From an uncultured Planctomycetaceae bacterium (lineage in GTDB: Bacteria; Planctomycetota; Planctomycetia; Isosphaerales; Isosphaeraceae), in assembly GCA_963833985.1 (NCBI GenBank), contig CAWIAD010000002.1, positions 1,632,001-1,696,000 on the forward strand: a DNA stretch of 64,000 nt, given 5' to 3'. Below the pieces are notes generated by a model. It was not told the origin of the DNA. It did no database searches and worked only from the letters and a program-made list of their open reading frames with translations. Each line of letters begins with the position of its first letter. Within the stretch, counting starts at the first letter, position 1. The translations under genes were made by a program, and so were the position numbers. This document shows positions 1 through 64,000 of the stretch, one piece after another.

Positions 1-54
1 GATCCCGATCCCGGTGCCGGGCCCGGCCGCTGAGCCTCGAATCGGAGGTGAGCC

Positions 55-1050
55 ATGAGAGCCGCGCGTTCTTCCCGCCGGGGGTGCCCCGCGCGAGCCT
101 TCACGCTCATCGAGCTGCTGGTCGTGATCGCGATCATCGGCCTGCTGGTCGCCTTGCTGATCCCCGCGGTGCAGATGGCGCGCGAGGCGGCGCGAAGAGG
201 GTCGTGCCTGAGCAACCTGCGGCAGATCGGCCTGGCCCTTGCGAGCTACGAAGGCGTGCACCGGGTTTACCCCTTCGGTGATGGCGGCGGCGCGCCGGCC
301 GGTTTCTTGCCGCGCTGGTCGGCGCAGTCGCAACTGCTACCCTACCTGGAGCAGACCACCGTCTACAGCGCGCTCAACTTCAGCGGCCTGCCGTGGGCCC
401 ATCACCCGCTCTACGGCGCGCCCAACGCCACGGGGCTGCTCACGCAGGTGACGGTCTTCCTCTGCCCGTCCGACGTCGGGTCCATTGCCGACCAGGATGG
501 GACCTCATGCAACAACTACCGCGCCTGCGCCGGCACGCAACCGATCAACCTGATCAGCGACCCGGTGAAGAACACCGGCCAGAACGACGGTGCGTTCTGG
601 TTCCAGAGCGCGATCAAGATCTCGTCCATCAGCGACGGCACCAGCACGACGGCCGTCTTCAGCGAGCGCTGCCTGGGCAACAGCATGCAGCCGGACCCGC
701 TGAGCGACCTGTACGAGATCAGCCCGACGATGGCGAGCTGCGGGCAGGCCAGCCCGGTCACGACCCCGCGCTACGCGCACTCGCTGGAGTGGTCTGGCCA
801 GCGCTGGTCCGACGGCAACTCGTTTTACACGCGCTATCATCATTTTCTGCCGCCCCAGCAGCAAAGCTGCACTACCGGCGTGACCGATACCGAGGGCAAC
901 CTGGCCGAGGCCGCGACCAGCCGCCACCCCGGCGGCGTGAACGTGCTGACGGCCGACGGCTCGGTGCACTTCGTCAAGCAGTCGATCGCACCGGGGCCGT
1001 GGAAGGCGCTGGCGACGATTGCCGGCGGCGACCCCGCGAGCGTGGAGTAG
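55..1050 (+). CDS. DUF1559 family prepilin-type N-terminal cleavage/methylation protein
   Basis: [35 protein letters not shown]-terminus, FLCPSD, SDGTSTT, C-terminal [16 protein letters not shown] (H-X9-DG). Confidence 0.93.
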   Translation: MRAARSSRRGCPARAFTLIELLVVIAIIGLLVALLIPAVQMAREAARRGSCLSNLRQIGLALASYEGVHRVYPFGDGGGAPAGFLPRWSAQSQLLPYLEQTTVYSALNFSGLPWAHHPLYGAPNATGLLTQVTVFLCPSDVGSIADQDGTSCNNYRACAGTQPINLISDPVKNTGQNDGAFWFQSAIKISSISDGTSTTAVFSERCLGNSMQPDPLSDLYEISPTMASCGQASPVTTPRYAHSLEWSGQRWSDGNSFYTRYHHFLPPQQQSCTTGVTDTEGNLAEAATSRHPGGVNVLTADGSVHFVKQSIAPGPWKALATIAGGDPASVE

Positions 1051-1053
1051 CCG

Positions 1054-1897
1054 ATGTTCAAGCAGCGTCGTCGCGTCATCCGGCCGCTGGTCTTGCTTCG
1101 CTGCGCGATCGCGGCCGGGGTGCTTGCTGCGCTCCAGTCCCCAGAGCGCGCCCTCGCCGATGACGCCACGGTGACGGAGGTCGAGGAGAGCTTCGCCGCG
1201 AAGGATTTCGACCACGCCCGCTGGTCGCTGTCCAACACGTCCGTGGCGGTGACGAAGACCGATTTCTCGCGGGGCGTGATGCGCCTGATCATTCCGCCCG
1301 GCTCGGAGATGCGGCCCCTCATCGGCCTGAGCAGCCGGTTCGGCCTGGAAGGGGACTTCGACGTCAGCGTGGACTATTCGCTGCGGTCGTTTCCGCAACC
1401 GGAGAAGGAGTGGATCAACCTGTCGATCTTCGTGGCGGGTGCCGATGGCATGGCGGCGATCTCGCGGACGAACGTCCACGGTTCCGGGCACGGCTACAGC
1501 CGCTGGTTTCAGCCCCCCGCCGACAGCAAGCGTCCGGTGCAGGCCAACGGTGTGAAGACGGACGACAAGACGGGAACGCTGCGGCTTGCGCGGGTGGGCA
1601 AGGAGACTCCAGTATTACGCGGGTCCGCGCGGGCAGACGCCGCGCCAGATGGGGTCCGTCGAGTTCGGCGACCGGCGGGTCGATACGCTGGCGTTCCAGG
1701 TCTTGCCCCAGGCGCTCGAAGCGCCGATTGACGTGGAGTTCGACAACATCAAGGTCAAGGCCGACCGCGTCACGGGCCTGGTGTACGTGCCGCCGGCGGA
1801 CTACGGCTACACGCCCTGGTTCATCACCGCGGCCGTTCTGGCCGTCCTCATCCTGGCGCTCTGGTGGTGGAGCCGCTCCAGGCGGAAGAACGACTGA
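1054..1897 (+). CDS. Secreted/membrane-anchored DUF1583-like protein, apparent frameshift near 1605
   Basis: Signal-like N-terminus, LEGDFDVSVDY and GTLRLARVG segments; continues in ORF 1586..1897, which ends in a TM helix plus basic tail. Confidence 0.6.
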
Positions 1898-1988
1898 GCT
1901 GACTGGAAAGACGCCTCGACCCGAGACGCGCCTTGCCGTACTCGCGGGGGCAGGGAAGACGTGTAGAGGGTTCCGGTCGAGCCTCGCC

Positions 1989-2762
1989 TCAGCGCACGGC
2001 TCCGCCGTTGATGCGGACGATCTGCCCCGTCACGAACGCCGCCTCCGGGCTGACGAGAAACCGCGCCACGCGCGCGACGTCCTCGGGCGTGCCCCAGCGG
2101 GCCAGGGGGGTCTCGCGGAGCACGCGCTTTTGCCAGGCGGATGAGGCGGACTGACCCCAGGCGGTCTGGATCCAGCCGGGTGCCAGCGCGTTCACGCGGA
2201 CCTCCGGCGCCAGGCTGAGAGCCAGGCTGCGCGTGAAAGCCATGATCGCGCCCTTGGTCGCGGCGAAGAGCTCGCCGGAGTCTCCCTCCATGCCGGTCTC
2301 GGCCTGGTCCCAGCCCATCGTCAGGATGGCGCCTTGGCCTTGCGCCTTCATCCGCCGGCCGACCTCGCGGCACAGACGGATGGTCGCGGCCACGTCGACG
2401 GCCCAGAGCAGATCGAGCTTGTCATCGAACGAGAGCCCCGCGTGCGCGCCGGTGAGCGTATCGGCACCGGCAAACTGGAGCCAGGCGTCCAGGCCGTTCC
2501 AGACGCTCCAGGCCTCTGCGACCAGGCGGTCGCCCGCGGCGCGGTCGGCCAGGTCGGCCATGAGGACTTCCGAGCGGACGCCGCGCGATTGCAGCTCCCG
2601 CGCGAGTGTCTCGGCAGACTCGATGGACCGGTGGCCGTGAACGATGACATGGACGCCGGCCTCGGCCAGGGCCATGGCCACCGCCCGGCCGATGCCCGAG
2701 GTGGAGCCCAGCACCGCGGCCCGCAGTCCACGCAACGACGCCGATGCTGCTTCCTGGGTCAT
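1989..2762 (-). CDS. Atypical SDR family oxidoreductase
   Basis: GSTSGIG Rossmann motif, VRVNALAPGWI, TPLARWGTPEDVA, VTGQIVRINGG; FAATK in place of YxxxK. Confidence 0.88.
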   Translation of the reverse strand: MTQEAASASLRGLRAAVLGSTSGIGRAVAMALAEAGVHVIVHGHRSIESAETLARELQSRGVRSEVLMADLADRAAGDRLVAEAWSVWNGLDAWLQFAGADTLTGAHAGLSFDDKLDLLWAVDVAATIRLCREVGRRMKAQGQGAILTMGWDQAETGMEGDSGELFAATKGAIMAFTRSLALSLAPEVRVNALAPGWIQTAWGQSASSAWQKRVLRETPLARWGTPEDVARVARFLVSPEAAFVTGQIVRINGGAVR

Positions 2763-2874
2763 GGTCCGTGCCACGTGCACAAGGGGCTGAACGGACTGGC
2801 CCCGCGCCGTCCGCCTGGCATACAGTGATCCTCGTTCACGCTAACCGGGATGGAATGAAGACGGCAAGCAGAGA

Positions 2875-4082
2875 GTGCTCATGATAAGGTTCCTCGCGCG
2901 AGTGGGCCGTGTCGCCGGCTGGCTGAAAACGGCATGGCTGATCCTGGGCGTGACGCTCGTGCTCGTCGTGTTGCTGGAGCTGGCGCTCCGCGGGGCCTTC
3001 TGGCTGAAGGACCGCGGCAGACCGCAGGTTCCTCCGGACCCGCTCGTGCTCGCGGCGATCCCCGACAGCAGGCTCTGGTTGCCGGTCCATTACCAGGAGC
3101 TGGCGGACCTTTCCGACCGCTGGCAGCCCTACGTGTATTTTCGCCAGCGCCCCTTCCTGGGCAAGACGATCACCGTTCAGGACGACGGCACGCGCGCGAC
3201 CTGGCAACCGCCGCCCCTTGCCGGCGCCGGGGCCGGCGGCAAGCCGCTGAAGATCCTCATGCTCGGCGGCTCATCGCTCTGGGGCTACGGTGCCAGGGAT
3301 GATGAGACGATTCCCTCGCTGGTTGGCGCGGGCTGCACGAACGGGGCGTCCGCGCCGAGGTCAGGAACCTCGCGGAGATCGGTTATGTGAACACACAAGA
3401 GATGATCGCACTTGTGCGGGAATTGCAGCAGGGCTACCGCCCGGACCTCGTGCTCTTCTACGATGGCGTCAACGACACGACCTCCGCACTGCTCGAGCGG
3501 CAGCCCACGGTGACGACCAACGAGCGGAACCGGGTGCGCGAGTTCAACATCCTCCAGTCGCCCCGGCGGCTGGCGTCGGCCCTGGCCGGAAACGTGATCC
3601 GGAGCTCCGCCCTGTACCGGTTCGCCCGGTCGCTCGGTCGGCGGTCGGCCCTGGCGCAGGATTGGGGAATCGGGGCGGCCGGCGAGACGAACCTGGACGG
3701 CCTGGCCATGGGGGTCGTCGATGGCTACGCGGCCAACGTGCGGCTCTTGGAGGTACTGGGCAAGTCGTACGGGTTCCGCTCCCTGTTCGTCTGGCAACCG
3801 GACATCTTCACGAAGCCGAAGCTGGTGCCGTTCGAGACGGCGGAGGAGGCGAAGTACGGCTGGGCCAGCGCGATCTTCGCGGAAGTGCACGAGCAGATCG
3901 AGAATGCCAAGGAGCTTCGTACCAACCCACGTTTCATGAACCTGAGCGGGATCTTCGCCGACTCCGAGACCCTGGAGTTCCTCGACTTCTGCCATACGAC
4001 GGAAGCGGCGAACGCGAGGATCGCCGCAGTGCTGGCCGCGCGGCTGGTCGAGATCGCCAGGACCAGCACGGCGGCTAATTAG
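2875..4082 (+). CDS. Membrane-anchored SGNH/GDSL hydrolase, apparent frameshift near 3320
   Basis: N-terminal TM, MLGGSSLWG block I, FYDGVND block III, DFCH block V, split over ORFs 2875..3390 and 3387..4082. Confidence 0.8.
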
Positions 4083-4180
4083 CTCCCCGTAAGAGGGAAA
4101 GTGTGGAACGGCCGCCCTCGGCCGTCCTGAGCCAGCCGAGGGCGGCTGGCCCACATTCCAAGAGGCGAGGATCTGTTTAG
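4075..4180. repeat. 106-bp MITE/REP-like element, copy 1
   Basis: 104/106 identical to 20854..20959; imperfect terminal IR CTAATTAGCTCC / GGATCTGTTTAG; internal hairpin GCCGCCCTCGGC...GCCGAGGGCGGC. Confidence 0.9.
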
Positions 4181-4210
4181 TCCGGAAAACTGAGGCATCC
4201 CGTCGCTGGT

Positions 4211-4239
4211 TTGACACGTCCGGGACCCTCTGGGAGAAT
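4211..4239 (+). promoter_or_regulatory. Putative sigma70 promoter of the fhc operon
   Basis: TTGACA-17 bp-GAGAAT with extended TG, about 70 bp upstream of fhcB. Confidence 0.55.
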
Positions 4240-4311
4240 CACGGTCGATCGGGGCGACCGCGGGATCGCCAGGCGAGCCGTCCCGAGCCGCCAGGATTTG
4301 CGAGTCCCGCC

Positions 4312-5676
4312 ATGATGAGCGACCAGGAACCGTCCGGCGAGGTGGATCGCGTACTCGCAGCGCCCGTCGTCGTCGACGACGCCTTCACCTGCCTGGCCTG
4401 CGGCTGCCTGTGCGACGATCTGCGCGTGGTCGCGGAGGGAGAGCGCATCACGGAAGCGGGCAACGCGTGCGCGCTCGGAATGGAGTGGCTGCTGCGGGAC
4501 CGGACCTGGAAACCCGGCGCACCCACCGCCTGGATCGGAGCACATCCGGCCGCGGAGGCAGAAGCCGCGGCGCACGCGGCGCAGTTGCTGCTGAAGGCGA
4601 AGGCGCCCGTCATCCTCGGGCTGGGGCGGTCGACGAACGAGACCGTGGCGGCCGCACTGGCGCTGGCCGATCGGGTCGGGGCAAGCATCGAGCCGGACGG
4701 AGGGCTTGCCTCCGAAGCGCGGATCATTGCGTTCCAGCGTGCCGGCAGGGTCTCCGCCACGCTGGGCGAGGTGAAGAACCGGGCCGATGTCGTCGTCTTC
4801 TGGGGCACCGATCCGCTGACCACTCATCCGCGACACTGGGACCGGTACTCGGTGGAACCGCGCGGACGATTCGTTCCAGAGGGCCGGGCCGGCCGGTCGG
4901 TCATCGTCGTTGATCAGGCACGAACCACCACGGCGGAGCGTGCCGATCACTTTCTTCAGATTGACGCCGGCCGCCAGTTCCAGGTTCTCTGGACACTGCG
5001 CGCGCTGGGGCGTGGCGCGGCGCTGGACGAGGCGCGCGTCCGCGCGCACACCGGGCTCGATCGCGCTGTTCTGGACGAGCTTGTCAGCCGGCTCAAGACC
5101 GCGCGTTATGGCGCCTTCTTTCACGGGCCGATGCTGGCTTCGGGCACGCTCTCCGAGGCGACGGCCAATCTCGAAGCCGCACACGGGCTGGTCCGCGACC
5201 TGAACCACGGGCGGCGGTTCGTGATTCTGGGCATGGGTGAGCCCGGCAACTTGCCCGGGGCCGAGGCCGTTTCAACCTGGCAGACAGGATTTCCGTCGAA
5301 CATTGACTACTCGGCCGGCTCTCCCAGGTCGCTGCCGGGCGTGACCGATGCCGGCCGGCGGCTCGCGTGGGGACAGGCTGACCTGGCGGTCATCGTGGGT
5401 GGGCTGTCGCCCGGGCAGCTCGAAGCCGAGGCCCGCGCCGGTTTGCCGTCGGTTCCGTTGATCGTGATCGCACCCCCGGAGGATGCTGGCTGGCCCGCGG
5501 AGGCGGCCGCCGTCCGGTGCTTCGCGGCGGCGCCGGGAGTGGAGGAAGCGGGAACGGTCACGCGGGTGGACGGGGTCTCGCTGCCACTGCGGCCGGTCCT
5601 CACGACGAGCTTGCCCTCGGTACGGGCCTGGCTCGAGGCGATCAGGGAGCGCATTGACCTCCTGAGAAGCGAGTGA
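4312..5676 (+). CDS. fhcB: Formyltransferase/hydrolase complex subunit B (FwdB-like)
   Basis: CLACGCLCDDL, ATLGEVKNRADVVVFWG, HPRH, GTVTRVDGVSLPL; first gene of the B-A-D-C cluster. Confidence 0.92.
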   Translation: MMSDQEPSGEVDRVLAAPVVVDDAFTCLACGCLCDDLRVVAEGERITEAGNACALGMEWLLRDRTWKPGAPTAWIGAHPAAEAEAAAHAAQLLLKAKAPVILGLGRSTNETVAAALALADRVGASIEPDGGLASEARIIAFQRAGRVSATLGEVKNRADVVVFWGTDPLTTHPRHWDRYSVEPRGRFVPEGRAGRSVIVVDQARTTTAERADHFLQIDAGRQFQVLWTLRALGRGAALDEARVRAHTGLDRAVLDELVSRLKTARYGAFFHGPMLASGTLSEATANLEAAHGLVRDLNHGRRFVILGMGEPGNLPGAEAVSTWQTGFPSNIDYSAGSPRSLPGVTDAGRRLAWGQADLAVIVGGLSPGQLEAEARAGLPSVPLIVIAPPEDAGWPAEAAAVRCFAAAPGVEEAGTVTRVDGVSLPLRPVLTTSLPSVRAWLEAIRERIDLLRSE

Positions 5677-5681
5677 TCGCG

Positions 5682-7361
5682 ATGCCAATGTTGCACATCG
5701 CCGGCGGACGCGTGATTGACCCGGAGAACGGCGTCGACGGGGTTCGCGACATCTGGATCGAGGATGGCCGCGTGATCCCGGCGCCTGCCGATCCCGGCAC
5801 GAAGGCTGACCGCATCATCGACGCGCGCGGCTACGTGGTGATGCCCGGCGGCGTGGACGTCCATTCGCACATCGCGGGTGCCAAGGTCAACGGCGCGCGG
5901 ATGCTCCGTCCCGAGGAACGGCGTACCCCTGATGCCGCCTGGCCGCGCAGGGAGGGCTTCCGCTCTGGGACCTGCGGCAGCGTCCCCAGCAGCTTCGTGA
6001 CGGGCTACCAGTATGCCGCGATGGGCTACACGACCGCGGCCGATGCGGCCATCCCGCCGCTGGGTGCGCGCCAGGCCCATGCCGAGTTCCGCGACACGCC
6101 GCTCATTGATAAGCTGATGCTCATATTGATGGGAAACCATCATGCCATCCTGGACCGGGTGGCAGCCGGCGATCCCGAGCGGCTGCGGCAGACGGTGGCG
6201 TGGCTGCTGCGCGCGACGAGGGGATTCGGCGTCAAGGTTGTCAATCCGGGCGGCGTGGAGCAGTGGAAGCAGGGCGGAACGCGGCTGGCGGCCTGGGACG
6301 ACACGGTCGACCACTTCGGCGTCACCCCGCGGCAGATTGCCGCCGGCCTTGCCCGCGCCGTCGATGAGCTGGCGCTGCCGCATCCGGTGCACCTGCACGG
6401 CATGAACCTGGGCGTGCCGGGCAACTGGGAGACGACGCTCGAGGGGATGCGGGCGCTCGACGGCCACCGCGCGCACCTGGCGCACGTCCAGTTCCACAGC
6501 TACGGCGGCACGGCCGATCAGACGGGTGAGTTCGGATCGATGGTCGGCCCGCTGGCCGACTACCTGAACGCGCACGCTGGGCTGACCGTGGACGTCGGCC
6601 AGGTGCTCTTCGGTGAGACCACCAGCATGACGGCCGACGGCCGCGTGGGCCAGTACCTGGCCGATCTCACCGGGCGGAAGTGGCTGAGCCTCGACGTGGA
6701 GCAGGAGGACGGGTGCGGCGTGGTGCCGATCACTTATGACAGCCGGAACCAGGTGCATGCGCTCCAGTGGGCGATTGGACTGGAGTGGTTCCTCAGGGTC
6801 GACGATCCCTGGCGGATCTGCCTGTCCACGGATCATCCGAACGGGGGATCGTTCCTGGCGTATCCCCTGATCATGGCCTTGCTCATGGACCGCGGGCTGC
6901 GGGCCGAAGTGATGTCCACGCTGCCGCAGGCGGTGCAAGAACGTTGCGGCCTGCGCGATCTGGCTCGCGAGTACAGCCTCTCCGAGATCGCGGTCATCAC
7001 CCGGGCCGCACCGGCGCGCATCCTGGGGCTGGAACGGAAGGGCCATCTCGGCCCCGGCGCTGATGCCGATGTGACGGTCTACGCCCCGGATGACGACCGG
7101 CGGCGGATGTTCGCCCTGCCGCGCTACGTGATCAAGGCCGGCGCGGTGGTGGTGGACGACGGTGAGCTGAGATCCTCGCCGCTGGGCGCCACGCTGGTCG
7201 TGGAACCGGAGGTCGATGCGACCGCGTCCGCGGAGCTCGACGCCTGGCTGGCCCGCGAGGCCTCCGTGCATCCGCGGAACTTCGCGATCGGGCCCGGCGA
7301 GGTGAGCCAGCCGCGGACAATCGGCGCCCGGACCGGTGGCCAGACGCAAGCGTCCACTTGA
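5682..7361 (+). CDS. fhcA: Formyltransferase/hydrolase complex subunit A (amidohydrolase, FwdA-like)
   Basis: DVHSHIAG, GVKVVNPGG, HPVHLH, HVQFHSYG, QWAIGLE, STDHPNGG. Confidence 0.95.
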   Translation: MPMLHIAGGRVIDPENGVDGVRDIWIEDGRVIPAPADPGTKADRIIDARGYVVMPGGVDVHSHIAGAKVNGARMLRPEERRTPDAAWPRREGFRSGTCGSVPSSFVTGYQYAAMGYTTAADAAIPPLGARQAHAEFRDTPLIDKLMLILMGNHHAILDRVAAGDPERLRQTVAWLLRATRGFGVKVVNPGGVEQWKQGGTRLAAWDDTVDHFGVTPRQIAAGLARAVDELALPHPVHLHGMNLGVPGNWETTLEGMRALDGHRAHLAHVQFHSYGGTADQTGEFGSMVGPLADYLNAHAGLTVDVGQVLFGETTSMTADGRVGQYLADLTGRKWLSLDVEQEDGCGVVPITYDSRNQVHALQWAIGLEWFLRVDDPWRICLSTDHPNGGSFLAYPLIMALLMDRGLRAEVMSTLPQAVQERCGLRDLAREYSLSEIAVITRAAPARILGLERKGHLGPGADADVTVYAPDDDRRRMFALPRYVIKAGAVVVDDGELRSSPLGATLVVEPEVDATASAELDAWLAREASVHPRNFAIGPGEVSQPRTIGARTGGQTQAST

Positions 7362-7399
7362 TTGCAGGGGCGGACGCCGCGGATCGATAGGAATGAACC

Positions 7400-8344
7400 A
7401 TGCAGCTTGACGGCGTGACGATTGTGGATACGTTTGCCGAGGCATTTCCGATGACCGCGGCGCGGGCGATCGTCACGGCGGATTCCGCGGCCTGGGCGGA
7501 GATCGCCGGCCGGACCATGAGCGGCTACGCGACGAGCGTGATCGCCTGCGACGCCGAGGCGGCGATCGAGCGCGTGCTCCGCGAGGAGGAAACGCCGGAC
7601 GGCCGGCCCGGCGTGAGCGTTCTGCTCTTTGCCTTCAACCGCGAGGCACTCGAAAAAGCGCTGGTGAACCGGGTGGGCCAGTGCGTGATGACCTGCCCCA
7701 CGACCGCGTGTTACAACGGTTTGCCGATCTCGGAGAAGACGATCAACGTCGGCGGCCGCCTGCGCTATTTCGGCGACGGCTGGCAGATCTCCAAGCGGCT
7801 GGCCGGTCGGCGGTACTGGCGCGTGCCGGTGATGGACGGCGAGTTCACCTGCGAGGAAACCTTCGGCACAACCAAGGGCGTGGCCGGCGGCAACCTGATC
7901 CTCATGGGAACCGATGCCGCGCAGACCCTCGCCGCAACCGAGACGGCCGTGCGCGCGATGCGCGCGGTACGCGGGGTGATCTTGCCGTTTCCCGGGGGCA
8001 TTGCGCGGTCGGGCTCGAAGGTGGGCAGCAAGTACAAGGCCTTGCGGGCGAGCACGAACACGGCTTTCGCGCCCACGCTGCGCGGGCTGGTGACGAGTGA
8101 GATGCCGGCGGAGGTGCGGTGCGTTTACGAGATCGTCATCGACGGGCTCTCGCTCGACGGCGTCGAGCAGGCCACGGCGGCTGGCATTCGCGCCGGGGCA
8201 AAGGGCGCGAAAGGTATCGTGGCGATCACCGCGGGAAACTACGGGGGCAAGCTGGGCCCGTTCCACATCCGCCTGCACGATGTGCTGACGCGGCATGGAG
8301 CAGGCAGCGCACCGACGCTGTTCGAGACCCCGGAAAGGATGTGA
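7400..8344 (+). CDS. fhcD: Formylmethanofuran-H4MPT formyltransferase
   Basis: IVDTFAEAF, ETPDGRPG, RVGQCVMTCPTT, RSGSKVGSKY, AGNYGGKLG. Confidence 0.96.
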   Translation: MQLDGVTIVDTFAEAFPMTAARAIVTADSAAWAEIAGRTMSGYATSVIACDAEAAIERVLREEETPDGRPGVSVLLFAFNREALEKALVNRVGQCVMTCPTTACYNGLPISEKTINVGGRLRYFGDGWQISKRLAGRRYWRVPVMDGEFTCEETFGTTKGVAGGNLILMGTDAAQTLAATETAVRAMRAVRGVILPFPGGIARSGSKVGSKYKALRASTNTAFAPTLRGLVTSEMPAEVRCVYEIVIDGLSLDGVEQATAAGIRAGAKGAKGIVAITAGNYGGKLGPFHIRLHDVLTRHGAGSAPTLFETPERM

Positions 8345-8348
8345 CGCG

Positions 8349-9182
8349 ATGCCGCTCGTTCTCAAATGGCGTGGCGCGACGGTGCTGCCGGTGGATGGAT
8401 CGGGCCTCTCTCCCGAGAGCTGCCGCGACCGTGCGCCGGACGAGGTGAAGCGCAGGCGTCTGCCGCTGGGCAACACCAGCGTGGAACTGGGCGAGCTGTT
8501 TCAGGTCGCGGGAACGAAGGGCGACGAGGAGCTCGTGGTCGAAGGCGACGTACGCCGCGTGCACGATCTGGGGTGCCGGATGGGGTTGGGACTCCTGCGT
8601 GTTCACGGTGACGCCGGGCCGCAACTCGGGGCCGGAATGACGGGGGGAACCATCATCGTGACTGGCTCCGTGGGAGACTGGGCCGGGGCGGAGATGGGCG
8701 GAGGGAAGCTGTCGATCCGTGGCGACGCCGGCGCGTTCCTTGGCGCGGCGTACCCGGGCAGCCGGCGGGGGATGCGCGAGGGAGTGATCCTGGTGGACGG
8801 ATCCGTGGGCGACGATGCGGGGCTCCAGATGCGCCGGGGTCTGATCGCCATCCGCGGTTCGGCCGGCGGAGGTGTGGGGCGGTCGATGATCGCGGGCACG
8901 ATCGTGGTGCTGGGGCCGGCCGGGCCGCGCCTCGGTGCGGGAATGAAGCGCGGCACTCTGGTCCTGCCCGGGCTGGAAGGCCCGCCCGAGGAGCACATTC
9001 TGCCCACGTTCGCATATGCCGGCCGGTTCCCCTGTCCCTTTCTGGCAATCTATTGCCGACAGCTTGCCGCCTGGGGATTCGCAGTGCCCGCACAGGTTCC
9101 GCTGGCCACGCTGGACCGCTACAATGGAGACCTGGCAACCGGCGGAAGGGGAGAGATCCTGGCCGGGCACGGCCTGAAATGA
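8349..9182 (+). CDS. fhcC: Formyltransferase/hydrolase complex subunit C (GXGXG beta-helix)
   Basis: Repeated GAGMTGG / GAEMGGG / GMREG / GAGMKRGTL motifs. Confidence 0.93.
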   Translation: MPLVLKWRGATVLPVDGSGLSPESCRDRAPDEVKRRRLPLGNTSVELGELFQVAGTKGDEELVVEGDVRRVHDLGCRMGLGLLRVHGDAGPQLGAGMTGGTIIVTGSVGDWAGAEMGGGKLSIRGDAGAFLGAAYPGSRRGMREGVILVDGSVGDDAGLQMRRGLIAIRGSAGGGVGRSMIAGTIVVLGPAGPRLGAGMKRGTLVLPGLEGPPEEHILPTFAYAGRFPCPFLAIYCRQLAAWGFAVPAQVPLATLDRYNGDLATGGRGEILAGHGLK

Positions 9183-9209
9183 GGCACGACCGAGAGGGGG
9201 GCCGGTACG

Positions 9210-10160
9210 ATGACGATGTCCATGAACCGTCGCGCCCTCTGGCTGGTCGAGGCGCTGCTGGCTCACGGGCACGAGCGGCGGGCGATCCTGCACCTCATCG
9301 AAGGAGGGGGAAGGTACATTGATTGCGGGATCGAAGCCCGTGGGGGGCTGCACGTGGGGATGGACCTGGCCCGGATCTGCCTGGGTGACCTGGCCACGGT
9401 GAGCATTGTTCCCGGCGAGGTCGCGGCACGGCCCGTGCCCGTGGTGCAGGTGGTCACCGACCATCCAGTCCAGGCCTGTCTCGCCGGGCAGTATGCCGGC
9501 TGGGCCATCAGCGAGGGCAAGTACTTCGCCATGGGTTCCGGTCCCATGCGGGCGGTGCGGGGAAAGGAACCGATCTACGATGTGATCGGCTTCCGCGAAA
9601 CCGAAAATGCCGTGGTCGGCGTGCTGGAGACCCGCAAGGCGCCAACACCCGACGTGGTGGCGGCCGTGGCGAAGGAGTGCCGTGTGCTGTCCTCGGCGGT
9701 GACGCTGCTGGCCGCGCCCACGGCCAGCCTGGCCGGCGGCGTGCAGGTGGTGGCGCGCTCGGTCGAGACTGCACTGCACAAGCTGGCGGAGCTGAAGTTC
9801 GACCTGGGACGGATTCATTCCGCGCACGGCACGGCGCCATTGCCACCCGTGGCCGCCGATGACCTCGCCGCCATAGGCCGGACCAACGACGCGGTGCTCT
9901 ACGGGGCCCGCGTGGTCCTCTTCGTCACGGGCGACGACGCCAGCCTGGAGGAAGTTGGACCGCGGGTCCCGTCGTCTTCCTCCAGGGATCACGGTGAGCC
10001 GTTCGCGGCGATCTTCGAGCGCTATAATCATGATTTCTACGCCGTCGATCCTCTCCTCTTCAGCCCCGCCGAGGTGGTCTTCCAGAACCTGGAAACCGGT
10101 CGCAGCCATGCCTTCGGATCGCTGGAGCCCGAGGTGCTGCGGCAGTCCTTCTGGAATTGA
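9210..10160 (+). CDS. mch: Methenyl-H4MPT cyclohydrolase
   Basis: ACLAGQYAGW, AMGSGPMRA, QVVARSVETALHK, GRTNDAVLYG, FYAVDPLLFSPA. Confidence 0.96.
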   Translation: MTMSMNRRALWLVEALLAHGHERRAILHLIEGGGRYIDCGIEARGGLHVGMDLARICLGDLATVSIVPGEVAARPVPVVQVVTDHPVQACLAGQYAGWAISEGKYFAMGSGPMRAVRGKEPIYDVIGFRETENAVVGVLETRKAPTPDVVAAVAKECRVLSSAVTLLAAPTASLAGGVQVVARSVETALHKLAELKFDLGRIHSAHGTAPLPPVAADDLAAIGRTNDAVLYGARVVLFVTGDDASLEEVGPRVPSSSSRDHGEPFAAIFERYNHDFYAVDPLLFSPAEVVFQNLETGRSHAFGSLEPEVLRQSFWN

Positions 10161-10234
10161 CCGCTCCGGCGGCCATGCCCTGGTTTGAATGACGACGTGA
10201 GATGAGCTGAGCCCTCGCCGGACCGGTATCGCCG

Positions 10235-11122
10235 ATGACCCCACTTGTCGCCCTGGTTTCCGGTACCGGCTGGCATGTCGCCGACCTCCTGCGTGCGGCC
10301 CGAACGCTCGATGTCCGGCTCCAGGCCATGCCGTTCGCCGAAGTGTCGGCCCAGATTGGCGGAGCGCGGCAGAAGGTCCTTGCCGGCGGCGTCGAGCTGA
10401 CCGAAGCCGCGGGTGTGCTGGTGCGCATGATGCCGCCGGGGAGCCTGGAGCAGGTGGTTTTCCGGATGGATGCGCTGCACCGCGTGGCGGCAGCCGGCGT
10501 GCCGGTCTGGAACCCTCCCCGGGCCGTGGAGGCGGCCGTTGATAAATACCTGACGCTGGCCTTGCTGGACCAGGCCGGCCTGCCCGTGCCGGCCACCTGG
10601 ACGGGCCAGACCGCCGCCCAGGCGCTCGAGGCCTTCGACCGCCTTGGCGGCGATGTCATCGTCAAACCGCTCTTCGGCTCCGAGGGCAGGGGGCTGATCC
10701 GCCTGAGCGATCGTGAGCTGGCCTGGCGCGCGCTGCACGCGCTGGAGCGCCAGGGCGCGGTACTCTATCTCCAGCGGGTGGTTCGCCATCCGGGGCACGA
10801 CCTGCGCGTCTTCGTGCTGCGGGGACACGTGCTCGCAGCGATGCGCCGGTTTGCCGCGGCCGGGGAGTGGAGGACGAACGTGTCGCTGGGCGGCCGGGCC
10901 GAGGCCGTCGCGCTCGACGCGGAGGCGAGCCGGCTGGCGCTCGCGGCCGCCTTGGCACTTGGTGCGGAACTGGCAGGAGTGGACCTGGTGCAAGACATGG
11001 ACCAGGGGAGCTGGACCGTCCTGGAAGTGAACGCCGTGCCGGGCTGGCGGGCGCTGGCGCGAGTGACGGGAATCGACGTGGCGGCCGCCATTCTTTGCGC
11101 CCTGCGGGACGCCGGCAAATGA
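10235..11122 (+). CDS. RimK-family ATP-grasp glutamate ligase (Orf5-like, C1 coenzyme glutamylation)
   Basis: GSLEQVVFRMDAL, KPLFGSEGRG, DLRVFV, WRTNVSLGG, LEVNAVPGW. Confidence 0.9.
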   Translation: MTPLVALVSGTGWHVADLLRAARTLDVRLQAMPFAEVSAQIGGARQKVLAGGVELTEAAGVLVRMMPPGSLEQVVFRMDALHRVAAAGVPVWNPPRAVEAAVDKYLTLALLDQAGLPVPATWTGQTAAQALEAFDRLGGDVIVKPLFGSEGRGLIRLSDRELAWRALHALERQGAVLYLQRVVRHPGHDLRVFVLRGHVLAAMRRFAAAGEWRTNVSLGGRAEAVALDAEASRLALAAALALGAELAGVDLVQDMDQGSWTVLEVNAVPGWRALARVTGIDVAAAILCALRDAGK

Positions 11123-12030
11123 AAGAGCGGAACCATCCAGACGCGGTGGGCGGTGCGCGGGACTTTCCCCGGGCCGGCTGGCCGAGATGGCCTGCCTGCT
11201 GGAGGCCACGGCGCGGAAGCCGGGCAATGTGCATCGCTTCGCCGATTTCCCGGATCTGCACTATCTCGATTTCCTGCTCAGCGCAACGGCCATCCGCGGT
11301 CCGCTCGACGAGGCCCACGAGCGCGGTATCGGCGCCACCGTGCTTGCCGCCGTGCAGGCGACCCGGGACGTCGTCAGCACCAATACCAACCTCGGCATGA
11401 TCCTTGTGCTCGCACCCCTGGCGGCCGTCCCACGTGGAGCTCGACCTGGCGGCAGGCCTGGAGCGTCTGCTGGAGTCGGCCACGGGTGAGGATGCGGCCC
11501 TGGTCTACCGGGCCATCCGCCTGGCGAACCCTGGAGGCATGGGCCGAGTGGAAGCGCAGGATCTGGCTGCCGAGCCCACGCTCCCACTTCGCGCGGTGAT
11601 GGCTCTGGCGGCTGATCGCGACCTGGTTGCCAGGCAGTACGTCAACGGCTTCCATGAAGTCCTTCAGGAGCTTCTGCCGGCGCTCCGGGGGGCACTGGGC
11701 GCCGGCCTGCCGCTGGAGACCGCGATCATCGCCACCGCGCTGGAGACCCTCGCCCGGCATCCTGATTCGCTCATCGTCCGCAAGGCAGGCCTGGATGCCG
11801 CGATGCGCGTCTCGAGCCAGGCCGCGGAGGTGCTCATAGCAGGATGGCCGGGGACGAGCCTGGGCGAGGATCGCATGCTTGAGCTGGAAGCCGCCCTGAG
11901 GCGTGAGAGTCGCCAGTACAACCCGGGGACGACGGCCGACCTGGTGACCGCGGCCTTGTTCGCCGCCCTGCGTGATGGGACAATTCGCTTACCCCTTGCC
12001 GCCACCTCCGCGCGCTGGTCCGTTCCCTGA
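11119..12030 (+). CDS. CitG-like triphosphoribosyl-dephospho-CoA synthase family protein (Orf7-like), apparent frameshifts near 11150 and 11430
   Basis: ACLLEATARKPGNVH, NTNLGMILVLAPL, PDSLIVRKAG, NPGTTADLVTAALF across overlapping ORFs. Confidence 0.85.
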
Positions 12031-12068
12031 GGCGGCAAGCCGTTCAGACCCTCAGGAGCCTGCCCGCC

Positions 12069-12578
12069 GTGTCCAGTCCGCGTTACAAGGTGAGAGTGAC
12101 CAAGGACTACCTGGTCTTCTGCTCGGGCCATTTCATCACCTATGAAGGCGATCGCTGCGAGCGGCTCCATGGCCACAACTACCGCGCGTTCGTCGAGGTG
12201 GAAGGCGAGCTGGACGAGAACCACTACGTGGTGGACTTCATTGCTCTCAAGGACATGACCCGCGCGATCACCGACGAGCTGGATCACCGCATGCTGCTGC
12301 CGACGCGGAACCCGCTCATCAGCCTGAGCCCGGAGGGTCCGAATTTCCGTGTGACCTACCGCGATCGCCTCTGGAGCTTCCCGCGCGACGAGTGCGTGCT
12401 GCTGCCGATCGCCAACACCACGGCCGAGCTGCTGGCGGACTACATTGCGGGCCGGCTGCGCGAGGCAATGGCCGGCCGCGGCTGGAAGGTGCCCCGCGTC
12501 TTGCGCGTTGAGGTCGAGGAAAGCTTTGGCCAGTCGGCCGAGGTCGAATGGCGCGATGACTCACGGGAATCCGGCTGA
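12069..12578 (+). CDS. 6-pyruvoyl-tetrahydropterin synthase family (QueD/PTPS) protein
   Basis: FCSGHFI, CERLHGHNY, DFIALK, LDH, TTAELLA, VEVEES. Confidence 0.9.
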   Translation: MSSPRYKVRVTKDYLVFCSGHFITYEGDRCERLHGHNYRAFVEVEGELDENHYVVDFIALKDMTRAITDELDHRMLLPTRNPLISLSPEGPNFRVTYRDRLWSFPRDECVLLPIANTTAELLADYIAGRLREAMAGRGWKVPRVLRVEVEESFGQSAEVEWRDDSRESG

Positions 12579-13373
12579 AGTGCCCGCGGATGCCGGCGGG
12601 AAAAGCGAGGCCCGGCGCTCCGTCGAGAGTTCCTCGAGCTCCTTCCTCCCGATCCTGCCATCATGCAGTGCAGACCCAACCAGGACGGCCGCGGCGCCTG
12701 CGGCTTGCAGGGCATTCAGATCGGCCATCGCGGCGATGCCGCCCCCGGCAGAGACTTCCGCCTGGGGGTACGACGCGCGGAGGAACGGCAACCAGTGCTC
12801 CGTGCCGGTGCCTCGGCCCGTTCCCACCCGCGCCAGGTCCAGCAGCAGCACGCGCCGGACACCCAGCTCCAGGACCCTGTGGAGCAATCCGCCAGGGTCG
12901 GCGGCCGGCCAGTCCGCGCCCGGCGGCATGCGTGGAACGCCCTCGAAAAGATCGACGCTGAAAACGAGCCGGTCGGGCCCTGTCCGGTCGAGAACGCGCC
13001 GCACGGCGTCGGGCCCGGCCGCCGTCTCGAGGCCGAGCACGATCGTGAGCTGCGGCAGCCCCTCCAGCACAGCCAGGTCTTGCACGTCGTTCAGGCCAGC
13101 GTCGATCCAGAGCCGCAGATCGAGATCATGGAGCCGGCGATAAAGCCGCAGATCAGGAGGCCGCTTGCTCGCGATCGCATCCAGATCGGCAAGGTAGAGC
13201 TCCACCAGACCAAGCCGTTCTCGAAATGCACGCGCCAGTTCGATCGGGCAGGAGGAGGGGTGCAACCCGCTGCGCACCGGCCGATAATGGGAGCGAATTC
13301 CGCCCACGGCATGCACCGCAACTCCATCCTGAACATCGAGCACCGGAATCACACGCAACGGACATGGGAACAT
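12561..13373 (-). CDS. HisA/HisF-related TIM-barrel protein (Orf17-like)
   Basis: VIPVLDVQDGVAVHAVGG, LYLADLDAI, LLDLARVGTGRG, AGGGI, VLVGSALHDG. Confidence 0.88.
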   Translation of the reverse strand: MFPCPLRVIPVLDVQDGVAVHAVGGIRSHYRPVRSGLHPSSCPIELARAFRERLGLVELYLADLDAIASKRPPDLRLYRRLHDLDLRLWIDAGLNDVQDLAVLEGLPQLTIVLGLETAAGPDAVRRVLDRTGPDRLVFSVDLFEGVPRMPPGADWPAADPGGLLHRVLELGVRRVLLLDLARVGTGRGTGTEHWLPFLRASYPQAEVSAGGGIAAMADLNALQAAGAAAVLVGSALHDGRIGRKELEELSTERRASLFPPASAGTSAGFP

Positions 13374-14442
13374 GGTGTCAGCGGCTCCGCTTTCGATTCT
13401 GGTTCACGAGTGGGTCACGGGGGGCGGCCTGGCCGGCCGCTCGGTGCCGCGGTCGTGGGCCGCGGAGGGCCTGGCCATGCGGCGAGCCATTGCCTCCGAC
13501 TTCGCGGCGCTCCGGGAGCATGGCGTCCGCGTGCAGGTGACCGTCGATCCCCGCTGGCCCGACGATCACAGCCGATGGACGACGCTCACCATGGAACCGG
13601 AAGACCCGCAGGCGCAGCTTGCCCACCTGGCGCGGCAGGCGGATTGTACCGTGCTGATCGCTCCGGAGACGATGGGAGTGCTGGAGTTGCTGGCTGGTGC
13701 TGTCGAAGCCACCGGCACGTGCTGGCTTGGCAGTTCGGCTGCGGCGATCCGGCTCACGGCCGACAAGGCGAAGCTGGCCGCCCGCCTTGCGGCCCGGCAG
13801 GTCCAGACGCCAAGCTGCCGCATCGTCGTGCCTGCCGAGGGGCTGCCCGCGGACGCCGCGTATCCGGCCGTCCTCAAGCCCGTCGACGGCGCGGGGGCGA
13901 TTGATACCTACTTCATCGCTCGGTCCTGCGAGCTGCCGGACGCCGCTCGTGCGCTCCCCATCGCGGTGCTTCAGCCATACTTTCCGGGCGTCGCGATGAG
14001 CGGCAGCTTTCTCGTCGGCGACGGCGGCATCTGCCTGGTTGCCACCGGCCAGCAGGACGTGGTGCGCGAGCTCGGCCGTTTCACCTACCGAGGAGGCACG
14101 ATTCCGGTCCCTTGCCGTGCGGCCGAGCCCATCCTGATCGCGGCGATCGAGGCGGTACCCGGCCTGCGCGGGTTCGTCGGCGTCGATTTTGTGTGGCAAG
14201 AGCAAAGCGGCGCGGCCGCCATCCTGGAGATCAATCCCCGACCCACGACCTCGCTCGTCGGTCTCGTGCATTTGCTGCCGCCTGGGCGCCTCGCCGCGGC
14301 CTGGCTGGCAGCTTGCGGAGTTGCGGGATACGCGTGCGGCCTGCCAGCCCAGCTCGCCAGCCATATCCGGACGGACGCACCGGTGCGGTTCCTTGCCGAT
14401 GGCACGATTTGCGCCCGCGCAGCGCAGGGAACCTGCTCATGA
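13372..14442 (+). CDS. ATP-grasp protein, MfnD-like (methanofuran biosynthesis)
   Basis: HEWVTGGG, AEGLAM, LIAPET, LKPVDGAG, GFVGVD, LEINPRPTTS. Confidence 0.82.
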   Translation: MVSAAPLSILVHEWVTGGGLAGRSVPRSWAAEGLAMRRAIASDFAALREHGVRVQVTVDPRWPDDHSRWTTLTMEPEDPQAQLAHLARQADCTVLIAPETMGVLELLAGAVEATGTCWLGSSAAAIRLTADKAKLAARLAARQVQTPSCRIVVPAEGLPADAAYPAVLKPVDGAGAIDTYFIARSCELPDAARALPIAVLQPYFPGVAMSGSFLVGDGGICLVATGQQDVVRELGRFTYRGGTIPVPCRAAEPILIAAIEAVPGLRGFVGVDFVWQEQSGAAAILEINPRPTTSLVGLVHLLPPGRLAAAWLAACGVAGYACGLPAQLASHIRTDAPVRFLADGTICARAAQGTCS

Positions 14443-15494
14443 CAGCGAGGGCCGTCTCGAAGCAGCGAAGAACCCGCATGCTGGCGCTGGACATCGGTGG
14501 TGCCAATCTGAAGGCGGCACACTCCGATGGCACATGCGTGACCGCAGCGTTCGAGGTCTGGCGGCGTCCGGCGGAGCTCCGCGCGGCGATCGCCGAGCTT
14601 GCGGCCGGGCTCCCTGCCTTTGACCAGGTGGCACTCACGATGACCGCCGAGCTCTGTGATTGTTACCCAACCAGGGACGAGGGGGTCCGAGCGATCCTGG
14701 CGTCCGTGCTTGGCGTCTTCGAGTCCTTCCCCGTCCGGGTCTGGGGCATCGACGGGCGTTTCCACGGGCCGGAAGCGATTCGCCGGCAGCCGTCTCTGGC
14801 GGCCGCGGCCAACTGGCTGGCGCTGGCGACGGTCGCCGCTCGTCATTTCCCCGAGCATCACGGTCTGCTCATTGATGTGGGCTCGACCACGACGGACCTG
14901 ATACCGCTCGCCACGGGGAAGGTGGCCGCCCGGGGCCGGACGGATCCCGATCGCCTGCAATCCGGTGAGCTCGTGTACGCCGGCGTGAAGCGCACGCCGA
15001 TCTGTGCCCTGGCCACCGAGCTTGCGATCGGGCAGGGGCGGCCCATCGGCCTCGCCGCCGAGCTGTTCGCTACGACGCTCGACGTCTTCCTGACGCTGGG
15101 CGATCTCCCTTCTGATCCCTCGGACCGGTCCACGGCCGACGGCCGTGCGGCCACGGTCGAGGCCGCCCGCGCCCGACTGGCGCGGATGATCTGCACCGAT
15201 CGCCAGAGTTTTTCCATCCAGGACGCGCACGCCCTGGCCAGCTCCGCCCAGGAATGTCTCTTGCAGCGCCTCACCGTGGCCGCTCGGCGCGTTTGCGAGG
15301 CGACGATCCCCGCAGTGGGTGTCGTGGTCCTTGCCGGCTCCGGCGAATTCCTCGCGCGGAGGGTCGCGGGGCGCCTGGTGGGAAACGACGGCCTCATCGT
15401 CAGCCTCTCCGGGCGCTGGGGGCCCGCGGGGTCCAGCGCGGCGTGTGCCCGCGCCCTCCTTTCCTTGCTGGACGATTGCGAGCCCGGATTGTGA
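14439..15494 (+). CDS. MfnF/Orf9-like hydantoinase-oxoprolinase family C1-pathway protein
   Basis: LDIGGANLK, TMTAELCDC, AAANWLA, IDVGSTTTDLIP, GELVYAGVKRTP, AELFAT. Confidence 0.88.
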   Translation: MTARAVSKQRRTRMLALDIGGANLKAAHSDGTCVTAAFEVWRRPAELRAAIAELAAGLPAFDQVALTMTAELCDCYPTRDEGVRAILASVLGVFESFPVRVWGIDGRFHGPEAIRRQPSLAAAANWLALATVAARHFPEHHGLLIDVGSTTTDLIPLATGKVAARGRTDPDRLQSGELVYAGVKRTPICALATELAIGQGRPIGLAAELFATTLDVFLTLGDLPSDPSDRSTADGRAATVEAARARLARMICTDRQSFSIQDAHALASSAQECLLQRLTVAARRVCEATIPAVGVVVLAGSGEFLARRVAGRLVGNDGLIVSLSGRWGPAGSSAACARALLSLLDDCEPGL

Positions 15495-16164
15495 ACCCTG
15501 CGGAACCATCACATTCAGCGGTGGTTGGACCGCGCGACCATGGCGGCCTGGTGGTGATCAAGGTCGGCGGAAGCCTGCTGGGCTGGCCCGAGCTGCCAGC
15601 GCGGCTGGCCGCGCTGCTGGATCGCGATGCGGGAGGGGAGGCGCCCTGCGGCGCCTGGCGGTGCTGGTTGCCGGCGGGGGCCCCTTCGCCGACCTGATCC
15701 GGGCGATGGACCGCGTGCATGCGCTCGGCGACCTCGCCGCACACGATCTGGCCATGCGCACGCTCGACATCACGGCGGCGCTGCTGGCTGCGTTGCTGGG
15801 GCGATCCAGGGTCGTGCACCGCGCGGCCGAGATCGAGACCTGCCTGAGCCAGGACCTGGTGCCCGTGGCGTCGCCGGCGCGATTCCTGGAGGAGCTGGAC
15901 GACATCAGCCAGGATCCGCTGCCGGCGAGCTGGGACGTGACCTCCGACTCGATCGCCGCGCGGCTGGCGGATCGCCTTGGCGCCCGCAGGCTGATCCTGC
16001 TGAAAAGCGTCGCTCCGGACGGCGACATGGACCGGCGCCAGGCGGCTCGGCTCGGGCTGGTGGATCCCTTGTTCCCGGTGCTGAGCAGCCGGTTGGATCG
16101 GGTGGAAGTCGTGAACCTGCGTGAATCCGGGGCGGGCATACGACGGCTGACCATAGGATTATGA
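15491..16164 (+). CDS. MfnE/Orf21-like amino-acid-kinase family protein, apparent frameshift near 15640
   Basis: VVIKVGGSLL in one frame, then AGGGPFAD, SWDVTSDSIAA, ILLKS, LVDPLF in another. Confidence 0.85.
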
Positions 16165-16242
16165 CCGACCCGCCGCTATCCTGGACGGCTGGTGGCTTCC
16201 GCAGAGCGGAGCATCCCACGCGTTGCCTCGAGTCCGACAACC

Positions 16243-16551
16243 ATGCCGCAACCCAGGTTGATTTCTCTTGACCGACCCGAGACTCCGGCCTTGCCGATCT
16301 CGGTGCGGCTGCGATCGCAACTGGTTTACTTCATGACGCCGCCCGGCTCGCCCGGCATCCCCGCGCTGGGCGAGAACGAATACTGGGTGGCTCAAGGCGA
16401 TGTCAGCCGCTGGCTGGCCGACGGCGTCCTGCTGCTGGTCTCGCCGCTGGACACCGAGAACTTCACGGAGGTGGAGCTTTCCGAGGAGCAGGAGCAGTTC
16501 CTCGGCTGGCTGGAACGGAACCAGGTGCAGCACATCCGGGTGGCGGAATAG
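16243..16551 (+). CDS. Hypothetical protein
   Basis: Protein-like 102-aa ORF (LVSPLD..EVELSEEQEQFLGWL), co-directional with the cluster. Confidence 0.65.
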   Translation: MPQPRLISLDRPETPALPISVRLRSQLVYFMTPPGSPGIPALGENEYWVAQGDVSRWLADGVLLLVSPLDTENFTEVELSEEQEQFLGWLERNQVQHIRVAE

Positions 16552-16611
16552 CCCATCCGAAGCGGCCGTCCCGCGGGGGACCGTCGCGCCGCGGGTTCCT
16601 CGCGGCTCGGG

Positions 16612-16640
16612 TTGAATGCCAGAGGACTCGGGCCCATAAT
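16612..16640 (+). promoter_or_regulatory. Putative sigma70 promoter of the inositol/UbiA block
   Basis: TTGAAT-17 bp-CATAAT, 130 bp upstream of the inositol-phosphate synthase gene. Confidence 0.55.
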
Positions 16641-16770
16641 GAACTTGCGTCAACAAGGGATGTCCGTGGCGAGGCTGATTTCCCGCCTGCGATCGTGAAC
16701 CGACGAACGCTTCCCGCCTGGTTCCGTGCCCGGATCCCCAAGCACCCCTGCACCATAGGTGGTCCCACGA

Positions 16771-18015
16771 ATGACTCGTCGCCGGGTTGGGCTTTGGCTG
16801 GTCGGAGCGTTCGGAGGTGTGGGGACCACGATCACGCTCGGCCTGGCGGCGCTGGCGCGCGGTCTGACGGACCGCACCGGTCTGGTGACCGCACTGCCGC
16901 CGTTCCGTGATCTTGGCCTGGTGGAACCGGACCAGTTCGTGGTGGGCGGGCATGACATCCGCCGCACCAGCTTTGCGCAGTCCGCGGAGGAGTTTCGCCG
17001 GAATTCAGGGGTCTTCGACCCCGCCTGGATTACCGCCTGCGGGCCCGACCTGGAGACGGCCTCGGCCCGGGTCCAGCCAGGACCGCGGCTCGGCCTCAGC
17101 GCGGTGGTGTCACAGCTGGCGGACTGGCCCGAGCAGAAGCCGGGGAGAACGCCCCGCCAGGCGATCGACGCCATCTCCACGGATCTGCGCCATTTCGTCG
17201 CGTCCGAGTCGATCGACCACCTGATCGTGCTGAACGTCTCCAGCACCGAGCCGCCGTTCCCGCTGGACTCCGCGCACGAGCACTGGGAGACGCTTCAGCC
17301 GAGGCTGGCCGAGGCCCTTTCTTCGCCTCTGGTGCCCTCAAGCACGCTGTACGCCCTGGCGGCGCTCGAGGGTGGGCATTCTTACATCAACTTCACCCCG
17401 AGCCTGGGCGCGTCGTTCCCCGCGGCGTACGAGCTGGCCGAGGCGACCGGCTCCCTGCATGCCGGCAAGGACGGCAAGACCGGCGAGACACTGATGAAGA
17501 CCGTGCTCGCCCCGATGTTCGCGCACCGCAACCTGAAGGTGTCGAGCTGGGTGGGCCACAACATCTTTGGCAATCGCGACGGGCTGGTGCTCGACGACCC
17601 GACCAGCAAGAGTTCCAAGGTGGAGACCAAGGACCGGGTGCTCGCGCAGATCCTCGGCTACAAGCCGTCGTCGATTGTCACCATCGAGTACCTCCCCGAC
17701 ATGGGCGACTGGAAGACCGCCTGGGACCACGTCCATTTCCAGGGCTTTCTGGGCACGCGCATGACCCTCCAGTTCACCTGGCAAGGTTGCGACAGCCTGC
17801 TGGCCGCTCCCCTGGCCATCGACCTGGCGCGGCTTACCGACCTGGAGAAGCAGCGGGGCGGCAGGGGCCTGCTGCGGCACCTCGCCTGCTTTTTCAAGAG
17901 CCCCGAAGGGGATTCGGAGCACGACTTCTTCAAGCAGTATGACCGGCTGATCGACCATTGCACCCGGAATGAAGGGCCACGATGCAGCTCGCGTTCAGCA
18001 CCAACGCCTACCTGA
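16771..18015 (+). CDS. myo-Inositol-1-phosphate synthase
   Basis: GLWLVGAFGGVGTT, INFTPS, GKDGKTGETLMK, NIFGNRDG, DWKTAWDH, GCDSLLAAPLAIDL, FFKSP. Confidence 0.92.
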   Translation: MTRRRVGLWLVGAFGGVGTTITLGLAALARGLTDRTGLVTALPPFRDLGLVEPDQFVVGGHDIRRTSFAQSAEEFRRNSGVFDPAWITACGPDLETASARVQPGPRLGLSAVVSQLADWPEQKPGRTPRQAIDAISTDLRHFVASESIDHLIVLNVSSTEPPFPLDSAHEHWETLQPRLAEALSSPLVPSSTLYALAALEGGHSYINFTPSLGASFPAAYELAEATGSLHAGKDGKTGETLMKTVLAPMFAHRNLKVSSWVGHNIFGNRDGLVLDDPTSKSSKVETKDRVLAQILGYKPSSIVTIEYLPDMGDWKTAWDHVHFQGFLGTRMTLQFTWQGCDSLLAAPLAIDLARLTDLEKQRGGRGLLRHLACFFKSPEGDSEHDFFKQYDRLIDHCTRNEGPRCSSRSAPTPT

Positions 18016-18862
18016 AGCACCCCTTTGACGAGGCGGCCGCGCGGATCGCGGCGATCGGCTATGCGGGGCTGGAGCTCCTGGCCGACGTCCCGCACGCCTG
18101 GCCGGCGGGCTTGCTGGAGGGCCAGAAACGGGACATCACCGCGGCAATGCAGCGGTCGGGACTACGCTTTTCCAATATCAACGCCTTCATGATGAACGCG
18201 GTGGCCGATCATCGCCAGCCTTACTGGCACCCCTCGTTCATCGAGCCGGACGCGCATTACCGCCGCGTTCGCATCGACCACACGCGGCGTGCGCTCTCGC
18301 TCTGCGCCGAGCTCGGTGCGCCGCACATCACCACCGAGCCGGGCGGGCCGCTCTTACCGGGGCAGCCGCGGCAGGCGGCAATCGACCTGTTCGTCGAGGT
18401 GCTCAAGCCGCTGGCCGAGCACGCCGAGCGCTGCGGTGTCGCTCTGCTCATCGAGCCGGAGCCCGGGCTGTTGCTGGAAACGACGGCCCAGTACCTGGAG
18501 GTGGCCGAACGCGTGAACGCGCCGTCGCTCGGGCTCAACTTCGATGTCGGCCACGCGTACTGCGTGAGCGAGGACCTGGCACGCGCGATTGCCCTCCTGG
18601 CCGGCCACATCCGCCACTATCATGTGGAGGACATCGCGGCCACGCGGGTTCATCACCACCTCGTTCCCGGCACCGGCGCCATCGACTTCGCCGCGGTGAT
18701 TGAAGCCATCCGCAACACGGGATACACGGGTTGGCTCACCGTCGAGCTCTATCCGTTCCAGGAAGATCCCGACGCGGCCGCGCGCAGGCGCTCGCGGTCC
18801 TCCAACCTTTGGTCCGTGCCGCGACAGGCGGTGCTCTCGAGGTGGAATCATCGGTTCCCTGA
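17982..18862 (+). CDS. Sugar phosphate isomerase/epimerase (AP endonuclease 2 TIM barrel), probable frameshift near 18785
   Basis: LLIEPEPG, NFDVGH, HYHVED, HLVPGTG, TVELY; end inferred by correcting the frameshift (uncorrected ORF runs to 18917). Confidence 0.85.
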
Positions 18863-19758
18863 TCCCTTTCCTCCAGTTGATCCGCCTCCCCAATGTGCTG
18901 ACGGCCGCGGCCGATAGCCTGGCCGGCTGGCTGCTGGGCGGCGGATCGCTGCGCGCATTCGAGCGCTGGACGCCGCTGGCCGCGGCCTCCATGATCCTCT
19001 ACGCCGCCGGCATGGCACTGAACGATGCATTCGATGCCCGGACCGATGCGCGCGAGCGGCCCGCCCGGCCCATCCCCTCGGGCCGGATCACGCGCCGGCT
19101 GGCGTTTGGTGTGGGAGGAATCGGGCTCATGCTGGGACCGCTGGCTGCCTGGCTTTCCGGCTCGACCGCCAGCCTCGTCGTGGCCGGTGCGCTGGCACTG
19201 GTGATCCTGGCATACGACGCGGGCATGAAGCGTACCCCCCTGGGGCCCCTTTTCATGGGTGGCTGCCGGGGCCTGAACCTGCTGCTGGGGCTGTCGCAAG
19301 TGCCGTCGCTGGGCGGACCCGTCGGCTGGCTGGCGGCCGCCACGTACGGCCTGTTCGTCGCCGGCATCACCTGGGTCAGCCGCTCCGAGACCGAGTCGGG
19401 CCGGACCCGGAACCTGCTCGCCGGCCTGACGGTGCAGAACCTGGCACTGGTGGGGCTGATGGCGGTGGCGCTGCTGCCGCGCAGGTTTCCCAGGCCGGAG
19501 CCGGGACGCCCGCTCATCCCGCTGGAGGGCCTGCTGGCGCTTGTCGTCGTGGCCCTGGTTGTGAACCTCACAGCCATCCCGGCCATTTACCAGCCCGTCC
19601 CGGCACTCATCCAGAAGGTGGTCAAGACCGGCATCCTCAGCCTGGTCTGGATCAACGTCGGCCTGGTGGCCGCAGTGCGCGGACCGGCGCAGGCGGCCGC
19701 CGTCGCCGGGCTCTGGCTACCCGCCTATGTTCTGGGGCGCTGGCTCTACTCCACCTGA
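18847..19758 (+). CDS. UbiA-family prenyltransferase (EboC-like), start uncertain
   Basis: LIRLPNVLTAAAD, GMALNDAFD..D..ERP.RPIPSG, YD, MGGCRGLNLLLG; multiple TM helices. Confidence 0.9.
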   Translation: MIGSLIPFLQLIRLPNVLTAAADSLAGWLLGGGSLRAFERWTPLAAASMILYAAGMALNDAFDARTDARERPARPIPSGRITRRLAFGVGGIGLMLGPLAAWLSGSTASLVVAGALALVILAYDAGMKRTPLGPLFMGGCRGLNLLLGLSQVPSLGGPVGWLAAATYGLFVAGITWVSRSETESGRTRNLLAGLTVQNLALVGLMAVALLPRRFPRPEPGRPLIPLEGLLALVVVALVVNLTAIPAIYQPVPALIQKVVKTGILSLVWINVGLVAAVRGPAQAAAVAGLWLPAYVLGRWLYST

Positions 19759-19777
19759 TGGGTGCCCGGAGGCGCGC

Positions 19778-20629
19778 GTGCGGCTGGGATACAACACCAA
19801 CGGCCTGGCGCATCACCGCCTGACCGACGCACTGGACCTGATCGCCGGGGCGGGGTACCAGAGCGCGGCCATCACGCTGGACGCCGGCGCACTGGACCCG
19901 TACGACGAGCCGGCCGTGCTTGCCAGGCAGATCCGCGCGGTGCGCCTGCGCCTGGAGCACCACGAACTCGGCAGCGTCGTCGAGACCGGCGCCCGGTACC
20001 TGCTGAACCCGCGGCTCAAGCACGACCCGACGCTGATGGACCCGGACCCGGCCCGCCGGGCCATGCGTGTCGACTTCCTGTGCCGGGCCATCGAGATCGC
20101 CCAGGAGCTGAGCGCAGAGTGCCTCTCGCTCTGGTCCGGGCGGCTCGGCGATGCGATCTCCGAGGAAGAGGCGCTGGACCGGCTGGCCAGCGCCCTGGAG
20201 CCGGTACTCCGCCACGCGGAGCGTGCGTCCCTGCCGCTGGCCTTTGAGCCCGAGCCGGGGATGTTCATTGATACCTTCCACCGCTTCGACCGGCTCGACC
20301 AGCGCATCCGTCATCCTCTGTTCCACCTGACGGTCGATCTTGGCCACGTCCACTGCATCGAGGACGGAACAATTTCCGGGCATCTGCTGCGCCGGGCGCC
20401 GCGCATTCTTAACCTGCATGTCGAGGACATGGTCCGCGGCGTTCACGAGCACCTCATGTTCGGCACGGGAACGATGGAATTCGGACCAATCTTCGACACC
20501 CTCCGAGCCATCGACTATCGTGGTGGCATTCACGTTGAGCTGAGCCGGCACAGCCATGCGGGCCCCGAGGCCGTGGCGGCCGCCATGAGCTTCCTGGGAC
20601 AGTTCATGGGCGCCGAAGCCGCGCCCTGA
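19778..20629 (+). CDS. Sugar phosphate isomerase/epimerase (TIM barrel, ebo-like cluster)
   Basis: LGYNTNGLAHHRL, VVETGARYLL, FEPEPGMFI, TVDLGH, HVEDM..GVHEHL, VELSRH. Confidence 0.88.
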   Translation: MRLGYNTNGLAHHRLTDALDLIAGAGYQSAAITLDAGALDPYDEPAVLARQIRAVRLRLEHHELGSVVETGARYLLNPRLKHDPTLMDPDPARRAMRVDFLCRAIEIAQELSAECLSLWSGRLGDAISEEEALDRLASALEPVLRHAERASLPLAFEPEPGMFIDTFHRFDRLDQRIRHPLFHLTVDLGHVHCIEDGTISGHLLRRAPRILNLHVEDMVRGVHEHLMFGTGTMEFGPIFDTLRAIDYRGGIHVELSRHSHAGPEAVAAAMSFLGQFMGAEAAP

Positions 20630-20853
20630 TTCCTGGCCGCCGGCCAATCTTCCCGGGTGGCCGGAATCGCCACGTGATTCATGCGCTGCGGTGCCGGCCG
20701 GACCAGGTCTGTTCCATGTGGTATTCTTGGCCAGGCCCCTCTCGGCCGGCCTGCGAGCCCCTTCTCCCCAGCAGGGAGCAGGAACGAATTGGCCCTCTTT
20801 CCGCCCGGGAGGAGGCCCGGGTGAGGGGGTGGCGGCCACGAACCCAAAATGAA

Positions 20854-20959
20854 CTAAATAGCTCCCCGTAAGAGGGAAAGTGTGGAACGGCCGCCCTCGG
20901 CCGTCCTGAGCCAGCCGAGGGCGGCTGGCCCACATTCCAAGAGGCGAGGATCTATTTAG
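20854..20959. repeat. 106-bp MITE/REP-like element, copy 2 (direct repeat of 4075..4180)
   Basis: Terminal IR CTAAATAGCTCC / GGATCTATTTAG (11/12); same internal hairpin as copy 1. Confidence 0.9.
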
Positions 20960-21537
20960 CCCCGGACAGCCCCGGCATCGGGAGGAACCTACTGGACTTG
21001 CGACAGGGCCCACGCTAGAGTAATGAAGATTTCAATAATGTCACCAGGCACGCAACTGGTCGGCTCGCAAAGGACTTCACCTCTCCCCTGAGCGAATCGC
21101 TGGATCCGTGGGCCTATGGGCCACGAGCTCCCGGAATATCAGACGGATCCTCCTTTCCGCGGGAGCGTGCGCTGGATGGACTGGAATTTATGCCGATGAC
21201 CTTCTGATTCTCTGCATCGAATCCTTCCGCGACAGAACGACCCATCGAACAGCGATTTCATCCTGCTTGCCCATTGATACGTCTGTACAGTATGGACATG
21301 AGGGTACACTTTGGGGATGTTTCTCGAATCGTGAATGTTCCGGGATCGTTCTCCGAAAAACCGATCAATTATGGTCCGTAGGCGAGTGCCCCCAGGCGCC
21401 ATCGTTCACTTGAGAGTGGCTCCGGTCGTCGATGACCGGCCTTCGCAAGTTGTCTCGTGGCATCTGGGCAATCTCAAGTGTGATCTCTGCTTCAAGCCCT
21501 GATCCCTGTCATCTTACCATCCCCGAGGAGAGGAGTC

Positions 21538-22642
21538 GTGAGCATGAAGACGTCGAAGTTAGGGTTCTCCGGCCGAGCGCGGCACGGATTCACACTGATC
21601 GAGCTGCTTGTGGTGATCGCCATCATCGCGGTTTTGATCTCGCTGCTGCTCCCCGCCGTGCAATCGGCCCGCGAGGCGGCCCGCCGTGCGCAATGCGTGA
21701 ACAACCTGAAGCAAATCGCCCTGGCCTGCCACAATTATGAAAGTGGCCAGGGTTGCTTCCCCATGGGGAATCGATACATGGACGTCACCTCGGGGTACAC
21801 CCAGTCGGTCTGCTCGAGTAGCAGCTGGTTTGGCTACTCGGCCTTTTGCTACATCGTTCCCTTTCTTGACGGGAATGCTCAGTACAATTCCATCAACTTC
21901 AATCTCGTCGCGAACTCGATCCGGAACACGACGGCGCTGGGGACGAAATTGAGACTCGTTCATTTGCCCGTCGGACCTGGAATCGACTCCTTACGTCGAC
22001 TCGAACGGCATCATGCGAGGGTATGTCCAGTGCTCGTACGGGATGAGCCGTGGCACCCAGGAGAACATTTTCACCAACTGGGCGGTCGCCTCTTTTCCGG
22101 ATCCGAATGCCCAGAATCCCCAGCACTGCAACGCCGCGCTCGGCAATGGCATGTTCGGAGCTGAGGCCGTGGTCAAGATGTCCAACGTGACGGATGGTAC
22201 GAGCAATACCACCCTGTTCGGAGAGATGTGCCGGTTCCTCAACGAACCTCCCGATCCCTACAATTTCTATTCGTTCACCGCGGTGTTTCCCGCGTCCGAT
22301 TTCAATCCCAACGCAATCAACGCCGGCGAGTACTTCCCCCAGACCGGAGCCTTCACGTTCCCGAGGATCAACTCGCCAAACGATATCACCGGCAAGAACT
22401 GGCAGGCCGTGTGGGGTGTGTGCGGCACGGGCGCCGGGATTCCGACAGACTGGCTGATCAGCTGTCCGCAATCACTGACGACTCTGGGCGAGTGGGCCTT
22501 CCGCAGCCGGCATCCGGGCGGCGTGAATTTCGCTTTTGCCGACGGTTCGGTCAAATTCATCAAGCAGTCCATCAGCGACATGACCTATCAGGCCCTGGGA
22601 ACCCGGGCCGGCAGCGAGGTCATCAGCTCAGACGCTTACTGA
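21538..22642 (+). CDS. DUF1559 prepilin-type protein, apparent frameshift near 21950
   Basis: [34 protein letters not shown], then VTDGTSNT and [20 protein letters not shown] in the second frame. Confidence 0.9.
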
Positions 22643-22759
22643 TTGGCCGACCATCGGAGACCCCCTCCGGCCTCGACGCGGGGCCGGAGGGCCGGGCCGC
22701 TCCGGGTGCAGACGCGTCCGGCCCGTATCGACATCGACTTCCCGCTTCGTGGAGACCTC

Positions 22760-22966
22760 ATGAGACTTCGAATCAAAGCACTGAGATTGCTACCCGCCGT
22801 CGCCTTTCTTGTTGCCGGTTGTTCGTCAGACGCCCCGAGTCCAAGCGAAACGAATCAACCGGTGACTTCCAAACCTGAGAAAACAACGAGCAAACCCGGC
22901 GGCAAGACCCCCAAAAAGCCGAAAGAACTGCGGAAGCTGACGGGCCCCACCGATCTCACCGAGTAG
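22760..22966 (+). CDS. Small Lys/Thr/Pro-rich lipoprotein downstream of DUF1559
   Basis: GGAG RBS, lipobox LVAGC, low-complexity tail with KPGGKT. Confidence 0.75.
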   Translation: MRLRIKALRLLPAVAFLVAGCSSDAPSPSETNQPVTSKPEKTTSKPGGKTPKKPKELRKLTGPTDLTE

Positions 22967-23114
22967 AGTTCCAGGGCGCACCGTCATTCTGGCCGCGGAT
23001 CGACCATCGATCGCGGCCGGCCGACAGACACCGCCGGGATTCTCCCGGCGGACCCTCGCAAGCCAGGATGCGGGCCCGAACGACGACGGGCCGGATGGTT
23101 GGTGTCGTGCCTGA

Positions 23115-25940
23115 TCACCCCCGAAGCTGGGTCATTGCGGAAGGTGCGGCGGAGCCTCGCGCCCGGGGCATCCTGGCAACGCCCTGAATCGCCTTCACCG
23201 CGTTGGCTGCATCACGGCGAATTTCGGCTTGCGGATCGCTCTCCGCAAGGCGATGCAAAGCCCCCTCCGCGGACTTCGCCTCGGGGCCCATCTGCCCGAG
23301 CGCCTGAACGGCGTGCCTGCGGATCTCGGTCTGGCCGGACGAGAGACTGTCGACCAGCAGTGGCACGGCCGGTTTCAGTGCGTCGCGCACGGCCGGGTCC
23401 GTATCGGCAAACGCGGCATGGGCCGCCAGGGCCGCGAGCGCACTCTGGCGGTCCTCGTCCGTCTGGGTCAGCCCGCCGAAATCCTTGAGGATCGCCGAGA
23501 CGATCCTGTCGCGGCCGATGGCGATCGAAGCAAGCCGCCCGAGCACCTGTTGACGGATTTTCGGATCGCCGCTCTCCAGACCACCAAGAAAAGGCTGCAC
23601 CGCGGGTGCAATGGACTTTTGCAGCTCCGCGTCGCGGCTCAGGCCGGAAAAGGCCGCGATCCGCCCGAGCACGCCGAACACTGCGGCTTTCACCGCGTCA
23701 CCGTCCATCTGAAGGGCTTCCTGGAGCGCGGGGATCGCCAGGGCCAGAGTGGCTCGAAGCTCCGGCAGCCGGCCGCGGACACGACCAAAGTCGGCCCGAT
23801 CGGAAACGCTTTCCAGGTGCTTCTCCAGGGCCGTCAAGGTGTCCCCGCGCTGCGTGCCGTCGCGCAGTGCCTTGACCAGCGTGGGAATGACTCTCGAATT
23901 CTCGAACATGATTTCGCAGAGGTCTTGCGCGACAGCGAGCCGGACCCGGTCGCTCGGGTCACTCAGGGCGGTTGCCAGCGCCGAGACAAGGGAATCGTCG
24001 GCCGGGACTTTTCGGAAGCGGGCCGCGGCCGCACGGACCTGGGGATCCCGGTCCTCCAGCGCCGTCAGGTGCGCGTCGAGCACCGGACGGGTGCCCGGCG
24101 CGATGGCTTCAAGGGCGTCGAGAATCGCTGCTTTCGTTGCGGGATCTGTCTCGGCCCTGAGCGTGGTCGTGAGGGCGCTCACCGCGGCCGAATTCTCGGA
24201 GCCAAGAACCTTCAGGGCGCCCACGGCCGCACGCCGGACTTCCGGCTGCGAATCCTTGAGCACATCCATGAGCGCAGGCAAGGCTGAGGTGGCCCGCCAG
24301 CCAAGACGTCCCAGCTCATCGCAGGCAGCGATCCTGGCCGACGGATCCTTGGCTTTCAGGTTGTCGCTGCTCGATATCGACTGGATCGCTCCCTCGGCGG
24401 CCGCGCGGACCGCGGGATCTTGCGTGCTGCTTGCCAGCGAGCGGAGCGCTGGGATGGCCTCACCCGCCTCGGGACCAAGCAGCATGAGAACGGTCAGCGC
24501 CCCGGTGCGGAACCTGGAATCGTCGCTTTTGGCCGCCTCCACCAGGGTGGGGATCAACTTGCGCCAGGTCTCACGGAAGCTGGGGTCCGCCAGCGGATCC
24601 TTGAAGCTGTCCACCAGGGTCTCCAGCGCTCTGGTCCGGACCTCGGATGCAGGATCTTTGAGCACCTTGCCGAGGGCCGCGATCCATGCGGCCGTGGCGT
24701 GTAACTCGTCTCTGCGGGCTCCCTGCTCAGCCCCCGAGGCGGCGGCTCTGCCCTCGGCGGGCCTGATCTGCGCGAGCGCCTGGATCAGCGACCACTGGCC
24801 CATGGCGTGGAGCCGAAGGACCACGTCTTCCTGGCTGTCCTCGATTCGTGCCAGCAGCGCGTCCAGGGCGGCGCGGGCTGGTAAGAGCAGTCCGGGTTTG
24901 CCCGACTTCTCGTAACTTCCCACGATTCTGCCGAGCACCGCGACGACGTCAAGGCGAGCCGCGGCGTTGCGGGCTTCCACCACCTGACGAAGTTCTCGGA
25001 CCGCCGCCAGGAACCTGCGCTCGAGCTGGTCGCGAGGCGTATTGTCGCTGGTCCGGTCGAGGATGAGCTGGCTGAAGACCATGCCAATGCCTTCCCTGGT
25101 AACATCATCGGCCTTGAAGGCCGCGCGGCAGAGAGCGGGAACCGTGCGGTCGTCGGCCAGTCCAATCCAGGCCAGTTTGTTGCCGGCTGCCAGTCGGACC
25201 TGAGGGCTGGGGTCTTCCAGGGCCGCGATCAGGGTCGGCACGGCGAACTCGAACTTCGGCGTCTGGCAATTCAGGGCCCTGGTACGTACGAGGATGCTCG
25301 GGTCCATGGCTGCCACGTGGGCGGTGGCGCGCACGACAGACTCGTTGTCGCGGGCGACGGAATCGAGTGCGCCGAGGCTCGCCAGGCGTAGCTCCTCGGC
25401 CTGGTCCTCGTCCAGGTAGGACAGCAACTTGTCGATCAAATCCTTCGTTGCGATGCCGGGACCGAACTGGCCGAGGCTCCGGGCCGCCTCGGATCGCGTA
25501 GCCGTGTCAGGGTCGTCGAGCGCCTCGATCAGCAGGGGTATCGATTCCTTGTCTTCGAGTTTCCCGAGCAACCCCACGGCCTGTCTGCGGACCTTCGCGT
25601 CGGCATCTTGCTTCAGCTGTTGCCTGAGCGCTGGCGCGGCCGGCTTCGACTTCTCGCCGAAGAACTCGAGGGACTCGAGGGCATTCCGCCTGACCTCGAC
25701 GTCGGGATCGTCCAGGGCCTGAATGAGGGCCGTGACGGCCTTTTCGGGGTCCGAAGAAAACCTGGCAAGCTCCGTCGCGGCTGCTCGACGGCGTGAAGTC
25801 CAGCCGCTACCAAGCTGGCGTACCTGGCCATCCAGCGAATCGTCCGGCAAGAAGCTCTCCTTCAAGTTGAAAAGGAGCAAGCCGCAGGCGCCCATGATGA
25901 CCAAGGCCAGCAGGCCGATTCCTACTCTCCGCCGACTCAT
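23115..25940 (-). CDS. Membrane-anchored HEAT-repeat protein (941 aa)
   Basis: N-terminal TM, many L..AL.D.D..VR..A..AL repeats. Confidence 0.9.
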   Translation of the reverse strand: MSRRRVGIGLLALVIMGACGLLLFNLKESFLPDDSLDGQVRQLGSGWTSRRRAAATELARFSSDPEKAVTALIQALDDPDVEVRRNALESLEFFGEKSKPAAPALRQQLKQDADAKVRRQAVGLLGKLEDKESIPLLIEALDDPDTATRSEAARSLGQFGPGIATKDLIDKLLSYLDEDQAEELRLASLGALDSVARDNESVVRATAHVAAMDPSILVRTRALNCQTPKFEFAVPTLIAALEDPSPQVRLAAGNKLAWIGLADDRTVPALCRAAFKADDVTREGIGMVFSQLILDRTSDNTPRDQLERRFLAAVRELRQVVEARNAAARLDVVAVLGRIVGSYEKSGKPGLLLPARAALDALLARIEDSQEDVVLRLHAMGQWSLIQALAQIRPAEGRAAASGAEQGARRDELHATAAWIAALGKVLKDPASEVRTRALETLVDSFKDPLADPSFRETWRKLIPTLVEAAKSDDSRFRTGALTVLMLLGPEAGEAIPALRSLASSTQDPAVRAAAEGAIQSISSSDNLKAKDPSARIAACDELGRLGWRATSALPALMDVLKDSQPEVRRAAVGALKVLGSENSAAVSALTTTLRAETDPATKAAILDALEAIAPGTRPVLDAHLTALEDRDPQVRAAAARFRKVPADDSLVSALATALSDPSDRVRLAVAQDLCEIMFENSRVIPTLVKALRDGTQRGDTLTALEKHLESVSDRADFGRVRGRLPELRATLALAIPALQEALQMDGDAVKAAVFGVLGRIAAFSGLSRDAELQKSIAPAVQPFLGGLESGDPKIRQQVLGRLASIAIGRDRIVSAILKDFGGLTQTDEDRQSALAALAAHAAFADTDPAVRDALKPAVPLLVDSLSSGQTEIRRHAVQALGQMGPEAKSAEGALHRLAESDPQAEIRRDAANAVKAIQGVARMPRARGSAAPSAMTQLRG

Positions 25941-26435
25941 GAACGATGGCTCCTTGGCTTCCCGCCGGGCTTGGGAAAAACGTACTCGATCTTCGGGACG
26001 GCCCCACGGGTGCCTTGCGCCATGGGGCGATGCGGCGGGCGTCGCCGCGACGGCCCGGTGGAACGCTTCCCGGAATGTGCGGGCCGCGTGACGTTACTGG
26101 ATTGCTGTCGCTTGAAGAGTCCTAGCCGCCTGGTCAGAATACACCATCGACTGACGTGATTGATACGGACAATGCGATTTTTCGCGACCCTCTCACGTCT
26201 GGAGCCAGACTCGAATCCGTCTCCATGACATGCATGAAATTTATATGCTTTCACCTGCGAAGGCGGCGACCGACCAGCTCGATCAAGCACGAGTGGACAT
26301 GCCGCTGATCGCAGATCTACGCTTCATATTCTCGATCTCCCTCGTCACCCATGGCAATGCCATCTTCAGCCACCGATCCGGGTCCGGGGGGCAATCTTTC
26401 CTCCCGCCTGCACCCACTACAACGCTGCGCCGGCC

Positions 26436-28200
26436 GTGCTGGTCGCCGCCACGACCTTCGCGGTCTTCCTGCCCTCGATCGCCAACGGCTGGGCTGACTT
26501 TCAGGACGATGGGATCAACTTTCTTCAGAACGAGGCCTACCGGGGTCTTGGCCCGCGGCAACTCCTCTGGTCTTTCGAGACGTTCCTGCTCGGTGTTTAC
26601 CAGCCGCTTGCCTGGATTCTGTTTGAGGTCCAGTACGTCATTTTTGGCATGATGCCCGCTGGGTACCACCTCACCAGTGTCTTGTTACACGCCTTCAACG
26701 CGTTCCTTCTGACCGTGCTGCTGGCGGCCATTCTCCAGCGCTATCCGTCCCTTGCGGGCGGCCCCGGCGACATGCCGGTTCGGGTCTCGGCGGCATTTTC
26801 GGCCCTGCTGTTCTCGGTTCATCCCTTGCGGGTGGAAACCGTGGCCTGGGTGTCCTGCCAGCCGTATCTGCCCTGCGCCGGGTTCGCCATGTTGTCGACC
26901 CTCGTCTATCTGTATCGTGATGGCACGCGCGGGCCGCGCCGGTTTGCACTGCTGGCCGCGGCGACCGTCCTGTATATCGCATCAGTGCTTTGCAAGGCAG
27001 CCTCCTTGCCTCTGCCCTTTGTGTTTCTGATTCTCGATGCCTTTCCACTGCGCAGGTTCTCGCCCGCAGGTGGCGCTTCCTGGCCGTCAATCCGCACCGC
27101 GGTGCTCGAGAAACTGCCGCTGGCTCTGGCGGCTCTCTTCTTCCTTGCCGTGACCTTCAGCGCCAAGTATACCGCTGATCCTGTGATCACTTCCCTGGGT
27201 GGTGGTCTGGCTCGGCGCTTTCTACACACCGGCTACGCCATTTTCTTTTATCTCGAGAAGACTCTTCTGCCCTGGAACCTGGCGGCACTGTACGAAGCTC
27301 CCGGCAGTCCCATGGACCAGCCGCTCCTTCTTGGCGGGGCCCTGGCAACCCTGTGCTTGAGCGTTCTCAGCTTTTTCCGAGCTCCCGCGCTGGCCCGGAC
27401 TTGCCGCAGCATGGCTGGCTTACCTTGTTCTGATTCTGCCGGTTTCCGCCATCGTGCGGTCCAGTCCGAGCATCGTCGCTGACCGCTATGCCTACCTGCC
27501 TACCATTCCCTTCTTTGCTCTGCTGGCCTTCGTACTGGCCCGCGTGCTGAGGCGCACGCCTCGAACGGGTACTGGTCGAGCAGTACTGCTCGGGGTCGTC
27601 GCGGCCGCGGCCGCCCTGGCCCTTGCAATCCAGAGCTTTCGCCTGTGCAGGGCCTGGCGAGACTCGGAAACCGTGCTCGCGCGCGCACACGCCGCCGGCG
27701 GCATCTCGACCGCAAGGTACCTGACCGGCCTGGCCGGAATCCGGCTACGCGCTGGCAGGTTCGCCGAGGCGGAAGCGGCCTACCGCGCGGCAATCGCGTT
27801 GCAGCCCAGCGTGCCGTCAGCCGCTGCCGATCTTGGATATCTTCTGGCGGCGCGCGGGCATCGCGACGAGGGCCTCATGTGGATCGACCGGGCTCTCGCG
27901 ATGGACCCGAATCTCGTGACGGGTCATTACCAGAAGGGGCTGATTCTCGCGGAGGCGGGTCACTTGGAAGCGGCCTCCGTGGAACTCGAGCAAGCACTGG
28001 ACATCAATCCATACTATCTGGATGCAATCCTCGCGCTGGGGAAGGTCCGGGACGACCAGGGCCAGCCGATGGAGGCTGCGCGGCTCTACCAGCGGGCTCT
28101 GGCCGGGGATCCAGGCAACCGTCAGGCCGTCCTGGGACTGGTCGAAACGGCGAGAAGCGCGTCGTCCAGGACGCAAATCCACGGATCAAACACTCGATAA
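26436..28200 (+). CDS. TMTC-like GT-C glycosyltransferase with C-terminal TPRs, frameshift near 27370, start uncertain
   Basis: DD motif, YQPL, YHLTSVLLH, FSVHPLRVETVAWVS, ADRYAYLP, followed by TPRs. Confidence 0.8.
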
Positions 28201-29301
28201 AGCGATCCGCATGGCTGCTGAGGTCGAACTCAGGCCGCGCCGGAGGATCCATCCTGGTGCCGCCATCGGCAAAGATCCGGGAGGCGGAGACGCATCGCAT
28301 CGCGATGATAGCAGGAGCGAGTCCAGCATGGTGATGATAGGAAGCACACGCCCTCTCATGAACGTGCGATGTCATCGATTTGCAACCGCAACCGATCTTC
28401 GCCTCACGTCGTAAGTCTTGTTTGAATGATACCTTGCGTTAGAAGGGAGTTGTGCGACTGCGCGAAAAAAGGGAAATGCTGCGGCCGCCTGCTTGACGAA
28501 AGCGTGGTAAGCTATAAAGATATTTCCAGGCGCGGGCTTACGCACCGAGATGATTCCTGCCACTCCCCGGTCATCCGGCCACCTGGCCAGACCGGTCGCT
28601 ACGGACAGACTGTATCGGTTTTCTGATCCCGTGTTCGAAGCGTGAGGGATACTGATCAGGCCTTGTGCGACGGTTGAGCAGCCGACGTGCTCGGACGCTC
28701 GCCATGTACCAAGGTCAACTGGTCTGTCCGGCCTCTGGCCTCCATGAAACTCTCCCATCGTCCGCGTGTGTCTTCCGTCCGGATCGCTTTCATCTACCTT
28801 GGTTTCGCGTTTCACGAGTTTCATTGATAAGTCAAGAAGTCACGCAGGCAATGCCGGTCATTGAAGTGGATCGATATGTGGCCCATGAACCCGACCGATG
28901 ACCTGATTGAATTGACGGTGACTTACGAGGAATATCAGGAGCCGCTCATGAACAGGACAACGCGACCGGCCTGCGGCGAGAACGCCTGAGGGGACGATCG
29001 CGTTTGACAATCCGCATCATTGCCAGGTAACCCCGGGACTCCGATCTCTCCAGCGTGAGAACCATTCCGGCTCTCGCGCAGGTTGTTCAGGGGCGGCAAT
29101 GAAGAACCCTGTCGCCGGTTCGAGCTTCCCATGACGGTCAAGTCTGCCGGCGATGTCATGGCTGACATCTGGAACGACGCACGCAGTTTACTCTGAACAG
29201 TCAGGTGAATTCCCACGATCACAGGCATTTCGCCCATGCCGAAGACTGCCATTGCTTGTTCTCATGCCTTTTTTGGTCTGCTCAAGATAGGAGCCATATC
29301 C

Positions 29302-30408
29302 GTGAAGACTCTGGAGTTGAAACGATCGGGCCGCGCACGCCCGGGATTCACCTTGATTGAACTCCTGGTCGTGATTGCCATCATCGCCGTCCTGATCTCG
29401 TTGCTCTTGCCCGCGGTGCAATCGGCCCGTGAAGCGGCCCGGCGCGCTCAGTGCACGAACAATTTGAAACAAATCGCGCTGGCCTCTCACAACTACGAGT
29501 CCGCCAATGGTAGCTTCCCGATGGGCTGGAGCGGCTTCGCTCCTCCCAACACCTATCCGGGATTGAAGCCCTGTCAGACAAGTAACCCGATTGGCCACAC
29601 GGCGTTCGTGTACATCTTGCCTTACATGGAGGGTGGGGCTGCATTCAACTCCTGGAACATCCTGCGGGTCTATAACAGCGTCTCGAACAACACCGGCTCC
29701 AGCACCCTGCTGAGCGCCTACGTCTGCCCGTCGGATACCCCGTCTTCCCCTGATCCGAGCGGCGACTTTCCCGCTGCCCAGGGCTCCTACGCCGGCTGCG
29801 AAGGTCTCCAGGAACAGCTCGTCTGGAACTGGGCGAATTCCACTCCGCCCGACCCCACCGGCCAGTACGCCAATTCCTGCAACCAGGGGCCTGGCGACGG
29901 CATCTTCGCACCGGACTACGCAACCCGCATTGGCGCGGTCACCGACGGATTGAGTAACACCTTCTTCTTCGGTGAGATGACTCGATTCATCAATGAGCCG
30001 CCGAACTCCAACTTCCAGTTCAACTACGCTGCCGGATGGTGGGCTGGCCCGCCCTGGAACGGCAGTTCGTTCTGGCCCAACGACACGCGTATCACCGGCC
30101 TGGCCACCTGCATTGCCAAGCCCAACTCGCCCGCGGATACCACCGGAAACCTGCTATCGACCTGCATCTTCAACTCCGGCGCGTTTTATCCTCCGGATCT
30201 TGCCCGGCTCTCGGCGGTCCAGACTTCACCCGTCTATGCCTGCACAAGCTGGGGGCAGTTTGCCTTCCGCAGTCTGCACCCGGGCGGATTGAACATGGCC
30301 ATGGCCGATGGCTCCGTGAAGTTCATCAAGAGTTCCATCTCCCTGCAAACCTGGAGGGGGCTGGCCACCCGGGCCACGGGGGAAGTGATCAGCGCTGACC
30401 AGTACTGA
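29302..30408 (+). CDS. DUF1559 prepilin-type protein
   Basis: AGGAG RBS plus GTG start; [45 protein letters not shown]. Confidence 0.93.
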   Translation: MKTLELKRSGRARPGFTLIELLVVIAIIAVLISLLLPAVQSAREAARRAQCTNNLKQIALASHNYESANGSFPMGWSGFAPPNTYPGLKPCQTSNPIGHTAFVYILPYMEGGAAFNSWNILRVYNSVSNNTGSSTLLSAYVCPSDTPSSPDPSGDFPAAQGSYAGCEGLQEQLVWNWANSTPPDPTGQYANSCNQGPGDGIFAPDYATRIGAVTDGLSNTFFFGEMTRFINEPPNSNFQFNYAAGWWAGPPWNGSSFWPNDTRITGLATCIAKPNSPADTTGNLLSTCIFNSGAFYPPDLARLSAVQTSPVYACTSWGQFAFRSLHPGGLNMAMADGSVKFIKSSISLQTWRGLATRATGEVISADQY

Positions 30409-30520
30409 TGCCCGGCTGCTTCCCGTCACCTGTAGTTTTGTGAAACTTGTCTCTCAGTGGGCGTGTTCAGCCGCGTGCGTGTGCCGGGCTGAACACGCCT
30501 TTTCTTGACAGGGAATCCTG

Positions 30521-30748
30521 ATGAAGCGATCGTTCACTTTCCTCGCGCCGGCCCTCATCGCGGCCATCTGCCTGGGTTGCGATTCCGGCACCACCACGTC
30601 CACGGACACTCCTGCGGCCAAGGACTCCGCTCCGCCGGCTGCCAGCACCACCACCAGCACCAAGAAGCCGGGCGGCAAGACCTCGAAGAAGACGTCCAAC
30701 GATAATCTCAAGCCGTCCGCGCCGCCGAAGATGAGAACGGATCTTTGA
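30521..30748 (+). CDS. Small Thr/Lys-rich lipoprotein downstream of DUF1559
   Basis: Lipobox CLGC, tail with KKPGGKT; paralog of 22760..22966. Confidence 0.75.
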   Translation: MKRSFTFLAPALIAAICLGCDSGTTTSTDTPAAKDSAPPAASTTTSTKKPGGKTSKKTSNDNLKPSAPPKMRTDL

Positions 30749-30858
30749 TCGCATTCTTTCGCGGCCAACCCGGCGCAGGCCTCGGACCTCCGCTGAACTC
30801 TTCTCATGATCTGGATCGGAACCGCCGGTAGCCGTGCCAGGCCGGCACGAACCCGTGA

Positions 30859-33769
30859 CTACCGGCTCGATTCCGCCCGTCGACGGGTGGATGGATCCGA
30901 GCCTGCGACGACCCTCCGCGGCTTCGCCCTCTCGCGAATCCAGTACTCCGTATCCGCTTCAAGCATCCCGTGCCGATCGATCTGGCCGGACGGCCAGCGC
31001 ACCTCGATGGACTCCACGCGCCGGGCGGATCCCAGGCCGATGTGGATTCGGGGATCGTTCGCCGACTGGTAGCTTCCACCACCGATGCGCTCGAACTCCC
31101 TCCGGCGGCCGTCGATCATGGCGCTGACCCGCGTGCCCACACCGTCCCGGTTCGAGCGGGTGCCCTCCAGGCAAAGTCTCACGAAGTGATCCACCCGTTC
31201 CGTCTGGTTGTGCAGGTACACCAGAGGCTCGCTCTGGTTCACAACCACGGCATCCAGCCGGCCGTCGTTGTCCAGGTCGCCCACCGCCAGGGCTCGACCG
31301 AGGTGCAGTGACCGGAACGGCTCACCTGCTGCGCCGGACACATCCCGCAGCAGACCTCCCTTGCGCCCGAGCATGAGCTGGAGGGGCATCTCCAGCGGGA
31401 TCCTGGGCCGGCCGTCGAGGACATGACCGTTGGTCACCAGCAGGTCCAGCCAGCCGTCATTGTTGACGTCCGGAAAGGCGATGCCGAAGCCCAGCAAGGG
31501 CCGGCTGGGCGCTTGCAGCCCGATCAGGGCCGTGTGGTCGGCGAACAGACCCTGCCCGAGGTTGCGGTAGAAGGTGGTGGATTCCCCGAAGAAGTTGGTC
31601 ACGGCGAGATCGAGCAATCCGTCGCCGTCGAGGTCGCCGCAGGCGATTCCCATACCCGACTTGTAAAGCCCATCGGAGCTGGCGGCCGCGCCGGAGACCT
31701 CGCCGGTTTCCTGGAAACGGAAGCCGTCCAGGTTGCGGAACAGGTAGTTCGCCGACATGTCGTTGGTGACATAGAGATCGATGCGGTTGTCGCCGTCCAG
31801 GTTGGCCGCAACCACGCCGAGCCCGCGTCCGTTCGGGTCCACGAAGCCCGCCTGGCCGGTCACGTCCACGAACCGGCCGCCGTCGTTGCGAAAGACATGG
31901 TCCGGCAGCGCGGGAAAATCACGCGGGAGACACTCGTGCTTCTGAGGTGCATCGGGGTTATTGCAAAGCTTGGGGCTTGCCGGGTCGAACTGGAGGTAAT
32001 GGCAGACATACAGGTCCAGGTCGCCATCGCCATCAAGGTCGGCGAAGGCCGCCGAGGTCGGCCAGTCGCGGTCGCCCGCCAGTCCGGCCGCCGCCGTCAC
32101 GTCCCGGAAACGGCCCCCGCCCGCGTTGTGCAGGAGCAGGTACGACCGCCAGCGCGTGACGAAGAGGTCGGGCCGCCCATCGTTGTCGAAATCGCCGACC
32201 GTCACTCCATTGCCGTAGCCCCCGGCCGAGGAGGCGATTCCGCTGCCGCGGCTCACATCCTCGAAGCTGCCGTCGCCGCGATTGTGATAGAGCCGGTCGC
32301 CGTTGCCTGGGGGCGAAGGGCCGGGAGGGAACGGCCCCCCCTGAACGGCATAGACGTCCAGCCAGCCGTCACCGTCGAAGTCGAGCAGGGCCACGCCGCC
32401 GGACATGGTCACGGGCGGGGCCAGGTACTTCCCCGAGCCGCCCTTCTCATGGACGAAGTTCAGACCCGCCGGCGCGGCGTCGTCACGGAACGCGACCGCC
32501 GGCTCCGGGGCCGGCGCCGGGGCCGAGGCAGAGACGGATCCAACCTCGGAGCCGGCATCGGCCAGAAGGTCATGGATCAGCGGCTCGAGCAACCGCGACC
32601 GATTCCCCGAGTTCCGCACCAAGGCCAGGTCTTCCGAGAGCCCTTCCGCATCGCTCCGGCCGGCCAGGATGAGCGACCATCCGCGTGCCTCCAGACTGCG
32701 GCCCAGCGCCCCGGCCAGCCTGGCCAGCTCGGCGCCATGCTGGTCGCGGTCGTCGCGCATGATCGAGCTCTGCGTAGCGCGCACGAAGATGGCTCATCTC
32801 GGCTTGCTGCTTGCGGCAAGCCGAGGCCTCGACGGGCTCCCCGGCAGCCTGCGCCAGCTCGGCCAGGCGGGCCCAGCCCAGGGTGTATCCCGGCTCGGCC
32901 GCCACCAGCTCCAGCAGACTGTGCCGCTCGGCATCCGCACCGCGCCGGGCGGCGAACCAGGCCCGCAGCCGCAGGACATCGGCCTGCAACATCCAGCTCG
33001 TATCGAGATGCTCGGCCGCACTCCGGGCCGCCTGGGCGTCTCCGCAGGCCAGGGCCAGCGTCAGCCGCGCCTGCCAGACGGCCGGGTCGGCGGGCCGGCT
33101 GCGCTCGCAGGAATCGAGCCAGGACCGGGCCTCGTCATACTGACCGCGCCAGGTTGCCAGGTTTGCCCGGCCCAGCCAGACACGGTCATCATTCGCATCA
33201 CCATGGGCCAGCGCGTTCTTGACGTAATCTAGCGGAAACGGCCCATCCTCGAGCATGAACAGCTTCGAGAGCACCTCGGAGGGACTGGCCGCGCCGGGCC
33301 ACGATTCCACGATCAGTGCGCGTGCTTCCGCGTCACGCCCCTCAACGCGGAGCAAGAGCTCAAGCTGGTGCCGCACATGTCCGGAGTAGGCACCGCGGTC
33401 GCGGGGCAGCGTCCGCAGCAGGTCCTCGGCCTGCGCGAACTTCCCGGAATTCATGAGGACGAGCACGCGCCCGATGGCCGACTTGATGAACAGAGGCGAG
33501 CTGGTTTCGATGCGCGACCAGACATTCAAGGCCGCGGCCCCGTGGCCCAGTTTCTCCTCGCACAGGCCGAGCTGGTACGCGGCCTCGGCCGATGCCGGTT
33601 TCCGCTTCGCAAGCTCGAGGAAGTGCTGCCGGGCCAGGTGGTAGCGGCCGTTCTCCAGCTCTTTCTCGGCCTGTGCCAGGTCGCGGCGGAACCGGCGCTC
33701 CTGGGCCCAGTACCAGCCCGCCGAGAGAGCCGCGGCGAGGCCGAGCAGCAGGACGAGCGATCTGGTCAT
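30859..33769 (-). CDS. TPR + FG-GAP/CRTAC1 + ASPIC/UnbV protein, apparent frameshift near 32775
   Basis: N-terminal TM and TPRs; DFDGDGWLD, DFDNDGRPD, DLDGDGDLD repeats; SNRDGVG, GGGSYQS, IHIGLG, VRWPSG. Confidence 0.9.
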
Positions 33770-33904
33770 GGAGAGCGCGGGCAAGGAACGCACCTCGAAG
33801 CCGGCCACAAGCTGTGCTGGAAGCGCTTCCCAATCTATCATCTTCGCGCGGCCTGAGCACTGCGTGAAACGCAGTCCGGGGTACGCGGACCAGCGCCCAT
33901 GGCC

Positions 33905-35626
33905 CAATACCGTTGAAATAGCGTTAACGAAAAGGGGCAAGAGGCTTGCGACAGACTTGTTCCCACGCTCCGCGCTTGTCATTCCCGAGAATTTGTTAAC
34001 ATGGTTGGCTGAATCCTACCAGCATGCTCATGGATGGAACCAACTATGTTCACAGGGATGTCAGTCCACCAGTCCCCGCCCGCCCAATGGGCTCGGATGC
34101 AGTTCGACGGGATCAGGCTCGGCCATTGCACCAGGAGGAATCGCCTCATGGCGTTTGCGGAGGCCCTCGCTGAGCAACCCGGGAAGATGATCCCCGAGTT
34201 GTTCACCCGCAAGTACGACATCAACGCGACCTATGACCTCCTCGACGAACGCGAGGTGGTCCCCGATGCGATCCAGGCGACTCACCGCCGACTGGTGATG
34301 GCCGAACTCCGCAAACCGGGGCGATATCTCCTCATCGAAGACACCACGTTTCCCTCGTTCTCTCATCGCAAGCAGCCAATGCCCGGGCTTGGGCCGATTG
34401 GTGACTCGGAGCCGGGACAGCAGGGCTTTCTCCTCCACTCCATCCTTGCGATGCGTGCCGACTCGTCGCCCGTACCTGATGCGAGCGGTCGTCGGCCCCC
34501 GGTCACGATCCTGGGGCTCGCCGACCAGCAATACCTCATCCGCATCCCGCGGGATCCCGACACGCCGAAACAGGCCGGATCGCGGCAACGGCAGATCCGG
34601 GATCGGGAGTCGGATCGCTGGCTCGAGTCGGGCAAGCGGATTGGCCCGGCGCCAGAGAACCCGGAGGTCCGCTGGGTGCGCGTCGCCGATCGAGAGGCAG
34701 ATATTCATGAGTACATGGAGTCCTGTCGCGCGGCAGGCCACGGTTTCGTGATCCGGGTCAGTCAAAATCGCATTCTGCTCAATCCGGCCGATGGTAAGCG
34801 GCTCGGGCTGGTCTTCGACCACATCGTGGGCGTGGCGCCCGTGGGGGGAATGTATCTGGACCTGCGTGGCCGCGATGGTAAGGCCGCGCAGCGCGCGAAG
34901 CTCCTGATCAGTTGTGGTCCGGTGCGCGTGCGGGCACCCGAGCGTGCGGGCCGCGCGGCCGGCACGGGCGAGCCGATCGACGGCTGGTTCGTGCGGGTCT
35001 GGGAGCAAGACCCGCCTGAAGGCGTCGCGCCGCTGGAATGGGTGCTCTACACGGACAGCCCGACGGAGAGCTTCAGCGCTGCGATCATGGTGGTGATGGA
35101 CTACGGCACACGCTTTCTGATCGAGGAGTTTCACAAGGGCCTCAAGACGGGCATGAAGGCTGAGGATTTGCAGCTGGAGCGGGGCAACCGATTGTTCGCT
35201 GCGATCGCCGTGATGAGCGTGGTGGCGCTTCGGCTGCTGGATCTGCGCGAGCTCGGCAAGGGCTTCCCGGGAGCTCCCGCGGCAAGCACTGGCCTGGAGG
35301 AGCCCGAGCTGGAGGTGCTCGGTCTGGCGGTCGAGCGTGAACTCAAGACCGTGGCAGACGTGTTGCTTGCCCTGGGGCGGCTCGGTGGGCATATGAACCG
35401 GCGACGAGACGGGATGCCCGGCTGGATCACGCTCTGGCGCGGCATGAAGGTGCTCCGGCTCCTCGTAAGGGGAGCAAAGCTTGAGCGCGCGAGAATCAAT
35501 GCACATGTACACCACTAATTGAATACGCATGCATGCAGTTTTCCGGGAATGACAAGCGCAGAGCGCGGGAACAAGTCTGTCGCAAACCTCTTACCCCTTG
35601 TTGTTAACGCTATTTCAACGGTATTG
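33905..35626 (+). mobile_element. Nested element copy 1: IS4-family (Tn5-like) core 33975..35556 inside 70-bp MITE/REP arms
   Basis: Outer ends CAATACCGTTGAAATAGCG; inner 13-bp IR CTTGTCATTCCCG; near-identical inverted copy at 53024..54738. Confidence 0.93.
34034..35518 (+). CDS. IS4-family (IS50/Tn5-like) DDE transposase
   Basis: LLIEDTT, RVADREADI, Y..R..IEEFHKGLKTG, LGRLGGH...DGMPGWITLWRG. Confidence 0.95.
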   Translation: MEPTMFTGMSVHQSPPAQWARMQFDGIRLGHCTRRNRLMAFAEALAEQPGKMIPELFTRKYDINATYDLLDEREVVPDAIQATHRRLVMAELRKPGRYLLIEDTTFPSFSHRKQPMPGLGPIGDSEPGQQGFLLHSILAMRADSSPVPDASGRRPPVTILGLADQQYLIRIPRDPDTPKQAGSRQRQIRDRESDRWLESGKRIGPAPENPEVRWVRVADREADIHEYMESCRAAGHGFVIRVSQNRILLNPADGKRLGLVFDHIVGVAPVGGMYLDLRGRDGKAAQRAKLLISCGPVRVRAPERAGRAAGTGEPIDGWFVRVWEQDPPEGVAPLEWVLYTDSPTESFSAAIMVVMDYGTRFLIEEFHKGLKTGMKAEDLQLERGNRLFAAIAVMSVVALRLLDLRELGKGFPGAPAASTGLEEPELEVLGLAVERELKTVADVLLALGRLGGHMNRRRDGMPGWITLWRGMKVLRLLVRGAKLERARINAHVHH

Positions 35627-35684
35627 ATCGTACACCCGGAACCCGCCCGCCGCGACTCCCGCGAAGGTATTGTGTGCTCAAGGT

Positions 35685-37069
35685 TCAGCGACCGGCGGCC
35701 TGGCCGGGGAAGCCTGAGGCCGGGCGAGAGAAGCTTGAGGCCGGGCCGCTCGCGGCCGTTACGGACGCGTCGGCGCGGCTGCCGTGGGCGGCGAAGAATG
35801 CGATCGCGCGGGGAATGCCGTCGCGAATCATGGGATCGTAGTGGCCGCCCGCCGGTACCCACTCCACCGTCACTTCCTTCCCCGCGCTCTGGAGCGCGGA
35901 GGCAAACGCCTGGGTCTCGCTCACCGGGATGATCGGGTCGTCCTTGGCCTGGAAGAGCAGGACCGGGCACTTCATCGCGCCGGCGTGCTGCGCAGGATTG
36001 TACGTGGTGAGGATCTCGGCGGCGGCAGGAATGACCTGGCCGATCACCGTCCGGGCCATCGCGCTGAAGTTCCCCGTGGTATCGGAGCGCGGGGAGAACG
36101 CCGCGCAGGCCTTGATCCGCGCGTCGTTCTCGGCCAGCAAGAGTGCCATGGTTCCCGCCGAGCTGTGACCGGCGGTGTAAAGGCGACTCGGGGTCGATCT
36201 CGGGGAAGTTCTTGAGCGTCCAGTCGATGGCGGCCCTGGCGTTGGCCAGGCCCGCTCGCGCGGCGACGAATTGCGCAGGCTGGCGGCAGCCGCGGGTCGG
36301 AGAGCTGGTTCACACCGTCAACGTGGCCATCCAGCGAGTACGACACCACGGCATGGCCCGCGGCGACGTAGGGGAAGTGCTCGGCGCGGTCGCCGTCACC
36401 GAGGTCCATCCCGGTGAGGATGATGCTCCCCGCCGGCGCCACAATGACGCACGGGAGCGATCGGGGTGGATGGGTGCCATCGGGAAGGTACACCCAGACC
36501 GTCATATTCATGGTCGCCACATCCTGCCGCCCGGAGGCGCGGACCTGGAAGACGCGAATGCCGGGCCGGATGACCTGTCCCGCGTCGCGTTCCGGGAACG
36601 GGGGCGGGCCGGCCGGTGCCGAGATGACGGCTTGAGGTATGATTGGTGGCGGAACTCCCTGGTCCCCCGCGGGGTTCGCCTGGTTTCCGCGATTCAACCG
36701 CAGCACCACGCGCAGGACAATCATGGCGAGCACGAAGGCACCCCATGAGAGTCCCTTCCGGCTGGTGCCGGAGCCCCCTGCCGCCTTCGCTTTCGCGCGT
36801 CTCTTCACCTCGGCCTTCGTCTTCGGCCCGCTCGCGCCGGGCCCGGCCGCCGGGACAGGCGCACGCGGAGGAAGCATCGGCGCTGGCTCCGACAGCCCGT
36901 ACACGTCCTCGAGCGCACTGACCTCTTCGACTTCCTCGGGCTCCTCGGAGGCCAGCGCAGGCACCTTGATCGCCGCGCCGCAGTGCTTGCAGCGAACGGT
37001 CTTGCCCGCGAACTTCTCCGCCGCCTGGAAACGCTGGCCGCACTGGGTACAACTGAAGGAGATGCTCAT
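35685..37069 (-). CDS. Zinc-ribbon + TM + alpha/beta hydrolase protein, frameshifts near 36190-36270
   Basis: CTQC...CKHC N-terminus, TM, AGHSSAG nucleophile region, DDPII, GGHYD. Confidence 0.78.
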
Positions 37070-37241
37070 CTTTCTACAGGCCCGAAGGGACTTGCGTATG
37101 ACGTCAGGAAGACGATGAGCCTGGAATCATGCACGGTGGTGTGGACGCCGTCAAGAGGTTGCACGGCAACCGGAATGGCGATGTCGAATCAGAGCCACAG
37201 CCGTTGCCGCACCCCCGGCCGGGGTGCGAGTGCACCTGGAG

Positions 37242-40200
37242 TCAACGCGCGGGGCGGAACCTCCAGTCAACGTGGCCAGCGTAGGCAAATGTCTCATCAA
37301 CCAGGGCGAAGAGATCCGGGTCGTGTTCCTTGAGCGCTGCGCGGCCTGCGATCGGGTGTGACGAGCCGGGCGGAGCGGCTTCCTGGCCCATGGCGTCGAA
37401 GTAGGCCAGCACGCCGCTGGCCCAGTATTCCTCGGGGTCGCGCGCCGCGGTGGTCCCCTGCCATTTTCCGGACGCGATGGCCTGCCGGTAGAGCTGAGCG
37501 ACCGTTGCACCAAACCGGACATCGAGCCGCTTGACTCGCAGCTCGTATTGCTGAACGGCCCAGCCGCGATGGTCCCAGTTGGGGTCGACGGGGCGGCTGC
37601 CCGTGACGGCGAGTGCGGCACGGGCAAGCAGGCGGATCACCTGATTCGATCCGACTCCCGGCTCCGCGTGATCTCCGAGCACGTTCTGCTGGTCCACGAC
37701 GACCGTCTTCGTCTCGGGCGTGTACTCGAGGAACCGCACCAGGGGATCGATTGGCTTGCTGCGGAAGTCGCGGTACTCGGGCAGCTCGTCAATCCGCTCT
37801 CCCGGGGCAAGGACCACGAGCTTGACGCCCGCGGCGATGAGCGCCTTGAGGATGTCGTGCCGGTAGGCGAACAGCTTGCGGACGGTGTCATTGGCCTTGA
37901 GCATGGCCTCGTCGCTGGCGCCCCGGCCCACGACCGGAAACTCGCGGGCCCAGGTGAAGCGGGTGTAGAACGGGTCGATTCCCAGTTTCGCCGGAGGCGC
38001 GGCGACGTTCGGCAGCTTCTGCACCCAGCGGTAGCGCCAGTCGTGTTCAGGATCGAGGTTGAAGGTCGTGCGGGCAAGCTCGTAGCCTTCCGGGTCGTAA
38101 AGCTTGAGCTGCTCGCGCGTGCCGACGGGGCCGTGGTTCCAGTTGTTCACCCGGTTGCAGTCGAAGTACGACTGAACGATCTCGGCCCAGTATTCGCCGG
38201 GGTTGCCGGCGGCATAGGCGCCGCGGTACCGGCCCTTCGCGATCGCGTTTTTGTAGACGGACCGGAGCCGGCCGCTCCACGCCGGGTCCATGCCACGCAG
38301 CGTGCCATCGATCGTGTGCGAGAACTCGTGAACGGCGATGCTCTCGTCGTCATAGCGGTCGAGCGGCAGCGAGAGCACGTTCTCCTCGCCGAAGCTGGTG
38401 GGCCGGCCGCCGGTCCCGCGCACCCGTTCGTTCTGGTAGGCAGGGTTGGGATGGTGCCGGTACTCGGGCATGTCCGTGTAAACCTGGTCCTTGCCGATGA
38501 CGATCAGGTACATCTGCGCTTGACCATCGCGCGGATGACGTCGGGCCGGCCGGCCAGCATCGAGTGGACGATCTCCCGGGTACGCTCGAGCGCGCGGTCG
38601 GCGACCTCGGCCGCGGCCGCCACGGGCATGCCGTCGACCTCGAGATACTTCCTGTAGAATGCGCGGGCCGCCTCCCGGTCGCCGGCGGGAACCATCGCGA
38701 AAAACGAATCCGGCGGTGGCGTCACGGCCGCGCCGCTGCTGGTGGACTCTCCACGTGCCGTGTCGACGCGGACGGCCGGCGCGGAGGGCTGTGTCGGCGC
38801 ATTGCGATCGGGGGGTTCCTCGTGGAGCAGGTGCCGGACGAAGAAGTCCTGCATCCGCCGCGTGCCGTAGGCGCCGCCGATGCCGTGGTTGGCGTTCGGC
38901 ACGACAACCAGGTCGAAGTCCTTGCCGGCGCGGATCAGGGCGTCGGCCAGGCGGAGGGTGGACTCGGGGGGCACGTTGGTGTCCATCTCGCCGACGATGA
39001 GCAGCAGCTTGCCGCGCAGCCGCCGGGCGTTGTCGATGTTGGAAGACTCGGCATACCAGGGGCCGACGGGGTATCCCATCCACTGCTCGTTCCATGAGGC
39101 CTTGTCCATGCGGTTATCGTGGCAGCCGCAGGCGGCAGCGGCCACCTTGTAGAAATCGGGATAGAACAGCACCGCGCCGGCGGCGTTCTGTCCGCCCGCG
39201 GAGACGCCGTAGACTCCCAGTCGATCGAGGTCGTAGTAGGGGTATCTGGCTGCGACCGCCCTGTGCCAGAGGATGCGGTCGGGGAAGCCGGCATCCTTCA
39301 AATTGTGCCAGCAGACGTCGTGGAACGCCTTCGACCGGTTGGCCGTTCCCATGCCGTCGATCTGGACGACGATGAAGCCCAGGTCCGTGAGCGTCGAGTA
39401 ACGATTGAAGGGGCTGAAGGTCTTGGGCACGTAGGAGTCTTGCGGACCGGCATAGATGGACTCCACGACCGGATAGCGGCGGGACGGGTCGAGATGCCGC
39501 GGCCGGGCGATCACGCCGTAAATCTCGGTCTTGCCGTCCCGGCCCCGGGCGCTGATCGGTTCCAGGGGCTGCCAGCCGCTCGACCGCAGCCGCGTGATGT
39601 CGGCCTCTTCGAGCTTGCAGACGAGGCCGCCATCGGAGCACCGGCGCAGCTCGTGGACCGGCGGCACATCGACGCGGCTGTACGTGTCGATGAGGTACGA
39701 GCGGTCGGGCGAGAACTGCACCGAGTGGCTGCCGTTGCCCGCGGTGAGCGCGACCAGCCCGGTGCCGTCGAGGTTGACGCGGTAGAAGTGCACGAAGTAA
39801 GGGTCCTGGCCGGGATTCTTGCCTCCCGCGTGGAACCAGACCTGGCGCTTCTCCTCGTCAATGAAATCGATGCCTCGCACGACGTACTCGCCCCGGGTGA
39901 TCGCATTCTTGACCTCGCCCTTGCGGGCGTCGATGAGGTAGAGGTGACGCCAGCCGTCGCGCTCCGATGCGTAGAGGATCTCCGGGGACCCGTCGAGATA
40001 GTTGACGGGCCTGAGGTCGACGTTCTCGGCGTGGGCCGTCCAGATGAACGTCCTGGTCTGCTCGTCGATCAGGTTGCGGGCCTTGCCGGTGTGCGCATCG
40101 ACCTCGATCACCCGCAGTCTCTGATGGCCGCGGTCGATCTTCTCGTAGGTGAACCGGCTGCCGTCCTTGCTCCAGCGCAGCCGCGGCTCGTCGTAATCGA

Positions 40201-41150
40201 CGCGTTCCACCTCGGGTTTGGTCTGCTTTCGTGAGCCGATGTCGAAGAGGTTCAGCTCGTAGGCCGCGAACCGGTCGCCCGGCAAGTCGTAGGGCCGGGT
40301 TCGCAAGCGGGCTCGGCCCCCGCCAGAAGGAGAGGACTGGATCAGGTAGACGTCCTTGTGATCGCCGGGCTCGATACGATGGGCCGCCAGCAGCTTCGAG
40401 TTCGGAGACCAGGACAGCCTGCCGTACGAGAGCTTCTCCTGGCCGTCATGGCTCAGCGCCACCGCCTGCGAATCCGCCTGGTCTGTTGCGCAGCATGACG
40501 TTGTGGTCCTTCACGAACGCCATCCACTTGCCGTCGGGGGAGTGGCGCGCCTCAGCGCCCGCATCTCCCGCCTCGCCAGAGAACCGAGAACGCCGCCGGG
40601 GACTCGCGGGAGCCTCCACCGGAGCATCACCCGCAGCGCCCCTGGTACATTCGTAGCTCGACAGGTCGCACTTCCAGACGGTGTCGTCGATCTTGAACCG
40701 GAGCGTCTTGCCGTCATCTCCGAACGCGATGAGGTCGAACGGCAGGCGCTTGGCGGCCACCGCACGTCCGAGCGCCTTCGTCGAGCGCGGTGGCCAGCCG
40801 CGCGTGATCGAATGCCGGGCGCGAAGTCCCCGCGGCGCGTCGACGACGATGAACTCGCGGGCTTCGCCGGCCAGGTCGTTGAGATACCAGAAGCGCGCGT
40901 TGCCGGCAAACCAGTGGGGTCGGATCTGATCCTTATCAACGAGCCGCGGCCCTGAACCCTGCGCCCGCCGCGCCTGCGGTGCATCTTGCGGCGCGAACCA
41001 GGGGTCGCCGGGCGGCGGATCCAGGCCCGGGGATTCCACGGGTGCCGTGGCGGCAGCGCCAGCGCTCGTGGTATCGTCCGCGAGAGCGCCGTGGTATGCG
41101 GTGACCAATGGAAGCGATGCCAGGAATACGGCAAGCCAGAACCGGATCAT
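37242..41150 (-). CDS. Secreted DPP-IV/S9 peptidase fused to C-terminal zincin-like domains, several frameshifts
   Basis: Signal peptide, propeller (SERDGWRHLY), IYAGP, DGMGT, GVSAGG, DTNV, NHG; then HEFSH...EYWAE. Confidence 0.82.
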
Positions 41151-41440
41151 GGAACTCTCCCGGAGAACGCGAAACGACGGCGGCCCGCTCCGCGGACAAT
41201 CGAGACGCTACGGCGAAGCGCGCCTGGTTTGTTCCGAGAGTAACAGATTTCGGGCCGTCCGTTAGTCCTCACCCGGCGCGCGGATGCCGGCCGGACAACG
41301 GCGGCTGAGCAGCCGGGTCCAGTCGCCGCGGGTTTGTCTCAATAAAGCCGGTTGCCGCACGAATCGATTGTCGCGGAAGGCGGCATCCCCACTCGCGATC
41401 AGACCGCAAGACCGGACCATCCGGACCAGGAGAGACTCCA

Positions 41441-42154
41441 GTGCGCTACCAGATCCACTATCAACCCTCTTTCAGCATGGCGGTCGTGTCGCTGGAGAGG
41501 GGTGAGCAGATCATGGCCGAGTCCGGAGCCATGGTGAGCATGTCGCCGACGATCCGGATTCAGGCGGCGATGTCGGGTGGCGGGCTGCTTGGCGCCTTCA
41601 AGAGTGCGGTCGGTGGAGAGTCGATCTTCCGGACGACCTTCACGGCCGAGGATGGCCCTGGCGAGATCGCCCTCGCTCCCGCGGCTCTCGGCGACATCAT
41701 GGCGGTCGAGGTGGCCGGCTCGCGCTACTTTGTCCAGCCAGGCAGCTACCTGGCAGGCGACCCCGGCCTGACCTTGAGCGTTCAGGGCACGATGCGGGGC
41801 ATGCTCTCCGGCGAGGGTCTCTTCCTGCTGACCGTGGACGGCAGCGGCCTGCTGCTACTCTCTTCGTTCGGAGCCATCCACACGAAAACCCTGGCTCCGG
41901 GCGAGGAGTATATTGTCGATACCGGGCACATCGTCGCCTTCGAGGGCTCGGTCGGCTACCGTCTCGAGAAGGCGACCGGAAAAAGCCAGGGAGTCGGGGG
42001 CTTCCTCAAGGGGATGGTCCAGTCCGCGCTTTCCGGCGAAGGGTTCGTCTGCCGCTATCGTGGTCCTGGCAAGATCTACATCCAGACGCGGCAGTTGCCC
42101 GGTTTCGCCCGCCAGCTCATTCCGTTCCTTCCGCGGCCGAGCTCCGGAGGATGA
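41441..42154 (+). CDS. TIGR00266/AIM24 family protein
   Basis: AESGAMVSM, GGESIF, SGEGLF, VDTGHIVAF, SGEGFVCRYRGPG.IYIQTR. Confidence 0.92.
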   Translation: MRYQIHYQPSFSMAVVSLERGEQIMAESGAMVSMSPTIRIQAAMSGGGLLGAFKSAVGGESIFRTTFTAEDGPGEIALAPAALGDIMAVEVAGSRYFVQPGSYLAGDPGLTLSVQGTMRGMLSGEGLFLLTVDGSGLLLLSSFGAIHTKTLAPGEEYIVDTGHIVAFEGSVGYRLEKATGKSQGVGGFLKGMVQSALSGEGFVCRYRGPGKIYIQTRQLPGFARQLIPFLPRPSSGG

Positions 42155-42166
42155 GCAGACGGATCG

Positions 42167-43024
42167 TCAGGCGCGCCTCGGCTCGGAGTCGGCTGCGGAC
42201 GCGAAGCCGAGTGCGGCCAGGCGGGCCACCACCTGGGCGTACAGCTCCGGGATCGGCGGGCAGAGCGAGCCGGGCGCGGGGGTCATCCAGTTCATCTGGC
42301 GTAGGTGATCGGTCGGCCACGAGGGCAACGGCGTGCCGAAGGCGAGCGCGGAAGCGACCGACACGAGACCGTCGTTGGGTCCTTCCAGCTCGCTCAGCAT
42401 GGCGTGCAGGCGATGCAGGGGCCATGTGACTTCCGCGGCCGGTGGATCGCCAGCCAGGCTGAAGCAAGGAAGATCGCCGATCTCCCCTTGCAGGCGATGA
42501 AACCGCCGGGCCGACTGCCTGGTGATATCCAGGAAGCCCCGGGGATCCAGCCTCAAGAGCTCCAGCAGGCGGTACACACGGCCGACCCGCAGCTTGGCGA
42601 AATCGGCCAGATGCGTGCCCAGGTGCGGCGTGCCAATGGTCGTCAAGCTGAGCACGCGCTTCCGCCAGTAGGGGTCGGCAAGCAGCAGGCGGGCATCGAG
42701 GCCGCCCATGCTGTGGCCGATGATGTGAACCGGCTCGTCCGGATAGGCGCGGCGGATGCGGTCGCCCAGCCGCCGGGCCCGGAACTCCACGCCGGCGATG
42801 GGATGAACCCGCGTCACCAGCACGCGGTTGCCGGCCGCCCGCAGGTAATCCGGAATCCCCCGGAAGTACGACGTGAGCGTGAGCGGCCCCAGGCCGATGC
42901 GCGAGAAGCCGAAGAGACCGTGTGCCAGCACGAGCGGGGCATGCAGCCGTGCAACCGGGGAAGGCGGTTCGCAGGCGATGTACGACGACGCGGATGCCAT
43001 GGGACTGCCAGGGATGAACTGCAT
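42167..43024 (-). CDS. Triacylglycerol lipase-like alpha/beta hydrolase
   Basis: VLAHGLFGF, HIIGHSMGGLDAR, TTIGTPHLG, NDGLVSV, DH. Confidence 0.9.
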   Translation of the reverse strand: MQFIPGSPMASASSYIACEPPSPVARLHAPLVLAHGLFGFSRIGLGPLTLTSYFRGIPDYLRAAGNRVLVTRVHPIAGVEFRARRLGDRIRRAYPDEPVHIIGHSMGGLDARLLLADPYWRKRVLSLTTIGTPHLGTHLADFAKLRVGRVYRLLELLRLDPRGFLDITRQSARRFHRLQGEIGDLPCFSLAGDPPAAEVTWPLHRLHAMLSELEGPNDGLVSVASALAFGTPLPSWPTDHLRQMNWMTPAPGSLCPPIPELYAQVVARLAALGFASAADSEPRRA

Positions 43025-43085
43025 TCGGCCGGCTCAAGAAAGCTCTATGAATCGATAGAGACAGTATAGACTATGGGTCAGTGGG

Positions 43086-43397
43086 GTGCGTCGTGATTCG
43101 CGTCACGGAAGGGGGAGTGATGCAGGTCCGAGGAATCGTGCAGGCGCCGAGCTGATGGAGAACCCTCCCGGCAGCGATCGGATCGAGATGGTTCTCTGGG
43201 GTCAAGGAGTGGGCCCGAACAAGCCGCGGAGCATCGTCGTGCCCTATGAACTGCTGCTCACCGACACGTCGCTCGAGCCGGAACGCGTTCAGGGGCACGG
43301 CTTCGAGGCGGAGGTCGAACAGGAAGAGAGTGGGCGCTGGATCGCGCGGGAGATTGGCTTTGCCTCCGGACGGGTGCTCCGCCTAGGCGACGGGTAG
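43086..43397 (+). CDS. Hypothetical protein, 5' end uncertain
   Basis: Protein-like C-terminal half (QGVGPNKPRSIVVPYELLL). Confidence 0.5.
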   Translation: MRRDSRHGRGSDAGPRNRAGAELMENPPGSDRIEMVLWGQGVGPNKPRSIVVPYELLLTDTSLEPERVQGHGFEAEVEQEESGRWIAREIGFASGRVLRLGDG

Positions 43398-44582
43398 AGG
43401 CCTGAGCATCGCGGCATCCGCCCAGGGCGGTCCGCCGTTCCTCATGGCGTGGTAGAGCGCCTCGTACCGGTCGACCACCGCTTCCAGCGAGAATTGATCG
43501 GTGGTGCGTTGACGTGCGGCCGATCCCAGGCTCCGGGCGTGCTCGGGATCCCCGAGCAGCTCCAGCAGCGTCGCGGCCCAGGCTTCGGGACGGGCGTCCG
43601 CCACCAGGCGTCCCGTCACGCCGTCGGCCACCAGGTCGGAGTTGCCGCCGATGCCCGATACAACGCAGGGAAGTGCGGTGGCCATGGCTTCCAGCAGCGA
43701 ATTGCTCATCCCCTCGGCCACGCTGGGCAGGACGAAGACGTCCGCCGCGCGGAGGTAATCCGCGGGGTCGGCCACCGCGCCGGCGAACTGGACGCGATCG
43801 GCAATGCCCAGTTCCCTGGCACGCTCGGTGAGCACCTGGCGATCGCTGCCGGGTCCAACCAGGATCAGGCTGGCCGGTACCTTGCGGACCACGAGAGACC
43901 AGGCGTCGAGCAAGAGCGGGACGTTCTTTTGCGGGTGCAGGCGGCCGGTGAAGATCACGCGGGGCCCTTGCAGCAAGTGACTGGCAACCGAGCTGGGCCC
44001 GGGATGAAAATGCTTTGTGTCCACGCCGCTGGCCATACGGACGATGCGCTCGCGGGGAAAACCCAGCTCCCGCCACTGGCGTTCAATTTCCGCGGAGATG
44101 GCCGAGAGGGCGGTGTTGCGCACGATGATCCGCCGAAGCAAGGCAGCGCCGCGGGTGCGCCGCAGCTCGTCGGCCTCGCCGTAATAACCCGCGCTTGCCG
44201 GCTGCACAAGGGTTGGAATGCCGGGCAGCCAGGGGCGGGCCAGCCCCGTGGCGACCGCTTCCCAGAATGCCTGGTGGGTATGGACCACGTCGATCCGCCC
44301 GTGCAGCTTGCGGAGAGCGTGGACGACCCCCGCGACGAAGCTGAGCGCGAAGAGCGGCCCGCGTTTCGAGGTGCGGACGCAGCGATGAATGAGGACGCCC
44401 TGGTAGTCTTCCTCGTCGACCGGGTAGCCGGGGACCGCCTGGGTGACCACGTGCACGGTGTGGCCCCGGCGCACCAGCTCGAGGCCCTGTGCCAGGGCCT
44501 GTCGTTCGGCCCCGCTGGCGAACGGATGGAAATAACTGACGACGTAACAGACGGCAAGAGGAAGCTGCGCGGCATCGGGCAT
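43383..44582 (-). CDS. Glycosyltransferase family 4 protein
   Basis: SGAERQ, FTGRLHPQKNV, DVFVLPSVAEGMSNSLLEAMA. Confidence 0.93.
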   Translation of the reverse strand: MPDAAQLPLAVCYVVSYFHPFASGAERQALAQGLELVRRGHTVHVVTQAVPGYPVDEEDYQGVLIHRCVRTSKRGPLFALSFVAGVVHALRKLHGRIDVVHTHQAFWEAVATGLARPWLPGIPTLVQPASAGYYGEADELRRTRGAALLRRIIVRNTALSAISAEIERQWRELGFPRERIVRMASGVDTKHFHPGPSSVASHLLQGPRVIFTGRLHPQKNVPLLLDAWSLVVRKVPASLILVGPGSDRQVLTERARELGIADRVQFAGAVADPADYLRAADVFVLPSVAEGMSNSLLEAMATALPCVVSGIGGNSDLVADGVTGRLVADARPEAWAATLLELLGDPEHARSLGSAARQRTTDQFSLEAVVDRYEALYHAMRNGGPPWADAAMLRPLPVA

Positions 44583-44607
44583 GGGCGTTGCGGTCCGCGG
44601 CAGCGGC

Positions 44608-44877
44608 TCAGAGATCGGGATCGTGAACGTTCTTCAGGTCCTTGAAATGCGGGTACTGCGCCAGCACCTCGCGGGCGACCCTGGCCTGTGACGCCGGTAC
44701 GTAGATGACGTGCCCGGACTCGAAGCTCAGGCCGCCGAAGGCGGGAGTGGCCAGTGAAGCGTCGCTACGGGCGCAGATCTCTTGCTCGTGCAGCAGCTCG
44801 ACCACCATCGCGGCTTCGAACTCGTTGAGCACCGTGCAGAGCCGGATCTCCGGAACCTCGTTCGTGGATTCTTCCAT
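44608..44877 (-). CDS. DUF2007-like small protein
   Basis: NEFEAAMVVELL..I, IYVP...AREVL pattern. Confidence 0.7.
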   Translation of the reverse strand: MEESTNEVPEIRLCTVLNEFEAAMVVELLHEQEICARSDASLATPAFGGLSFESGHVIYVPASQARVAREVLAQYPHFKDLKNVHDPDL

Positions 44878-45018
44878 CGTCGTCCTCCCGCTTGCCCGTC
44901 ACTCGCTGACCCGCACGCGGGCGAGTCCTGACGGGGAAAAGAGCAGTGGCTACCGGCACGGTCGGAGCCGGGCGAACCTGGTCACAACCGGTTCGCCCGG
45001 CGTCTGGCCGCAAGCGTC

Positions 45019-46325
45019 TCAGCGGGTGATCACCAGACTGGGAATGTCGCGGCCGATGTCGTCGCTGATCAGGCCGTTGCTCACGGTGATCTGGCTGACG
45101 GCATACACGCGCCCGCTGGGCATCGCGACGTTCACTGTCCAGTCGCCGTCGGGCACCTTGACCGCGAAACGTCCGAACGCGTCAGAGAGAGCCACGCGGT
45201 CGGCGTAGGCGTTGGTCCGGCTGGAGACCGTCACCCGCACCCCTTCTTCCGGCTCATTGGTGTCCCGGGTCTTGACCCGGCCGAAGAGCACGTTGCGATA
45301 CGCGCTGGCCATGGTGCGGGTGGAGTAAACGGGCTTCTGAACCACACGCTGCTGACGGTCGGAGCCGGAGCCTGATGCCGCCTCGCCGCCGGGAGCCGGC
45401 TGAAGGTCGTCGCCGGTGGCGGGAGCCGAGGGAGGCTCGACCCCGCTCGGTGTCCCGGAGGCGCCGGGCCTGGGATTTGCCGATTCCGGCTGGACCCTGT
45501 TTGGGGCAGCCGCCGAAGTCCCGCTCTTACCCTGGGCCCCGCCGCTGTTGCGCGGGAGTGCCGTGGATGACTCGCGCGATGGCACCTGCGGCGTGGGCGG
45601 AGAATCGACCGCCCGGGGCGCCGGCGCGCGGCGTTCGAGGCCGCCGCCGTGGGTTTTGCCGGCTCGGTCGCCGGCAGCTCGGGCACATCGGAGCTGGTCG
45701 AGTCTTCGTCGGCCGCCTGGCTCTGCAACGGTGCGGAGCGGGGTCTCGGGCTGGTCCGCGGCGCCGGGGAGGTACTCTGCTCGGACGAGTACATGCGCAC
45801 TTCCGGGGCGGCCGATGCCACCATCTGGCCGTCGCAGCAATCGACCGAACGCGCCGCGGTGTAGCCGGTGGTCACAACCCCTGTATCCAGGACTGTCGGC
45901 GAATAGACTGTCGGCGAATAAAAGGTGGTCGGGTAATAGTAGGTCGTGGGGTAGTAGGCCGTGGTCGGCATGTAGTACGTGGAGACCGGCGAGTAATAGG
46001 CCCGCGTGGTTTCCACCAGCCTGCGCCCGAACAATCCCCTGCGGCGGAACCGCGTTTCATAATACGTGGGGGCCAGGTAGGCCGTCGGCGTCAGCAGGGC
46101 AGACTCGGTGACATAAGCCGTGGCATAGACAGTGGGAATCGCATAAGAGGTCGGCGCCACGATCGAGCCGCCGATCACATAGGAGGTCGGGACCGTCAGC
46201 ACGCTGCTCGTGGGATACCACCCGGCGGATTCCAGGTAAACCACGTCGGCCGCTCTGGTTCGGCCGGTGCAGAGAACCAGTGCCAGCACTGCCCCGATCG
46301 GCAATCGCAAGCCAACAAGCCGCAT
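45019..46325 (-). CDS. Secreted Tyr/Thr/Pro-rich protein with C-terminal carboxypeptidase-regulatory-like domain, frameshift near 45630
   Basis: Signal peptide, YxPT repeats, Pro/Ser linker, C-terminal GRV...SDAFGRF.V.VPDGDWTV. Confidence 0.65.
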
Positions 46326-46709
46326 GATGAAACTCCTTCCAGATGCGTTGCGGGTCCGTGAGAAGATCAGCGTCATGCGTGGGAACCGCTTTCCCTCACG
46401 ATACCAGAACGCTGTGCGGCAACCAAGACACTGTCCTTGCGCAAGGTTTACGGCTCGATGCACTTCCGGTTGGGAAGAATGGGAGGATTGTGACGGGGCA
46501 GCGGTTCAGGGGCGGCCGCGCGGTCCCGGCCATTGGCCTGGCTGTCGCGGAGCCGGCACGCACCGTTCGGCTCGCGGCGGGTGCCGGTTTGCATCCCGGG
46601 CAGTCTTGTGGGATGATCGATAAAGACCGTTGCCAGCATGGTTTTCGGCGGTCTGGGATGTTTCCGCCGGAATGGCCGGCTGGGTGCAACTCCGTGGAGC
46701 AAACCCATC

Positions 46710-46997
46710 ATGTTGAACTCACGCGAGGCCCTCGAGGTCCTGGACCGGGACTTCCTGGAGACACGGTGCAAGATCCTGGAAATTGCCGCTGTGCTGGATC
46801 GGATCGACCGTGCGCCAGCGCTCCATCATGTCCATCCTGATCCTCGGATGGGCCAGATTCGACAATCGCTGGAGGCGCTTTGCGTTCCGGGTCCGGGCCG
46901 TGCCGAGACAATCCAGCGCATCTTCTCGCTGGAGTACGATCCGGACTGGCGGACCGTGATGCGGCTCGCGCCGGCGCGGCCCAGCGACCGACATTGA
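46710..46997 (+). CDS. Hypothetical protein upstream of the TatD-like gene
   Basis: GGAG RBS; LDRDFLETRCKILEIAAVLDRIDRA...RAETIQRIFS. Confidence 0.7.
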   Translation: MLNSREALEVLDRDFLETRCKILEIAAVLDRIDRAPALHHVHPDPRMGQIRQSLEALCVPGPGRAETIQRIFSLEYDPDWRTVMRLAPARPSDRH

Positions 46998-47071
46998 ACC
47001 ACCCGGAAGGGTGGAGCCAGCCATTGCTCACGAACTGATGTGGTGATTCACCCGGCAGAAGGGGGTACGCC

Positions 47072-47907
47072 ATGCACTACGTTGATCCCCACATTCACAT
47101 GGTTTCGCGCGTCACCGACGACTACAAACGGATGGCGCTGGCGGGGTGCGTGCTGGTCAGCGAGCCGGCGTTCTGGGCGGGTTTCGACCGCTCCGGGCCG
47201 GAGGGTTTTCGAGATTACTTCCGGCAACTGACGGAGTACGAGCGGAAGCGCGCCGCCGCCTACGGCATTGAACATCGCTGCTGGCTGTGCATCAACGCGA
47301 AGGAGGCCGAGAACGTCGCGCTGTCGCGTGAGGTGATCGCGATGATCCCCGAGTTCATCGATTGCCCGGGCGTTCTGGGCATTGGCGAGATTGGCCTGAA
47401 CAAGAACACCCGCAACGAGTCGGTGGTTTTCCAGGAGCATCTCGACCTGGCGGCCCGGCTGGGCGAGCTGGTCCTGGTGCACACTCCGCATCTGGCCGAC
47501 AAGTACCAGGGAACGCGCATGATCCTGGACATGATCGCCGCCGAGCCGCGGATCGCGCCGGAGCAGGTCTGCATCGACCATGTCGAGGAGCACACGATTC
47601 GCCTGGCTCTCGAGGCGGGTCACTGGGTCGGCATGACGCTCTATCCGATCACCAAGTGCACGCCCGCCCGGGCCGCCGACATGATCGAGCTGTACGGCCC
47701 GCAACGCATCATGGTGAACTCGGCCGGCGACTGGGGCCACAGCGACCCGCTGGCCGTTCCCGAGCTCATCTTCGAGCTGCGCCGCGCGGACACGAAGAGG
47801 CTCTGATCCGCCAGGTCGTCCATGACAACCCCCTGACCTTCTTTGCCCAGTGCGCCAGGTTCCGCTTCCAATCGCTGGCGGAAGCCGGTGCCGCGGCGGG
47901 TCGATGA
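47072..47907 (+). CDS. TatD-family hydrolase (EboB-like), frameshift near 47790
   Basis: DPHIHMVSRVTDDY, EPAFW, GIGEIGL, VHTPH, IDHVEE, NSAGDWG.SDPL. Confidence 0.88.
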
Positions 47908-48272
47908 CCACGGCCTCACCGGCACAGGCGGAGCGGACAACCGAAGGTCGCGGCGTGTGCGGGTTTGCCTGGAGCTCCAGACTCCTGAGTGCTCCCCGAG
48001 GCGTTCGTCAGGAGGCGCGTTGCGCTGTTCCCGGGCAAGGGCGAGATTGCTTGACGGCGCTCCGGAGCATTGCGAAGAATAACAAGGTCTGCCTCAGCCG
48101 ACATGCCCGGCACAGCACGCTTTGTTCCATCGCCACTGTTCTCGGCAGGAATGCGAGGCACGTCGGTGGAGCGCATCATCCCTGGCGGGTAACATCGGGA
48201 GTGCCGCAGGTCCTGTAAGCTCCCGATCCTGCCAGCCCGGACGACGAACGCACGGAGAGAAGGCGATCGCTG

Positions 48273-51069
48273 ATGAAGAGCCGCACCAAGATTGCCGCCC
48301 TCCTGGGCGTTCTCATCCTCCTCGTTGCCGGCGGCCTGCTCGCGACGACGGTGCGGGAGAGCCTCTGGCCGGACGAATCGCTGGAAGGACGGGTCCGTCA
48401 ACTGGACAGCCGCTGGGCCGCCCAGCGCCGCGCGGCGGCCACGGGACTGGCCCGTTACACGGCGTCCCCGGACACGGTCGTCCCCGCGCTCACCCGGGCA
48501 CTCGATGACCCCGACGCGGAGGTGCGGCGTAACGCCCTCGAATCGTTCGCTGCGTTCGCCGACAAGTCTCGCCCGGCGGTTCCCGCGCTGAGGCTCACGA
48601 TGAAGCAGGATCCGGACCCGGCGATTCGCAGGGAAGCGATGGCGCTGCTGGGGCGCATCAAGGATCGGGACTCGGTTCCCGCGCTGATCCAGGCGCTCGA
48701 TGACGAAGCGGGTGCGACCCAGGTGCAGGCGGTCCTGAGCCTGGGGCAGTTCGGCCCGGCCGTCGCCACGGAGCCGCTCATCGCCAGGCTGCGCTCCACC
48801 CTGCTCGAAAGCAAGAACGAGCTGTTGCGCCTGGCGGCCTTGGACGCGCTCGATTCGCTGCGCGCGGCAATGAATCCGTCGCCCATGCCGTTTCGGAGGC
48901 CGCGGTCAAGGACCCGAGCACACCACTGCGGGCCAGGGCCGTGAACATCCTGGACGCGAAATACCCGTTCGTCGTACCGGCCCTGCTCGCCGCCCTCGAC
49001 GACGCGCAGCCGCAGGTCCGGATGGCGGCGGGAAGCCGGCTGGCGCTCATCGGGCTGACCGACGACCGCACGGTCCCCGCGCTCTGCCGGCTGGCGCTCA
49101 AGGCGGATGATCTGAACCGTGAGACTGTCGGGGTCATCTTCGGACAGCTCACTCTCGTCCGGCCCAGCGGACCGACCTCCGCGGATCAGCTCGGGCGGAG
49201 ATTCGAGACAGCCGTGCAAGAGCTTCGAAGCGTCGTCGAACGGCGAGAGGCGGGCGGCCGGGCGGCTGTCGTCGCGGTGCTGGGGCGGATTGTCGGAAGC
49301 TACGAGAAGTCCGGCGAGCCGGCCCTGCTGGCGCCGGCACGCGCGGTGCTCGAAACCCTGCTCGCGCGCATCGAGGATCCCCAGGAGGACCTCTCGCTAC
49401 GGCTCGACGCCATGGGCCAGTGGCCCATGCTCCAGATGATGGTTCAGAACAGAAAAGACACGCACACCAGCGCGCTGCACGCCACAGCTTTATGGATTGC
49501 GTCCCTGGGCAGGGTGCTCGCGGACCCTGCGCTTGAGGTGCGGGGCAAGGCCATGGTCAGCCTGCTGGAGAGCTTCCAGGATCCGCTGCCCGATGGTGCC
49601 TTCCGGCAGACCTGGCAGGGCCTGGTTCCCACCATGGTGAAGGCGGCCGCGAGCGACGACCTGCGGGTCCGAACCGGTGCCTTGCTCGTGCTCAAGCAGC
49701 TTGGTCCCGTGGCCGAGCCGGCACTTCCCGCCCTGCGCCACTGGCCAGCCAGGCCCACGATCCCGCGGCCTCCGAGCAGATCGAAGCGGCCATCCGTTCG
49801 GCCTCGATCAGCGACAGGCTCCAGCGCGGCGATCCCGCGGCCCGCATCGCTGCATCCCAGGACCTGGGGCAGCTTGGCTGGCGCGCTGCGCCGACCGTAC
49901 CGCTGGTTCTCGTTCTGCTCAAGGCACCACAGGACGGCGTTCGCCTGGCTGCCGTGGCGGCGCTCAAGGCCCTCGTGACCAAGGACCTTGCCGCCGTCTC
50001 CGCACTGACCGCAGCGCTTCGGGCCGAGGCCGAGGCGCCGGTACGCGTGGCGATTCTCGAGGCTCTGGAAACCGTGGCGCCGGGGACCCGCCAGGTCCTC
50101 GACGCGCACGTCGAGGCGCTCAAGGATCGCGATCCCCGGGTTCGCGAGGCGGCGGCGCACTTCGGCCGGGTCCCCACCGACGACGCGGTCCTTGCCGCAC
50201 TCAAGTCCGCCCTGGATGATGACAGCGAGCCGGTGCGGGCGGCCGCTTCCCGCAGCCTGTGCGAGATCATGTTCCTGAAGCCTCAGGTCATTCCCACGCT
50301 GATTCAGGCGCTGGGCGAAAGCGCCCAGTGCCAGAACGTGGCGACGGCCCTGGACGAGCATCTCCAGCAGGTTTCCGATCGGGCCGAGTTTGGCCGCCTC
50401 AGGGGCGACCTTACGGGACTGCGGGCAACGCTTGCCAGCGCGGTCCCCGCGCTCCAGAAGGCGGTCACGTCCGATGGCGCCGAGCGCCGGGCTCGAGCCT
50501 TCGAGATCCTGGGGCGGATTACCGCCTTCTCCGATCTGAACCGCGACGCCGAGCTGCTGAAGGCCATTGAACCGGCCATCGGGCCCTACCTCGTCGGGCT
50601 CGAGAGCGACGACCCCGGGGTCCGCCGGGGAGTGCTGGGCCGGCTTGGCTCTATCGGTATTCACCGCGCCCGGATCGTGGGGCTGCTGCTCGGCGAGCTG
50701 GCGCGGCCGGGGCTCAACGAGGACGACCGCCAGGCCGCCCTGGCGGCGCTGGCTGCCCAGGCCACGCACGCCGGGGGCGACTCCGAACTGCACACGGCGC
50801 TTTTGCCCGCGATTCCGGAACTGGCCACGGCGCTCGAATCCCCGGCGGCAGAGCTTCGCGGCCGGGCGGTGGTGGCGCTTGGCCATATTGGCAGCGCTGC
50901 CCGGCCGGCCCTGGAGACTCTTCGCAGGCTGGCGGAGCATGACCCGGACGCAGGCATCCGCAGGAACGCCGCGGACGCCGTGAGGGCCGTCGAGGGGACC
51001 GCCCCGATGCCGGTTTCCAGCCCCCGCGGTGCTGGTGCGGGCGCGGCGCGGCCGCGGAGGATCGAGTGA
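48273..51069 (+). CDS. Membrane-anchored HEAT-repeat protein, paralog of 23115..25940, frameshifts near 48860-48940 and 49740
   Basis: Colinear with the 941-aa protein (e.g. VLGRIVGSYEKSG, DDRTVPALCR, APGTR.VLDAH). Confidence 0.88.
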
Positions 51070-53006
51070 CGGCCATGTCCGCGGCTCATGTCCAGGCGAA
51101 GCAGCAGACAACGGCGCCCGCGGGTCGCGGCCTGAGCGTCCTCAGCGTGCTCGCCCTGGCGGTCTGGCTGGGCATGGCCGCCGGGCTGCTGGAAGTCGCC
51201 ATCCGGGTCCTCTTCCGGTCCATTTCCCCGACCGGCCGCCTTTACCTGGTGAGCCGGCACTTCGTCTGGCTCACGCCGCTGGCCAACGTCGTGCTCTTCC
51301 TGGGGGTCGGCCTCGTGCTGGCCCTGCTGGCCAAGGTCTGGCCAAAGCTGGGGAGCTGGCTCTGCCCCCGGTTCCTGCTGGCCCTGGCGCTGCTGCCCGC
51401 ACTCGCGGTCGCCGTCCCCAACATCTTCCCCGAGGCCTGGTTTCTCCTGAGCCTGGGAATCGCCGTCCGGACGGTCCCCTTGCTCCAGGCCCACGCGCAG
51501 CGCCTGCGTGCGGCGTTCATCTGGGGCTTTTTCTTGCAGGCCGCGGTGATCGTGCTGCTGGCGGGGTCGGTCGTTGCGAGCGACTGGATCAAGGAGCGCC
51601 GCGAGCAGGCCCGCGCCTTACCGCCGGCCGGCGCGGCCAATGTGCTGCTCATCGTCCTGGACACGGTTCGCCAGGATCATTTGAGTCTCCATGGCTATCG
51701 CCGTCCCACCACGCCGGTGCTCGAGCGCCTGGCCCGCCGCGGGATCCGCTTTGATGCGGCCCGGGCGACGGCCCCCTGGACCCTGGCCTCGCACGCCAGC
51801 CTGTTCACGGGCCGCTGGCCCCACGAGCTTGGCGTCACCTGGCTCTCGCCAATCCGCAACGAGTCTCTCACGCTCGCGGAATACCTCGCGGACCACGGCT
51901 ACGCCACCGCCGGTTTCGTGGCGAACACGCAGTATTGCTCCTACGACACCCGGCTCGATCGCGGATTCGCGCACTACGAGGACTACGTGGACGAGTGGCT
52001 CAGTCCGCTCCGCATGTCGTTGGTGTTCCGCGAGTTCTTCACGGCCTTCTCGGAGCTCGCCTCGTACCACCCGAGCGGCCCCATCCACTCCATCCAGGGG
52101 CTGCTCACGCGCTGGTCGTGCTACGGGATCCGCAAGGACGCGGAGCGCGTCAACCACAGCTTCTTGACGTGGCTGGACCGGCGGAAGCAGCCGGATCGTC
52201 CCTTCTTCGCCTTTCTCAACTACCTGGATGCCCACGCACCTTATGAGCTGCCTCCGGCGGGGAGCTATGTGTTCGGCCGCAAGCCCCAGACCGACGACGA
52301 GCTGAGCCTCGTGAACGATCTCTGGCCGTTCCTGGATAAATCGAAGCTGCCACGTTCCTATGTGAACCTGGCGGCTGACTGTTATGACAGTTGCATCGCT
52401 TACCTGGACAGGCGCCTGGGCGAGCTGTTCGATGAGCTAGCGCGGCGCGGCACGCTCGAATCCACGTGGATCGTGATCACCTCGGACCACGGAGAGGGAC
52501 TGGGCGAGCATGGTCTGTTCTTGCATGGCGAGAGCCTCTTTGCCACGGAGATCCACGTGCCTTTGCTGATCGTGCCGCCGGCAGGCCGCGCGGCAGCGGC
52601 CGTGGTGCCCCAGCCCGTCAGCCTGCGGCAGGTGCCGGCCACGGTGGCCGATGTGCTCGGGCTGGAGCAGGGCCAGCCGTTCCCCGCCCGCTCGCTGGCG
52701 AGTCTCTGGACCCGGGGCGTGCCGAGCCCTGGACAGGACGACCCGGAACCCGCGTTCTCGGAGCTTCTGAGCCCGAATCCGAGCGACCCGAACCAGGGCA
52801 GATCCCCGGCGCATCGCGGCCCGCTCATCGCCCTGGCCGAAGAACAATTCGTGTACATCCGCAACCAGCGTGATGGCGGCGAGCAGCTCTTCGACCGGCT
52901 CGACGACCCGCGCGAGCTGACCAACCTCGTATCCAGAGAGGCGATGCAGCCGGTGCTCAGGCGGTTCCGCGATCACCTGCGCCAGGCGTTTCCCCACTTA
53001 CGTTGA
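51066..53006 (+). CDS. Membrane-bound sulfatase-like / alkaline-phosphatase superfamily protein
   Basis: About 5 N-terminal TM helices, NVLLIVLDTVR, WTLASHASLFTG, FLNYLDAH.PY, TSDHGE, HG, VPLLI. Confidence 0.88.
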   Translation: MTAMSAAHVQAKQQTTAPAGRGLSVLSVLALAVWLGMAAGLLEVAIRVLFRSISPTGRLYLVSRHFVWLTPLANVVLFLGVGLVLALLAKVWPKLGSWLCPRFLLALALLPALAVAVPNIFPEAWFLLSLGIAVRTVPLLQAHAQRLRAAFIWGFFLQAAVIVLLAGSVVASDWIKERREQARALPPAGAANVLLIVLDTVRQDHLSLHGYRRPTTPVLERLARRGIRFDAARATAPWTLASHASLFTGRWPHELGVTWLSPIRNESLTLAEYLADHGYATAGFVANTQYCSYDTRLDRGFAHYEDYVDEWLSPLRMSLVFREFFTAFSELASYHPSGPIHSIQGLLTRWSCYGIRKDAERVNHSFLTWLDRRKQPDRPFFAFLNYLDAHAPYELPPAGSYVFGRKPQTDDELSLVNDLWPFLDKSKLPRSYVNLAADCYDSCIAYLDRRLGELFDELARRGTLESTWIVITSDHGEGLGEHGLFLHGESLFATEIHVPLLIVPPAGRAAAAVVPQPVSLRQVPATVADVLGLEQGQPFPARSLASLWTRGVPSPGQDDPEPAFSELLSPNPSDPNQGRSPAHRGPLIALAEEQFVYIRNQRDGGEQLFDRLDDPRELTNLVSREAMQPVLRRFRDHLRQAFPHLR

Positions 53007-53023
53007 CCCCCTGGCCATGGGCC

Positions 53024-54738
53024 CAATACCGTTGAAATAGCGATAAGTTGATTGCAGGCATAAGTTTGTCCCTCGTCCCCACGCTCCGCGCTTGTCATTC
53101 CCGGAAAACTGCATCCATGTATATGCAATTAGTAGTGTACATGTGCATTGATTCTCGCGCGCTCAAGCTTTGCTCCCCTTACCAGCAGCCGGAGCACCTT
53201 CATGCCGCGCCAGAGCGTGATCCAGCCGGGCATCCCGTCTCGTCGCCGGTTCATATGCCCACCGAGCCGCCCCAGGGCAAGCAACACGTCTGCCACGGTC
53301 TTGAGTTCACGCTCGACCGCCAGACCGAGCACCTCCAGCTCGGGCTCCTCCAGGCCAGTGCTTGCCGCGGGAGCTCCCGGGAAGCCCTTGCCGAGCTCGC
53401 GCAGATCCAGCAGCCGAAGCGCCACCACGCTCATCACGGCGATCGCAGCGAACAATCGGTTGCCCCGCTCCAGCTGCAAATCCTCAGCCTTCATGCCCGT
53501 CTTGAGGCCCTTGTGAAACTCCTCGATCAGAAAGCGTGTGCCGTAGTCCATCACCACCATGATCGCAGCGCTGAAGCTCTCAGTCGGGCTGTCCGTGTAG
53601 AGCACCCATTCCAGCGGCGCGACGCCTTCAGGCGGGTCTTGCTCCCAGACCCGCACGAACCAGCCGTCGATCGGCTCGCCCGTGCCGGCCGCGCGGCCCG
53701 CACGCTCGGGTGCCCGCACGCGCACCGGACCACAACTGATCAGGAGCTTCGCGCGCGCGCGGCCTTACCATCGCGGCCACGCAGGTCCAGATACATTCCC
53801 CCCACGGGCGCCACGCCCACGATGTGGTCGAAGACCAGCCCGAGCCGCTTACCATCGGCCGGATTGAGCAGAATGCGATTTTGACTGACCCGGATCACGA
53901 AACCGTGGCCTGCCGCGCGACAGGACTCCATGTACTCATGAATATCTGCTTCTCGATCGGCAACGCGCACCCAGCGGACCTCCGGGTTCTCTGGTGCCGG
54001 GCCAATCCGCTTGCCCGACTCGAGCCAGCGATCCGACTCTCGATCCCGGATCTGCCGTTGCCGCGATCCGGCCTGTTTCGGCGTGTCGGGATCCCGCGGG
54101 ATGCGGATGAGGTATTGCTGGTCGGCGAGCCCCAAGATCGTGACCGGGGGCCGACGACCGCTCGCATCAGGTACGGGCGACGAGTCGGCACGCATCGCAA
54201 GGATGGAGTGGAGGAGAAAGCCCTGCTGTCCCGGCTCCGAGTCATCAATCGGCCCAAGCCCGGGTATTGGCTGCTTGCGATGAGAGAACGAGGGAAACGT
54301 GGTGTCTTCGATGAGGAGATATCGCCCCGGTTTGCGGAGTTCGGCCATCACCAGTCGGCGGTGAGTCGCCTGGATCGCATCGGGGACCACCTCGCGTTCG
54401 TCGAGGAGGTCATAGGTCGCGTTGATGTCGTACTTGCGGGTGAACAACTCGGGGATCATCTTCCCGGGTTGCTCAGCGAGGGCCTCCGCAAACGCCATGA
54501 GGCGATTCCTCCTGGTGCAATGGCCGAGCCTGATCCCGTCGAACTGCATCCGAGCCCATTGGGCGGGCGGGGATTGGTGGACTGACATCCCTGTGAACAT
54601 AGTTGGCTCCATCCATGACCATGCTGGTAGAATCCAGCCAACCATGTTAACACATTCGCGGGAATGACAAGCGCGGAGCGTGGGAACGAGGGACAAACCT
54701 ATGCCTGCACTCAACTTATCCCTATTTCAACGGTATTG
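53024..54738 (-). mobile_element. Nested element copy 2: IS4-family core 53091..54671 inside 67-bp MITE/REP arms
   Basis: Same outer and inner IRs as copy 1; core near-identical and 1 bp shorter. Confidence 0.93.
53129..54612 (-). CDS. IS4-family transposase copy 2, 1-bp deletion near 53755 (error or inactivation)
   Basis: Near-identical to 34034..35518; GCGCAGCGCGC in copy 1 versus GCGCGCGCGC here. Confidence 0.9.
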
Positions 54739-54807
54739 GGGTGTACGATCGATCGATCCTGGATCGTTCGACCGCGGATCCTGAACTGCCCGGGGAGGTT
54801 CCGTTGC

Positions 54808-55845
54808 ATGAGATCGCGCAAAAGACCGGTCACACGTCGTCGGTTCTTGACCCTTGCCGCACGGGCGGCCGCTCTGGGTGCAGTCATGTCCGGCTGGAGA
54901 TCGTTGCCGGCCGCATCAGGGTCAGGGGCTGCGCGGCCGGCCGATTGGCCCGGCTCCAGCGAGCCAGTTGCTGCGCAGTCCGCGCCCATCCGGATCGGCA
55001 TCCTGCTCGGGACGTTCGGCCGCGGGACTCTGGCGGATCGCCTTGATGCGGTCAAGGCGAGCGGCCTCGATTGCGTGCAGCTCAGCTTCGACTGCGCCGG
55101 TTTGCCCGACATGCCCCAGGCCCTCCCGCCGGAAGTTGCCGAACGCATCCGCCGGCAGGCGGCCGATCGTGGAATCACGATCGCTTCCGTGCAGGGCACC
55201 TTCAACATGAGCCATCCCGATCCCGCACATCGCCAGGCCGGCCTGCGCGCGCTGCGGGTCATCGCCGAGGCCTGCCCGCGGATCGGTACATCGAAGATTC
55301 ACATCTGCACGGGCACGCGCAACAGGAGCAGCATGTGGGGGAACCATCCTGACAACCAGCGGCCGGAAGCCTGGCGCGACATGGTCGCCTGCGTTCGCGA
55401 GGCGGCCGACATCGCCGGGCAGGCACGCGTGGTTTTGGCGTTCGAGCCCGAGGTGAACAACGTGGTGAACTCGGCGCGGCAGGCGCGCAGGCTGCTGGAC
55501 GAGATCGGCTCGCCTTCATTGAAAGTGACGATGGACGCGGCCAACCTGTTCCATGCCGGGGAGTTGCCGCGGATGAGAGAGATCCTCGACGAGGCGTTCG
55601 AGCTGGTCGGCAAGGACATCGTCCTGGCGCACGCGAAGGACCTGGACCACGACGGCGACGCAGGGCACTTGCCGGCCGGCCACGGCAAGCTGGACTACGA
55701 CTATTATGTGGCCCTGTTGCACCGCGTCGGGTTCCCGGGGCCGCTTTTGCTGCACGGTCTCAGCCCGGCACAGGTGCCCGGCTGCGCGAGCTTCCTGCGG
55801 ACGAAGATCGGACGCCTGGCCACCCCCGCTCCCGAGGGCCGCTGA
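54808..55845 (+). CDS. Tat-signal sugar phosphate isomerase/epimerase
   Basis: GGGGAGG RBS, TRRRFL twin-arginine motif, LAFEPE, TMDAANL, HAKD, GHG.LDY. Confidence 0.88.
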   Translation: MRSRKRPVTRRRFLTLAARAAALGAVMSGWRSLPAASGSGAARPADWPGSSEPVAAQSAPIRIGILLGTFGRGTLADRLDAVKASGLDCVQLSFDCAGLPDMPQALPPEVAERIRRQAADRGITIASVQGTFNMSHPDPAHRQAGLRALRVIAEACPRIGTSKIHICTGTRNRSSMWGNHPDNQRPEAWRDMVACVREAADIAGQARVVLAFEPEVNNVVNSARQARRLLDEIGSPSLKVTMDAANLFHAGELPRMREILDEAFELVGKDIVLAHAKDLDHDGDAGHLPAGHGKLDYDYYVALLHRVGFPGPLLLHGLSPAQVPGCASFLRTKIGRLATPAPEGR

Positions 55846-55889
55846 CCGCGTGAGCGGCCCCATTGCCTGGCCGGACGGCTCGCTTCGGC

Positions 55890-56982
55890 TCAGGAATGCT
55901 TGGCCCTGGAAGAGCCGCCCTTGCGCGGGCTGCCGTCGCCGCCGGCCGGCTCTCCATAGGCGGGTTCGGGTACGGTCTGCTGGATCCTGTCGATGATCTG
56001 GTCGGCGTCCACGCCCTCGGCATCGGCGTTGAAGTTCGTGAAGATGCGATGCCGCAGCACGGGCCGCAGCACGGCACGGATGTCCCCCGCGCTCACCGCC
56101 AGACGACCGTGCAGGATGGCGCGTGCCTTGGAGGCGAGGATCAGGTACTGGGCCGCGCGGGGACCGGCGCCCAGGCCAGCCAGTTCTTCACGAAGTCGAG
56201 CGCACGGGCTCCTTCGGCCGGGTGGCGCGCACCAGGTCCACGGCGTAGTCCACCATGTGCTCGCTGGCGGGGATCTCGCGCACCAGTTGCTGGATCCAGA
56301 GCAGGTCGCGGCCCGAGAGGATGGGCCGGATCTCCTCGCTGGTGGCCTGCGTCGTGGCCGTGACGATGCGGCGCTCCTCGTCGCGAGTGGGATAGCCGAT
56401 GTTGATGGAAAGCATGAAGCGGTCGAGCTGGGCCTCGGGGAGCGGGTAGGTGCCTTCCTGCTCGATCGGGTTCTGCGTGGCCATGACGAAGAACGGCGGC
56501 TCCAGCTCGTAGGTGCTGTTGCCGGCGGTCACCTGGTATTCCTGCATGGCCTGCAAGAGCGCGGCCTGGGTCTTGGGCGGAGTGCGGTTGATCTCGTCGG
56601 CCAGGACGATGTTGGCGAAGATCGGCCCGTTCACGAACCGGAAGCCGCGCTTGCCTGTGGTGGCATCTTCCTCGATGATCTCGGTGCCGGTGATGTCGCT
56701 GGGCATGAGGTCGGGCGTGAACTGGATGCGGCTGAACTTCAGGTGCAAGGCGCGGGCCAGAGTGGCCACGGTCAAGGTCTTGGCCAGGCCCGGCACGCCG
56801 ATGGTCAGGCAATGTCCGCGGGCCAGCAGGCAGATGAGCATCTCCTCGATCATCTGCTCCTGGCCAATGATCACCTTGTGCACCTCGCGGCGGAGCAGCT
56901 CTCCGGCGCGTTGCACGCGCTGCACGGCCTCTTCGGGGCTGGTCCTGGCGGGCGCCGGAGCGGGCTGGGTCTGGCTGGACAT
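55890..56982 (-). CDS. MoxR-family AAA+ ATPase, frameshifts near 56170-56210
   Basis: GVPGLAKT, RIQFTPDLMPSD, LADEINRTPPKTQAALL, ATQNPIEQEGTYPLPEAQLDRF, VLRHRI. Confidence 0.95.
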
Positions 56983-57242
56983 TCCAAACGGCTCCTGGTC
57001 GAGAATTCGCTGGCCGCGGACGGCGTTGTCCGCGGCACGGGGATGGTCGTGGACCGGAATTCCGGGCGGGAGCGGCCCTCGGGCGGCCTGCGATAACTCC
57101 CTGGAAGCCCGGAGATTCGTGACCTTCTTCGTTTCTATCCTACCTTATTCCTGGGATAATCGTACGTGGCGGTCCGCCGATTCTCGCGGCGCAGCGACCC
57201 GCGCGTGCCGCCTCGCGCGCTTCCGCTTCCAGGGTGCAACCG

Positions 57243-59363
57243 ATGCACACCGCTCGTCTCCGCACAGTCGTGTTCGCCGTCCTGGCCCTGTCGGCTGGCC
57301 AGGGACCGATGGCAGCCGCCGGACAGGAGGCGCAGCAGCACCCGGAGCCGGCCGGTGGTCCGCCGCTTCAGCGCAGGGTGCAGTTCCCCCAGGGATCCGC
57401 GCTGCCGGCCATCGTGATGACCGAATTCTTCACCCAGGGCGAGCTGTCGGCCAGGGGCGGCAACCTGGCGGTTCAGGACGGCCACGGCAACCCCGTTCCC
57501 TGGAGGATCCTCCAGCAGGGCCCCGGAGATTTCTGCCGGCTCGCCTTCCAGACGGCCGCGCGGCAGCACCTGTACAGGATCTGCTACGGCGGCAAGGACA
57601 CAAACGCGCCAGCTCCGCCCTGGACCAGCGCGGCGGGCCTGTTGCTCGAGACCCGCCACTGGAGCAACTGCAATTTCAATCATCTGGAAGAAGTCCAGGC
57701 GACGTTCCATGCCGCCGAGCCCTTCGGCAGCGCCTTCGTGCCGGCAGTCTTTCACCGCTTCAATCCGTTCTGCCCCGATCCCGTCCCGTTCCTCAGCCAT
57801 TACCAGGGAAAGCTGCAAATCCATCGCCCGGGTCGGTACCTGTTCTTCACTTCCAGCCAGGATTGCAGCTTCCTCCTGATCGACGGCAAGGCCGTCGTCG
57901 CTGCCCCCGGCTGGCACGGTCCCAGTCACGACGCGCGGCACCGGGGCGAGATCGAGGTCGCTTCCGGCCCGCACGAGTTCGAGTACTGGCACGGCGTCTC
58001 GGGTGGCGAAACCTGCATGGTGGCGGCCTGGCAGCCACCTGGAGCCGCCCGGCCGGAGGCGATCCCGGCGGAGGCGTTTGGCTCCCAGGCCATCGCACAG
58101 TTCCCGGCAACACCGGTAATGCACGCCCACGAATACACGGTCGACGTTGCCGGCGAGGTCGCACTGGACGACAGCGAGACGCCGCTGGTGCGCGTGCAGT
58201 TCCGCTCGGTCTGGGCGCGGTCCGCTCCAGCACGGCCCAGGCTGCACTGGGACTTCGGCGACGGCCAGACCAGCACGCTGGCCGACCCGGTGCACATTTA
58301 CCTGCGGCCGGGGCTGTACCAGGTGACCATGAAGGCCGCCGGCGAGACCGACGCGCAGGCCGCGGCCAACCGCGTGCCGATTCACCGGGCTCTGGTCTTC
58401 GCCGACCAGCAGCATCCCGGGGACCAGCTTGCTGCCTACCTGACAATCCTGGGTACGTACGATCCCGTGAAGCTCGACCCGGACGGGCTCTTGCAGCTCG
58501 CGCGGGCGCTCGAACAGGGAGGTCAATTCGATCGCGCCGCGAGGGTCGGCGAGACCGGCTTGCTGGAGGGCCGTGAAGCGACCGACGCTCCGGCTGCCCT
58601 GGCGGCGGTCCGGCTGGTGGGCGGCCTGCTCCGCGTCCAGCTCGATGATGCCGCACGCTCTTTCCATTTCTGGAAGGCCGCCGCCGATGCGCTCCGCCCC
58701 GGTGCCTGGAAGGCCGAATGCGAGATCGAGGCGGCGGACCTGGCACTCTCGGTGCTGAACCAGCCGGGCCCGGCCAAGACGCTGCTCGAGGCCGCCACCA
58801 ACCACCTGCAAACCCTGGACGAGCCCGCACTCACCAGCCAGCTCCAGCGTGTCTGGGGCGACTGGTACGCGCGGAAGGGAGACAGGTCCTCGGCGCTGGC
58901 CGCCTACCGCCGCGCCATGGCCGCCCGCGAGCGGCACAAGAGTGCGGTGGTGCAGGACGCATGGCGCGGTGCTCACAGCCGGTCCACCGAGGAGTTCCTG
59001 CGCGACAGGGCACTCGACCGGGCCCGGATCGAGCTGGGCCGCTGGCAGGACGAATACCCGATCGACAAGGTGGAAGGCTATCTCACCTTCCTTCAGGCGC
59101 GTTACTGGTTCAGTCGCGGCAGGTGGCCACAGGCCATCGCGCTGGCCGGAGACCTGCTGGCGATCAATCCGGACTCGCCCTATGCCGACCGCCTCGTCTA
59201 CCTGGCCGCCGAGTCCGAGGAGAAGCTTGGACATGCCGATCGTGCCCGGGCGGGCTATCAATCGCTGCTCAAGGACTATCCCGGCAGCCCGCTGGTCGGC
59301 GAGGCCAGGAAGCGGCTCGAAACCCCTGGCCGGAAGCCTGCCAGCGCGAAGGGAAAACCGTGA
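57243..59363 (+). CDS. Secreted PA14-like + PKD + TPR protein
   Basis: Signal peptide, Y.F.TSSQD.S.LLIDGK (PA14-like), WDFGDG...P.H.Y..PG.Y.V (PKD), helical TPR tail ending in DYPGSP. Confidence 0.8.
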   Translation: MHTARLRTVVFAVLALSAGQGPMAAAGQEAQQHPEPAGGPPLQRRVQFPQGSALPAIVMTEFFTQGELSARGGNLAVQDGHGNPVPWRILQQGPGDFCRLAFQTAARQHLYRICYGGKDTNAPAPPWTSAAGLLLETRHWSNCNFNHLEEVQATFHAAEPFGSAFVPAVFHRFNPFCPDPVPFLSHYQGKLQIHRPGRYLFFTSSQDCSFLLIDGKAVVAAPGWHGPSHDARHRGEIEVASGPHEFEYWHGVSGGETCMVAAWQPPGAARPEAIPAEAFGSQAIAQFPATPVMHAHEYTVDVAGEVALDDSETPLVRVQFRSVWARSAPARPRLHWDFGDGQTSTLADPVHIYLRPGLYQVTMKAAGETDAQAAANRVPIHRALVFADQQHPGDQLAAYLTILGTYDPVKLDPDGLLQLARALEQGGQFDRAARVGETGLLEGREATDAPAALAAVRLVGGLLRVQLDDAARSFHFWKAAADALRPGAWKAECEIEAADLALSVLNQPGPAKTLLEAATNHLQTLDEPALTSQLQRVWGDWYARKGDRSSALAAYRRAMAARERHKSAVVQDAWRGAHSRSTEEFLRDRALDRARIELGRWQDEYPIDKVEGYLTFLQARYWFSRGRWPQAIALAGDLLAINPDSPYADRLVYLAAESEEKLGHADRARAGYQSLLKDYPGSPLVGEARKRLETPGRKPASAKGKP

Positions 59364-60100
59364 TGAAGATTCTGGCTTTTCAGCGCATCCTGGTTCTTGC
59401 CTTGTGCCTCCCCGTGCCGGCCGCCCGCGCCGGCGACCTCACCGTTGAGCTCGGCAGGGCCTTCGACGCGACCAGCGTGGGCGCGGTCCAGCGCTGGGAC
59501 GAGGACGGCAAGGCCCGCTTCCCTGTCGATCCGAAGGCAAAGATTACCGAGCCCAGGCTGGACGCCCGGGCCGTCCGCGTGGGCGCGGGGAAGTGGGTCT
59601 TCCGGAACCTGCCTGCCGGTCACTACGACCTGGTCGTCCTTGGGGCAGAGCGAGTACGTGTCGAGGGGTTCCGTTATCCGCCGATCAACGAGTTCGACCC
59701 GTTCCTGGCCCCGGCCGCGGCCCCTCCGGAGGACGAGACGCGCGACTGGATCATCAAGCACATTGCGAAGTCTCAGCACTACGAGAACAAGGTGACACCG
59801 TTGTTCCTGGCCGGCGATGACAAGCAGGTGCGCATCCTCATGCAACTGGTGCGCGACAAGCCGACGAGCTACGACGCGGAGTTCGGCGCACCCGTCGCGA
59901 CGGTGCGGCACGAGGTCTGGCAGTACACCAACAAGTACGGCGGCTGGGTGAAAGACCGCCGCACCGAGGTGCTCGACCGCGTACTGCTGGCCAGAAGCGA
60001 ATTCATGCGCTGGACCTGGGTCTGGGAGCCGAAGCTGGGAGGGATCGAGGTCGGCGCGCAGCCCGTGGCCGTCACCTGCGAGCCTCCCCGCTACCTTTGA
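59363..60100 (+). CDS. Secreted hypothetical protein
   Basis: Start overlaps upstream stop (TGATG); signal peptide; FRNLPAGHYDL. Confidence 0.75.
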   Translation: MKILAFQRILVLALCLPVPAARAGDLTVELGRAFDATSVGAVQRWDEDGKARFPVDPKAKITEPRLDARAVRVGAGKWVFRNLPAGHYDLVVLGAERVRVEGFRYPPINEFDPFLAPAAAPPEDETRDWIIKHIAKSQHYENKVTPLFLAGDDKQVRILMQLVRDKPTSYDAEFGAPVATVRHEVWQYTNKYGGWVKDRRTEVLDRVLLARSEFMRWTWVWEPKLGGIEVGAQPVAVTCEPPRYL

Positions 60101-60274
60101 CCGTCAAACCGCCCGCGGCTGGTTCCCGGAATGAGCCATGCCGGCCGAGTACAGGAGTCGAGCCCAAGGGACGCGCGACGAATGCCGCCAGAGCCGTCCA
60201 CCAGAAGGCGGATATGGCGATGGTACGGCGCCCCATTTTCATGGGCTCTCCGGGGTGATTTGTGACCGAAGCGA

Positions 60275-61078
60275 TCAGGCGTGGTCGCATCTTGTCTGGT
60301 TCAGCTTGAGCACCCACTCGCGTTCCTCGGGGGAGAGCGGCAAGTCATCCGGCAAGGGGCGGTCGTGATGCAGCGTCCGGCGATAACGGCCCAGGTCGTA
60401 CACCCGGGTCACAAGCTCGCTCAGGTCCATCTCGACATCGGGGGTCGGAGGGCGCAGGGGAATGGGTAGAGTGGGCAGCCGGTCGTGGAGCGACCATCGG
60501 TACACGGCGGCGACTGGCAAGCGGGCGCCTCGAGCCACGATGACGTAGTAGCGGCCGAAATCCAGGCGCTCTTTCATGGGCAACGGTTGTCCTCCCAGGA
60601 GCAGGTCGATCTCCACCAGGTTGATCTTCTGCGCATGGAGCTCCTCGCGCTTCGCCAGATAGCTGGGCCGGCCCGGCCAGGACTTATTTCCCGGTGACAG
60701 TAGCTCGATGACGGTCACCAGCTCCAGCTCGGGCAAGCGCCTGATCTCGACCCAGGTGTGGCGAACCTCTTCCGGATCGCGCTCGAGCACCTCGTTGAAG
60801 ACTGGCTCGATGGCCGCCATGCCGGAACCGAGGGAGCCGGACCGTTCTTGCGATTCCGGCCGGTCGTGCCTGGCGACCAGCACGTCGGGACGGTAGGAGG
60901 TTTCTGGGTTCAGATCGGAACCAGTGATTTCAATCGACTCATCGACGCGCACGACGTATTCGTCGGGCAGGCGAACTCCCAGGAAATTGCACATCTCGGT
61001 GATGAGCCGGTTGTGGAAATCCTGCCAGTTGCCTTGCGATTCGATATACGGGTCCATTCCAGGGAACGGTCCGGCCAT
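60275..61078 (-). CDS. DUF4058 family protein
   Basis: MAGPFPGMDPYIE, W.DFH, PDV, VTVIELLSPGNK, NLVEIDLL, LP.LPIPL. Confidence 0.92.
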   Translation of the reverse strand: MAGPFPGMDPYIESQGNWQDFHNRLITEMCNFLGVRLPDEYVVRVDESIEITGSDLNPETSYRPDVLVARHDRPESQERSGSLGSGMAAIEPVFNEVLERDPEEVRHTWVEIRRLPELELVTVIELLSPGNKSWPGRPSYLAKREELHAQKINLVEIDLLLGGQPLPMKERLDFGRYYVIVARGARLPVAAVYRWSLHDRLPTLPIPLRPPTPDVEMDLSELVTRVYDLGRYRRTLHHDRPLPDDLPLSPEEREWVLKLNQTRCDHA

Positions 61079-61879
61079 GGTTTGAACTCCGTGGAATGTT
61101 GCGATTCCATCTTCATGCTATCCGAGGTCGCAATTTGGGGATAGTTGCCGGACGGCGTCCAGGAGCAAGGATAAAGGACAAGAGGATAGACAGGACGACA
61201 AGAGGATAGACAACGCACTCTTTCGATGAAAGAAGGACAAGGCCGGGCGAACCTGGGCGGCTGCGCGGCGCGGTGAGATGTCGACGACGGCGTGGCGATG
61301 CGTGCGATGCGGCGCGGTGCAGGTCGGGCTAAACGCTGGATTCTGGTCGGGCTCACGCCCGAGGTTGGGGGCTGCGCCCGTGAAAACCACGTGCTTACGC
61401 ACGTGGCCGTGCGCCGAACCGCACCCGCCGTACGACGTCCTGGGACGATGCCCGCAGAGTCCATCACGCTCGCGCACGGTGGCGTGCGTCGCGGGCTCCA
61501 GGTGTGGCGGGTGTGTCCAGCGCGGCGACGACGCACCAATCCGCGGCACGGGCTCGGGCGGAAACCGACGCGGCGATGTCCACATCGCACCGGATGGAGC
61601 GACTGCAAGACATCCTATCGCAGGCCAGGTGCACGCCCCGGCACGCAAGCATCGCCTGCCGTACGAATACACCTGCCCGACGGCTGGGGGGGAAAATCAA
61701 AAATTCCCCCGGATTCCTCCGATTTTTGGCGGTTTCGGTCGGATCCTCATAGATAGACGGCAGATCCCGGCGCATCGGCCGCGGCTTGCCGAGGAGGCCG
61801 CTCCTCAGGTGAACCGCCGGCCAGGGCCGCTCTGCGCACCGCACAGAAGTCCTGCACCACCAATAAAGAAAGCAACACC

Positions 61880-63564
61880 GTGGCCAGTACAGCCCAGATC
61901 TCGGCCAACCGCCGCAACGCCGCAAAAAGCACGGGGCCGAAGAGCGACCAGGGCAAGGCCCGCGCACGGCTCAACGCGCTGAGGCATGGCGCCAACGCCC
62001 GCATCGCCATCCCCTTCCTGCCACAGGAAGATCCGAAGGAGCTCGCCGAACGGATCTTGCAGTGGACGTTCGAACTCGTGCCGCGCAACGACGTCGAACG
62101 CACCCTGGTCGGCCATGCCGCACGCCTCGACTGGCAGATCGACCGCGCCGAGCGGGCCGAGACGGCTTACCTCGCGGCTCGCGTGCACCGCCAGCGCGAC
62201 CGCGACGAGGCCACGCGGCTGAAGCAGGCTCACATCCTGGGCCGCAAGCTGCTGGACACCCTCGACCCGCGTGAGCGGTTCGGCAAGGCCGAGTACTACG
62301 ACGACATGCCCGCCGTCTTCCTCGCCCGGCTCGAGCAGCTCCCCGAGGGCTGCCGCTGGCTGCTGGCGCGGTGGTCCGAGTTCCGCAACCTCATCGACGT
62401 GCGGGCCGCCTGGAGCGAGACCGACCACTACCGGTTCCTGCGACTCATGGGCAAGAGCTTCCTGGAAGGCATGATCGACCCGGCCGCCAACCGCGTGTTC
62501 CAGGCCGTCGACGCGATCGACCCGGGCCAGGGCCGCGAGCTCTGGGAGCTGTTCCGCAACATGAAAGCCAGCTCCGGCCCCTACTTCAGCGGCGCGATGC
62601 CGTGGCGGCGCTCTCGCGCCCGCCGGCGAACGCGAAAGAGGGCTGGGAGGTCCTCAGCTCGATCGTGGACGAGGCGATCCACCGGCTGGAAGCGCGGCTC
62701 GGCGAGCACGAGGACCTGGAGCAGATGGAAGCCGACGCCGAGCCCGACCGCGCGGTCTTCGCCGCCAGCAAGGCCCTTGCGGTCCTGCGCCGGCACCAGG
62801 GTGCGCTGACCCGGGAGCTGCTGCGTACGCTGACCACGCTGTCGAAGCTGCAAAAAGCCGAGCTCGGCGCCGACAACAACAACGAAGCCGACCGCCTCCC
62901 CATGCCGGTTGTCCATGAGCCGCAGGTCGGCCCCGCGCCCGAGCCGGACGCACGTCAACCACACGATGAATCGCGCAATGGCCGGAATGAAGGGGATGAT
63001 TCCGGGATGGCGTCGAGAGGGGGCATCTCGCCGCACGCAAAGGTCTGCAAGAAGGTGGGTTGCGCTGCGCTGACCCACCCTACGGGTGGTTCACCACGAG
63101 TTTCTCGGAGTGTCTTGAACGAAGCCAATGTTTTGGCGATGCAAGTTGAGAGTGGCAAGGAGGATACAGCCGTAGCGGAGCGCGACCGGCGGCCAGAAGG
63201 AAGCCAATCGGGCACGCGCCTCGGGCAGGATGCGAATGGAGGGGAACAGCCGGGAATGGCTACAGATCGCCCGGGAATGGGAAGTAAGGAGACGATGACA
63301 AGCATGAAGAGGGGTATCTCACCGCACGCAAAGGTTTGCAAGCCGGTGGGTTGCGCTGCGCTGACCCACCCTACGGGTGGTGCTTCACGAGTTTCTCAGA
63401 GTATCTTGAACGAAGCCAATGATCTGGCGATGCAAGTTGAGCGTGGCAAGGAGGATACAGCCGTTACAGAGCGAAACCGGAGACCAGAAGGAACCCAAAT
63501 TGGAACGCCCTTCAAGCGTGGTCCAGGCGGACGAGTCGGGAGTGGGCGCGCGCCACGGTGCTGA
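61880..63564 (+). CDS. Hypothetical protein of the 'QIxANRRNAxKSTGP' N-terminal family, frameshift near 62605
   Basis: MASTAQISANRRNAAKSTGPKS.QGKARARLNALRHG; helical body; duplicated C-terminal segment. Confidence 0.75.
63016..63510 (+). repeat. Two ~200-bp direct repeats (291-bp period), each with a GTAG-type REP palindrome
   Basis: GGTGGGTTGCGCTGCGCTGACCCACCCTAC at 63054..63083 and 63345..63374; flanks similar. Confidence 0.85.
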
Positions 63565-63804
63565 GGCTACGCAGGCGGAGGTTCGCCCGGTCGTGGACCG
63601 ACAGTGAACGGGACCGCGCAAGTTCTCCGGTCCTTGCCTCGACGGTCCGGATCGTCGCGCCGCCATGTGTCGGGGTGTGCGGGAGGTGGTGTAGTAACCT
63701 CTTCATGAAGGGGCGAGGTCACGGGAACGCGATTGTTGCGATCCTCTCGAGACTGGCACGGGCCGTGGTTATCATCCAGTGAGTGAACCGGAGGAACAAC
63801 GACC

Positions 63805-64000
63805 ATGAGAGTCCCTCGCATTCGTCTGGCTTTGGTGGCAGGTCTCGGCTGGTGCTGGTGTCTTTGCGCCGCGGGCGGTGTGTCGGCGGCAAGCGATGGG
63901 CCCACGTCCGCCGCGGCGAATCCCCTCGCCGACTCCGCGCTCTTTCCGATCGCCGTCTGGTTGCAGGATCCGGCCCAGGCCGCGAAGTACAAGGCTGCCG
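63805..64000 (+). CDS. Secreted protein, truncated by the window end (possibly glycoside hydrolase-like)
   Basis: GGAGG RBS, signal peptide, FPIAVWLQDP. Confidence 0.6.
   Translation, partial: MRVPRIRLALVAGLGWCWCLCAAGGVSAASDGPTSAAANPLADSALFPIAVWLQDPAQAAKYKAA

Follow-up and report, generated by a model that had tools for sequence, protein, structure and literature searches.

How did two copies of an insertion sequence (IS) come to lie in opposite orientations, each framed by two arms of the same type, when the middle segments in the arms of one copy are unrelated to those of the other? This is the question raised by the window, i.e. the whole stretch of 64,000 nucleotides analysed here. The original prediction described each arm as an outer repeat, a middle segment and a junction abutting the inner inverted repeat, and the arms are indeed found at the positions it gave. 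The middle segments on both ends of copy 1 are of type alpha (38 bp, 4 differing sites) and those on both ends of copy 2 of type beta (35 bp, 3 differing sites). The 9-mers beside the cores are inverted, not direct, all four junctions reading CGCTC(C/T)GCG toward the IS, and the outer target duplications pair across the copies (Table 1). Two explanations had been offered. In the first, an IS4-family element that targets REPs takes the place of the DNA between the two REPs of a doublet; in the second, the element is a composite whose transposase cassette can invert between two sets of ends. Our results support the first. For the second, whether as a cassette that inverts or as a composite that moves, we found no support. 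We propose, with a probability of roughly 60%, that the locus is a nest of independent elements: an IS would have inserted at a fixed REP position in two alpha-beta MITEs, the interiors would have been lost, and an inversion would have followed. A layered history as such is very probable. What can be read from the DNA itself are the MITE family with its doublet, the fixed target position, the direct 9-bp duplications elsewhere, the crossed outer duplications and the mosaic cores.

Table 1. Coordinates of the two IS copies, their arms and the segment between them; A and B are the two MITEs.
Feature	Position	Strand	Remark
MITE A outer target duplication, left copy	33894..33904	+	pairs with 53013-53023, 10/11
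MITE A terminal repeat	33905..33923	+	17 bp at its start identical to the left end of an autonomous IS4-subgroup IS (relatives)
MITE A alpha segment	33924..33961	+	
REP-like palindrome, broken (MITE A, alpha side)	33962..33974	+	junction 9-mer 33966-33974
IS50/Tn5-like IS copy 1	33975..35556	+	1582 bp; likely crossover hybrid
Inverted repeats of copy 1	33975-33987 and 35544-35556		13 bp, perfect
Transposase ORF of copy 1	34034..35518	+	open, 494 aa; DDE D103, D219, E364; Y357-R360-E364-K371
Putative crossover interval, best supported, copy 1	34890..35461		core positions 916-1487; from variable sites
Putative crossover partner interval, copy 2	about 53186-53756		from variable sites
REP-like palindrome, broken (MITE B, alpha side)	35557..35569	-	
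MITE B alpha segment (35570-35607) and terminal repeat (35608-35626)	35570..35626	-	
MITE B outer target duplication	35627..35637	-	pairs with 54739-54749, 11/11
Inter-core chromosomal segment	35557..53090		17.5 kb; putatively inverted (crossed outer duplications, mosaic cores)
MITE A outer target duplication, displaced copy	53013..53023	-	
MITE A terminal repeat (53024-53042) and beta segment (53043-53077)	53024..53077	+	
REP-like palindrome, broken (MITE A, beta side)	53078..53090	+	
IS50/Tn5-like IS copy 2	53091..54671	-	1581 bp
REP-like palindrome, broken (MITE B, beta side)	54672..54684	-	
MITE B beta segment (54685-54719) and terminal repeat (54720-54738)	54685..54738	-	
MITE B outer target duplication, second copy	54739..54749	+	
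Starts of the outer 17-mer	33905(+), 35626(-), 53024(+), 54738(-)		
Starts of the inner inverted repeats	33975, 35556, 53091, 54671		

The core, 1582 bp long, is an IS50/Tn5-like IS in its own right (IS4 family, subgroup IS50). Its one long coding ORF encodes the transposase, which scores above the cut-off of profile NF033590, carries the DDE residues and the Y(2)R(3)E(6)K motif, and has a sole PDB match, the Tn5 transposase, with full-length similarity (E 2.7e-36). The left end agrees with the subgroup IS50 consensus CW------Y---CA-A--W- at 6/7 specified positions (G for C at 13), and the size is 32 bp above the typical range of the subgroup (1350-1550 bp). The two cores of the window are 98% complementary, but they differ at 23/1582 positions and are the most divergent pair among the seven genomic copies. 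Copy 2 lacks 1 bp at core position 916 (near 53756), which disrupts its transposase frame. Core copies without arms, which the original prediction had proposed to look for, have a counterpart in genome G002, where a 91%-identical IS lies armless, at one locus in this REP and at the other in a different palindrome, with direct 9-mer duplications (9/9) at both loci (L002 and L016).

The arms belong to a common MITE of about 229 bp, of which they form the ends; it runs from alpha to beta and encloses a REP-like doublet, two short palindromes in opposite orientations. The arm census revealed 35 paired non-coding units on both contigs, most of them 227-245 or 128-130 bp long, empty MITEs among them; 33 of the 35 are alpha/beta and the window pair alone is alpha-alpha and beta-beta. 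Other copies that were consistently alpha-alpha or beta-beta would have spoken for simple variants of one element; this is not what the genome contains, and together with the crossed outer duplications the census bears out the origin of the pair from two alpha-beta units. Target duplications with at most one mismatch flank 11 of the 33 alpha/beta pairs (nine of 10 bp, one of 11, one of 12), and the outer flanks of the remaining 22 have at least two mismatches. In relatives, the terminal repeat is identical over 17 bp to the left end of an IS (L026, L028, L030, L031, L038 and L044) that has an open IS4-family ORF, above the cut-off of profile NF033592, and a duplication of the same kind of about 10 bp. 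The outer repeat also fits the IS4-subgroup end consensus -AATR--------WTW (PMC2266710, Table 1). The MITE presumably came first and would have been spread in trans by a transposase of this subgroup. A tblastn search of its own genome for the autonomous partner gave distant IS4 proteins only (full hits at about 28% identity), and the ends of the one with a detected inverted repeat differ from the outer ends of the MITE. The empty MITE folds into a single long hairpin (z = -9.4), and in a few empty copies the REP loop is flipped. We call the palindromes REP-like because their ends lack the GTAG tag and none of the seven genomic Y1-transposase loci has this REP within the roughly 3 kb fetched around it.

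All 14 ends of the seven core copies in this genome adjoin a REP half at the identical base. Three copies have a direct 9-bp duplication, 9/9 in two, where the interior of the doublet is kept, and 8/9 in the third, and it is absent from the other four, both window copies included. Where the target is palindromic, independent insertions are expected in opposite orientations, as seen for the window cores. Could the arms and core instead form one composite alpha-IS-beta transposon, in which the transposase cassette can invert between two sets of ends? Both core orientations occur among the interior-less units (2 and 2), and the unit at C2:5958632 has both loop bases exchanged, the result predicted for a flip through the outer REP halves. 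Yet the arms of these units do not cluster more tightly than arm sets drawn at random (P = 0.13 for alpha, 0.30 for beta), and the arms hosting the core have mostly empty MITEs as nearest neighbours. The core is an IS alone, with its single long ORF, it is found without arms in G002, and it makes direct 9-bp duplications at other sites; the MITE also hosts unrelated IS, and the best full hits in the genome for a transposase matching the outer ends, at about 28% identity, are not close. Hence, we regard the composite, which the original prediction had given as its second reading, as very improbable.

If the nest of independent elements is right, homologous recombination between the two IS copies is likely to have inverted the DNA between them (about 18–19 kb), with a crossover that would fall in the 3' half of the transposase gene. 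Among all genomic arms found, the cross-copy duplication partner is the best match for every one of the four. When the core halves are exchanged between positions 916 and 1487, the distances to the nearest other copies add up to 16 instead of 21, and unit A has 4 differences from copy C2:5958703, against 9 unswapped. This gain is modest; only unit A contributes to it, and unit B still has 11-12 differences from its nearest copy. Synteny with relatives revealed gene blocks kept inside the segment and no block spanning a breakpoint. Replicative inversion of the Tn5 type gives near-identical IS copies and a direct duplication split across both (PMC2723962). We rejected it, since the window cores are the most divergent of the seven and their four ends include no direct 9-mer pair. 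The pairing of the arms might also stem from misassembly at two 1.6-kb inverted repeats, and the inverted 9-mers a template-switch correction of an insertion into a single REP. The gene order of relatives does not extend across the breakpoints, a look-up of sequencing runs for positions 30500-40400 of the window listed none, and the flipped loops of a few empty copies would suit template switching. But the assembly consists of two multi-megabase contigs in which the other five copies are resolved, mis-joining leaves the lost interiors unexplained, and a template switch predicts equal 9-mers on both sides, whereas 3/4 units differ (T/C) and none has AGA inward. This makes error or template switching a very poor candidate.

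The loss of the doublet interior is harder to account for. We give even odds to a route in two steps. The IS likely inserts normally into one REP of each doublet, and the interior of about 100 bp is then likely deleted, one IS end being joined to the second REP. Such an adjacent deletion would start exactly at the IS end and stop where the neighbouring REP is preferentially cut, and the left-over 9-mers read inverted because the two REPs face opposite ways. We infer this order of steps, as we saw neither an intermediate nor, in relatives that are distant at about 75% DNA identity, an empty orthologous site. For Tn5, adjacent deletions that start at its ends have been reported (PMC2723962), and for ISRm22 PMC1525189 ascribes the lack of a perfect direct repeat in a third of its copies (3/9) to recombination or adjacent deletion. 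Interior-less units with matching outer duplications are the one at C2:5958632 (11/12) and both window units once undone, and in other MITE families G007 L009 and G063 L207 (8 bp each). The interior-less copy C2:696427, with an outer match of 6/10, may be a hybrid of two loci. The alpha loop base is C in 2/4 interior-less units and in 1/23 intact doublets, and the beta loop base is T in 1/4 and 1/25, respectively; these departures from the prediction of a plain deletion therefore require an extra conversion or mutation. Interior loss in four of seven copies is a high rate for a separate second event and counts against the two-step route. So does locus L206 of G063, a reciprocal product that simple deletion does not give, in which an 88-bp stretch of interior stands on either side of the IS at 100% identity (the next best genomic copy is at 93%) and other DNA truncates the left REP. 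We considered L206 and L207 as a reciprocal swap and dropped this reading, as L207 has its own outer duplication and L206 the identical interior on both sides.

Interior loss and duplication might instead result from a single reaction, in which the two IS ends attack different REPs of one doublet, perhaps extruded as a cruciform, the rest of the history being unchanged. One diagonal would delete the interior and the other would duplicate it as a target duplication of about 100 bp. The units that lost the interior and kept the outer duplication (C2:5958632, A and B, L009, L207) would be the first class and L206 the second. The fold of the empty MITE suits such an attack, and by analogy PMC1618415 describes cruciform tips as targets of the RAG transposase. 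We nevertheless consider it unlikely: ordinary direct-type copies are the majority (15/21 full-length copies counted by hand in six relatives), and the duplication class has one case, with its truncated left REP. Target capture of the Tn5 type has a 9-bp stagger, and strand transfer between sister chromosomes could yield both classes in two steps. Equally unlikely is the broader claim that a widespread Tn5-like clade recognises hairpins (REPs and terminator-like stems) and in a single reaction joins its two ends to separate hairpins of a REP doublet, some 100 bp from each other, so that the interior is cleanly replaced or duplicated. In the clade of IS50-like relatives, insertions centred on hairpin loops occur in several phyla, 33/42 sites being of this kind. 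The ends of L206-L208 were read by hand, and inverted flanks on short metagenome contigs (L069, L071, L077, L079, L081, L083, L089) were left out as evidence because collapsed repeats can yield chimeric flanks. A class-wide scan of 401 genomes for the junction pattern gave paired junctions only in already known genomes, among the matches listed.

Somewhat less probable still is the removal of interiors by host recombination, either through ectopic gene conversion from a copy in the other REP, with homology within the IS on one side and within the arm on the other, or through two insertions into one doublet followed by recombination. The cores are mosaic, four copies share one right-end haplotype and the same flanking 9-mer (the rare alpha-C case included), the MITE at C2:721573-725043 hosts two different IS, and loci L210 and L213 of G077 resemble a reciprocal swap. 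However, none of the interior-less units has an arm identical to that of a candidate donor, a doublet with two copies of the core IS was not found among the seven, and L206 is not readily produced in this way.

REP-targeting IS4 elements were already known. ISRm22 (IS4Sa) of Sinorhizobium meliloti (PMC1525189, PMC2266710) is an IS4-family element all copies of which break a REP at the palindrome axis. The window element differs in its IS50-like transposase, in its 9-bp duplication (6 bp in ISRm22), and in that its REPs lie inside a MITE whose outer duplications place the loss within one locus. With IS50/Tn5 it shares full-length transposase similarity, the DDE and YREK motifs, CT ends and the 9-bp duplication; it is slightly longer, and IS50 has a loose target preference (in part after PMC1525189) whereas all seven copies of the window element occupy one type of site. 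Like Nezha, RUP and IMU (PMC3184786), the MITE is non-coding and has IS-shared terminal repeats (here with an IS of other species), target duplications and a stable fold. Unlike them, both its ends copy the left end of the IS, its subterminal arms are asymmetric, and its core is a REP doublet that in relatives also occurs free or between other ends. REP doublets, REPINs and BIMEs (PMC3733652; see also PMC3116915) also consist of two opposed short palindromes forming a larger hairpin and are IS targets, but here the REP ends lack the GTAG, none of the seven Y1 loci has this REP within the roughly 3 kb fetched, and spread is apparently via DDE-type ends with duplications of about 10 bp. A literature search by REP sequence gave nothing relevant among the matches listed, and we did not find in print a broad hairpin-targeting IS50-like clade or REP doublets enclosed between the ends of an IS.

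Tn5 serves as the standard transposase for near-random insertion. A natural relative with one palindromic site in 7/7 copies offers material to map target choice within this fold, and the clade centred on hairpin loops lets one ask whether sequence or structure is read. The reciprocal deletion and duplication products make the mechanism of Tn5-type adjacent deletions, a long-standing question, testable on a defined 100-bp target. If hairpins were joined in one reaction, Tn5 would have a natural relative directed by site or structure, with a target stagger that is negative or roughly 100 bp. The nest itself suggests that REP-like doublets can spread without a RAYT, carried between IS ends, and then gather IS copies that rearrange the chromosome.

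The architecture seen in the window is real, and it is largely explained by an IS lying inside a MITE, followed by local deletion and inversion. All four three-part arms, each made of a terminal repeat, an alpha or beta segment and a broken REP-like palindrome, are present as claimed in the original prediction. Copy 1 is flanked by alpha on either side (4 mismatches in 38 bp) and copy 2 by beta (3 in 35), the two cores are in opposite orientations, the outer duplications are crossed between copies with 10/11 and 11/11 matches, and the junction 9-mers are inverted. Furthermore, no other arm found in the genome matches the duplication of any of the four window arms as well as its crossed partner does. 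What we could not support is the proposed composite element with an invertible cassette.

The core is an IS50/Tn5-like IS independent of the MITE. Its transposase matches that of Tn5 along its length (E 2.7e-36) as well as NF033590, has the DDE and YREK residues, and has its closest titled relatives in Isosphaeraceae records, which makes a planctomycete the probable host. A 91%-identical element in a relative (G002) lacks arms and is flanked by direct 9-mers. In the source genome, a REP half adjoins all 14 ends of the seven core copies, always at the same base; the direct 9-mer is perfect in two copies, which keep the interior of the REP doublet, and matches at 8/9 in one more. Transposase frames are open in two of the seven, three cores having in common a 1-bp deletion at core position 916 (window ~53756, C1:441498 and C2:723396) and two more a stop or frameshift.

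Among the 35 paired units of this genome (10.16 Mb, 2 contigs), 33 are alpha/beta and the only alpha-alpha and beta-beta units are the two in the window. The common form of the MITE is ~229 bp long and consists of terminal repeat, alpha, REP-a (CCCACGCTCTGCGTGGG), two inner palindromes, the oppositely facing REP-b, beta and terminal repeat; in a shorter form of 128 bp, only one REP is left. Upon folding, an empty copy gives one long hairpin (z = -9.4). The outer duplication, 10-12 bp, has at most one mismatch in 11/33 alpha/beta pairs and at least two in the other 22. These arms are a MITE targeted by the IS rather than a component of it, because the arms of interior-less units do not cluster and because the MITE also hosts IS1182-family copies. 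Within the set of four interior-less units, the arms resemble one another no more than randomly drawn arms do (P = 0.13 and 0.30), and most of their closest matches are empty MITEs. The IS1182-family element (NF033551 above cut-off), counted within MITEs only, has five copies in the inner palindromes and none in the outer REPs. The hairpins of one MITE are split between two IS families, IS1182-family inside and IS50-like outside.

Locations of elements and repeats associated with the MITE, the REP doublet and the core in the source genome (G000, contigs C1 and C2), the window and individual loci of relatives (L numbers)
Feature	Location	Remarks
IS1182-family copies	G000 C1:1831950-1833836; C2:721573, 3456650, 3745424, 4507529	
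Two more single IS insertions in the MITE	G000 C2:2576594-2578325; C2:1893747-1895480	One in REP-a, its ORF presumably IS66; ORF of the other presumably IS4
BIME-like tandem arrays of alpha, beta and REP pieces	G000 C1:1331996-1332430; C1:1800160-1800405; C2:1826858-1827213; C2:2033036-2033455	
Related CAATACC-ended MITE	L100:1446-2817	Truncated core, different middle segments, doublet interior partly retained
Separate 109-bp MITE-like repeat	Window 4075-4183 and 20854-20962; G000 C1:594187	Short terminal repeats and internal palindrome; 97% identity between window copies; third location beside an alpha arm
IS4 terminal repeat around other-family palindrome doublets	L027, L035, L037, L039, L043, L045, L051, L052, L249	
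REP doublet between different asymmetric ends	L009, L020, L207, L220, L246-L248	8-bp duplications; ends start with GAGACTGTAG-like or GATACTGTAG-like repeats and resemble IS1182-like ends
Miniature IS50-like elements in the same REP	L196, L223, L224, L225, L195, L187	~80-300 bp, direct 9-mers
Pirellulales copy	L151:1249-2851 (132-kb contig)	~28 bp near-perfectly inverted flanks derived from a GTAG-type palindrome; another REP family may have undergone the same replacement of its interior

The outer 17-mer of the MITE was found in 8/40 relatives, and at six fetched loci of relatives it forms the left terminus of an IS4-family IS whose ORF codes for 465 aa. It agrees with the IS4-subgroup end consensus and the 10-13 bp duplication in Table 1 of PMC2266710. 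No close relative of the 465-aa transposase was found in the source genome, which is 96% complete. Related genomes also carry doublets of other palindrome families between copies of the MITE's terminal repeat, as well as the REP doublet either free or enclosed by other ends. This suggests that IS ends may repeatedly have captured REP doublets.

What does the core recognize? The genome contains 921 bare 9-mers, 218 CCCA-N9-TGGG and 65 intact REPs. Since the bare 9-mer is this abundant and none of 33 inner palindromes carrying it is used as a core target, the arms flanking the 9-mer matter. At 69 occurrences, TCCCA-N9-TGGGA is only about as frequent as the REP itself, so that in this genome readouts of sequence and of structure are not separable. 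In the wider clade, 162 loci were surveyed, several being copies from one genome and thus not independent; after setting aside 77 with no end pair and 14 too near the end of a contig, 71 could be used. Of these, 42 carry a direct duplication 7-14 bp long, which in 33 cases occupies the loop of a stem with at least 7 bp, against 2.8% of 1260 control positions. The same holds for 21/29 targets other than this REP. No such stem was present at seven of the lowest-identity sites (including L152-L154, L159, L160 and L167), nor at L101 and L105, among the closer sites. Because many targets have CCC…GGG arms in common, a symmetric sequence readout is possible. Clade hosts include Hymenobacter, Acidobacteriota, Gemmatimonadales, Ktedonobacter and planctomycete records, and many Hymenobacter target sites look like terminators. 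E. coli IS4 prefers terminator-like sites. Inverted 9-mers occur at 10 of the 29 duplication-less loci; for 7 of these 10 the contigs are short metagenome ones, which we distrust.

If one IS end stood at the REP-a cut site and the other at the REP-b cut site, the interior would be gone and the 9-mers would read inverted, because the two REPs face opposite ways. Read inwards, 11 of the 14 core ends give CTC and only 3 GAG, and therefore interiors were lost, not merely exchanged. Loss took place inside one MITE, with matching outer duplications, at C2:5958632 (11/12) and in both window units once the inversion is undone; the match is 6/10 at another interior-less copy, C2:696427. The same outcome is found at L009, with a 34%-identical transposase and another MITE family, and at L207 in G063. 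The reciprocal class is represented by L206, where an 88-bp interior lies on both sides of the IS, 100% identical (next best copy 93%). By hand, we counted those full-length copies in six relatives (G002, G007, G058, G062, G063, G077) for which both ends were visible, leaving aside one split between contigs in G002 and one truncated in G062: 15 of 21 are direct-type (3 imperfect) and 6 inverted-type. Same-locus evidence exists for three of the six; among the others (L210, L213 and L209), the first two look like a swap between loci.

No other pair among the seven cores differs as much as the two in the window (23 sites), which argues against replicative inversion of the segment between them. 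The summed distance to other copies is smallest (16 vs 21) when the core halves are swapped between positions 916 and 1487, which also brings unit A, one of the two MITEs restored by undoing the inversion, within 4 sites of C2:5958703, without improvement for unit B. We read the inversion as a probable homologous crossover between two older insertions.

The best supported route would start with normal insertion of the IS, continue with an adjacent deletion from an IS end up to the nearest preferred site, and end with a crossover between IS copies. Tn5 makes precise adjacent deletions from its ends in vivo (PMC2723962), and an earlier insertion preceded 14/14 IS-associated deletions in the LTEE, all by IS150 (PMC11708052). 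Yet, the deletion route is strained by the high rate of interior loss (4/7 copies), by loop bases that fail to follow their arms and by the L206 duplication. In view of these observations, both REPs of a doublet may instead have been attacked in one step, or copies may have undergone gene conversion with each other.

REP-targeting IS are already established (PMC1525189, PMC3184786). ISRm22, of the IS4 family, targets REP with imperfect repeats at 3/9 copies (PMC1525189); the text of PMC2266710 mentions conservation in the target arms of subgroup IS4 and ISRm22 but not of subgroup IS50; PMC3733652 describes tagged REP dimers as well as repeats on either side of tyrosine transposases; and cruciform targeting is shown for RAG (PMC1618415). 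Our literature search, covering few subscription papers, found no hairpin-targeting IS50-like clade, no REP doublets bracketed by IS4 ends and no replacement of a doublet interior. The remaining interest of this system lies in its target choice and in its paired deletion and duplication products.

Follow-up and report, generated by a model that had tools for sequence, protein, structure and literature searches.

In the E. coli LTEE, some 70% of the 110 large rearrangements described, 19 of these 110 being inversions, came from recombination between copies of insertion sequences (IS) (PMC4173774). ISRm22 of Sinorhizobium meliloti, an IS4-family element, inserts in REP palindromes. According to the account of this element, all of its copies lie in the palindrome, and the mismatched direct repeats found at some of them were ascribed to recombination between copies (PMC1525189). 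For IS26, intramolecular replicative transposition in trans leaves the signature x-IS-rc(y)...rc(x)-IS-y, where x and y are target sequences and rc stands for the reverse complement, and this signature has been used as a tracer of inversions (PMC4471558). The loss of target duplications through recombination or adjacent deletion is also treated in the literature (PMC11708052). The pattern of swapped duplications and the mechanism of recombination between IS copies are both already published (PMC1525189, PMC4471558, PMC4173774).

We analyzed a window of 64,000 nucleotides (C2:1632001-1696000, C1 and C2 being the two contigs of the genome) in which a segment of 17,375 bp (35638..53012) lies between two inverted IS copies. 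This segment has probably been reversed by one homologous crossover inside two inverted IS50-like copies. As in the inversions between IS copies of E. coli, two inverted copies bound the segment, there are no new junction types (PMC4173774, PMC5009759), and short reads are blind to the event. The inversions of the LTEE span 164 kb to 1.8 Mb (PMC4173774), whereas the one described here, which is deduced from one genome, spans 17 kb. It also differs from the E. coli cases in that a nested MITE adds a second and independent record, in the types of its ends. The resemblance to ISRm22 lies in the palindromic target and in the mismatched repeats. However, the repeats of ISRm22 are 6 bp long and its subgroup is IS4Sa (PMC2266710), whereas the element studied here is IS50-like and makes 9-bp repeats, its hairpin is inside a MITE with ends of the IS4 subgroup, and its host is likely a planctomycete, judging from the genes present and from named records with the same outer end. 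The IS26 route, as described, gives two identical copies and splits the duplication of the IS itself (PMC4471558), whereas the copies of the window are divergent chimeras and the duplications that were split are those of the outer element.

Two nested elements at each end of the segment

An earlier note on this DNA had described a pair of 1.7-kb repeat elements. The inverted pair is present, but neither member is a single element: within each unit (33905-35626 for copy 1 and, reversed, 53024-54738 for copy 2), an IS50/Tn5-like IS is nested inside the palindromic REP-like hairpin of a MITE of 128/230 bp.

The inner IS belongs to the IS4 family, is IS50/Tn5-like, and is present in 7 copies of 1,581-1,583 bp in the genome. 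Copy 1 (33975..35556, + strand, 1,582 bp) encodes an intact transposase of 494 aa (34034..35518, + strand) that matches NF033590 with 254 bits (cut-off 160) and PF14706 (Tn5-type), and matches PF02281 below the cut-off of that profile. The protein carries the Y(2)R(3)E(6)K motif at residues 357-371, and its putative DDE residues, chosen by eye, are D103, D219, and E364. In copy 2 (53091..54671, - strand, 1,581 bp) a 1-bp deletion near 53756, either real or a long-read error, disrupts the transposase frame. The Tn5-type domains, the YREK motif, the CW start, and the 9-bp repeat are those listed for IS50/Tn5 (PMC2266710, Table 1). Relative to the IS50 signature CW------Y---CA-A--W, positions C1, W2, Y9, A16, and W19 agree and position 13 disagrees. 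The element departs from the subgroup in its size, which is just over the listed range of 1,350-1,550 bp, and in being strongly target-specific. Direct 9-mers flank 3 of the 7 copies in this genome (two exact and one with one mismatch), and are also found at the loci L046, L049, and L053. Among relatives, at least one end of the IS lies in the same hairpin at 8 of the 13 loci examined, and at 7 of the 8 loci where identity is at least 78%.

The 70 bp at the outside of each unit are found some 40 times in the genome with no transposase, which rules out the reading of the whole as one IS with 83-bp terminal repeats. These outer parts belong to a MITE with a 17-bp terminal repeat, in which each of two unlike arms, A and B, is backed by a palindromic REP-like hairpin. 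It has the hallmarks of such elements, i.e., it is short, non-coding, and multi-copy, with terminal inverted repeats and a target duplication: 79 ends were identified, which include 33 pairs mostly spanning 128-238 bp and 13 further ends that are unpaired. Movement of the 1.72-kb composite as one unit was also ruled out, because the A and B halves and the orientation of the IS vary by site while the IS bodies are around 99% alike.

The 17-bp end of the MITE fits the signature -AATR--------WTW given for the subgroup IS4 (PMC2266710, Table 1), and the repeats of 10-11 bp are also like those of this subgroup, whereas the non-coding and REP-like body is not. The same 17-bp end was found on autonomous elements of 1,481-1,492 bp with exact 10-bp duplications at 7 of the 80 fetched loci, and the three proteins scanned from these elements all scored above the cut-off of NF033592. 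Judging from these matches, the ends of the MITE are those of another IS4-family element, distinct from the inner IS. A search for a close parent of the MITE in this genome gave none (best identity 27%), and no significant folding was seen for the left end (z of 0.39). A look at the main text of PMC3733652 did not reveal the letters of the hairpin; the repeat may be listed in the figures or supplements of that paper. Literature searches returned no account of this element, which may nonetheless be described.

Swapped duplications and swapped ends

The coordinates and letters given in the earlier note were correct on re-check, and so was its remark that neither element has matching direct flanks: 7 of the 11 positions are mismatched at each copy. 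Instead, the flanks of the two copies are reciprocally swapped. The right flank of copy 1 (35627..35637, - strand), which is rc(y), the displaced copy of the target duplication of site 2, is the exact reverse complement (11/11) of the right flank of copy 2 (54739..54749, + strand). The latter is y, the right copy of the MITE target duplication of site 2, and its junction is also present in an independent short contig. The left flank of copy 1 (33894..33904, + strand) is x, the left copy of the MITE target duplication of site 1, and it matches at 10 of 11 positions the reverse complement of the left flank of copy 2 (53013..53023, - strand), which is rc(x), the displaced copy of the same duplication. 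The sole mismatch is the base adjoining the tip of copy 2, and x may equally be a 10-bp duplication with one extra base.

Both matches were reproduced and are far above the background. When all 79 MITE ends were compared genome-wide (3048 non-cognate pairs), these two pairs were the only ones with at most one mismatch over 11 bp. Over 10 bp, 4 unrelated pairs of the same set have at most one mismatch; one further exact 10-bp pair is a true cognate that was missed by the 3-kb limit on pairing. With a background of about 4 in 3045 per pair, our arithmetic gives roughly 2e-6 for the two reciprocal matches. The double match is therefore not due to chance. While the swap of 11-bp duplications stands, this is not the usual length in the MITE family: at 10 bp, 17 of the 33 paired copies have duplications with no more than two mismatches, against only 2 of the 33 at 11 bp. 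These duplications had also been assigned to the 1.7-kb element, but they were made by the outer MITE and not by the transposase inside it.

The types of the MITE ends provide the second record. Among the 33 paired MITEs, 30 are of the A..B type and one has an untyped end; the A..A (copy 1) and B..B (copy 2) types are found at the two copies of the window only. At site 1, the A-type end (33905..33965, + strand), which includes the 17-bp terminal repeat, the A arm, and half of the hairpin, is followed by a 9-bp core of the hairpin, adjacent to the inner IS (33966..33974, + strand). On the other side of this IS there is another 9-bp core (35557-35565) and a second A-type end (together 35557..35626, - strand) that is part of the site-2 MITE. 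Copy 2 has the complementary arrangement, with the B-type end belonging to site 1 and its 9-bp core at 53082-53090 (together 53024..53090, + strand) facing the 9-bp core and B-type end of the site-2 MITE (54672..54738, - strand). Un-inverting the segment within the IS makes both units ordinary A..B elements of about 1,719 bp, like those at C2:696360 and C2:5958632. The two 9-mers around the IS of copy 1 are inverted, not direct, relative to each other. This excludes a crossover at the hairpins before the insertion of the IS, which predicts direct 9-mers around each IS.

The probable crossover and its alternatives

The IS copies of the window are 98.5% identical. They differ at 23 sites, the highest number among the 21 pairs of copies, and share identical tracts of 396 and 308 bp, the longest of which falls within the crossover interval delimited below. 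Un-swapping the 3' parts of the two copies anywhere in IS columns 917-1487 reduces the parsimony length from 46 to 41 steps, after which the copy of site 1 differs from C2:5958703 at only 4 sites. Other swaps also bring a gain (39 steps for C1:441498 with C2:5958703, and 41 for copy 1 with C2:696427), i.e., the IS family is a mosaic and the haplotype signal is not unique to the pair of the window. However, C1:441498 and C2:5958703 are in different contigs, their ends are still A..B, and their outer duplications match or nearly match. It is therefore the flanks that assign the crossover to the window pair, whose two IS copies are reciprocal chimeras. Column 916 is a 1-bp deletion common to three IS copies; since the base is present in the independent short contig, this deletion may be a long-read error. 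The safe crossover interval consists of IS positions 723-1487, which correspond to 34697..35460 in copy 1 and, by haplotype comparison, to 53187..53949 in copy 2; it narrows to 917-1487 if the 1-bp deletion of copy 2 is real.

We infer the order of the events and the enzymes involved from these marks. Two MITEs would have inserted at x and y in the same orientation, each leaving a duplication of 10-11 bp, and were likely moved by an IS4-subgroup transposase acting on the same 17-bp ends. Next, each MITE would have received the IS50-like element in its REP-like hairpin through a separate jump, the two insertions facing opposite ways, and both sites would have lost the middle of the MITE, by adjacent deletion or by recombination. 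Finally, host recombination, likely of the RecA type, would have crossed over between IS positions 723 and 1487, giving x-A-IS-A'-rc(y) ... rc(x)-B-IS-B'-y. The earlier note proposed that recombination between inverted copies flipped the segment once both elements were in place, and this is supported by the swapped duplications, the A..A and B..B ends, and the chimerism of the IS. The substrate differs from the one that the note put forward, as it is the 1.58-kb homology of the inner IS rather than the 1.7-kb element.

If the genome were un-inverted and the assembler had crossed between the IS copies, or if the population had both orientations and the assembler picked one, one would expect exactly these flanks, end types, and chimeric haplotypes. 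No available read or contig spans an IS. The best four read runs contain 6-12% of the sampled words. Their pieces aligned to 33400-53399 and 35400-55399 are near-identical and only 150-300 bp long: one bridges the y junction, none covers a whole IS, and none has a strand-change joint. Inversions between IS copies are reported to leave no signal in short reads (PMC5009759). Furthermore, the assembly does carry frameshifts, including an extra base at 48859 that is absent from an independent short contig. On the other hand, the 10.16 Mb of the assembly are in two contigs, where three 6.3-kb repeats and around 200 IS-sized repeats were placed separately, and each of the 7 IS copies has its own variants along its length. 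Target duplications are kept in 49 of the 56 copies of four IS families with clear duplications, with no reciprocal swap. We rely on these four families only: in the general scan 80 of 129 duplications were exact overall, and the 20 representatives included 5 with fewer than 3 full copies, with unclear ends, very short duplications, or repeated targets among the rest. Finally, of the 12 inverted repeat pairs within 150 kb, both duplications survive in 4 and neither in the window pair, while 7 are unclear or miss one or both. The four pairs that keep them are 1.75-2.25 kb long and 99.3-99.9% alike, i.e., they are longer and more alike than the window pair, and two of them are only 10 and 19 kb apart. 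An assembly artefact is therefore unlikely, and we infer that the flip took place in the cell and is not a product of the assembler.

It is quite improbable that the inversion was instead driven by the transposase, with an IS copy moving intramolecularly into the second MITE hairpin, inverting the segment and duplicating itself as in the trans-type pathway of IS26, and with the MITE middles deleted later. This pathway leaves the same split-duplication pattern (PMC4471558), the transposase of copy 1 is intact, and the A..A form would be gained in one step. However, one would then expect identical or sister copies, whereas the observed pair is the most divergent of the 21 and each half of the IS has a different nearest relative; copy 2 would also need two more deletions. 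Moreover, IS50/Tn5-type elements transpose by cut-and-paste. The homologous crossover accounts for the chimerism and is the reading we retain.

Gene order around the probable inversion

The inverted segment encodes S9 peptidases, AIM24, an alpha/beta hydrolase, a GT4 glycosyltransferase, a TatD-like protein, a HEAT-repeat protein, and a sulfatase. The sulfatase gene (51066..53006, + strand) stops 6 bp before rc(x). Beyond the other end of the segment are the TPR and then the FG-GAP/ASPIC gene(s) (30859..33769, - strand). No gene is cut by the inversion, whose breakpoints lie 6 bp past the sulfatase stop and 124 bp ahead of the TPR start. This start is at 33769; an ATG inside x was rejected as it is out of frame. 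In the empty un-inverted site, the TPR-FG-GAP/ASPIC genes would start 141 bp downstream of the sulfatase stop and be co-directional with it, and DUF1559 would follow.

The earlier note had suggested to compare gene order in related genomes, and this gave a divided answer. On the sulfatase side there is agreement at the family level: close homologues of the sulfatase have TPR/FG-GAP/DUF1559 genes within about 6 kb at 9 of 10 loci, against 17-21 kb in the assembled order, but 2 of the 4 other close sulfatase matches in this genome lack the DUF1559/FG-GAP neighbourhood. On the side of site 2, the synteny (an S9 peptidase beside an isomerase-like gene) was found at none of the 3 loci of relatives. 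A true orthologous locus was sought in 13 congeneric genomes and none was found, the best DNA identity being 65-72%. Un-inverting the segment also gives one shared orientation to the only two HEAT-repeat paralogues of the genome. These neighbourhood data support, but do not prove, that the un-inverted order is ancestral. GC skew (0.031 in the segment vs 0.005 +/- 0.017 in its neighbours) gave no replichore signal and is uninformative.

The position of the breakpoints between the sulfatase stop and the TPR start, together with repeats that remain a substrate for recombination, could evoke a programmed or frequent switch toggling the sulfatase-TPR/FG-GAP arrangement (phase variation), but this is highly improbable given the lack of integrase, resolvase, or invertase domains among 92 translated ORFs scanned within the segment and around it (part of the ORFs of the window), the uncut genes, the lack of a promoter-sized invertible piece, a crossover that maps inside the 1.58-kb homology of the IS rather than at a short dedicated site, copies that are the least alike when frequent flipping would homogenise them, and a rate of recombination between IS copies in E. 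coli of about 4.5e-5 per genome and generation, a figure that covers deletions only (PMC5009759).

Beyond the single crossover that we favor, it is possible that the 17-kb segment still flips in the population, considering the 98.5% identity of the IS copies and their identical tracts of 396 and 308 bp. A broader scenario is doubtful. In it, the IS50-like element would be specialised on hairpins and would often join its ends to two of them, deleting the MITE cores and seeding reciprocal rearrangements between dispersed MITEs; the MITE would be a landing pad for three IS and a rearrangement hub in planctomycetes; and the 17-kb segment would still flip, toggling the adjacency of the sulfatase and the TPR/FG-GAP genes.

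The rearrangement itself is of an ordinary and well-known bacterial type and opens no long-standing question; some surprise lies only in the nested anatomy and in the recurrent loss of the MITE middle. What the locus provides is a record of one inversion between IS copies in three marks (duplications, MITE end types, and haplotypes), from a single genome. The inversion parts the sulfatase from its usual TPR/FG-GAP/DUF1559 neighbours and leaves the gene bodies whole. Specialists of IS may find modest use in two by-products: an IS50-like element that targets hairpins and is conserved across several genera, and a MITE with a REP-type body, traced to a parent of the IS4 subgroup.

Collapsed MITE-IS copies

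The form that we call collapsed consists of the A half of the MITE, the inner IS (the IS50/Tn5-like IS4-family element), and the B half, with inverted 9-mers and without the MITE middle. It is found in the genome under study at C2:696360-698078 and C2:5958632-5960351, as well as at both window sites once the segment between them is un-inverted, and we group with it loci L059 and L054 (genome G058). In G058, one copy reads outer-IS-outer and another middle-IS-middle, and these are possibly reciprocal products.

Other insertion sequences and repeats

The same MITE hosts two additional IS types (C2:721573, 3456650, 3745424, 4507521, and 2576586; C1:1831900). A 1.65-kb element, present in five copies, occupies the inner hairpin and is putatively IS1182-like, and the A hairpin contains a single element that may be IS66-like; both assignments come from reading the encoded proteins. 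Two IS types occur together at C2:721573-725043. The 17-bp end of the MITE is shared by further elements of 145-2,000 bp, either non-autonomous or carrying cargo (L084, L086, L087, L141, L107, L118, and L125), several of which have exact 10-bp duplications. In a different element of the IS4 family, which is 1.5 kb long and has an 11-bp duplication, 3 of 10 copies (C2:1901064, C2:3541181, and C1:292135) show inverted rather than direct flanks, and the palindromic repeat surrounding these differs from the MITE hairpin. The terminal repeat of the inner IS (window 33975-33987 and 35544-35556) is presumably similar to the beginning of REP repeats of the CGTC type. Finally, a 109-nt intergenic repeat with an internal palindrome, found in two copies with 97% identity (window 4075-4183 and 20854-20962), likely represents an additional REP or MITE family.

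Window genes

Several window genes are broken across reading frames: TPR/FG-GAP (30859-33769), S9 peptidase (35685-37069), DUF1559 (21432-22642), and a HEAT-repeat gene spread over three frames (48273-51069). Since an independent short contig carries one extra base at 48859, at least some of these breaks are likely long-read indel errors. This HEAT-repeat gene and a second one at 23115-25940, in opposite orientation and with 50-57% amino-acid identity, are the only two copies in the genome. Un-inverting the 17-kb segment makes them co-oriented, which suggests that a HEAT/DUF1559 module was duplicated locally long ago.
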